Part shown: in pieces, positions 1 to 35,674 of the stretch | Layout of the letters: every line of letters begins with the position of its first letter | Position numbering within the stretch: position 1 is the stretch's first letter | Assembly (NCBI GenBank): GCA_015493635.1 | Contig: WGCU01000076.1 | Location: 1-35,674 of the forward strand | Length of the DNA: 35,674 bases | Direction of reading: 5' to 3' | DNA from: Spirochaetaceae bacterium | Lineage (GTDB): Bacteria > Spirochaetota > Spirochaetia > B11-G9 | Translations under genes and position numbers: made by a program | The notes under the pieces: generated by a model | Databases searched by the model: none | Told to the model about the DNA's origin: nothing | What the model saw: only the letters and a program-made list of their open reading frames with translations

Positions 1-149
1 CAGGAGCCTAAAATCACAAAAAAAGTACTGATTTTACCTTTGAGAAGAGGAAATTCAATAAAATAGAGGTCATCTTGATACAACGGACATTCTATTATAA
101 ATATTGTCATGTATTATTTCGCTAAAATGGGGTACTTCGCAAAAAGCTC
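1..149. repeat. Left copy of a perfect 149-bp terminal inverted repeat; its partner is at 35526-35674. It is non-coding and AT-rich, with an internal 8-bp-stem hairpin (9-36) and sigma70-like hexamers.
   Basis: I compared 1-149 base by base with the reverse complement of 35526-35674 and found 149/149 identity. The match breaks at position 150 (a, versus t in the mirror). Confidence 0.95.
75..103 (+). promoter_or_regulatory. Candidate sigma70-like promoter inside the left repeat copy (TTGATA-N17-TAAATA, or -N15-TATAAA) reading toward the Hpt/kinase operon.
   Basis: The hexamers are visible in the sequence. The background is AT-rich, so this is weakly specific. The same motif is mirrored at 35572-35600 facing the PFOR gene. 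Confidence 0.3.
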
Positions 150-212
150 AGATAGATATTTTATTGATAAATGGAGATTTTTGTGAGAAAGTAAGAGAAA
201 GGAGTTAAAATA

Positions 213-527
213 GTGTATTCATTACAGTCCCTGGCAGACGAGATAGAGTTAAGCGTAGAGGATTTTAAACCGCTTTTACAGGCGTTTATTGAGCAGACCG
301 AGCATGATCTTGGGGAAATTCAGAAAAATACTGCAGATTATGACAGTGCCCGTGTCTCTGAAAGAGTTCACAGTATCAAAGGTGCCTCGTTGAATCTCGG
401 CCTAACCGGAATATCCCGGATTATTGAAGAAATGAGCTCTGCAAACAGAAGCGGTAATACTGCTGTGTTGACGGAACTGCTTAATTCCTGCTCCAAAGAG
501 GTCGATATTCTAAAAAGATTGTTATAA
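213..527 (+). CDS. Stand-alone histidine phosphotransfer (Hpt) domain protein with a GTG start.
   Basis: It has the Hpt signature around the phospho-His: ERVHSIKGASLNLGL. The RBS AAAGGAG lies 8 nt upstream of the GTG. At 104 aa it is a single domain. Confidence 0.8.
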   Translation: MYSLQSLADEIELSVEDFKPLLQAFIEQTEHDLGEIQKNTADYDSARVSERVHSIKGASLNLGLTGISRIIEEMSSANRSGNTAVLTELLNSCSKEVDILKRLL

Positions 528-536
528 GGAAGAAAA

Positions 537-1946
537 GTGAAAAAAATTCTGGTCATTGATAATCATGTTGTAACCCTGAAATATCTCGAAATGCTCCTGG
601 GGAAGGAAGGCTACGATGTCCGTACCGCAAAGGACGGTATTGAGGCTCTTGACATCATCAAAAATTTTAAGCCGGATGTTTTTTTTGTTGATCTCGTTAT
701 GCCGTATATACGGGGAGAGAAACTTATTCCGATTTTAAGAAATATCGATGAGGTGCGTGATTCAAAGATTGTTGTTTTATCCGGAATTGCGGCGGAAATT
801 GAGAGTGATCATCTAAAGTTCGGGGCTGATGCCTGTATAGCAAAAGCTCCCTTTAATAAAATGGGAACGTATATTCTTGATCTTCTTGCGTTATTTAAAA
901 AAGGGGAAACCCATGCTCCCATTCCTGATGTTATCGGTGTTGATGATGTATACAAGCGGGCCGTTACCACAGAGCTTATTGCGGGGCGGAGACATACCGA
1001 TGTTATCCTGAATAATATTTCTGATGGTATTGTTGAATGCAACCGCAGCCACCGTATTGTTTATGCAAATACAGCCGCCATGAAATTTCTTGGCGGAAAC
1101 GCAACGGAAATAATTTTCTCTCCTTTTGAATCTTTCTGGTGCAAGGAAAATGCGGCGGCAATTCAAACGTATCTGGATGAAGTATTAAAACAAGAAGCTG
1201 GAATTCCGGTAACCGTACAGAAAGATGCTTTGTCCTATGAGATCCATGCCCAGTTTCTTAAAACTGAAAATGATGAAACCTTTATTATTATTTTAAAAGA
1301 TATTACGCATTTTAAGCAGAAGCTCAAGGAAAAAGAGACAGTGCTGAAAGAGGTGTATCACAGGGTAAAAAATAATCTGGTTCTCATTTCAAGTATAATC
1401 AATCTTCAGATAGGAGAGTGTAATGACGAAGAGGAACGTGACGTCCTCCATGATTTGAAAAACAGGATAGATTCAATTGCTCTTATACATAGCAAGATAT
1501 TTAAAAGTGAGGATCCTGATCTTCTCCCGCTTAAAGAGTATGTAGAAGAGTTGCTTTCAACACTTATTTACTCAGAAATGGATAGTACTGTATCAGTTGC
1601 GTATACCGTTTCCGTACCGGATGTTCAACTGGATGCGGATTATGCTGTTCCCTTAGGGCTTATAATTACTGAACTAACTTCAAATGCATTACGATATGCT
1701 TTTACCGGTAATGCAGTCGGGAATATATCTGTTACCGGAGTATTATCGGATCCAAATACCCTGTCTATTGTTTTTCAATCTGACGGGATTGCTCCGCCGG
1801 AGTATTTTTCTTTTTTAGAATCCAATCTGTTATGTCTGCGCCTGGTAGAAGCTCTTGTTATGCAGCTTCATAGTTCCATTGCATTTAACGGTGAAAACGG
1901 AGCCGTCTATTCTTTCTCTGTTCCTCTTCGAAAAGCTGCTGAATGA
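537..1946 (+). CDS. Hybrid sensor histidine kinase with an N-terminal receiver (REC) domain, a PAS domain, a HisKA_2-type dimerisation/phosphoacceptor domain and a HATPase_c domain.
   Basis: The REC domain carries the FFVDLVMP acidic pocket. The kinase carries the HRVKNNLVLISSIINLQ motif, which is the HisKA_2/HWE-type H-box, and a C-terminal ATPase region. It sits 9 nt after the Hpt gene. Confidence 0.85.
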   Translation: MKKILVIDNHVVTLKYLEMLLGKEGYDVRTAKDGIEALDIIKNFKPDVFFVDLVMPYIRGEKLIPILRNIDEVRDSKIVVLSGIAAEIESDHLKFGADACIAKAPFNKMGTYILDLLALFKKGETHAPIPDVIGVDDVYKRAVTTELIAGRRHTDVILNNISDGIVECNRSHRIVYANTAAMKFLGGNATEIIFSPFESFWCKENAAAIQTYLDEVLKQEAGIPVTVQKDALSYEIHAQFLKTENDETFIIILKDITHFKQKLKEKETVLKEVYHRVKNNLVLISSIINLQIGECNDEEERDVLHDLKNRIDSIALIHSKIFKSEDPDLLPLKEYVEELLSTLIYSEMDSTVSVAYTVSVPDVQLDADYAVPLGLIITELTSNALRYAFTGNAVGNISVTGVLSDPNTLSIVFQSDGIAPPEYFSFLESNLLCLRLVEALVMQLHSSIAFNGENGAVYSFSVPLRKAAE

Positions 1947-1972
1947 AACCGTAACCATTACGTATATAAAAG

Positions 1973-2005
1973 TAAAAAAGCTCCCGTCCTGCGGGAGCTT
2001 TATAA
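1973..2005. terminator. Bidirectional intrinsic terminator between convergent genes. Stem is agctcccg / cgggagct (1979-1986 and 1992-1999), loop tcctg, flanked by an A-run upstream and tttata downstream.
   Basis: An 8-bp GC-rich stem is visible in the sequence, with A-rich and T-rich flanks. Confidence 0.55.
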
Positions 2006-2023
2006 CACTAAACGAAAAGATTT

Positions 2024-3115
2024 CTACTTATTAATAACAAGCTCTGTTTCACCGTCAAAGAAAACAGCCTTGGAGAAATCAACAGTAAAATTCAGTTTCT
2101 GATCCACAGCTATGTTAATATCAGGTGCTACACGAGCTATAAACTGATGTTTGCCTGTATAAAGATACACGTGAATTTCAGCTCCCAACGGCTCCACAAC
2201 GGTTACATGGGCATTCATGGTCTTGTGCGGAATTGCTTCCGGAACATAGCTGATGTCTTCCGGACGGATACCGAAGATAAGATTTTTACCTACATAACTT
2301 TTTAAATATTCCCCGCCAGGTACTTCCATCTTGAACGTACCCTCATCAATAAACACTTTACCGTTTTCTTCTGTAGCGGTAACCTGCATAAAGTTCATGG
2401 GAGGTGAACCTATAAAACCCGCGACAAACTTGTTTGCCGGTTTATTGTACAGGTCAAGGGGCGATCCTATCTGCTGAATAACACCGTCCTTTAGTACAAC
2501 AATCTTATCTGCCATGGTCATTGCTTCCACCTGATCATGGGTAACATAGATCATTGTTGCCTTGAGTCTGTTATGCAGACTTGAAATTTCCGCTCTCATC
2601 TGCACCCTAAGTTTTGCATCAAGGTTTGAAAGAGGTTCATCAAAAAGGAAAACTTTCGGCTGCCGGACAATAGCACGTCCTACTGCAACCCGCTGTCTCT
2701 GTCCACCGGAAAGCGCTTTTGGTTTCCGGTCAAGGAGTTCTTCTATGTCAAGAATTTTAGCTGCCTCATTAACCCGCTTAACTATTTCTTCTTTGGAGAA
2801 CTTTCTTATTTTTAGACCGAAGGCCATATTGTCGTACACAGTCATATGCGGATACAGCGCGTAATTCTGAAAAACCATCGCAATATCCCTGTCTTTCGGG
2901 GGTACATTATTAACAACCTTACCGTCTATAAGCAGCTCACCTTCCGAGATGTCTTCCAGCCCTGCGATCATTCTCAGTGTCGTGGATTTTCCGCAGCCTG
3001 AGGGTCCAACAAGAACAAGAAACTCTTTGTCCTCTACAACGATATTTGCATTATCAACTGCACGAACATTACCGTCATACACCTTTCCAATGCCTTTCAA
3101 TTCAACTTTAGCCAT
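2024..3115 (-). CDS. ABC transporter ATP-binding protein of the MalK/UgpC/MsiK type, with a C-terminal TOBE regulatory domain.
   Basis: Walker A GPSGCGKST, Q-loop, signature LSGGQRQRVAVGRA, Walker B FLFDEP and H-loop are present. At 363 aa it is typical of carbohydrate-importer ATPases. Confidence 0.92.
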   Translation of the reverse strand: MAKVELKGIGKVYDGNVRAVDNANIVVEDKEFLVLVGPSGCGKSTTLRMIAGLEDISEGELLIDGKVVNNVPPKDRDIAMVFQNYALYPHMTVYDNMAFGLKIRKFSKEEIVKRVNEAAKILDIEELLDRKPKALSGGQRQRVAVGRAIVRQPKVFLFDEPLSNLDAKLRVQMRAEISSLHNRLKATMIYVTHDQVEAMTMADKIVVLKDGVIQQIGSPLDLYNKPANKFVAGFIGSPPMNFMQVTATEENGKVFIDEGTFKMEVPGGEYLKSYVGKNLIFGIRPEDISYVPEAIPHKTMNAHVTVVEPLGAEIHVYLYTGKHQFIARVAPDINIAVDQKLNFTVDFSKAVFFDGETELVINK

Positions 3116-3171
3116 ACTATCCTCCAGAAATTATCTTATAACAAACAGAGTAATATGGATTTATCCTCTTG

Positions 3172-4425
3172 TCAATCTAATAGTGATTTTTGGGATGGAT
3201 TTTGTTTTTCCCACTTTATCATGGTATCTTTCAATGTGTCTGGTGGAGGATTATCTGTGTTGGCTTGCTGGAAAAGCCATGGTTTTATAATGTGTTCTTT
3301 AATAGTTATCCAGTTTTCCGGTACTGCCGGAGGAAACAGCAGAGCTGTTTCAGGCGGGATATGCCCCATTAATGCGGGATGCAATTTGGGAAGTTCGTTG
3401 TTGTTTATTTCACGAAGAGAAGAAAGTCCCTGGCCGATGCCGAAAATTCTTATGCGTTTATGAATAGTGGCTTCCAGAAATTTCTTTTGAGTTTCTCTCT
3501 TGAAAAACCATGAAAGAAAAATTTCAGCATCTCTTTTGTTGCCGGCACCCTTGGGAATCCCTGTATAGAGAATATTTTGGAGGGCATGGACATGATTGTT
3601 GTGAGAGAGCCATCTGAAATCAAGGTCTTTTCTCTTTTCAGGCGGAAGCGCGAAAAAGGAAGTAAGATTAGCGTATGCAAATGAGATTCTCCCCTCTTCA
3701 ATTAGATTTGGTTTCGGGTCATAAAGATATTTTTCACTGAATTCACGCTCCTGTATCAGCCCTCCATTAACCGAAAGAATCCAGTTTTGAATAAACTGTA
3801 TCGATTTTTCAAGATTTTCATTATTCCATGTGATAAATGAATGGGTTTGTTTGAAATCAGTGTTGTACAGTTTTGTTATCTGAAACAGCATTTCTGTGTT
3901 CCATAAGGGAGAAAAGCCTTCAACAGCATGTGTTCTTTTACTTTTTTTGTTTGCTGCCTGTGAGGCTTCTTTCAGTGTATCCAGATTCATAAAGAAGGGA
4001 ACGATAAAGGGTGAGGCAGAATTCTTTTTAAAGAAAATCAGGGGCAGATTAAATGAAACAGGAAGCAGTATCTGATGTCCGTCCATGCTGCCCTCTTTTA
4101 GCAGATTGACGTAAAATAATGTTTTATCAATTTTTTCTTTTTTAAAAAGAGAATCCAGCTGGATAAAGAGCGGAAAGGTCTCTGCAGCGTTTAAATACTC
4201 GTCAAATACGAGATCGGGGGGAGTGGTGGCTGTTCCAAGTGCATCTCCCGGATTTTTCTTGTACTCAATTTCGACTTTTGTCTTGCTGTGAATAGCGTTG
4301 AATTCTTCAACATACGCGGCAATCTCCGGTCTGTTAGTCCACAGAACAACGGTATGTCTTTCGTACTGACTGCAGGAAACGCCAAGAAGCAGTATGCCTG
4401 TGATTAAAAAAATGTATTTCTTCAT
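3172..4425 (-). CDS. Putative ABC-transporter solute-binding lipoprotein (family-1 extracellular solute-binding protein).
   Basis: It has a lipoprotein signal peptide with a Cys (LLLGVSCSQ). At 417 aa, its mature N-terminus begins VVLWTN, as sugar-binding proteins do. It lies immediately upstream of the MsiK-like ATPase. No permease genes are adjacent. Confidence 0.55.
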   Translation of the reverse strand: MKKYIFLITGILLLGVSCSQYERHTVVLWTNRPEIAAYVEEFNAIHSKTKVEIEYKKNPGDALGTATTPPDLVFDEYLNAAETFPLFIQLDSLFKKEKIDKTLFYVNLLKEGSMDGHQILLPVSFNLPLIFFKKNSASPFIVPFFMNLDTLKEASQAANKKSKRTHAVEGFSPLWNTEMLFQITKLYNTDFKQTHSFITWNNENLEKSIQFIQNWILSVNGGLIQEREFSEKYLYDPKPNLIEEGRISFAYANLTSFFALPPEKRKDLDFRWLSHNNHVHALQNILYTGIPKGAGNKRDAEIFLSWFFKRETQKKFLEATIHKRIRIFGIGQGLSSLREINNNELPKLHPALMGHIPPETALLFPPAVPENWITIKEHIIKPWLFQQANTDNPPPDTLKDTMIKWEKQNPSQKSLLD

Positions 4426-4475
4426 GTTCCGTTACTCTAAGATGGAGAAAGTGTATTGTCAATCCCGGGCGCGGT

Positions 4476-5456
4476 ATGAATAATAAAGAAATGTTTTTCT
4501 CTTACAGCACGTATCTAAAAAACAAATATGGTAAACCGGCATTCAGGGTCTCTGTCGACGGCGGATTTTCATGTCCAAACCGGAATAATGATGGAAGCGG
4601 GGGATGTACGTACTGTGATGAACTTGGGTCTCTTGCTGTATACCATCGGGGACAGGAGGCTTCCATTGCTCATTCACTGCCTGAAAATCTCTATCATCCT
4701 TCTCCTTTCTCCGGAAGAGGATTTTCCATGGCAGCCCGGAAGGAGAGGATTGCAAGGCAGATTGATGAAGGAATGGAATTCTTAAAACGCCGGTACGGAG
4801 CAGTTTATTTTCTGCTCTATTTTCAGGCGTTCACGGGGACTTTTGCTCCGGTAAAACAGCTGCGGGAACTGTATGATTTTGCCCTGTCCAGGGCTTCTTT
4901 TAAGGAACTGATCGTTTCAACAAGACCCGACTGTGTCAGTCCGGCTGTTGCGGATCTGCTTTTATCATACAGAAAGCCGGATTTGGATGTATGGGTTGAA
5001 CTTGGTCTACAGAGTTCTCATAACAGCACTCTGTCTCGGATTAACAGAGGACACAGCAAAGAGGATTTTGAAAAAGCTTTTATGCTGCTGAGGGACCGGG
5101 GTTTAAAGATAACGGTTCATCTTATATTCGGGCTGCCGGGGGAAGGCAGGAAAGAGATAATGGAAACAGTGCGGTATATCGCATTGCTGAAACCTGAAGG
5201 TGTAAAAATCCATAATCTTCATATACCAGTGGGGACAGCCCTCTTTACAGAGTACTCCATGGGAGAACTGACCGTACCGTCCGGATACCGGCATCTTTCC
5301 TATGTCTGTGAAGCATTAAAGATGCTGCCGCCGGAGGTTATTATCCACAGGCTGACCTGTGACACTCCCCCCCACCGGCTTGGAGCTCCGAGGACCTTTT
5401 TCAAGAAAGGGACGTTCCTTGCTCTTGTAAAAGACCGGATGCATTATTCTCATTGA
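4476..5456 (+). CDS. Radical SAM protein of the TIGR01212 family (YhcC-like).
   Basis: The N-terminal motif FRVSVDGGFSCPNRNNDGSGGCTYCDE (a Cx(n)CxxC cluster preceded by a conserved block) is characteristic of TIGR01212. The true start may be the downstream Met at about 4491. Confidence 0.8.
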   Translation: MNNKEMFFSYSTYLKNKYGKPAFRVSVDGGFSCPNRNNDGSGGCTYCDELGSLAVYHRGQEASIAHSLPENLYHPSPFSGRGFSMAARKERIARQIDEGMEFLKRRYGAVYFLLYFQAFTGTFAPVKQLRELYDFALSRASFKELIVSTRPDCVSPAVADLLLSYRKPDLDVWVELGLQSSHNSTLSRINRGHSKEDFEKAFMLLRDRGLKITVHLIFGLPGEGRKEIMETVRYIALLKPEGVKIHNLHIPVGTALFTEYSMGELTVPSGYRHLSYVCEALKMLPPEVIIHRLTCDTPPHRLGAPRTFFKKGTFLALVKDRMHYSH

Positions 5457-5457
5457 C

Positions 5458-7020
5458 ATGAGTCTTTTTTTGCCATACATTTGCATTATGGAAGAAAAAA
5501 AGTCTGGCGGTTTTCTGCAGAAGCTCCTCAGCCTGTTCGGTGGTAACGACCCCGCTCTGGAAAAAAAGCGGCAGTTAAAAGAGATTGCCAAAGCTTTAAA
5601 GAAGCAGAGATTCAAGTTTTACCGTGTTAAAAATGAACAGGTTCTTCCGCTCTTTGCCAAATTCTTTTATGATATTTACAAAAATATTACTCCTTCTCAG
5701 GTCTTTCTTGAAAATGCCCAGAACTCATCAGCGTTAAAGATGATAGTTATTGACTCCTTTCTTTCTGATGAACAGTTGAACCGCCGTGAGAAGCTTGATG
5801 AAGAGTATATCAGGAAGCGTTCTGATGAGCTTGATCCCAAGAGTCTTTCGACAGAACTGAAAGATACCCTCGTTTCATATTATGCCGCATTCTCAAGTGA
5901 TGTGGTATCATCTATAGATAGAATGTACAATCTTCTTCTTTCTTTTACTGATTTTACCGGGTTTGATTACTACTTTCTCCTGAAGAAGTTTGATTCCGGA
6001 TTTCCCGAGCGCGATTTTGTTTACAATCCCCGGTTTGAATCCATAAACGGAGAGTATATTGTTGACGATCTGAAAGATTTCCTTGATATTGTTCCTCCCA
6101 TTGTGGAAGATTCTCCCTGGGATAAATTGTTTGATATCCTCAGAAGTTATAAAAATACGGAAATAATAGACAGAGGCGCATGGAAAAAGATTCAGAAAAA
6201 TATTGCAGCGGTTGTAAAAGCTCAAACACTTCTCCTTATGGTCCGCCATATTGACAAGGATCCGAAATATCTTCCGAAACGGTACATGCCATCGGAAAGA
6301 ATTGTTGAGGATCATTTAAACAAGATGAAATCTCAGGCCGAATTAACACTGCAGAAGATAATGAAAGGAAAAAGGGCAAAAAAAATAGATGCTCTATTAA
6401 TGAAAACCTTCGGTACGACTGCAATATCCCGTATGAAAAATTACACAGGGAGAGCAAATATAGCTTTTTCAAAAAAAATGCTTGGCGGGTTTATCTACGT
6501 TGATCCGGCAAATTATCTTAAAGCGTTCCTTCTTGATTACTTTAAACGGGATATAAAAAACCTAGTGGATATTCTCCTTATCCGGGGGAAATGGGCAACC
6601 CAGGTTGCAAGCCAGCAGCTGTCCGAGTCTTTTCATGCTATTATGGATGTAGCTTCCAACCTTGTAACGTTTGATGATCAGCTGTCTGAAGATGGGGAAA
6701 TGGGGTTGAAATTCAAAAATCTGCTCTCCCGTCCGGACAAGGACAAAAACAGTGTTACCATATTAAGGCGTCTTCTCGGAGAGGTGAATGATTCGATGTT
6801 GCACATGCTTACGGAAACGGCTCAGAATTTTGTTATCATGGGCCGCAGTTTAAAAAATATTCTGGAAGATTATGGTAAAAAAGATGCTGAAATGATTATT
6901 AACTGGAAAGAGCTCCAGTCCTCTACTGATGTTGATCTTAAAACTGAAATCTCAAGTATCTATAAAAAAATCTACTATTTTGTCCAGCTTATGCAGTTTT
7001 TTATCAAAAAGAAAAAATGA
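5458..7020 (+). CDS. Conserved-looking hypothetical protein (520 aa, Lys-rich C-terminus). It starts 1 nt after the radical-SAM stop. I could not find a recognisable catalytic motif.
   Basis: It is a long uninterrupted ORF in an otherwise dense coding context. A more likely start is MEEKK at 5488. Confidence 0.6.
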   Translation: MSLFLPYICIMEEKKSGGFLQKLLSLFGGNDPALEKKRQLKEIAKALKKQRFKFYRVKNEQVLPLFAKFFYDIYKNITPSQVFLENAQNSSALKMIVIDSFLSDEQLNRREKLDEEYIRKRSDELDPKSLSTELKDTLVSYYAAFSSDVVSSIDRMYNLLLSFTDFTGFDYYFLLKKFDSGFPERDFVYNPRFESINGEYIVDDLKDFLDIVPPIVEDSPWDKLFDILRSYKNTEIIDRGAWKKIQKNIAAVVKAQTLLLMVRHIDKDPKYLPKRYMPSERIVEDHLNKMKSQAELTLQKIMKGKRAKKIDALLMKTFGTTAISRMKNYTGRANIAFSKKMLGGFIYVDPANYLKAFLLDYFKRDIKNLVDILLIRGKWATQVASQQLSESFHAIMDVASNLVTFDDQLSEDGEMGLKFKNLLSRPDKDKNSVTILRRLLGEVNDSMLHMLTETAQNFVIMGRSLKNILEDYGKKDAEMIINWKELQSSTDVDLKTEISSIYKKIYYFVQLMQFFIKKKK

Positions 7021-7066
7021 AAGGTATCAATACCCCGCCGCGGGGTATTGATACCTTTCGTTCTCT
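7014..7066. terminator. Strong bidirectional intrinsic terminator with a perfect 18-bp stem (7020-7037 and 7041-7058) and loop ccg. It has an A-rich 5' flank, which is T-rich for the minus strand, and tttcgtt on the 3' side.
   Basis: I confirmed that aaaggtatcaataccccg pairs with cggggtattgataccttt. It lies between the convergent genes at 5458-7020 (+) and 7136-8224 (-). Confidence 0.7.
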
Positions 7067-7135
7067 GCACTCGCTTAGGGCAGGGGCTAACAAGTTGTCC
7101 CGCTCCACTCACTCATTTGAGAATAAACTGTCTGC

Positions 7136-8224
7136 TTAATAGACGACCGAAACTCCCGCCATGAGTGATAATCCGCTTTTTCCGGTGAATTCCGGTTTCC
7201 ATGCAAAGGTTGATCCGGGGGACCCGGTTCCAAAAGATATAAGCGTAATAACCGTAAATCCCTGAAACACATTCCATGAAAATCCAGGTATAATAACAGC
7301 TGAACTATCAATCGGAGATATCATGCTCCTGAGAAGCAGTACCATGCCCGAATTAAATGCATATTTAATCTCCGGATACACGTAGATTCCGTAGTTCTCC
7401 CCTGCTGAAGCCAGTATGTGCTGCTTCCACTCCTGCCAGGGTTTTACCATGGTTTCCAGCCGCCAGTTCAGGGTTCCGGCGTAGCCGATTCTATTGATTG
7501 AATATATTCCACCGGTAATGACAAAGCTGTTTTTTACAGCATTGGGAAATGGATCTCCCTTCGGGAAGAATGCAGCTGCAGAAAAATGCCAGTTTATAAC
7601 AAGATTGCCCTGGAGGGTAACATAGACTTTTTGAGTAGTATCTGTGCCGTCGTACAGGAAGCCGGTTTCCAGCTTGATTCCGGCAAGTTTTGTTACCAGC
7701 CTTCCTCCTTCTTTTGATGCATCAAGCCCTGCTGAAAGAATATTCGGAGGCAGGTAGATGCCCTCTGCAAAACTGAAAGGTCCGAGAGGAACGTTCAGGG
7801 AAGTCATCCATGTAGTGGAATCCTGGAATTCGCTTTGCATTAAATTTGTTGTTACCGCATCCGATCCGAATAGAATATCTCCGGCGTTAAAAACAAGGCC
7901 CTCTCCCCAGGAAAACGGAGCCTTGCCTATTACGGCCCTGAAACCGGGAAATTTGAATTTTATATATGCTTTTGATATAAAAAGTGACAGATCCCCGGTT
8001 GCCGGATCACTTGTCCCGTTCAGCACCAGTTCTGATCTTACATTCCGGTTGTTTTTCTGCTTGAAACTTACGGAGAGCTTTCCGAGGCCGGAACCGGTCC
8101 AGGAATCAGAACCGGTTCGTAAAACGGTGTTGTACAGCTCCATTTTGGTGGTAATGCTGTTCTTCCCATAAAGGGGATAGAACATGGAAGCAATCAGGAT
8201 TATTACTGGTAGTATTCGTTTCAT
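7136..8224 (-). CDS. Secreted or outer-membrane protein, candidate beta-barrel. It has a signal peptide without a lipobox and ends in an aromatic residue (...GVSVVY). It is the last gene of the Lol-like operon.
   Basis: The N-terminus MKRILPVIILIASMFYPLYG is a signal peptide. The sequence alternates hydrophobic and polar residues throughout and is rich in Gly, Ser and Thr. The beta-barrel call is an inference, not a family match. Confidence 0.4.
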   Translation of the reverse strand: MKRILPVIILIASMFYPLYGKNSITTKMELYNTVLRTGSDSWTGSGLGKLSVSFKQKNNRNVRSELVLNGTSDPATGDLSLFISKAYIKFKFPGFRAVIGKAPFSWGEGLVFNAGDILFGSDAVTTNLMQSEFQDSTTWMTSLNVPLGPFSFAEGIYLPPNILSAGLDASKEGGRLVTKLAGIKLETGFLYDGTDTTQKVYVTLQGNLVINWHFSAAAFFPKGDPFPNAVKNSFVITGGIYSINRIGYAGTLNWRLETMVKPWQEWKQHILASAGENYGIYVYPEIKYAFNSGMVLLLRSMISPIDSSAVIIPGFSWNVFQGFTVITLISFGTGSPGSTFAWKPEFTGKSGLSLMAGVSVVY

Positions 8225-8225
8225 C

Positions 8226-8972
8226 TTACCAACAAAGCCCCTGGAGGTCGAAAGTCCCTTCAGGAATTACCGGATTTATCTCGAAAGTGTCAATTATGAA
8301 TTCTGTAGAAGACTTCTTTTTCAGCGTATCCCGGATTATCATGTCTACCGGTATGGTGTGGCTGTTGATCTTCCTGGTTTTATTTACCGTAATTTCTTTC
8401 AGTATCTTATCCGATTTGGCGAGCTGGAGAATCTTTACGTAGAGGAATGTCTCTTTGTTTATCCACATTATCTGTTTCTGGTAGGCAACATCCCTGGTCT
8501 TGGCTTTTAAAGCTATCTTGTAGCAGTTTGTTCCGTCAATAGTTTCTTCTCCTTCGGAGTAAACGCTGTAGGAGTCAAGGATACTCTTGTCTCCGGCCAT
8601 ATCATCATAAGACATGTCAGAGCCTAAAACACTCTGCTTGAGCGCAGCGCCTTGAAGCCGGATGACCTCCTCTGCGTCGGGGTAGTAGAGGTATAGTTCA
8701 TCCTTCAGCCGCAGAATCTTCTGCCCTGATTCCTCCTTTCCCGTGAACTCAACCATCGATTTGTCTGAACCTGAAGTGTAGGATATATAGCTGCTGCGCC
8801 GTTCTCCGAAACGGTCTGTAATAATAATGGTTCCCTTACTCCTTGATGCCGGATAAAGTAGATTGGCCTCAAGCTTACGGACAATCTGCTCCGGTGTTAG
8901 TGCAGCAGCCATGGATGTCAGAAGAAATATAAACATAACTGAAATAACAGGTGCCTTTCTTATACTGTACAT
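8226..8972 (-). CDS. LolA-like outer-membrane lipoprotein-sorting family protein, the periplasmic partner often encoded beside FtsX/MacB-type permeases.
   Basis: It has a signal peptide, is 248 aa, and sits directly after two FtsX-type permeases. It carries the family-typical YKI...K / W-INKETF blocks. This is a family-level call from memory. Confidence 0.55.
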   Translation of the reverse strand: MYSIRKAPVISVMFIFLLTSMAAALTPEQIVRKLEANLLYPASRSKGTIIITDRFGERRSSYISYTSGSDKSMVEFTGKEESGQKILRLKDELYLYYPDAEEVIRLQGAALKQSVLGSDMSYDDMAGDKSILDSYSVYSEGEETIDGTNCYKIALKAKTRDVAYQKQIMWINKETFLYVKILQLAKSDKILKEITVNKTRKINSHTIPVDMIIRDTLKKKSSTEFIIDTFEINPVIPEGTFDLQGLCW

Positions 8973-8985
8973 AGTAAACTCCTCC

Positions 8986-10218
8986 TTATATGCTTTTTAA
9001 AGCTTCAACCGGTTCCACGTGAGCTGTTTTTCTGGTGGGAAAGATTGTCGCCAGGGAAGATACTGCAACAGAGTAGATAAACACCCCAATCGTGGATTTA
9101 ATGGTGAGGACCGGCTTTATTATGTCAGAGACCTCAAAGTCAACTCCCTGCATGGCAGCACCGAAATTAATACCAGTTCTGGAAAGAGGAAGTGTAATCC
9201 CTATACCGATAATAACCCCTGCAAGTGCACCTAAAATACCGATATAGAATGCCTCAAGAAAGAAAAGCCGCTGGATCTGTCCTCCCGTCATCCCCATGGC
9301 ACTTATTGTCCCTATTTCCTTCATCCGTTCGAAGATAACCATCATTGTGGTGTTTACAATAACAGTACTGGCAAGGATAAAAAATATCAGTGCAATAATA
9401 TCGTAGGAAAACTGGGCAATGCCCATAAGGGAAAGGGTTGTATCCAGGGATGTGTACACCTTTACCCCGGTTGAATTATCTCCCGCTTCCATGAGAAGCC
9501 GGCGGATCTGTTGAACGGTACTCTTCAGTTTTTTTCTGTCTGAAACCTTTACAAGAATTGCGGTAACTGCATCTTTTTCTTTCAGCAGCCTCTGTATCCG
9601 GGGAAGGGATGCGTAGAAGGTTGAACCGTTTAACCCGCCGATGCCGAAGGAAGCAATTCCCTCCACCCTGAAGGTCATGGCGTTGGAGCTCCGGTAGGCA
9701 GTGGTAGTCAAAACAGTAAATTTACTGCCGAGAGTAAGTCCCATTTTTTCAGCCAGCTTATAACCGATTACAACGCCGTTACTGCCTTTTACAGGAATAT
9801 GCCCCTTTTTTATGTATCCTCCAAGATCCTGAAACTTTTTCTCTTTTTCAAAATCAAGTCCCACCCCGTTAATATTAAAGGATTCACCGTTTTTATACAC
9901 AACCGCATAAAAGGGGATCCGGGGAACGGCAATGGCCGCATCCGGAAGCTCTTCGATTTTCTTTATTTTTATTTCAGCGTCCCTGATATTTAGAAATACT
10001 GGACTCATCATCTCGTTTTTGTCGTATTCCCTGTTCCTCAGACGGATTTCTCCTGTTATGTAGGAGGTAATGTTCCATTCCATATTGAGGATCATTCCAT
10101 GGATAAGGGCAAACATGAATACAATTGTCAAGGCAGCGACGGTAATTGCTGTCGCCGATAAAATACTCCTTTTTGTATTTCTCCGGATATTCCGCAGTGC
10201 TATTTTACTTAAATTCAT
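8986..10218 (-). CDS. ABC transporter permease of the FtsX/MacB type (LolE/LolC-like), with 4 TM segments and a large periplasmic domain.
   Basis: The N-terminal ALRNIRRNTKRS TM1 is followed by a roughly 220-aa extracytoplasmic domain and a C-terminal FtsX TM bundle. It is 410 aa. Confidence 0.85.
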   Translation of the reverse strand: MNLSKIALRNIRRNTKRSILSATAITVAALTIVFMFALIHGMILNMEWNITSYITGEIRLRNREYDKNEMMSPVFLNIRDAEIKIKKIEELPDAAIAVPRIPFYAVVYKNGESFNINGVGLDFEKEKKFQDLGGYIKKGHIPVKGSNGVVIGYKLAEKMGLTLGSKFTVLTTTAYRSSNAMTFRVEGIASFGIGGLNGSTFYASLPRIQRLLKEKDAVTAILVKVSDRKKLKSTVQQIRRLLMEAGDNSTGVKVYTSLDTTLSLMGIAQFSYDIIALIFFILASTVIVNTTMMVIFERMKEIGTISAMGMTGGQIQRLFFLEAFYIGILGALAGVIIGIGITLPLSRTGINFGAAMQGVDFEVSDIIKPVLTIKSTIGVFIYSVAVSSLATIFPTRKTAHVEPVEALKSI

Positions 10219-10230
10219 CTTTATCCCCTC

Positions 10231-11484
10231 TTATACGTTTCTCAGAGCGTCGGTGATCTCCATCTTCAACCCTCTCTTTACCGGGATCCATGCAGCGGCA
10301 ACTGCCAGGATAATCCCTATGAAAAACGCCTTGATCATGGTTGCGGGATTCCAGGCACCGTAGAGAACTCCGGAAACCCTGTAGCCCATGTCAGCTTTCC
10401 GCAGGATGGAGGAATAGTCAATTCCCCAGTGAATGATGAGAAAATCAAGAAGGATACCGAAAAGTATCCCGGCCAGGGAACCGATAACACCGATCCCTGC
10501 AGCTTCGAGCAGAAAAGCTCTGCGTACCTGTTTGTCCTCCATTCCCATTGCTCTCATCATTCCCAGTTCCCTTTCCCGTTCAAAAACAGCCATCAGCATG
10601 GTGTTGGATACTCCGACAATGGCAATAACAAAAATGAGCAGAAGGATAATGCCTGAAGATTTTGACTTCATTTCCGCCAGAGCAATGAAATCGGAAGCCA
10701 GCTCACGCCAGGTCTTTATATTAACCTTTTTTGCAAGAGGTCCAAGTTTGTCCAGGACCTCAGCACCTGGTTTCCCGGTATTTCTGTAATTGGGGTACTT
10801 CATGTCTATCTCGGTTACCCCGCCGTTCATGTCAAGGTACGTATCCGAGGTATTCAGGGGGATAAAGAGGGATGCTCTGTTGATATACGGATTCGGGCAG
10901 TTTACAATACCGACAATTGTTGTATCGATGACTTGTCTGTAACCGTCTTTCGTTCGGGTTGTTATGCTTAAAGGAAACCCTACGTCAGCTCCTATATCTT
11001 CGGCAAACCAGGACCCGATTAAAACTCCGTTCTCTCCGGGGGTTAGCCAGCGTCCTTTAATAACGGTATTTTTAAACCGGAACACCGTATTATCCCTGGC
11101 GGGATCAATGGCAAATATTTTTGTGAATATTGATCCGTCCTCCGGGTAAGGGTCTTTGTAAACAATAACTTCTCCGCTGAAAACTGTCCGGGGCACAGCT
11201 TTAATTCCGATGCTCTTCAGGATGCCGAGAATCTGATCCTTGTTATCTATCGTGTACTTCAGTGGAAGGGTATCCTTTTCTTTCCAGTATCCTTTATCCA
11301 TTATTCTGGCGGAACTGGTTTCATACCAGATTAAATTTCTCTCCGATTCCTCAGAAATTCCCACAAGTATGGAATCGGTAAATATATACAACCCGATTCC
11401 GAAGGCAAGAGCCAGGGAGGTAATTACTGTTCTTTTCCGGTAACGTGACAGGTTTTTCCATGCAAACTGAATTAAAAACTTCAT
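10231..11484 (-). CDS. ABC transporter permease of the FtsX/MacB type (LolC/LolE-like). I trimmed the start to the Met of MKFLIQFAWKNLSRYRK, because the ORF-track start at 11568 would overlap the upstream ATPase by 74 nt.
   Basis: It has FtsX architecture. The trimmed start lies 10 nt after the ATPase stop. Confidence 0.85.
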   Translation of the reverse strand: MKFLIQFAWKNLSRYRKRTVITSLALAFGIGLYIFTDSILVGISEESERNLIWYETSSARIMDKGYWKEKDTLPLKYTIDNKDQILGILKSIGIKAVPRTVFSGEVIVYKDPYPEDGSIFTKIFAIDPARDNTVFRFKNTVIKGRWLTPGENGVLIGSWFAEDIGADVGFPLSITTRTKDGYRQVIDTTIVGIVNCPNPYINRASLFIPLNTSDTYLDMNGGVTEIDMKYPNYRNTGKPGAEVLDKLGPLAKKVNIKTWRELASDFIALAEMKSKSSGIILLLIFVIAIVGVSNTMLMAVFERERELGMMRAMGMEDKQVRRAFLLEAAGIGVIGSLAGILFGILLDFLIIHWGIDYSSILRKADMGYRVSGVLYGAWNPATMIKAFFIGIILAVAAAWIPVKRGLKMEITDALRNV

Positions 11485-11494
11485 CAGTTTCCCC

Positions 11495-12187
11495 CTAACC
11501 CTTTGCCGAAGGGTTTGTTTTATCGTCCTGAATAGTTCCATCGTGGAGGCGTATAAGGCGGTTTGCATAGTCCATCACCATCTGGTCATGGGTAGAGAAA
11601 ACAAAGGTTGTTTTGTGCTTTCTGTTCATTGTCTTCATCAGCTTCAGGATATCTTCCCCGGTTTTCGAATCCAGATTGGCCGTCGGTTCATCTGCAAGAA
11701 CGATTAAAGGATCCTTTATAAGCGCCCGTGCTATGGCAATTCTCTGCTGCTGTCCGCCTGAGAGCTGATGAGGCAGCCGGTACTCCATCCCTTTCAAGCC
11801 GACTTCTTCGAGCAGATTCAGGGTCCGCTCTTCAATTTTTTTCTCAGGGACATTCAGCAGAGACAGAGCAAAAGAGATATTTTCGAAAGCAGTTAAAACG
11901 GGGATCAGGTTGAAGGATTGAAAAACAAAACCTATTTTCTTCCTTCTTAAAAGAGCCAGTTCCTTCTTTGACTGGTCATGGATAATTTCGTTATCAATCA
12001 GGATTGTTCCTTCGTCTGCTTTGTCAAGGCATCCAACAAGATTGAGAAGAGTCGTTTTCCCTGAACCTGAAGGACCTGCAATTGACATGAACTCTCCCTT
12101 CTCTATAACAAAGGTTACTCCCCTTAACGCATGTACCTCCGTCTCGCCTGTGTGATAGGATTTTTTTACATTTTTAACCTGTATCAT
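11495..12187 (-). CDS. ABC transporter ATP-binding protein of the LolD/MacB family.
   Basis: Walker [10 protein letters not shown], signature [15 protein letters not shown], Walker B LADEPT and H-loop STHD are present. At 230 aa it has a typical LolD-like length. Confidence 0.9.
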
Positions 12188-13278
12188 ATCGTTTCTCCTT
12201 TCGTTTTTTCTGCCTTTTTAATGGAATCTGTCTCCTTCAAGGCGGAAAGGCCTGCTATTGTTCCTATATTCATGCTGTCCAGAGCGGAAGAGGGAAGTAC
12301 CATCATGGAGCTGTTTTTCCGAATCCCCTCATATGCCATATTCATTGCCCGCAGGTGAAGGGCCGTTGGATTTGATTTGTATGATTCTGAAGCCAGCTCA
12401 AACTTCTTTGCTATTTCCACTTCTGCAGATCCGAGAATGACTCTCGCTTCCTTTTCCCGTTCAGCCTGCGCAACACGGCTCATCGCATCTTCAAGATTCT
12501 CCGGGATAATAATGTCGGTAAACTCTACAGAAAGGATGGAGATTCCCCAGGGATTTGTTTTTTCGTCAAGAATATGCTGAATTTCATTACAGATAAAGGC
12601 CCGGTCGGAGAGAAGTGTAGAGAGGTTGTTTTTACCGATGGACGCCCGCAGGGCTGTCTGTGCCGAGAGGGTAACAGCTTCCAGAAAGTTCTCTACTTCC
12701 AGAACAGCCTTCTGCGCGTCCCAGATCATCCAGAAGGCAAGAGCGTCCACATGGACAGGTACCGTATCTTTGGTTAGTGATTTTTCCGCACTGAAATCTG
12801 TAGCCCGTATACGGGTGTCAATCCTGGCTGATATACGGTCTATCAGGGGCAGTATAAAGGTAATACCCGAGCCCTTGACCTTGTTAAACTTTCCCCGGCG
12901 GAGAAGAACACCTCGTTCCCATTCAAGGATAATCTGCAGACAGGGTGAAAGCAGTATACCCAGGGATAGAAAGAAAAAAAGCGGATAGAGCGGTACGGGT
13001 GAAAAGAAGAACATGGAAACCCATACACCAACAATCATTATTATGGTAACCGGCCACAGGGGAAGAAGTGTAAGAAGAATACCCGTGAGTATTGTTTCTC
13101 CGGCAGTTTTCGCAATGATAAGGGCAGATAGAGAGCCTGTCAGGAAATTCTGAATAAGAACTCCGGCCAGAAAAAACAGGCCGAGGAACAGAAATGAAAG
13201 AACACTGAATGAAAAATCCTTCTTTAAGGTAAATTCCGGCATATTTTTAATCCGGGTGAAACTTTGCTTTCTATGCAT
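12184..13278 (-). CDS. SPFH/band-7 (slipin/stomatin-like) membrane protein with an N-terminal multi-TM region.
   Basis: The band-7 core (ITFILPLIDRISARIDTRIRATDF...SAEKSLTKD..., EAVTLSAQTALRASIG) is present, followed by a coiled-coil AQAEREKEARV region. Its stop overlaps the ATPase start by 4 nt. Confidence 0.8.
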   Translation of the reverse strand: MHRKQSFTRIKNMPEFTLKKDFSFSVLSFLFLGLFFLAGVLIQNFLTGSLSALIIAKTAGETILTGILLTLLPLWPVTIIMIVGVWVSMFFFSPVPLYPLFFFLSLGILLSPCLQIILEWERGVLLRRGKFNKVKGSGITFILPLIDRISARIDTRIRATDFSAEKSLTKDTVPVHVDALAFWMIWDAQKAVLEVENFLEAVTLSAQTALRASIGKNNLSTLLSDRAFICNEIQHILDEKTNPWGISILSVEFTDIIIPENLEDAMSRVAQAEREKEARVILGSAEVEIAKKFELASESYKSNPTALHLRAMNMAYEGIRKNSSMMVLPSSALDSMNIGTIAGLSALKETDSIKKAEKTKGETI

Positions 13279-13681
13279 GATTTGTCTCCTTTACATCTGT
13301 TAAACTTTGTAGATATGCGGCAACTTCCTTAAGGGAAAACCCGTAAGCCCTGGCATTGGCAATAAAAGGACGGGTAATCTCGATAAGTATTTTTTCTCTT
13401 TCAATATCAGAAACGGTTATCTCTTTAGTGCTTATAAAGGTTCCTGTTCCCTGCTGTGTTGTTACAATTCCCCTAATTTCAAGTTCGTTGTATGCCCGGG
13501 CGACAGTGTTAGGATTTATTTTTAAGTATACTGCCAGACCCCTTACGGTCGGGAGCTGCTCTCCCGTTGCGAGTCTGCCGTCCGCGATTGCCATTTCAAC
13601 CTGAAGGATAATCTGTTTATAGAAGGGGACGCCGCTTTTAAGGTCAAGGGTGAACTTTAAAGACATTACCGTTGGTTTCAT
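13271..13681 (-). CDS. GntR-family transcriptional regulator, YtrA-like short subfamily, and the first gene of the operon.
   Basis: The winged-HTH is LPTVRGLAVYLKINPNTVARAYNELEIRGIVTTQQGTGTFI. A short C-terminal domain, 136 aa in total, is typical of YtrA-like regulators of ABC transporter operons. Confidence 0.85.
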   Translation of the reverse strand: MKPTVMSLKFTLDLKSGVPFYKQIILQVEMAIADGRLATGEQLPTVRGLAVYLKINPNTVARAYNELEIRGIVTTQQGTGTFISTKEITVSDIEREKILIEITRPFIANARAYGFSLKEVAAYLQSLTDVKETNHA

Positions 13682-13723
13682 AATCTTTCTTGTCCTAGTG
13701 TATTAAAGTATTAGTACAATAGA

Positions 13724-13752
13724 AGTATAGAAGCAGTATAGATGTTTGTCAA
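13724..13752 (-). promoter_or_regulatory. Strong sigma70-type promoter for the GntR operon. It reads TTGACA-N17-TATACT on the minus strand, with an operator-like repeat element (13697-13717) downstream of it.
   Basis: The plus-strand tgtcaa (13747-13752) and agtata (13724-13729) are the reverse complements of TTGACA and TATACT, with a 17-nt spacer. Confidence 0.55.
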
Positions 13753-13759
13753 GAAAAAA

Positions 13760-14188
13760 TTACCGGTAGTGCCTTCCTTCGATAAAGGTCAGCAGATGCC
13801 GTGCTTCGGTATTGGAAGATAAGCGCGCCGCACGCAGTATTTTGTCAATGGGAGTGCAGCCTGAAAATGCTATGGCAGCCTGGTTTACACTCAAAGGGCG
13901 GGACGGAGGTGATGTCCCCTCGATAATCCAGACCCCGGCAACAGTTCCGCTCATATGTTTGCCAAAGAGCTCCCCTGCAATATAAAAGTTGTTCGGGTAA
14001 CGTTTTGACGGTGTCATATAGACATTTTTAAGTTCAACACCCTTGTTTAAATTTCGTACAATAAGGTGTGTGTAGGACTGAGGACTTTTGGTAATATCTT
14101 TAAAACGGTTACTGAAGCAGCCGGAAAGGATTATGAGTACGGTTGCAAGAAGTGCTGCCCGGCAGTATAAGGCGGTGTGTTGTTTCAT
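13760..14188 (-). CDS. Hypothetical lipoprotein. I trimmed the start to MKQHTALYCRAALLATVLIILSGC.
   Basis: It has a lipoprotein signal peptide with a lipobox Cys, an AAGGA RBS before the internal ATG, and no recognisable domain. Confidence 0.55.
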   Translation of the reverse strand: MKQHTALYCRAALLATVLIILSGCFSNRFKDITKSPQSYTHLIVRNLNKGVELKNVYMTPSKRYPNNFYIAGELFGKHMSGTVAGVWIIEGTSPPSRPLSVNQAAIAFSGCTPIDKILRAARLSSNTEARHLLTFIEGRHYR

Positions 14189-14198
14189 CGCGGATTCC

Positions 14199-14378
14199 TT
14201 ATTTGAAAAGTTTTGCAAGAAAGACAGCAATACCAATGGAGAAGACTCCGGTGAATAAGGCTATAACATAAGGATTAAAACCAAACTTGTGACCATAAAG
14301 TGTTCCGAGGTACCCTGCAGCTAAGCCGCCGATACTACCGCCGATGATACCGATAATCAATGCTTTTTTTTGATACAT
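14199..14378 (-). CDS. Small (59 aa) glycine-zipper two-TM membrane protein. I trimmed the start to MYQKKALIIG.
   Basis: The IIGIIGGSIGGLAAGYLG glycine-zipper motif is present. I chose the internal ATG at 14376-14378 because the 5' extension in the ORF track is AT-rich upstream sequence. Confidence 0.5.
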   Translation of the reverse strand: MYQKKALIIGIIGGSIGGLAAGYLGTLYGHKFGFNPYVIALFTGVFSIGIAVFLAKLFK

Positions 14379-14517
14379 GGTTTTTTTGGTCCCCTTATTA
14401 ATTAATTTCTTCTGATTATGCGGGAAAAAGAGTATTAACGCAAGATAAAAAATACTGCAAATGTCCCAAATATAGTTATTATCTCCAATTTTAGAATAAA
14501 ATAAGACAGAAAAAAAC

Positions 14518-14548
14518 TTGACAACCAATATTCTTGGTTTAGTATATA
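14518..14548 (+). promoter_or_regulatory. Sigma70-like promoter (TTGACA-N16-TAGTAT) for the permease gene.
   Basis: The hexamers are at 14518-14523 and 14540-14545. Confidence 0.45.
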
Positions 14549-14583
14549 GAGGTACTGAATTATTGGATCAGTTTTCTTTGGCA

Positions 14584-14614
14584 ATAACCCGCATTGCGGG
14601 ATATAATTTTTTTT
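14584..14614 (+). promoter_or_regulatory. Leader stem-loop with a U-tract, attenuator- or terminator-like. The stem is ataacccgc / gcgggatat with one A.A mismatch, the loop is att, and T8 follows 2 nt after the stem, ending 12 nt before the ATG.
   Basis: I read this directly from the sequence. The RBS AGGAGGA (14616-14622) lies immediately after the T-run. Confidence 0.45.
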
Positions 14615-14626
14615 CAGGAGGAGCTT

Positions 14627-16048
14627 ATGGCAGATGCCACAGAAAGAGAAGGACATCAAATGGTTAAAGGAATCAGTTTTATAGGACTGGTTGCTCTTGC
14701 CAGCGGAACGGTAACGGGTGTCGGATTTCTCATGATGAGCGGTGATATAGTAGCCGCAGTAGGTAGTTTTAATCTTATAACGGCTTACATAGTCGGTATG
14801 GCCGCTGAAATTATCGCTATGCTTGCTACTGCAACGGTAGCTTCAAGTTATCCGTCAGCAGGAAGTGTAACTACCTACGCCCGTAAAATTATAGGGAGTG
14901 ATACCCTGGGATTTCTTACCGCGGTAGCGTTATGGCTGGGAATGATTGCCATTGATGGAGCTGAGCTTATGGCTTTCGGACGGTACATCTATTATTTTCT
15001 GCCGCAGATTAACTACTACTGGTGGGGAATAATTATTACTGTTGTCTTTATTATTATCAACCTCTTCGGTGTAATAATGACCTCGAGAACACAATCTATT
15101 TTAGGTTTGATTATGTGGTCGGCACTCCTGGCAGTACCTATCGTTGTTTTTACTTCAGGGAAAGTAAATATATCCTACTGGCATGTTATGAAAGAAACAA
15201 TACATATGTCTGACTGGATGACCGCTATTTTCTTTGGTGTATACTGTTATGTAGGGTTTGTTACCATTCTGCCTGCTGCAGAAGAAACTATTAAACCGGA
15301 AAGAAGAATACCGGCAGCCATGCTTACCGGTACCCTTATAACCGGATTTCTCTATATTACCGGCGGACTGGCAATTATTTCCCTTCGTCCGGAAAACCAA
15401 TTACTTGCTCTTGCTCCTTCAGGACCTTTCGCAAGTGTATGGGTAAAGGCAATGGAAGTCCTCTGGCATGGGAAAGGTGCTGTATTTATGAACTTTGCGG
15501 CAATGACTACTTCCCTTACAACGGCCAATGCCTGTATCTACGGAGGCGCGCGAATGCTCTATGGTATGTCCCGGGAGAGGCAGCTTCCTGAATCATTCAG
15601 AAAAATTAATCCCGGTCATAAGACACCGACTGTACCTATCGTTGTGACGGGTCTTTTTATCCTGATAGCAGTTGTTTCAGGGGCTATAAGAATTGTTTCT
15701 GTTATTGCAAACTTTGTATTCTTTCCCCTCTGGCTCGTTATTGCAATTGCTTCTTACATGAACCTCTCTCAGATTAAGAAGAGCGGCCGAAGCTACAAGG
15801 AAGCAATTCCCTTTTATGTTCCGGGTGGACGGTTATGGGCAACCCTAACCATAATTCTTTCGGTTATATTAACCATCGTTACCTTCCTTGCAACGGACGA
15901 TGTTGTTATCGGCGGACTTATTGCCGTAGCGTTCTTTGTTGCTACCTGGTTGTGGTACGTCTGGTGGAAGGGTCATAACAAGAAAAAGGGTATTGATATT
16001 GTTGCGGAAGCGGAAAAATATGAATCTATTCCGTCAGACTGGGAGTAG
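14627..16048 (+). CDS. APC-superfamily amino acid/polyamine/organocation permease with about 12 TM segments.
   Basis: It is hydrophobic throughout and shows APC-family spacing of Gly-rich TM segments. The start was moved to ATG 14627, which has a GGAGGA RBS. Confidence 0.8.
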   Translation: MADATEREGHQMVKGISFIGLVALASGTVTGVGFLMMSGDIVAAVGSFNLITAYIVGMAAEIIAMLATATVASSYPSAGSVTTYARKIIGSDTLGFLTAVALWLGMIAIDGAELMAFGRYIYYFLPQINYYWWGIIITVVFIIINLFGVIMTSRTQSILGLIMWSALLAVPIVVFTSGKVNISYWHVMKETIHMSDWMTAIFFGVYCYVGFVTILPAAEETIKPERRIPAAMLTGTLITGFLYITGGLAIISLRPENQLLALAPSGPFASVWVKAMEVLWHGKGAVFMNFAAMTTSLTTANACIYGGARMLYGMSRERQLPESFRKINPGHKTPTVPIVVTGLFILIAVVSGAIRIVSVIANFVFFPLWLVIAIASYMNLSQIKKSGRSYKEAIPFYVPGGRLWATLTIILSVILTIVTFLATDDVVIGGLIAVAFFVATWLWYVWWKGHNKKKGIDIVAEAEKYESIPSDWE

Positions 16049-16072
16049 AACCAGAGACGAATGAGGTAAAAG

Positions 16073-16110
16073 ACGGGAATCCGGAGCACTGTTTCCGGGT
16101 TCCCGTTTTC
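16073..16110 (+). terminator. Intrinsic terminator after the permease gene. It has a 12-bp stem with one G.U pair (16073-16084 and 16095-16106), loop agcactgttt, and a short T-run.
   Basis: I read this from the sequence. The T-tract is only 4 nt, so it may be a partial terminator. Confidence 0.45.
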
Positions 16111-16142
16111 CCATACTACTATTGAGGAGGGCTTTTAAAACT

Positions 16143-17099
16143 ATGGCAACAGAGCAGATTAATCTTCTTACAGCTGAGTTTACTGAAGATATAGTAACAG
16201 ACTTACTTCCCGATTGGCGGGGAGAAAAAATAGAAATTTCCATACTGTCCGGCGGCATTACCAACAAGCTGTATCGTGCATGGTGCAGTAAAGGTGATGT
16301 TGCCATACGGATATACGGTGATAAAACTGAAATGTTTATTGACAGGGATAGGGAGTACCGTGCTCTGACCCAGATGGCAGATGCCGGTATTACAACAAAG
16401 CCGGTTGCGTATCTGCCCGAAAAGCATGTGACCATTGTTGAATACCTGACAGGTGCGTATACGCTGAAGAATAAGGATTTTCTGCGTGATGATATGCGTG
16501 AAATGATTCTTGATCCTGTCCGGAGAATTCACACAAGCGGTGCGGTACTTGATTATATTTTTAATCCCTATGAACAGTGCATGAAACTGGGAGGCATTCT
16601 GGATAATCTGCATGTTGATTATCCCGAGTTTGATATAAAAGGCACGTTGAATGATCTGAAAAAACTTGATGAAAAGATTGATATCCCCCGGAAGGACTAT
16701 GTTATTACCCATAACGATCTTCTCGCGGATAATTTTATCATGGTAACTGATGAATACAAGGATAAATTTGAAAAACCTCTTTATATTATTGACTGGGAAT
16801 ACGGGGCAATGGGACCGCGGTACTATGATATAGCTGACATGTTTCAGGAAATCCTTGTCCCCCGGGAAGTGGAAAAGAGCATTGTGGAGCATTACTGTGA
16901 AGGGAAAGATTTTGATAAATCTCTCTACTACTGTGATATGTTCAAGCCTTTCCCTGATATTTACTGGTTTCTCTGGAGTTTGATACAGCTGAATGTCTCA
17001 ACCATAAAATTTGATTTTTATACGTACGGAAAAGAAAAATATGAGCATGCCCGTGAAAATATCGGGATACTTGTACAGGAATACGGAATAAAACTGTAG
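16143..17099 (+). CDS. Choline/ethanolamine-kinase-like phosphotransferase (APH/ChoK fold, LicA-like).
   Basis: It carries the Brenner motif VITHNDLLADNF and the IIDWEYGAMG motif typical of choline and aminoglycoside kinases. The start is at ATG 16143, which has a GAGGAG RBS. Confidence 0.75.
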   Translation: MATEQINLLTAEFTEDIVTDLLPDWRGEKIEISILSGGITNKLYRAWCSKGDVAIRIYGDKTEMFIDRDREYRALTQMADAGITTKPVAYLPEKHVTIVEYLTGAYTLKNKDFLRDDMREMILDPVRRIHTSGAVLDYIFNPYEQCMKLGGILDNLHVDYPEFDIKGTLNDLKKLDEKIDIPRKDYVITHNDLLADNFIMVTDEYKDKFEKPLYIIDWEYGAMGPRYYDIADMFQEILVPREVEKSIVEHYCEGKDFDKSLYYCDMFKPFPDIYWFLWSLIQLNVSTIKFDFYTYGKEKYEHARENIGILVQEYGIKL

Positions 17100-17155
17100 G
17101 TTATATCCGCATTTTATCGTTCATTTAAAAAAGTTGTTACTGTTTTTATGGTTTA

Positions 17156-17905
17156 TTACAGTCCGAACATTTTGCCCCGGATATTTCTTCCTCCATCGAC
17201 AAAGATTGTTTCGCCGGTGATAAAGCTGTTTGACATGAGGGAGAGAACAGCTGCTGAAATTTCTCCGGGAGTACCGGTTCTTTTAAGGAATGTGGCCTCT
17301 TTCATTTTGTCAAGAACTTTCTTTCCGGTTCCTGCCGGCGGAGTAATAATTCCCGGTGCAACAGCATTTACCCGTATGCGGGGGGCAAACTCCACACTCA
17401 TCATTCTTGTAAGGGAAAAAAGCATCTGCTTGCTTAACGAATAAGCTACATGGTTTCTGTCATAGTCAACCATCCGTGCATCAAGAATATTGACAACAGC
17501 TCCCTTTCCGCAGGTATCCCTGAAACTTCGTGCCAGGAGGAATGGTGCAACCGCATTCATGTTTACCGCCGCAATAATATCTTCCGGCTGAAGCGAATCC
17601 AGGGTGCTTTCCGTATAGGCAGATGCCGAATTGATAAGAAAGTCTATATGTTTTGAAAGGCCGAGAGCCCGTGGAATAAGCTCTGTAGTGTGTTCCGTTT
17701 TGGTAAGGTCCTGTTTGAGTATCCACCCTTTTACTCCCCGGGATTTCACAGTCTCAAGAGCGGATACAGCAGTTGCATGTGATGAGTGATAGTGAAGAAT
17801 TATATTCATTCCCGCAGCAGCAAGATCGAGAGCCATTGCTCTTCCCAACCTGCTTCCGGCTCCCGTAATAAGTACTGTTTTCCCTGTGATATTTTCCTGC
17901 CTCAT
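17156..17905 (-). CDS. SDR-family short-chain dehydrogenase/reductase.
   Basis: It has the Rossmann motif TGAGSRLG and the catalytic YSLSK (Y-x3-K) motif. The start was trimmed to MRQENITGK, which has an AGGGAA RBS. Confidence 0.88.
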   Translation of the reverse strand: MRQENITGKTVLITGAGSRLGRAMALDLAAAGMNIILHYHSSHATAVSALETVKSRGVKGWILKQDLTKTEHTTELIPRALGLSKHIDFLINSASAYTESTLDSLQPEDIIAAVNMNAVAPFLLARSFRDTCGKGAVVNILDARMVDYDRNHVAYSLSKQMLFSLTRMMSVEFAPRIRVNAVAPGIITPPAGTGKKVLDKMKEATFLKRTGTPGEISAAVLSLMSNSFITGETIFVDGGRNIRGKMFGL

Positions 17906-18007
17906 ACGTGTTCCCTGCTTTTGAAAAAAATTTATATATTTCGGCTTCCCGTCCGACAATTAATATGATATACTATTTCTTAAAAAAAGAGCAGGGAGTA
18001 GCAGCAA

Positions 18008-18154
18008 ATGTTGAATCCTTCAGATACAGCAATTTCAATTGCTCACGCAGTTATATTTTTTTCGACCATCGGATGTATTGTCTATGTCCTTTTTCACTGG
18101 AATAAACAGGAAACATCCTCAGGTGTTAAAACAAAAGATGAACAGACATCATAA
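18008..18154 (+). CDS. Small ORF (48 aa) absent from the ORF track, which lists only ORFs of 60 aa or more. It has a single predicted TM segment (AISIAHAVIFFSTIGCIVYVLF).
   Basis: A GGGAG RBS lies 8 nt upstream of the ATG, and a strong terminator follows within 10 nt of the stop. It is divergent from the SDR gene. Confidence 0.4.
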   Translation: MLNPSDTAISIAHAVIFFSTIGCIVYVLFHWNKQETSSGVKTKDEQTS

Positions 18155-18162
18155 GGTCAAAA

Positions 18163-18192
18163 AGTAGATCCAGTGCGGTCTACTTTTTTTTT
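18163..18192. terminator. Intrinsic terminator. The stem is agtagatc / ggtctact with one G.U, the loop is cagtgc, and T9 follows. On the other strand it has a 5-T run, so it probably also ends the rlmKL-NYN transcript.
   Basis: I read this from the sequence. It overlaps the last codons of the minus-strand NYN gene. Confidence 0.7.
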
Positions 18193-18935
18193 CGTTTATC
18201 CCTGAAGTATAAGAGTTTCCCCGGTGAATTATTCTGAACTCTTTCATCCTTCTCAAAGAGGGTTGTCGCATCCATCAGTTCTCCCAGTTTTTTGTATCCG
18301 TAGTTACGGGAATCAAATTCAGGAGATTTCTTTGCTATGTTCTGTCCGACATTTCCCAGATATGCCCATCCGCTGTCATCAGCAGAGTCTTCAACTGCGG
18401 TTCTTAAGAGTGAAACAAGCTTTGTATCCTTTTTTAGTTCCCTGGAATCATATTTTTTCTGTACGGTTTCCGATGAGTCTTCACGGAGTATCTCGGTGTA
18501 GATGAACTTGTCACAGGCAACAACGAAAGGCCGTGGAGTTTTTAATTCTCCGAAACCGATAACAAGAAGCCCCTCTTCCCTGATTCTTGATGCAAGACGG
18601 GTAAAATCACTGTCACTTGAAACAAGACAAAAACCGTCAAGTTTTTCAGTATAGAGAAGGTCCATGGCATCTATGATCATGGAGCTGTCGGTTGAATTTT
18701 TCCTGACGGTATAACCGAACTGCTGGATAGGTACAATTGAGTACTCAAGGAGTGTTTCTTTCCACCCCTTCAACTGGGGGCCTGTCCAGTCGCCGTAGAT
18801 TCTTTTGACACTCGCAATGCCGTATTTTGCTACTTCAGCAAGAAGCCCCTCCACAATTGAAGGTTGAGTGTTATCTGCATCTATAAGTACAGCAAGTTTT
18901 TTCTGGGTCTGTACATCATTTTCTTCCATATTCAT
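18180..18935 (-). CDS. NYN-domain (LabA-like, predicted RNase/RNA-binding) protein with a C-terminal OST-HTH/LOTUS domain.
   Basis: The N-terminus LAVLIDADNTQPSIVEGLL...RIYGDW forms the NYN acidic pocket. The C-terminus GWAYLGNVGQNIAKKSPEFDSRNYGYKKLGELM resembles OST-HTH. Its start ATG overlaps the rlmKL stop, giving ATGA. Confidence 0.75.
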   Translation of the reverse strand: MNMEENDVQTQKKLAVLIDADNTQPSIVEGLLAEVAKYGIASVKRIYGDWTGPQLKGWKETLLEYSIVPIQQFGYTVRKNSTDSSMIIDAMDLLYTEKLDGFCLVSSDSDFTRLASRIREEGLLVIGFGELKTPRPFVVACDKFIYTEILREDSSETVQKKYDSRELKKDTKLVSLLRTAVEDSADDSGWAYLGNVGQNIAKKSPEFDSRNYGYKKLGELMDATTLFEKDERVQNNSPGKLLYFRDKRKKK

Positions 18936-21094
18936 GTTCTCCTTATTTCCCAGCAGTAATGTATTTTTTTATGTCGTTCGAAATCTCTGGGTATTGTTTC
19001 TGAGGATATATCCTTAATCGACAGGGAGGGAAAGGCATCTTTTTTCAGTTTGAATTTCCTAAAGTTTGTGGAAAAGAGCATCGTTCCGTTTTTCCGTAAT
19101 AAACGTGAAGTTCTCTCTATAAGATCCTTATAATCCCGCCCAAGGGCAAGTGTTTTATTCATTGTTTTTGAATTTGAGAATGTCGGGGGATCCAGGAATA
19201 TGAGATCGAAAGAATCTCCCGTCTTTTCCAGCCACTGCAGGCAGTCTGCTTTTATGTAGTGGTGCTTACCTTCCGTAAAGCCGTTCAGCTCCATGTTTTC
19301 TTTTGCCCACTGGAGGTACGTGTTCGATTTATCGATGGTTGTTGTTGTTCTTGCCCCTCCTGCGGCAGCATATACGCTGGCGGTTCCTGTATAAGCAAAG
19401 AGATTTAAAAAATCCATTCCTTCCGCCATGGAAGCGATCATCTGACGTGTTATTCTATGATCAAGAAAAATCCCAGTATCAAGATAATCTGAAAGATTAA
19501 TCAAAAAACGGTGCCCGTTTTCCTGCATCAATTTTTTACTGCCGGACCGCCCTGATTTTTCGTACTGGGCTTTTCCCCGCTGCTGTTTGCGCATTTTGAT
19601 GAAAATATCTTTCTTGTGCAGCGGCAGGGTAGCCATAAGGCCGTTAATCATCTCTCTGCGGTGTTGTTCTGCCTTCTTCGGTTCAATCTCCTTCGGGGGA
19701 GCGTATTCCTGAAAGTGAATCCACGAACCTTCATAGTAATCAATAGCAGCGGAATACTCCGGCATGTCAGCATCGTATATCCGGTAGCTTGAAATGTTGT
19801 TTTTTGCAGCCCATCTCTTGAGACTCTTGAGATTCTTTTTCAGGCGGTTGGAAAACATTACAGCTCCCGGTGATGATGGAACTCTTGCTGCAATTTTTTT
19901 TTCAACTTTACGGGACAGATCGTCTCTTTCTTTCTGTGAAAAAATCCGGGACTGGGCAAGGGAGCATTCAATGGGGCCGTTAAAGAAAACATTTACCTTT
20001 TCCGGCTTTAATCCTGTTGCTTTGGAAAGTTCTATATTTCCGGTAAGAATGGAAACTTTCCAGCCCGGGAACTCACGGCGCAGGACATCTCCAATAGTTC
20101 TGTACAGGGGAAGCAGTGATTCTACCTCTTCCAGACGTTCTCCGTAGGGAGGGTTAGAAATGAAAAGTCCGGGAGAGAGAAAAGGAAGGGAAAGATCGCT
20201 GAAATCTCTTCGCTCAACATGAATTTTGTCGTCAAACCCGGCCGCTCTGCAGTTTTCAAGTGCGGCTGCAACTGTTCCTCTGTCTTTGTCGTATCCAAAA
20301 ATCCGGGGGATCTTTTTTCTTCCTTCTTCCTTCCGTTGCCGGGCTTCATCTTCCAGGGTTGTCCAGAGCCGGCGGTTAAACTTTTTCCATGATCCAAGTC
20401 CTGTTTTCCCCCGCATGAGTCCGGGAGCATAGTCTCCTGCTATCATGGCAGCTTCGATAAGAAGTGTCCCCGTTCCGCAGAACCCGTCAACGAGAGGCCC
20501 GCCTTTCTGTGCTATCTTATCATATCCACTCCGGAGTAATAGAGCTGCTCCTGTATTTTCTTTCAGAGGTGCAGGGCCTGTTCTTATCCGGTAACCCCTG
20601 CGGTGCATGCTTACTCCCGAGAGGTCCATACTTATGGTTGCAGTATCATTCTTAACAAGAAGGTGGAGGGTAATATCCGGAGTTTTGTTATCTATGGAAG
20701 GTCTTGAACCCGTTTTTGCCCTGAACTGATCCACGATGGAATCTTTCATTTTTTGTGCTGCAAAGTTTGGGTGAAATTCGGCAGCCGATCGGATAACATC
20801 TGTATGAATGGTAAAGGAACATCTGTTTTCAAACTCATCGGTCCATGAAACCTGGCTGGTACCGGTATATATGTCCTCCGGAGATGTTACAGGAAAGGAA
20901 TGGAGGTTAAGGAGCAGACGGCTTGATACCCGTGACCAGAGAATATGGCGGTATCCTGTTTCCATTGTTCCGGTAAAAGAAACACCTCCGGGAGTTTCCT
21001 TTATGTTTTCTCCGCCGAGAGCTGCAATTTCTGCACTGGAAAGATCTCCCGTATTACGGGGGCATGCAGCAAAGTAGTGAAAAGTAGTCTCCAT
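18932..21094 (-). CDS. rlmL: Bifunctional 23S rRNA methyltransferase RlmKL (m2G2445/m7G2069).
   Basis: At 720 aa it has an N-terminal THUMP-type region and two SAM-methyltransferase modules (DGFCGTGTLLIEAA and NLFAYTGTASVYAA). Confidence 0.88.
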   Translation of the reverse strand: METTFHYFAACPRNTGDLSSAEIAALGGENIKETPGGVSFTGTMETGYRHILWSRVSSRLLLNLHSFPVTSPEDIYTGTSQVSWTDEFENRCSFTIHTDVIRSAAEFHPNFAAQKMKDSIVDQFRAKTGSRPSIDNKTPDITLHLLVKNDTATISMDLSGVSMHRRGYRIRTGPAPLKENTGAALLLRSGYDKIAQKGGPLVDGFCGTGTLLIEAAMIAGDYAPGLMRGKTGLGSWKKFNRRLWTTLEDEARQRKEEGRKKIPRIFGYDKDRGTVAAALENCRAAGFDDKIHVERRDFSDLSLPFLSPGLFISNPPYGERLEEVESLLPLYRTIGDVLRREFPGWKVSILTGNIELSKATGLKPEKVNVFFNGPIECSLAQSRIFSQKERDDLSRKVEKKIAARVPSSPGAVMFSNRLKKNLKSLKRWAAKNNISSYRIYDADMPEYSAAIDYYEGSWIHFQEYAPPKEIEPKKAEQHRREMINGLMATLPLHKKDIFIKMRKQQRGKAQYEKSGRSGSKKLMQENGHRFLINLSDYLDTGIFLDHRITRQMIASMAEGMDFLNLFAYTGTASVYAAAGGARTTTTIDKSNTYLQWAKENMELNGFTEGKHHYIKADCLQWLEKTGDSFDLIFLDPPTFSNSKTMNKTLALGRDYKDLIERTSRLLRKNGTMLFSTNFRKFKLKKDAFPSLSIKDISSETIPRDFERHKKIHYCWEIRRT

Positions 21095-21262
21095 AGTTGT
21101 TTTTCAGTATACATCTTAACCTGCCTGAAGTACAATAACTTGTTTTATGAACACTGATATGTTATTAAAATAGTACAGCAGGAATTACGTATGAAAAAAA
21201 ACTTGTTTTATATAATAAAACGGTGTATCATATAATGAATTCTGTAAGAAAGGAGAGCTTTC

Positions 21263-21475
21263 ATGCGGGGAAAACCAGTAATTGATACCGAACGATGTAA
21301 GGGATGTATGCTGTGTAATGCAGTATGTCCTGAAAACATTATGGGTGTAGGTGAATCTTTCAATAAGCAGGGACTGGCGTATGCTATCTGTGTTAATGAA
21401 GAGGCATGTACAACGTGCAGGTCATGTGCAATCATATGTCCTGAAGCAGCTATTAAAATTATTAAATATGTATAA
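21263..21475 (+). CDS. korD: 4Fe-4S ferredoxin-type delta subunit of a 2-oxoacid:ferredoxin oxidoreductase.
   Basis: It has two CxxCxxCxxxCP clusters (CKGCMLCNAVCP and CTTCRSCAIICP) in 70 aa, immediately upstream of the alpha subunit. Confidence 0.8.
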   Translation: MRGKPVIDTERCKGCMLCNAVCPENIMGVGESFNKQGLAYAICVNEEACTTCRSCAIICPEAAIKIIKYV

Positions 21476-21486
21476 GGATGATTGTT

Positions 21487-22539
21487 ATGAGTGATCGGAT
21501 TCTTATGAAAGGAAACGAAGCAGTCGGGGAGGCTGCCATTATTGCGGGATGCAGACACTATTTTGCGTATCCCATTACTCCCCAGAATGAGATACCGGCT
21601 TACATGGCAAAAAGGCTTCCAGAAGTAGGAGGAACGTTCCTACAGGCGGAAAGTGAGCTGGCGGCTATTAATATGGTGTTTGGAGCTTCAGCCGCAGGAG
21701 CGAGGGTCATGACTTCATCCTCTTCTCCGGGGATAAGTCTCAAGCAGGAAGGAATATCATATATAGCCGGTGCAGAGCTCCCCTGTGTCATTGTTGACAT
21801 GATGCGCGGAGGACCGGGACTTGGAAACATAGCGGGATCCCAGGCCGATTACTTTCAGGCTACCCGCGGTGGTGGGAACGGAGATTACCGGATTATAGTC
21901 CTTGCTCCCGCAAGTGTGCAGGAGCTGGCTGATATTACCATAGAAGCATTTGATCTTGCCGATGAATATCGAATTCCGGTGATGATTCTTGGAGAGGGAT
22001 ACCTTGGACAGATGTCAGAACCCTTTTCTTTGCCCGAACCTTCCGGTAAAACATTTGAAAAACCATGGGCGTTAACAGGTGCAAAGGGAAGAAAACCGAA
22101 TATTATCGCTTCAATGCGGCTTACACCCGAGAATCTTCTTGAAGAACACAATTTAAAGCTGAAAAAAACCTATGACAAGATAACTGAAAAAGAAGTGCGG
22201 TATGAATCCTACCTCCTTGATGATGCTGATTATATCATTGTTGCCTACGGGACAAGCGCGCGGATAAGCCGTTCAGCTATTATAGAACTCAGAAAAGAAG
22301 GTATCAAAGCGGGACTGTTCCGCCCCATATCGTTATGGCCGTATCCGTATAAGGAGCTGAAAAAAGCTGCTTCACATGCAAAGAAGGTGCTGACGGTTGA
22401 GATGAGTCTCGGCCAGATGGTTGAGGATGTCCGTCTTGCTGTCATGGATGATGAAAAGGTTGATTTTTACGGCCGGACAGGAGGAATGCTTCCTGAATCG
22501 GGTGAAATAATAAGGAGGGTCAGACATTATGGAAGCTAA
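21487..22539 (+). CDS. korA: 2-oxoacid:ferredoxin oxidoreductase alpha subunit.
   Basis: It has PFOR domain I/II similarity (ITPQNEI, GGPGLGN). The start is set at the second ATG, which has proper RBS spacing from AAGGA. Confidence 0.9.
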   Translation: MSDRILMKGNEAVGEAAIIAGCRHYFAYPITPQNEIPAYMAKRLPEVGGTFLQAESELAAINMVFGASAAGARVMTSSSSPGISLKQEGISYIAGAELPCVIVDMMRGGPGLGNIAGSQADYFQATRGGGNGDYRIIVLAPASVQELADITIEAFDLADEYRIPVMILGEGYLGQMSEPFSLPEPSGKTFEKPWALTGAKGRKPNIIASMRLTPENLLEEHNLKLKKTYDKITEKEVRYESYLLDDADYIIVAYGTSARISRSAIIELRKEGIKAGLFRPISLWPYPYKELKKAASHAKKVLTVEMSLGQMVEDVRLAVMDDEKVDFYGRTGGMLPESGEIIRRVRHYGS

Positions 22540-23284
22540 AACAGCTGATTTTAAATATGTGTATGACAGACCAAAATCTCTTGTAGATGTTCCTACCCAC
22601 TACTGTCCGGGATGCGGGCATGGGATTGTACATAAAATATTGGCAGAAGTTATTGACGAACTTGGAATACGGGATGATACCATTATTGTGGCTCCTGTCG
22701 GGTGTTCAGTCCTTCTGTACAATTATATAGATGTTGATGGATCCGAGGCTGCTCATGGAAGAGCACCTGCTGTAGCAACAGGTATAAAGAGGGTTCATAA
22801 AGATAAAGTTGTTATTTCGTATCAGGGGGATGGAGATCTTCTTGCTATTGGTACCGCGGAAGCAGTACATGCGGCAAACAGGGGTGAGCATTTTACGACA
22901 ATTTTCATAAACAATGCCATCTACGGTATGACCGGGGGACAGATGGCTCCGACAACCATGGAGAATCAGATTACAAAGACAACTCCCTACGGCCGTGATC
23001 CCGCGGATGTGGGATTTCCCATACGGGCGTGTGAACTTCTCAATACCCTCGAAGCGCCTGTATTTATTGAACGGTGTGCGGTATATGATGTAAAGCATGT
23101 ACTCAAAACGAAGCGGGCTATCAAGAAAGGTCTGCAAAATCAGATTGAAGGGAAGGGCTACTCGTTTATAGAGGTACTTTCCATGTGCCCGACTAATTGG
23201 GGAATCAATCCGGTTAAATCTGCCGAGTGGGTACATGATGTTATGGAACCGTACTACAAACTTGGCAATTTTAGAGATATTTAG
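22529..23284 (+). CDS. korB: 2-oxoacid:ferredoxin oxidoreductase beta subunit (TPP-binding).
   Basis: It has the YCPGCGHG motif and the TPP-binding GDGD motif. It overlaps korA by 11 nt. Confidence 0.9.
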   Translation: MEAKTADFKYVYDRPKSLVDVPTHYCPGCGHGIVHKILAEVIDELGIRDDTIIVAPVGCSVLLYNYIDVDGSEAAHGRAPAVATGIKRVHKDKVVISYQGDGDLLAIGTAEAVHAANRGEHFTTIFINNAIYGMTGGQMAPTTMENQITKTTPYGRDPADVGFPIRACELLNTLEAPVFIERCAVYDVKHVLKTKRAIKKGLQNQIEGKGYSFIEVLSMCPTNWGINPVKSAEWVHDVMEPYYKLGNFRDI

Positions 23285-23301
23285 AAGAGGGGGACAATAC
23301 T

Positions 23302-23835
23302 ATGCATGAAGAGATAATTGTTGCGGGATTTGGTGGCCAGGGAGTTATAATGGCCGGAAAACTGATGTGTATTGCCGCCATGAATGAGGGAAAGCATGTT
23401 TCCCACATTCCCAGTTACGGAGCTGAGATGAGGGGCGGAACAGCAAACTGCTCGGTCGTTATATCGGATGACCCGATAGGTTCTCCCGTAGTACCTGAGC
23501 CTACGGTTGTTATTGCCATGAATCTGCCTTCCATGAGAAAATTTGAGCCCCGGCTTAAGAAGGGAGGGCTGCTTCTCTACAACAGTTCCCTGATTGATGC
23601 AAAACCTGAACGGGATGATATTGAGGTTATTGCCGTTGAGGCGACCGGTATAGCGGAAGAAGTAGGTTCAACCCGGGCTGCTAATATGGCGGCTATCGGG
23701 CGGCTTCTTGCTGCAAAGCCTGATATTGCTTCCATGGATTCTGTAAAGGAAGCCTTAAAAATAGCTGTTTCAAAACGTAATCAGAAGTTTAATGATATTA
23801 ACATAAAGGTTCTTGATAAGGCGCATTCCCTTTAA
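23302..23835 (+). CDS. korC: 2-oxoacid:ferredoxin oxidoreductase gamma subunit.
   Basis: It has the AGFGGQGV motif and is 177 aa, matching the gamma-subunit family. Confidence 0.88.
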
Positions 23836-23864
23836 TAGTGATGAAACTCCGGGATTCCCGGGAA

Positions 23865-23910
23865 AAAAGAAAGCCGCAGGTGTTTACAGTGCCTGCGGCT
23901 TTTTTTAGGT
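23865..23910. terminator. Bidirectional intrinsic terminator. The 10-bp stem is aagccgcagg / cctgcggctt (23871-23880 and 23892-23901), the loop is 11 nt, and T7 follows. An A-run sits on the other side.
   Basis: I read this from the sequence. It lies between the convergent korC and tctA genes. Confidence 0.7.
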
Positions 23911-23912
23911 GA

Positions 23913-25424
23913 CTATTTCTCCGGTGTCCCCCCGGCTTCCTTTTCCTTTTTATTTGCATTGTGGGTCTGAATTAATGGGACAGCAAAGGATGCCACGGCG
24001 AGTAACAGTAAAATAACACTGGCCGGACGGGTGAAAAATACTTTGTAGCCTCCCATTATTACTGCCCGTCTGAAGTTTGTTTCAGCAAGTTTTCCAAGAA
24101 CCATACCAAGAACAATAGGGGCAACGGGAAATCCGTATTTCTTTAACAGCCACCCTGCAAATCCAAAACCGATACAGGACGCGACATCAAAGAAAGAGTA
24201 GTGTACCGCAAAACTTCCAACGATGGATATGGCAAGAATGGACGGAAGGAGAACCTTCTTGGGAATAACGGTAACCTTGATCCATAATCTGCTTCCGAAA
24301 AGTCCAAGTCCAAGCATGACAAAGTTGGCAACAAGAAGAGCAGCGAAAAGCGAGTAGACAATATCAGGCCGTTCTACGAAAAGGAGAGGGCCCGGATTAA
24401 CGTCATGAATCATGAGGGCACCGATAAGGACCGCTGTTGTGGCGCTTCCGGGAATCCCCAGAGCCAGGAGAGGGACAAGCGCTCCTCCGACGGAACTTGA
24501 GTTTGCAGCTTCCGCGGCGGCGACTCCTTCCGGATTTCCGGTTCCAAAGGTTTCCGGATGTTTACTGCTCTTTTTAGCGACATCATAGGATAGAAATGCG
24601 GCAATGGTAGCTCCCGCACCGGGGAAAATACCGATTAGAGTACCGATAACCGAAGAGCGCAGGATGGTTAATTTTAATTTCCAGTAGTCGATAAACTTCG
24701 GCCACTGGGTCTTTTCGAACGTCGATTCAACACCTTTTTCAAGTTTGTATTCTTCAAGACGGGTAAACACTTCACTCAGCGCAAAGAGCCCTATTAGTGC
24801 CGGTACAAGAGCAAACCCGTCAAAGAGTTTGTAGTTTCCGAAGGTAAACCGCTGCACACCTGATATAGGATCGATACCTATCGTATTGATAAGGAGACCG
24901 AGCATTGCGGCAAGAAAGGCTTTTGCCCAGTTTTTTCCTCCAAGGGAGGCAACCGTAGCAAGGCCGAAAATAGCGAGAGCAAAGTATTCAGCGGGATGAA
25001 GCTTTACTGCAAGTCTGGCTAAGGGAACAGAGAAAAAAATGAGAATGATTGTTCCAATGATACCACCTACTGTAGAAGCAACAAGAGATGTTCCCAGTCC
25101 TACCCCTGCTTTACCCTTACGGGTCAACGGATATCCGTCAAAAGAAGTAACAACAGCAGAAGGGGTTCCCGGTGTGTTAATTGTTACAGCGGTAATTGAA
25201 CCTCCGTAGTTGGCGGCTATGTAGATTGATCCAAGAAGAATCAACGAAATCTGCGGTGATAGTTTATAGGTGAACGGTACGAGCAGAGCAACCCCCATTG
25301 AGGGGGAAAGACCGGGCATGGCACCGGCAAGTATACCGAGAATAACACCTACAACAATGGCAACAACCGGCTGGAATCCGGCTAGGTAACCGAACCCGGT
25401 AACAAGATTAGAAAGTAAATCCAT
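23913..25424 (-). CDS. tctA: Tripartite tricarboxylate transporter large permease TctA.
   Basis: It is a 503-aa polytopic membrane protein with TctA/DUF112-type duplicated Gly-rich blocks (GAMPGLSP, GIFPGAGAT). Confidence 0.82.
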   Translation of the reverse strand: MDLLSNLVTGFGYLAGFQPVVAIVVGVILGILAGAMPGLSPSMGVALLVPFTYKLSPQISLILLGSIYIAANYGGSITAVTINTPGTPSAVVTSFDGYPLTRKGKAGVGLGTSLVASTVGGIIGTIILIFFSVPLARLAVKLHPAEYFALAIFGLATVASLGGKNWAKAFLAAMLGLLINTIGIDPISGVQRFTFGNYKLFDGFALVPALIGLFALSEVFTRLEEYKLEKGVESTFEKTQWPKFIDYWKLKLTILRSSVIGTLIGIFPGAGATIAAFLSYDVAKKSSKHPETFGTGNPEGVAAAEAANSSSVGGALVPLLALGIPGSATTAVLIGALMIHDVNPGPLLFVERPDIVYSLFAALLVANFVMLGLGLFGSRLWIKVTVIPKKVLLPSILAISIVGSFAVHYSFFDVASCIGFGFAGWLLKKYGFPVAPIVLGMVLGKLAETNFRRAVIMGGYKVFFTRPASVILLLLAVASFAVPLIQTHNANKKEKEAGGTPEK

Positions 25425-25433
25425 AGTAACTCC

Positions 25434-26000
25434 TTAACCGAAAATCAAGGTTATCAGTTTCCCTGTTGGTAGAGGGACATACAACAGTTTATAAAATGCA
25501 AAGTAAGAGAAGAGCAGCCATCCGGCAGTAAGATAAATTATAACCTTCCATTTCCTGTATGCAAGGTAGTACATTCCCCCCACAAGAAAGAGAATGGTGG
25601 AAATGAAATATCCGATGTACTGCATGAGAATAAGGTACAGTATGGTAAATCCCAGATAGACGAAAACAACGCCGATATGTCCCCACTTGGGATCTTTTTC
25701 TTCAAATCGAAGAAGAGCCTTGATAAGGAGAAGGATGCTGAAACTGAAAATTCCGATTATCCATAGAAGCGGAACAACACCGGGGCCTACACCCGCCTCT
25801 TTTTTTGCAGGGAAACCCAGCAGAATTACAAGAAATACAAAAGCAAGTTCAATAAAAAAAAGAGGGAACAAAATCCGCCCGGCATATTCTTTTTTTGAAG
25901 ATCGAATAACGGCATATGCAGCTATCCCGAAAATAATAATCATGGCACTTAACAAGAGAGTGAATCCGGTGCCCTTTCCTAGATATCTAATTAATTCCAT
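25434..26000 (-). CDS. tctB: Tripartite tricarboxylate transporter small permease TctB (4-TM).
   Basis: It is a 188-aa hydrophobic protein encoded between tctC and tctA. The call rests mainly on that position. Confidence 0.55.
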   Translation of the reverse strand: MELIRYLGKGTGFTLLLSAMIIIFGIAAYAVIRSSKKEYAGRILFPLFFIELAFVFLVILLGFPAKKEAGVGPGVVPLLWIIGIFSFSILLLIKALLRFEEKDPKWGHIGVVFVYLGFTILYLILMQYIGYFISTILFLVGGMYYLAYRKWKVIIYLTAGWLLFSYFAFYKLLYVPLPTGKLITLIFG

Positions 26001-26094
26001 ATTTTTGTCTCTATATTAATTAAGTTAAAAGAAAGGAGTAATCTGCCATAATACCGCACATTACTCCTTAAAAGATAAAGCAGTCCGCAGGGAA

Positions 26095-27051
26095 TTATTT
26101 GCCGAGGGTCATTTTATAACCGGCGTAATCATCTGCTACCATCTTGTTAAACTTGTCTTTAGTATAGTGTACAAGCTGATTTCCTTTCGGAGCGTATGCC
26201 TTTATCCAGTCGGGATCCTTTGAAATCTTTTCAAAAAGGTCATTGTACCATGCTATAACAGAATCAGGGGTTCCTTTCTTAACTGCAAAACCTCTCCAGA
26301 TTATCTCTCCGGAAACACCTTTTACTCCAAGTTCCTTGAATGTCGGAACATCGGGAAACTGAGGGAGACGTTTATCGAGACAGACTGCGGCAATGCTGAA
26401 ATCGGGTTTACCAATTATTTCTCCCGGATTACCTGTGTACGTAGCACCCTGTTTTCCAAGAAGAGCAGCCTTAGCTTTTCCTCCGCTGGCAAAGGGAACC
26501 CAGGTAGCCTTTATTCCCGCTGCTTTCCATATCCTCATGGCGGTAACATTGTCCAGTCCTCCTGCTGCCGGTCCGAGCCAGAGCTGTTTGCCGTTTTTTG
26601 CTTTCGCGTCCGCAACAACCTGTGCCCATGTTACAACATTGGTTTTATTGTTCGTAATAACACACTCCGGATCGATCTGCATCATGGAAATCCAGTCAAA
26701 CTCTTTTGTAGGGTTGATAGCGGAACTTGTGGAAACAAGCTTGGAGATGTTCGATTTTGTAACGTACATAAGAGTATAACCGTCTGCAGGTACACTCTTA
26801 ACGTATTCCATGGTTACAATACCACCCGCACCGGGTTTATTTTCTACAACGAAGGTAGCCTTCGTGTACTTTGCAGCAATATCCATTGCTTTCCGTGTTA
26901 AAATATCACCAGCACCTCCCGGTCCGGTATACACAATGACATGAATCGGTTTTGTAGGGAAGTTGGCAGCCTGGCTTTCTCCTTTCCCGTTTGCAAAAAG
27001 AGAAACAGAGAGTGCTGCAACCAGCAATACAAATAGTAATGTTTTCTTCAT
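26095..27051 (-). CDS. tctC: Tripartite tricarboxylate transporter substrate-binding protein TctC.
   Basis: It has a signal peptide and is 318 aa, the size of the TctC/Bug family. It is the first gene of a C-B-A order operon. Confidence 0.7.
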   Translation of the reverse strand: MKKTLLFVLLVAALSVSLFANGKGESQAANFPTKPIHVIVYTGPGGAGDILTRKAMDIAAKYTKATFVVENKPGAGGIVTMEYVKSVPADGYTLMYVTKSNISKLVSTSSAINPTKEFDWISMMQIDPECVITNNKTNVVTWAQVVADAKAKNGKQLWLGPAAGGLDNVTAMRIWKAAGIKATWVPFASGGKAKAALLGKQGATYTGNPGEIIGKPDFSIAAVCLDKRLPQFPDVPTFKELGVKGVSGEIIWRGFAVKKGTPDSVIAWYNDLFEKISKDPDWIKAYAPKGNQLVHYTKDKFNKMVADDYAGYKMTLGK

Positions 27052-27289
27052 AATAAACTCCTTGAAAATGTAGAATTTTACGGCTTGTACTCTTAAAGTA
27101 TACTGCCGTGTGTTAAAAGATCAATATTCCAACGATATATTGACTTAAATTTCCTGCAAAGTAAAATTAAAAATTGTTATAGTCCCTATTAAAAACTTTG
27201 ATAAATTGGAGATACTGCTTTTCTTGACAGGAAGAACATAATGAGAGAGGATCTGTGTGAGATTTTGATTTTTTAAAGGAGAGAAGATA

Positions 27290-28378
27290 ATGAGTAACGT
27301 ACTGAACGATTTCCTGAAATCCGCAAAAGCAGGTTTTACTTCTGATGAAGAAACAACAGTTGTCATTGGAAATGAAGCAGCTGACCTTGACTCCATGGCT
27401 TCTGCTGTTACATATGCGTACTTTCTGAAAAATACGGGTAATGCAAAGAATGTTGTTCCGTTGATAAACATACCGCTTGCTGATTTCAAGCTGAGAACTG
27501 AAGCGGTTTTTCTGTTTAAAGAAGCGGGGGTGGATGCTGGAAACCTGATATCGGTAACTGATATTGATCTTGATTCCCTTTATTCAAAAGGAAACATGCG
27601 GTTAGTACTGACTGATCACAATAAAATCGGTGCTCATCAGGAAACATTCAAAGATGCTGTGGTAGCTATTCTTGACCACCACGCGGATGATGGAGAGTAT
27701 CCCCGGAATGCTGAAACGGATATCCGCCCGGTAGGTTCCGCATGTACCCTTGTTGCTGAAAAATATCTTTCAGAAGCTCCCGGAAGTATAGACACTTCCA
27801 TTGGTACGCTGCTTTTGGGGACTATTCTGCTTGATACGGTGAATCTGGACCCTGATGCTGGACGGGTAAAGGATGAGGATAAGAAAGTTGCTGCTGCACT
27901 TATTGAAAAAACCGGACTTGACGGAAAGAAACTTTTTGATACCCTGCAGTTTGAGAAATTCAACGTATCCTCTCTCGGCAGTTATGACCTCCTGCGGAAA
28001 GATTACAAGGAATGGGATCTTAACGGTACGATGTGCGGTATAGGTTCTGTCCTGATGTCTGCTACCGATTGGCTGAAAAAAGACAGGGACGTCATTGATT
28101 CTTTTGAAAAATTCCTGAAAGAGCGCAAGCTTGATGTTCTTCTGGCGATGAATGCTTTTACACAACCGGAATTTACCCGGAATCTCGTTGTGTATGTTCC
28201 GGACCAGGCGTTGCGGAGCCGGTTAATAGAATTTCTGGAAGGAGCCGGTCTTGAACTTGAAAAGATTGACGGAGGAGATATCAGCAAGAAAGAGGCGCTT
28301 GATATCTATAATCAGAAGAATCTTGGTATATCCAGAAAGAAGCTTCAGCCCCTTTTGAAAGAATTCTTTTCTAAATAA
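27290..28378 (+). CDS. DHH/DHHA2-family phosphoesterase, resembling a PPX1/prune-like exopolyphosphatase or a family-II inorganic pyrophosphatase homologue.
   Basis: It carries the motifs GNEAADLDSMAS, LTDHN, ILDHHADDG and GSACT in the family order, followed by a DHHA2-like C-terminal half. Confidence 0.75.
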   Translation: MSNVLNDFLKSAKAGFTSDEETTVVIGNEAADLDSMASAVTYAYFLKNTGNAKNVVPLINIPLADFKLRTEAVFLFKEAGVDAGNLISVTDIDLDSLYSKGNMRLVLTDHNKIGAHQETFKDAVVAILDHHADDGEYPRNAETDIRPVGSACTLVAEKYLSEAPGSIDTSIGTLLLGTILLDTVNLDPDAGRVKDEDKKVAAALIEKTGLDGKKLFDTLQFEKFNVSSLGSYDLLRKDYKEWDLNGTMCGIGSVLMSATDWLKKDRDVIDSFEKFLKERKLDVLLAMNAFTQPEFTRNLVVYVPDQALRSRLIEFLEGAGLELEKIDGGDISKKEALDIYNQKNLGISRKKLQPLLKEFFSK

Positions 28379-28387
28379 TTCCTGATA

Positions 28388-28428
28388 AAACCCGGAACCG
28401 TTTGCGTTTGTAAGGCGGTTTCGGGTTT
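28388..28428. terminator. Stem-loop between the convergent DHH and LysR genes. It is a 13-bp stem with one mismatch. A T-run follows on the minus strand only.
   Basis: aaacccggaaccg (28388-28400) pairs with cggtttcgggttt (28416-28428). Confidence 0.4.
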
Positions 28429-29338
28429 AAAGCGGGTGACTCATTGCATCCCTGTTTTCTACAAGATAATCGTAGAACCTTTTTTGGGAAGGTGACAGTT
28501 CCTTATTTTTGTGGTAGACCATCTGGATATAACGGTAAAAAGGGTAATCTGAAATGGGAAGTGTTTTAATCCAACCGGATTCCGCTTCTTTTTTAATTTC
28601 TAGATAACTGAAAAAAGCAATCCCCATATTTTTTTCCACCATGGTTTTTATCATTGCCTTGTTTCCCAGTTCGTAAGCAATAGTGTACGGTATACCGGAA
28701 CGCTTAAATAATTTGTCTATCGCCTGGCGTGAAACCGTGTTGCGGAGAGAGACAATAATAGGCTGATTCGCAAGGTCTGCTAAGGTGATCGATTCCATTG
28801 CTGCAAAGGGATGATCCATACTCATGGCGGCTACAATTTTATCCCGGTAGATAACCGTCCCGGTAATTTCATGATGGAGTATTTCCGGGGTACTGCTTCC
28901 GATAATTCCTATATCAAGTTTGTTCGTTTTTATCAGTTTTACTATCATGGAAGATTTTCTTGTTGTAATGGCAAAGTGGACATTGGGATATTCATCGAGA
29001 AAGGATGAAAGGCATGATGGAATAAGCCGGGCACCCGGGAGTTCGCTTACGCCAAGTTTAATAGAGCCTTCTCCCGGTTCTTTAAGCATGTTCACCGCCA
29101 GAAGGGAATCGTCAAAAAGATCAAGCATTTTACCGACAAAAGGGATGAGTATTTTTCCTGCTTCAGTTAGCTCTATTGACCGTCCGATGCGGTCAAAAAG
29201 TTTAGCAGCATATTCGGTTTCAAGATCTTTTATCTGTGTGCTTACCGCAGGTTGTGTCAGGTAGAGTACTTCAGCCGCTTTACTGAAGCTCTTTAAGCGG
29301 GCAACAGTGTAGAATGACTTTAACTTGTATAGATCCAT
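28427..29338 (-). CDS. LysR-family transcriptional regulator.
   Basis: It has the N-terminal HTH LKSFYTVARLKSFSKAAEVLYLTQPAVSTQIKDLE and a substrate-binding domain of about 200 aa. Confidence 0.9.
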   Translation of the reverse strand: MDLYKLKSFYTVARLKSFSKAAEVLYLTQPAVSTQIKDLETEYAAKLFDRIGRSIELTEAGKILIPFVGKMLDLFDDSLLAVNMLKEPGEGSIKLGVSELPGARLIPSCLSSFLDEYPNVHFAITTRKSSMIVKLIKTNKLDIGIIGSSTPEILHHEITGTVIYRDKIVAAMSMDHPFAAMESITLADLANQPIIVSLRNTVSRQAIDKLFKRSGIPYTIAYELGNKAMIKTMVEKNMGIAFFSYLEIKKEAESGWIKTLPISDYPFYRYIQMVYHKNKELSPSQKRFYDYLVENRDAMSHPL

Positions 29339-29471
29339 TATCAGCTCCTTGCTAAATAGTATACTGGCATAATGATTATTTATGGAAGCAATAATTTTAT
29401 TTAATTAGACTAAAAGAATAAATAAAACTATGATATAATCCTCTTTAATACTATATAACAGGGAGTTGACC

Positions 29472-30122
29472 ATGAATCTTTTTTTTCAGCGTGCCCGTAA
29501 AATTGAGGGCAATATTGACAAGTATCTTGATAATATTACAAAAGCTATTCTTACTTTTGATCAGGGTATTAAAGAATTCTTTAACGGTAATATAGATCTT
29601 TTTGAAGAGAAGTATAAAGAAGCGAGTAAACTTGAAAGTGACAGCGATGAACTAAGACGGGATATTAAATATACCCTCTACCGTGATCTCCTTATACCTG
29701 ACGCCCGGGGAGACGTTCTCGGCCTGCTGGAAACACTGGATGATGTTATTGATATAATAGAAGAGGTTTTGAGAGAGTTTTCAATTGAGAAGCCGGCTAC
29801 TCTTGGAGATTATAAGGAAGATTTCCTTTCGCTTTCAGAGAAGTCTGTTAAAAGCGCTCAGGAACTGGTCTCCGCTTCGAGGGCATTTTTTAGAGATATT
29901 ACGAACGTACATGATTTCATTACCCAGGTACACTACTGGGAACATGAAGCAGACAAGGTAGAAGAAAGAATTAAAAGAAATGCTTTCGGTCCTGATGGAA
30001 GGGAAAAACTGAGCGAGAAAGTCCAGGTGCGGTACTTTGCCGAAAGAATTTCACTGTTGGCTGATACGGCGGAAGATGTTGCTGAAAGACTTGATGTTTA
30101 TACCATCAAACGAAGTATTTAG
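29472..30122 (+). CDS. DUF47/PhoU-like protein (the TIGR00153 'phosphate transport regulator-related' family), encoded immediately upstream of PiT.
   Basis: It has the family's helical repeat pattern and the conserved 10-nt linkage to the PiT gene. The start is at ATG 29472, which has a GGGAG RBS. The ORF track began at an upstream TTG. Confidence 0.75.
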   Translation: MNLFFQRARKIEGNIDKYLDNITKAILTFDQGIKEFFNGNIDLFEEKYKEASKLESDSDELRRDIKYTLYRDLLIPDARGDVLGLLETLDDVIDIIEEVLREFSIEKPATLGDYKEDFLSLSEKSVKSAQELVSASRAFFRDITNVHDFITQVHYWEHEADKVEERIKRNAFGPDGREKLSEKVQVRYFAERISLLADTAEDVAERLDVYTIKRSI

Positions 30123-30132
30123 GAGTCGCTGA

Positions 30133-31185
30133 ATGGGAGTAACATTATTATTTTTAACAAGCGGCCTTTTTCTCGGCTGGTCTCTCGGTTCGAATGATGC
30201 GGCGAATGTATGGGGTACCGCTGTCGGAACACGGATGGTCAAGTTTAAACAAGCCGCCCTTATCTGCAGTATTTTTATTATTCTCGGAGCTGTTGTCAGC
30301 GGAGCGGGAGCTTCCCATACTCTGGGGAAACTGGGAGCTATCGGTGCTCTTGCAGGCGCCTTTACGGTAGCCTTTTCCGCTGCTCTTTCTGTCTATTTAA
30401 TGACACGTCTTGCTCTGCCTGTATCCACAACCCAGGCAATAGTCGGCGCGATAGTAGGCTGGAATCTGTTTTCGGGAACTGGAATAAACGGGGCAGCACT
30501 TGCAAAGGTTATGGGTACCTGGGTTTTTTCTCCGGTTCTTACAGCGTTTTTTGCATTTGTTCTCTACTTCCTCGTTGTTTTTATACTGAAGCATGTGAAA
30601 GTCCATCTTATCAGACTGGATGGATATACAAGGCTGCTGCTTCTTCTCGCGGGAGCTTTCGGATCTTACAGTCTTGGTGCTAACAATATTGGAAATGTTA
30701 TGGGTGTTTTTATAAAGAGTGCCGCTTCCGCTTTTCCGACCTTTAATTTAGGATCTTTTTTTACCTTTGGCGGTGTGCAGCAGCTGTTTCTTCTGGGCGG
30801 GCTTGCCATTGCAGTAGGTGTGTATACCTATTCCAAACGGGTAATGATGACCGTGGGAGCAGATATTTTTAAACTTTCTCCGGTAACTGCATTTATAGTA
30901 GTTCTTTCCAGTTCCATCGTACTGTTTCTTTTTGCTTCACAGGGGCTTAAAAACTTTCTGGTGGGGCATAATCTTCCTTCGTTTCCTCTGGTTCCCGTTT
31001 CTAGTTCCCAGTCAATAGTCGGGGGTGTTATTGGTATCGGTCTTGCAAAGGGAGGCCACAATCTTAATCTCAGGATTCTTGGAAAAATAAGCCTTGGGTG
31101 GATAGCAACACCTCTTATCGGTGCAGTTGTAGCATTTGTCTCATTGTTTATCGTACAGAATGTTTTTGGACAGGTAGTCTATTAA
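30133..31185 (+). CDS. pit: Inorganic phosphate transporter of the PiT/PHO4 family.
   Basis: It has the N-terminal GSNDAANVWGTAVGT motif (the GANDVANA signature) and its repeat GANNIGNVMG in the second half. Confidence 0.9.
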   Translation: MGVTLLFLTSGLFLGWSLGSNDAANVWGTAVGTRMVKFKQAALICSIFIILGAVVSGAGASHTLGKLGAIGALAGAFTVAFSAALSVYLMTRLALPVSTTQAIVGAIVGWNLFSGTGINGAALAKVMGTWVFSPVLTAFFAFVLYFLVVFILKHVKVHLIRLDGYTRLLLLLAGAFGSYSLGANNIGNVMGVFIKSAASAFPTFNLGSFFTFGGVQQLFLLGGLAIAVGVYTYSKRVMMTVGADIFKLSPVTAFIVVLSSSIVLFLFASQGLKNFLVGHNLPSFPLVPVSSSQSIVGGVIGIGLAKGGHNLNLRILGKISLGWIATPLIGAVVAFVSLFIVQNVFGQVVY

Positions 31186-31218
31186 ATAGAATATATTTTT
31201 AAAGATGAGGAGAAAAAA

Positions 31219-31860
31219 ATGGGAAAACCAAATTTAGAGATCGGTGTTCAATCTGATCCGCGCTTTGAATTCAGAACATTCGGAAGAGACTTCAGCGAAG
31301 CAGCATTCAGAATGGCACGTCTTTCGGTTCCTGTTCCTGAAAAGGTATGGGAGAGGCACTCAAAGGAAACATACATTGTTTCTGCAACAAACGATAAAAA
31401 CAATACCAAGATCCGGGATGGAAAAATGGACATTAAAACCTTCGTTCAGGAAAAAGAGGGCCTTGAGCAGTGGAATCCCCTGATGAAAGGCGAATTCCCC
31501 ATTTCCAAAAAGGTTCTTGAGAAAGAAGTGTTTCCTGCTTTTATGGTGGATATGCCTTCTCTGGATAAAGACAGCTATACTCTCGAAGAGTTCATAGCCA
31601 TGGTCAAGGCTAACAAGGATCTGCAGGCGGTCAGTGTAGAAAAACAGCGCTATGGTTACTCTGTCAACGGAACCATCTGTGAAGTTGCCAATGTATGGAT
31701 CAATGGAGCAAAGGTTGTTACCATAAACTCTGAATCTACTGTTATTGCGGATATCCTGAAAACACTGAAGGATGTCGGACTTGAGGGCATTGAGAATATC
31801 AATTATCTACAGGCTGTAAAACGTATTATCGGAATGATTGATAAGCCTCTCAGTAATTAG
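31219..31860 (+). CDS. Hypothetical protein (213 aa). I recognised no domain. It follows PiT by 33 nt.
   Basis: It is a clean ORF with a GAGGAG RBS and sits in operon position. Confidence 0.55.
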   Translation: MGKPNLEIGVQSDPRFEFRTFGRDFSEAAFRMARLSVPVPEKVWERHSKETYIVSATNDKNNTKIRDGKMDIKTFVQEKEGLEQWNPLMKGEFPISKKVLEKEVFPAFMVDMPSLDKDSYTLEEFIAMVKANKDLQAVSVEKQRYGYSVNGTICEVANVWINGAKVVTINSESTVIADILKTLKDVGLEGIENINYLQAVKRIIGMIDKPLSN

Positions 31861-31883
31861 TATTTCCGTTCATAAACGTTCAG

Positions 31884-31921
31884 AAAAAAAGGCCGCCTTT
31901 TAACAAGGCGGCTCTTTTTAT
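31884..31921. terminator. Bidirectional intrinsic terminator. The stem is gccgcctt / aaggcggc (31892-31899 and 31905-31912), the loop is ttaac, an A7 run lies upstream and tcttttta downstream.
   Basis: I read this from the sequence. It lies between the convergent PiT-operon and PFOR genes. Confidence 0.7.
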
Positions 31922-31936
31922 GCGGTGAGAGCTTTG

Positions 31937-34900
31937 CTAAAGCATTTCACCAAACTTTTTCATAAAATCCATTCTTCGTTTTGCATCTTCAGCAGCTTCA
32001 TCATAGAGGGATTCAGCTTCAGCAGGTGCTGTTTTCTGCAGTGCTGTATACCGCCGTTCTCCCTTGATATATTCCTTGTAGTCCAGCTTAGGCTCTCTCG
32101 ATTCCCAGGTAAACTTCTTCCCTTCTTCTGCAAGGGGATTGTACCGGTACAGAGGCCAGTAACCTGCTTCAACAGCACGTTTTTCTTCGGACTGAGACTG
32201 ACTCATGTCAAATCCATGAGCGATACAAGGGGAGTAAGCGATAACGATGGATGGGCCAGGATAACTTTCCGCTTCCATGAGAGCTTTCTGTGTCTGTGCC
32301 CTGTTTGCACCCATTGCAATGGAAGCAACATAAACATATCCGTAACTCATACACATGAGTCCAAGGTTTTTCTTTGGAAGCCGCATCCCGGCATTGGCAA
32401 ACTTTGCAACAGCTGAAATAGGTGTTGACTTGGATGCCTGACCGCCGGTATTTGAGTATACTTCGGTATCAAGAACAAGGATGTTAACGTTCTTTCCTGA
32501 GGCAACAACGTGATCAAGACCTCCATAGCCGATATCATAGGCCCATCCGTCACCGCCGATAATCCAGACACTCTTGTCAACAAAGTAGTCTTTAAGTTCC
32601 ACAAGTTTTGCGAGTACTTCTTTCTTTTCCCCAGAAGCGGATTTCAGTTCCTTTTCAAGGAGTGTCCCGCTGGCAGTCTGGGCGCTAATGGCCTCTTTAT
32701 CTTTGCTGTCCCACAGCTCTATGCTCTTTTTAAGTGCGCTTTCGAGCTCCGGTGAGACTCCCATGGATAACAGTTTGTCCAATGATATCTTAAGCTGCTC
32801 CCTGTTGCTGTCAACTGCAAGCCGCATTCCCATTCCGTATTCCGCGTTATCTTCGAAAAGGGAATTCCCCCATGCGGGTCCGCGTCCTTCTTTCGTTTTA
32901 CAGTACGGAATGGTAGGAAAAGTACCTCCATAGATGGAAGAACATCCTGTAGCGTTTGCAGCAATCATGTTATCTCCGTACAGCTGGGAAACAAGCTTAA
33001 CGTACGGTGTTTCCCCGCAGCCTGCACAGGCGCCGGAGAATTCAAAGAGCGGTTTTTTAAACTGGGCTCCTTTGTACGTTGACTCCTTGATACCGTCAAG
33101 AACATTATCCGGAAGGGCTTCGAAAAACTCAGCATTTTCAATTTCACCTTTGTCCCTCTCCGTCTGAATGGGACTCATAACGAGCGCTTTCTCTTTGGCG
33201 GGACAGACATCCACACAAACACCGCATGCCTGACAGTCTTCGGTGTATACCTGAATCTTGAATGTAAGATTACGGTCATTCTTGGTATTTGATTTTAGGG
33301 TATGAAAGGTGGAAGGTGCATCTTTCAGATCTTCCGGAGCTATCTGTTTTGCACGTATTGCCGCGTGGGGACACGCCATGGAACACTGGTTGCACTGTAT
33401 ACAATTTTCTGCTATCCAGTTCGGTACGTACGCTGCAACACCGCGTTTTTCAAGTGCCGCAGTTCCAAGCGGCAGGGTTCCGTCGAAGGACATCTTTGAA
33501 ACCGGAATGTCATCACCCTTCATATGCATAATCGGTAAGACAACATCTTTTGCAAAATCTGAAGCATCATCGGCAATAAGCTGAGGAGGTTCATAAGAAT
33601 CGGTGCCTGCAGGCGGAATGGTAACTTCTTCAAGAGCAGCTGATGCTCCGTCCACTGCGGCCCAGTTCATATTGACAATATCTTCACCCTTTTTAATAAA
33701 GGATTTGTGTATGTAGTCTTTTATGAGTTTTATGGCCTCATCCTCGGGGATAATACCGGAAATCTTGAAAAATGCTGCCTGCATGACAGTATTAATCTTC
33801 ATTCCAAGACCAGCTTTTTCTGCTATCTTGAGGGCATTGATATTATAGAATTTAATTTTTTTTGTTCTGATGGTATCCTGCATCTCTTTCGTCAGATGGT
33901 TAAAAACCTCAGAAGTGGGTATAATCGAGTTGAGCAGGAATGTGCCCCCTTCTTTTAAGGGACCGAGCATGTCAAAGCGTCCGATATACGCCTGATTATG
34001 GCAGGCAACAAAATCTGCGGCATCGATAAGCCACGGCATGTTTACTGAACTATCACCGAACCGCAGGTGGGAAATGGTTATTCCTCCGGATTTTTTTGAA
34101 TCGTACACAAAGTATGCCTGAGCATTCTTTTCTGTGCTGCTTCCAATAATTTTTATCGAGTTCTTGGCTGCCCCAACGGTACCGTCGGCACCAAGCCCCC
34201 AGAACATGCAGCTGACAACATCATCCGGAGTAACATCAATACGTTCCTTGATTTTAAGTGACCTGTTTGTTACATCGTCATTTATACCAACGGTAAAGTT
34301 ATGGAAACATGCTCCGTCAAGATGATCAAAAACAGCTTTTACCTGACTTGGAGTAAACTCTTTACTGGAAAGACCGTAGCGTCCGCCGATTACCTTGATA
34401 TCTTTATCCGCGAGAGCAGCTGCAACATCAAGAAAGAGCGGTTCACCGATGGATCCCGGTTCTTTTGTCCGGTCAAGAACAGCAATTTTTTTACAGGTTT
34501 CAGGGATTGCTCCGATAAATGCTTCTACAGAGAAGGGACGGTACAGGCGGACCTTGATAGCTCCAACCTTTTCTCCCTGTTTATTGAGATAATCGACCGT
34601 CTGTTCAATAGTATCACAGGCGCTTCCCATGGCAATAATAACCTTCTCCGCGTCAGGAGCCCCGACGTAATCGAAAAGGTGGTACTGTCGTCCAATAACA
34701 GCAGCTACTTTATCCATGTACTCCTGAACTATTGCAGGGGTAGCATCATAGTATTTGTTTACCGTTTCTCTGCCCTGAAAATAAACATCCGGATTCTGGG
34801 CTGCTACCTTAATAATGGGATCTTCCGGCCGCATGGCCCGTTTCCTGAACTGTTCAACATATTCAGGCTCAAGAAGTTTTTTCATATCGGAAAAGGGGAT

Positions 34901-35458
34901 TTCTTCGACTTTCTGGATTTCATGGGATGTTCTGAATCCATCAAAGAAACTTAAAAAAGGTACCTGTGCTTTTAGAGTCGCCAAGTGGGCAACCAATGCC
35001 ATATCCATCGTCTCCTGTATGGAGGATGCAACAGTCATGGCAAATCCGGTATTCCGGGTTGACATAACATCGGAGTGATCTCCGAAAATTGAAAGTGACT
35101 GGGCCGCGAGAGAACGGGCTGAAACATGAAAGACCGTGGGAAGCATTTCCCCCGCTATCTTGTGCATGTTCGGAATCATGAGGAGAAGCCCCTGTGAAGC
35201 GGTGAACGTAGTAGTAAGAGCTCCTCCGCTTAGCGAACCATGTACTGCTCCTGACGCTCCTGCTTCTGACTGCATCTCAACAACATCAACCTTTTTCCCG
35301 AAAAGGTTTTTTAATCCTGTACTTGCCCAGGAATCAGCATACTCCCCCATTGGAGATGAAGGTGTAATAGGGAAAATGGCCGCAACTTCACTGAATGCAT
35401 ACGCAACATGAGCCGCGGCCGTGTTACCGTCAATCGTAACCATCTTTTTTTTAGACAT
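31937..35458 (-). CDS. nifJ: Pyruvate:ferredoxin (flavodoxin) oxidoreductase, the single-chain homodimeric PFOR.
   Basis: At 1173 aa it has two ferredoxin CxxCxxCxxxCP clusters (CIQCNQCSMACP and CQACGVCVDVCP) and the TPP-binding GDGW motif in the C-terminal domain. Confidence 0.95.
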   Translation of the reverse strand: MSKKKMVTIDGNTAAAHVAYAFSEVAAIFPITPSSPMGEYADSWASTGLKNLFGKKVDVVEMQSEAGASGAVHGSLSGGALTTTFTASQGLLLMIPNMHKIAGEMLPTVFHVSARSLAAQSLSIFGDHSDVMSTRNTGFAMTVASSIQETMDMALVAHLATLKAQVPFLSFFDGFRTSHEIQKVEEIPFSDMKKLLEPEYVEQFRKRAMRPEDPIIKVAAQNPDVYFQGRETVNKYYDATPAIVQEYMDKVAAVIGRQYHLFDYVGAPDAEKVIIAMGSACDTIEQTVDYLNKQGEKVGAIKVRLYRPFSVEAFIGAIPETCKKIAVLDRTKEPGSIGEPLFLDVAAALADKDIKVIGGRYGLSSKEFTPSQVKAVFDHLDGACFHNFTVGINDDVTNRSLKIKERIDVTPDDVVSCMFWGLGADGTVGAAKNSIKIIGSSTEKNAQAYFVYDSKKSGGITISHLRFGDSSVNMPWLIDAADFVACHNQAYIGRFDMLGPLKEGGTFLLNSIIPTSEVFNHLTKEMQDTIRTKKIKFYNINALKIAEKAGLGMKINTVMQAAFFKISGIIPEDEAIKLIKDYIHKSFIKKGEDIVNMNWAAVDGASAALEEVTIPPAGTDSYEPPQLIADDASDFAKDVVLPIMHMKGDDIPVSKMSFDGTLPLGTAALEKRGVAAYVPNWIAENCIQCNQCSMACPHAAIRAKQIAPEDLKDAPSTFHTLKSNTKNDRNLTFKIQVYTEDCQACGVCVDVCPAKEKALVMSPIQTERDKGEIENAEFFEALPDNVLDGIKESTYKGAQFKKPLFEFSGACAGCGETPYVKLVSQLYGDNMIAANATGCSSIYGGTFPTIPYCKTKEGRGPAWGNSLFEDNAEYGMGMRLAVDSNREQLKISLDKLLSMGVSPELESALKKSIELWDSKDKEAISAQTASGTLLEKELKSASGEKKEVLAKLVELKDYFVDKSVWIIGGDGWAYDIGYGGLDHVVASGKNVNILVLDTEVYSNTGGQASKSTPISAVAKFANAGMRLPKKNLGLMCMSYGYVYVASIAMGANRAQTQKALMEAESYPGPSIVIAYSPCIAHGFDMSQSQSEEKRAVEAGYWPLYRYNPLAEEGKKFTWESREPKLDYKEYIKGERRYTALQKTAPAEAESLYDEAAEDAKRRMDFMKKFGEML

Positions 35459-35525
35459 AATAATCCCTCGATTATAATTAGATTTTATATGCTTTTAGTA
35501 TAAATCTTTATAAAACATCATACAA

Positions 35526-35674
35526 GAGCTTTTTGCGAAGTACCCCATTTTAGCGAAATAATACATGACAATATTTATAATAGAATGTCCGTTGTATCAA
35601 GATGACCTCTATTTTATTGAATTTCCTCTTCTCAAAGGTAAAATCAGTACTTTTTTTGTGATTTTAGGCTCCTG
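35526..35674. repeat. Right copy of the perfect 149-bp terminal inverted repeat, in inverted orientation relative to 1-149.
   Basis: This is the exact reverse complement of 1-149. It begins 67 bp upstream of the PFOR start codon. Confidence 0.95.

Follow-up and report, generated by a model that had tools for sequence, protein, structure and literature searches.

Perfect terminal inverted repeats of 149 bp at the ends of a Spirochaetota metagenomic contig: probable assembler's stubs of two inverted insertion sequence copies

The window, that is the whole stretch of DNA analysed (35,674 nt), derives from a short-read Spirochaetota MAG of the Brothers volcano vent deposit samples, and it consists of a long gene-bearing segment with the right end of an insertion sequence (IS) at either side. 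Its features are the following:

1 to 149, plus strand: non-coding right end of IS copy A (its final 149 nt, cut by the contig end), aligning with the right ends of the IS contigs L010, L011 and L012; the body and the transposase gene of this copy would lie left of the contig, reading rightwards
128 to 149, minus strand: 22-nt terminal inverted repeat of copy A (GAGCTTTTTGCGAAGTACCCCA), with the terminus at 149/150
150 to 212, plus strand: native intergenic DNA, 63 nt from the IS terminus to the Hpt start codon, identical in the related contigs L002 to L005
150 to 35525, no strand: ordinary chromosomal segment of 35,376 bp, as judged from Pfam and from collinearity with relatives at both ends
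35459 to 35525, minus strand: native intergenic DNA, 67 nt from the IS terminus to the PFOR start codon, conserved in the related contig L006 up to the breakpoint
35526 to 35547, plus strand: 22-nt terminal inverted repeat of IS copy B, with the terminus at 35525/35526
35526 to 35674, minus strand: last 149 nt (right end) of copy B, cut by the contig end; reverse complement of 1 to 149

As for the interior, the Pfam matches include PFOR and 2-oxoacid:ferredoxin oxidoreductase subunits, ABC transporters, TctABC and an amino-acid permease, an Hpt/response-regulator kinase, GntR, LysR, PhoU/PHO4, LolA-like and MacB-like proteins, SPFH, RlmL and DHH. No mobility or recombinase gene was found by Pfam in the ORFs of the segment, which bears out the sequence-only reading of this DNA, according to which transposase, integrase and replication genes are absent from the interior. 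In relatives that lack the IS, the Hpt gene adjoins a radical SAM gene and PFOR adjoins its own upstream genes; hence, the segment sits in its native chromosomal place. An NCBI contig of 109,225 bp seems to hold a PFOR (P0003, 94%) together with a radical SAM homologue (P0123).

Regarding the repeat, window positions 1 to 149 and 35526 to 35674 are exact reverse complements (149/149), and the identity breaks sharply at position 150, where the adjoining bases are A and T; both points had been made from the letters of the window and were confirmed. A perfect match of 149 nt cannot be due to chance, and the 22-nt terminal motif has only two sites in the window, even with up to three mismatches allowed, against zero expected from shuffled sequences. 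The 149-nt repeat has 32% G+C, and it is non-coding by homology, since alignment to full IS copies places the transposase stop codon ~58 nt upstream of window base 1; after this comparison, the reading of positions 1 to 66 as the 3′ end of an ORF (QEPKITKKVLILPLRRGNSIK*) was dropped. Because the outer limit of the repeat is the contig end, 149 nt is a lower bound on the repeated unit. Searches for tRNAs and Rfam families found none, and a promoter scan of the IS end found no outward-facing sigma-70-like site; the 149-mer had no match in plasmids, the 22-mer had none in viral contigs, and a 24-mer, AATGGGGTACTTCGCAAAAAGCTC, had zero matches among genome contigs and zero among metagenome contigs.

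The nature of the repeat is given by related IS copies. A 21-mer from its inner end matched L010, a 1,761-bp JGI contig that carries the IS, and a search with the L010 transposase retrieved L011 and L012, both from one sequencing project, that of the window; the IS was recovered from the window's own project and from another metagenome. The 149-mer aligns with 83–92% identity to the non-coding right ends of L010, L011 and L012, located downstream of the transposase stop codon, with the last 22 nt identical. L011 contains a complete IS of 1,724 bp with perfect 22-bp terminal inverted repeats, a trait of DDE-type IS: the 22-nt sequence occurs at 47–68 and 1749–1770, at both ends of the element, and it coincides with the inner end of both window repeats. 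Two other contigs show the same 22 nt: L007, which comes from a different assembly of the same sample, has them at its IS end, and L010 has them at its left IS end, the right one being truncated where the contig stops. The flanks of the one complete copy, L011, read GAAAC-IS-AACATT, a possible 3-bp target-site duplication (AAC). The exact IS variant of the window was not recovered among these contigs, the nearest being L010 to L012 with the identity given above over 149 nt; L013 (P0258), a further candidate, is not the window's variant. Finally, the 21-mer also matched L008 and L009, from CPR bacteria, by chance, at a site inside an apparent coding sequence conserved between both.

The related copies L010 and L011 encode a 436-aa DDE transposase, while the bodies of the window copies lie outside the contig. 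This protein matches Pfam PF01609 (DDE_Tnp_1) with 56 bits and PF05598 (DUF772) with 37–38 bits, the cut-off being 23 in both cases, and it has >3,300 homologues at E ≤ 1e-20, with an NCBI name that is merely "transposase"; against plasmids, it gave one partial match only. Among the NCBIfam families, the best score was with IS1182 (equivalog NF033551), with 97.2 and 91.4 bits against a cut-off of 270 and a match that spans the C-terminal half only; the IS5 families (NF033581 and related) scored at most 53–54 bits against cut-offs of 110–275, with IS5_4 at about 53 bits (cut-off 140). These values are far under the equivalog cut-offs, so that the element represents an unnamed IS lineage. With terminal inverted repeats and a DDE transposase seen, an IS200/IS605-type element, whose right end would hold a TnpB guide RNA, was set aside as a reading.

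Both insertion sites have an empty counterpart in relatives. At the left, the alignments of four contigs, L002 to L005 (97.4–99.8% identical to the window), begin exactly at base 150; left of this base they share nothing with the window and have a different intergenic sequence instead. Beyond it, L002 and L003 continue with ordinary genes (radical SAM, amino-acid kinase, PRPP synthase); L005 extends no further than part of a gene, and L004 stops while still within the intergenic DNA. At the right, L006 (90.7% identical, ~91%) is collinear with the window over 23364–35526 and then proceeds into ordinary genes, setting the breakpoint at 35525/35526 with an ambiguity of 1 nt. The presence/absence polymorphism therefore breaks exactly at the IS terminus, at the left in four relatives and at the right in L006, and the IS is active in these uncultured Spirochaetota in the sense that it is polymorphic between relatives as close as L002 to L005. 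L007 was also weighed as a candidate for the flank beyond the left IS copy and was rejected: it is ~94.5% identical to L003 uniformly, versus 99.4% for the window.

As for the outer edges of the repeats, the longest contig recorded for the 100%-identical PFOR cluster is 35,674 bp, which is the size of the window; the window is thus a complete contig, the outer repeat edges are contig ends, and at both ends the repeat occupies the contig terminus, as in a k-mer overlap artefact. Contigs produced by MEGAHIT overlap by k, and with 150-nt reads the program lowers a k-max of 151 to 149; contigs with MEGAHIT names of the type k149_ occur elsewhere. Logan contig L001 (SRR10312499, sample S145) corresponds to window 122–7081 with 100% identity and independently carries the left junction; as it begins 28 nt inside the IS end, a second assembler (k = 31) branched there too. 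L007 ends only 53 nt into an IS end. In the original study, the assembly was made with MEGAHIT (k-min 31, k-max 151, k-step 20, minimum contig 2,000 bp), and 149 is probably the final k of that run, given the published k-max. With 1,724 bp, an IS unitig would not pass the 2,000-bp filter, and this would account for the absence of the IS body from the MAG. In other words, the inner boundaries, 149/150 and 35525/35526, are biological and correspond to the IS termini, and the outer boundary, together with the figure of 149, is technical.

In conclusion, the window is very probably a chromosomal contig flanked by two inverted IS copies that broke the assembly at both ends; the IS identity of the 149-mer, the occupied versus empty sites at both ends, and the extent of the window, a whole contig, carry this reading. 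In the Spirochaetota population at Brothers volcano, a 35.4-kb chromosomal segment would lie between two inverted copies of an IS of ~1.72 kb, of the IS5/IS1182 kind, which ends in 22-bp terminal inverted repeats and encodes a DDE transposase of 436 aa. Each copy would lie in intergenic DNA upstream of a gene, at 63 nt from Hpt in one case and at 67 nt from PFOR in the other, and would turn its right (transposase-distal) end toward that gene. The assembler, unable to traverse the repeated IS, would have ended the contig inside each copy, 149 nt from its terminus, yielding the "perfect 149-bp terminal inverted repeat"; presumably, both copies are full length and reside in one genome. The sequence-only reading survives in part: the absence of mobility genes inside the segment holds, and a contig-boundary cause, which it listed as an alternative, agrees with the coincidence between the 149-mer and the contig termini. 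Its conclusion from gene content, against a classical IS or transposon, does not stand, because each repeat is the right end, facing inwards, of an IS copy that has its body beyond the contig, and no evidence was found for the large unusual element or the regulatory cassette that it also proposed.

Among the other explanations, the copies might be short non-autonomous derivatives, MITE-like and made of IS ends only, which as repeats would still have broken the assembly. In favour of this, only 149 nt of each copy are visible, with the body outside the window and the exact variant not recovered; however, the homology to full-length copies spans all 149 nt, far past the 22-bp terminal repeat, and full-length copies with intact transposases are present in the window's own project, which makes it improbable. 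Less likely still is an assembly artefact with no genome that has both copies, in which junctions from different strains, one carrying the IS upstream of Hpt and another upstream of PFOR, were joined via a shared 35-kb segment, or in which one end is chimeric. It is true that several related lineages and several IS variants share the sample and that sister samples have alleles with the site empty, but an abundant empty allele should have stopped the unitig at base 150, both breakpoints fall exactly on an independently defined IS terminus, and the left junction is reproduced by Logan.

There is a similarly slight chance that, on top of the two insertions proposed here, these are regulatory and not neutral, through a 35-kb inversion polymorphism or through outward transcription from the right end of the IS into PFOR and the Hpt operon, each starting about 65 nt from an IS end. 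Inversion between inverted IS copies is possible in principle, and the geometry stressed in the sequence-only reading, two identical inverted copies, is indeed a formal substrate for homologous inversion; moreover, it cannot be told from short reads which way the segment lies relative to its far flanks. A functional invertible segment, a regulated switch in which RecA or a site-specific recombinase flips the 35 kb between the IS copies, is nonetheless very unlikely: the segment ORFs include no invertase or recombinase, be it of the Hin/Gin type or a tyrosine recombinase, the repeats are IS ends of an ordinary sort, the flanks next to the genes are native at both sides and show synteny with relatives, and two orientations are seen in no data. 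The evidence gives no support to a special invertible element; the 149-mer coincides with contig termini and belongs to a dispersed repeat family, outcomes of the kind that the sequence-only reading had named as refuting its proposal. Finally, a composite transposon of the Tn10/Tn5 kind moving 35 kb, or a phage or linear replicon that ends in inverted repeats, is scarcely credible: inverted IS copies around a segment are the formal architecture of the former, and a 35.7-kb molecule with terminal repeats of roughly 150 bp superficially resembles a protein-primed linear genome, but the segment is in its native place, it carries housekeeping genes, with none found for replication, for a terminal protein or for structural proteins, and the ends are contig ends inside an IS and not the ends of a molecule.

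The reading with two inverted IS copies that broke the assembly makes the finding an ordinary one, and its biological content is modest: an unnamed IS5/IS1182-like IS that landed just upstream of two genes. It carries a caution: where a metagenomic contig has a perfect terminal inverted repeat, this may be no more than the stubs that the assembler left of inverted IS copies at its two ends, and it should not be taken as the mark of a large mobile or invertible element.

Compared with known systems, the arrangement shares with the composite transposons Tn10 and Tn5 two inverted copies of one IS that bracket a stretch of DNA; unlike in them, what lies between is a native and syntenic piece of chromosome (35 kb) with no sign of movement as a unit. 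The IS itself resembles the IS1182/IS5 type in its single transposase of ~436 aa, of the DDE kind and with an N-terminal DUF772, in its length of about 1.7 kb with short perfect terminal inverted repeats, and in being multi-copy with insertion polymorphism between close relatives, and it differs in a transposase that scores far below the equivalog cut-offs. A close parallel for the repeat is that of de Bruijn graph contigs with repeat stubs of k-mer length: although it is by deduction that 149 would equal the final k here, the repeat is likewise at both contig termini, an independent k = 31 assembly breaks at the identical IS boundary, and the published MEGAHIT settings permit a final k near 149.

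The window is an ordinary contig with an insertion-sequence (IS) end on either side, and the special meaning that the sequence-only reading gave to its 149-bp terminal inverted repeat, as the possible mark of an invertible segment or of a large element, was mistaken. The repeat itself had been described correctly: positions 35526-35674 are the exact reverse complement of 1-149, and the match breaks sharply at base 150 (A vs T). The 149-nt repeat has no further copy within the window, and its 22-nt inner end is absent elsewhere in it, even with up to 3 mismatches allowed. Both copies lie upstream of genes reading inward; a promoter scan of the IS end found no outward-facing sigma-70-like promoter, and the window has no tRNA and no Rfam family.

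1-149: repeat copy A
From 213, inward-reading: Hpt gene, downstream of copy A
21478-23835: 2-oxoacid:ferredoxin oxidoreductase, three subunits (POR_N/PFOR_II, TPP_enzyme_C, POR)
31937-35458, minus strand, start at 35458, inward-reading: PFOR, 1,173 aa, downstream of copy B
35526-35674: repeat copy B

Regarding the interior, its larger ORFs are all ordinary chromosomal genes, a few of them without a family; no transposase, recombinase or replication gene is among them, which upholds the earlier claim on gene content. The products include two-component signalling, ABC transporters, LolA-like, MacB-like, SPFH and GntR proteins, an amino-acid permease, choline kinase, a short-chain dehydrogenase, an NYN-domain protein, RlmL, TctABC, DHH, LysR, PhoU/PHO4 and PFOR. 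The segment holds two pyruvate/2-oxoacid:ferredoxin oxidoreductase systems, one of three subunits and one single-chain (1,173 aa).

As for the inner ends of the repeat, the left junction was compared with relatives' contigs that encode the same Hpt protein: L002 (GCA_015486855.1), L003 (an ENA assembly), L004 (a Logan contig) and L005 (GCA_027007725.1), 97.4-99.8% identical to the window. In all four the alignment starts exactly at window base 150, and to the left they bear unlike intergenic DNA, reading ...GTTTGAAAATAAAAAAAA / AGATAGAT... across the breakpoint; further left, L002 and L003 have ordinary genes (radical SAM/B12, amino-acid kinase, PRPP synthase, lyase), L005 has a partial gene only, and L004 stops inside the intergenic sequence. 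At the other side, L006 (GCA_054030575.1, 90.7% identical) is collinear with window 23364-35526, with 1 base of ambiguity at the breakpoint; beyond it, L006 has a 511-aa gene, then genes for a glycosyltransferase and a guanylate cyclase. These alignments show the inner repeat ends to be insertion breakpoints. The left junction is also supported by a second assembly: the Logan contig L001 (run SRR10312499) is 100% identical to window 122-7081, its start falling 28 nt within the repeat, so a second, independent assembler also branched at this boundary. This k=31 contig begins at 122 and not at 120, which might, tentatively, fit a third IS copy in the sample with a flank likewise starting AG.

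The outer ends are contig ends, a coincidence that the earlier reading had proposed to check, since the longest contig listed for the 100%-identical PFOR protein cluster is 35,674 bp, equal to the window. By the names of its homologues, the organism belongs to Spirochaetota.

The IS was identified through its other end. A 24-mer from the repeat inner end gave zero exact matches in genome and metagenome collections. L007, a contig of the same sample that carries a radical SAM orthologue, ends in GAGCTTTTTGCGAAGTACCCC, then unlike sequence, and this motif is the other arm of the terminal inverted repeat. A scan with the 21-mer gave L010, a 1,761-bp JGI metagenome contig that has the motif at its left end, encodes a 436-aa ORF and aligns at its right end with window 1-149. 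The search with its transposase returned a cluster of variants, and also L011 (Logan, SRR10312500; Brothers volcano) and L012 (ENA, SAMN12239312), which belong to the same project. In L011 the copy is complete, measures 1,724 bp and has perfect 22-bp inverted repeats; it is flanked as ...GAGAAAC-IS-AACATT..., and L012 terminates exactly at ...AAAAAGCTC. Window 1-149 is 83-92% identical to the last ~150 nt of these three copies, which are related variants; the last 22 nt are identical in L011 and L012, while L010 ends 14 nt before the terminus. The matching stretch starts ~58 nt past the transposase stop codon. The left flanks of L010 (1-50) and L011 (1-46) are mutually homologous (...TTAGGGCTTGCTGA.AAAC, then the IS), which suggests either that related genomes in different datasets share one insertion site or that the IS has a preferred target.

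The contig is best explained by two inverted IS copies, one 63 nt upstream of Hpt and the other 67 nt upstream of PFOR; both turn their right (transposase-distal) end towards the gene. A 1.7-kb repeat is untraversable for a short-read assembler, so the unique segment was output with an IS stub at each end, and the inverted arrangement of the copies makes these two stubs a terminal inverted repeat. That the copies in the window are a shorter derivative of the IS is an unlikely alternative. IS-mediated inversion of the 35-kb segment is possible in principle, as short reads cannot fix its orientation relative to the far flanks, but it finds no support here.

L007 was considered as the far side of the left IS copy and rejected, being ~94.5% identical to L003 throughout, compared with 99.4% for the window. 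In that lineage, which occurs in the same sample, the stretch L007 1-241 shows an IS of the same family that shares the 22-nt end. It is inserted in the corresponding intergenic region between radical SAM and Hpt, beside an additional 55-aa ORF. This ORF, absent from L002 and L003, is faintly similar to ParD/DUF6290 (antitoxin-like). A dispersed intergenic repeat of ~110-170 nt, without a match in Rfam, occurs at window 7016-7128, L002 6750-6920, L003 7015-7185 and L007 258-420, and L001 terminates within it; it opens with the palindrome GAAAGGTATCAATACCCCGC/GCGGGGTATTGATACCTTTC, followed by GTTCTCTGCACTCGCTTAGGGCAG...CCGCTCCACTCACTC.TTTGAGAATAA. In relatives, a second copy with an additional GC-rich nested palindrome borders the IS insertion point upstream of Hpt on its left side.

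MEGAHIT drops k-max to the largest odd value that read length permits, and adjoining MEGAHIT contigs have one k-mer in common; together, these would give exactly 149, and we lean towards a technical origin of this figure as the final assembler k. The same final k occurs in MEGAHIT contigs of other studies. SAMN12239313 (SRR10312499) is sample S145 from Brothers volcano, in the sample list of Zhou et al. 2022 (PMC9793634); the assembly of these samples by Reysenbach et al. 2020 (PMC7768687) used HiSeq 3000 reads and MEGAHIT (k-min 31, k-max 151, k-step 20) and kept contigs of at least 2,000 bp. A 1,724-bp IS unitig would be too short to pass, and this would account for the absence of the IS body from the metagenome-assembled genome.

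Among the transposase variants, P0136, P0255, P0256, P0259 and P0260 (one 90% cluster) look mosaic, with differing blocks of shared substitutions, which suggests that several IS variants co-exist or that their assemblies are chimeric. P0259 (ENA) has the C-terminus CLLYTSPSPRD, not in the window, which we take to be translated from the Nextera adapter CTGTCTCTTATACACATCT; if so, a public contig would contain read-through into the adapter. Regarding its family, the transposase scores above the cut-offs of Pfam DDE_Tnp_1 and DUF772 and belongs to a very large family, with more than 3,300 homologues at E≤1e-20; the top NCBIfam family is IS1182 (91-97 bits, under the cut-off of 270), followed by IS5 models, likewise under cut-off. 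The IS is an unnamed member of a known superfamily.
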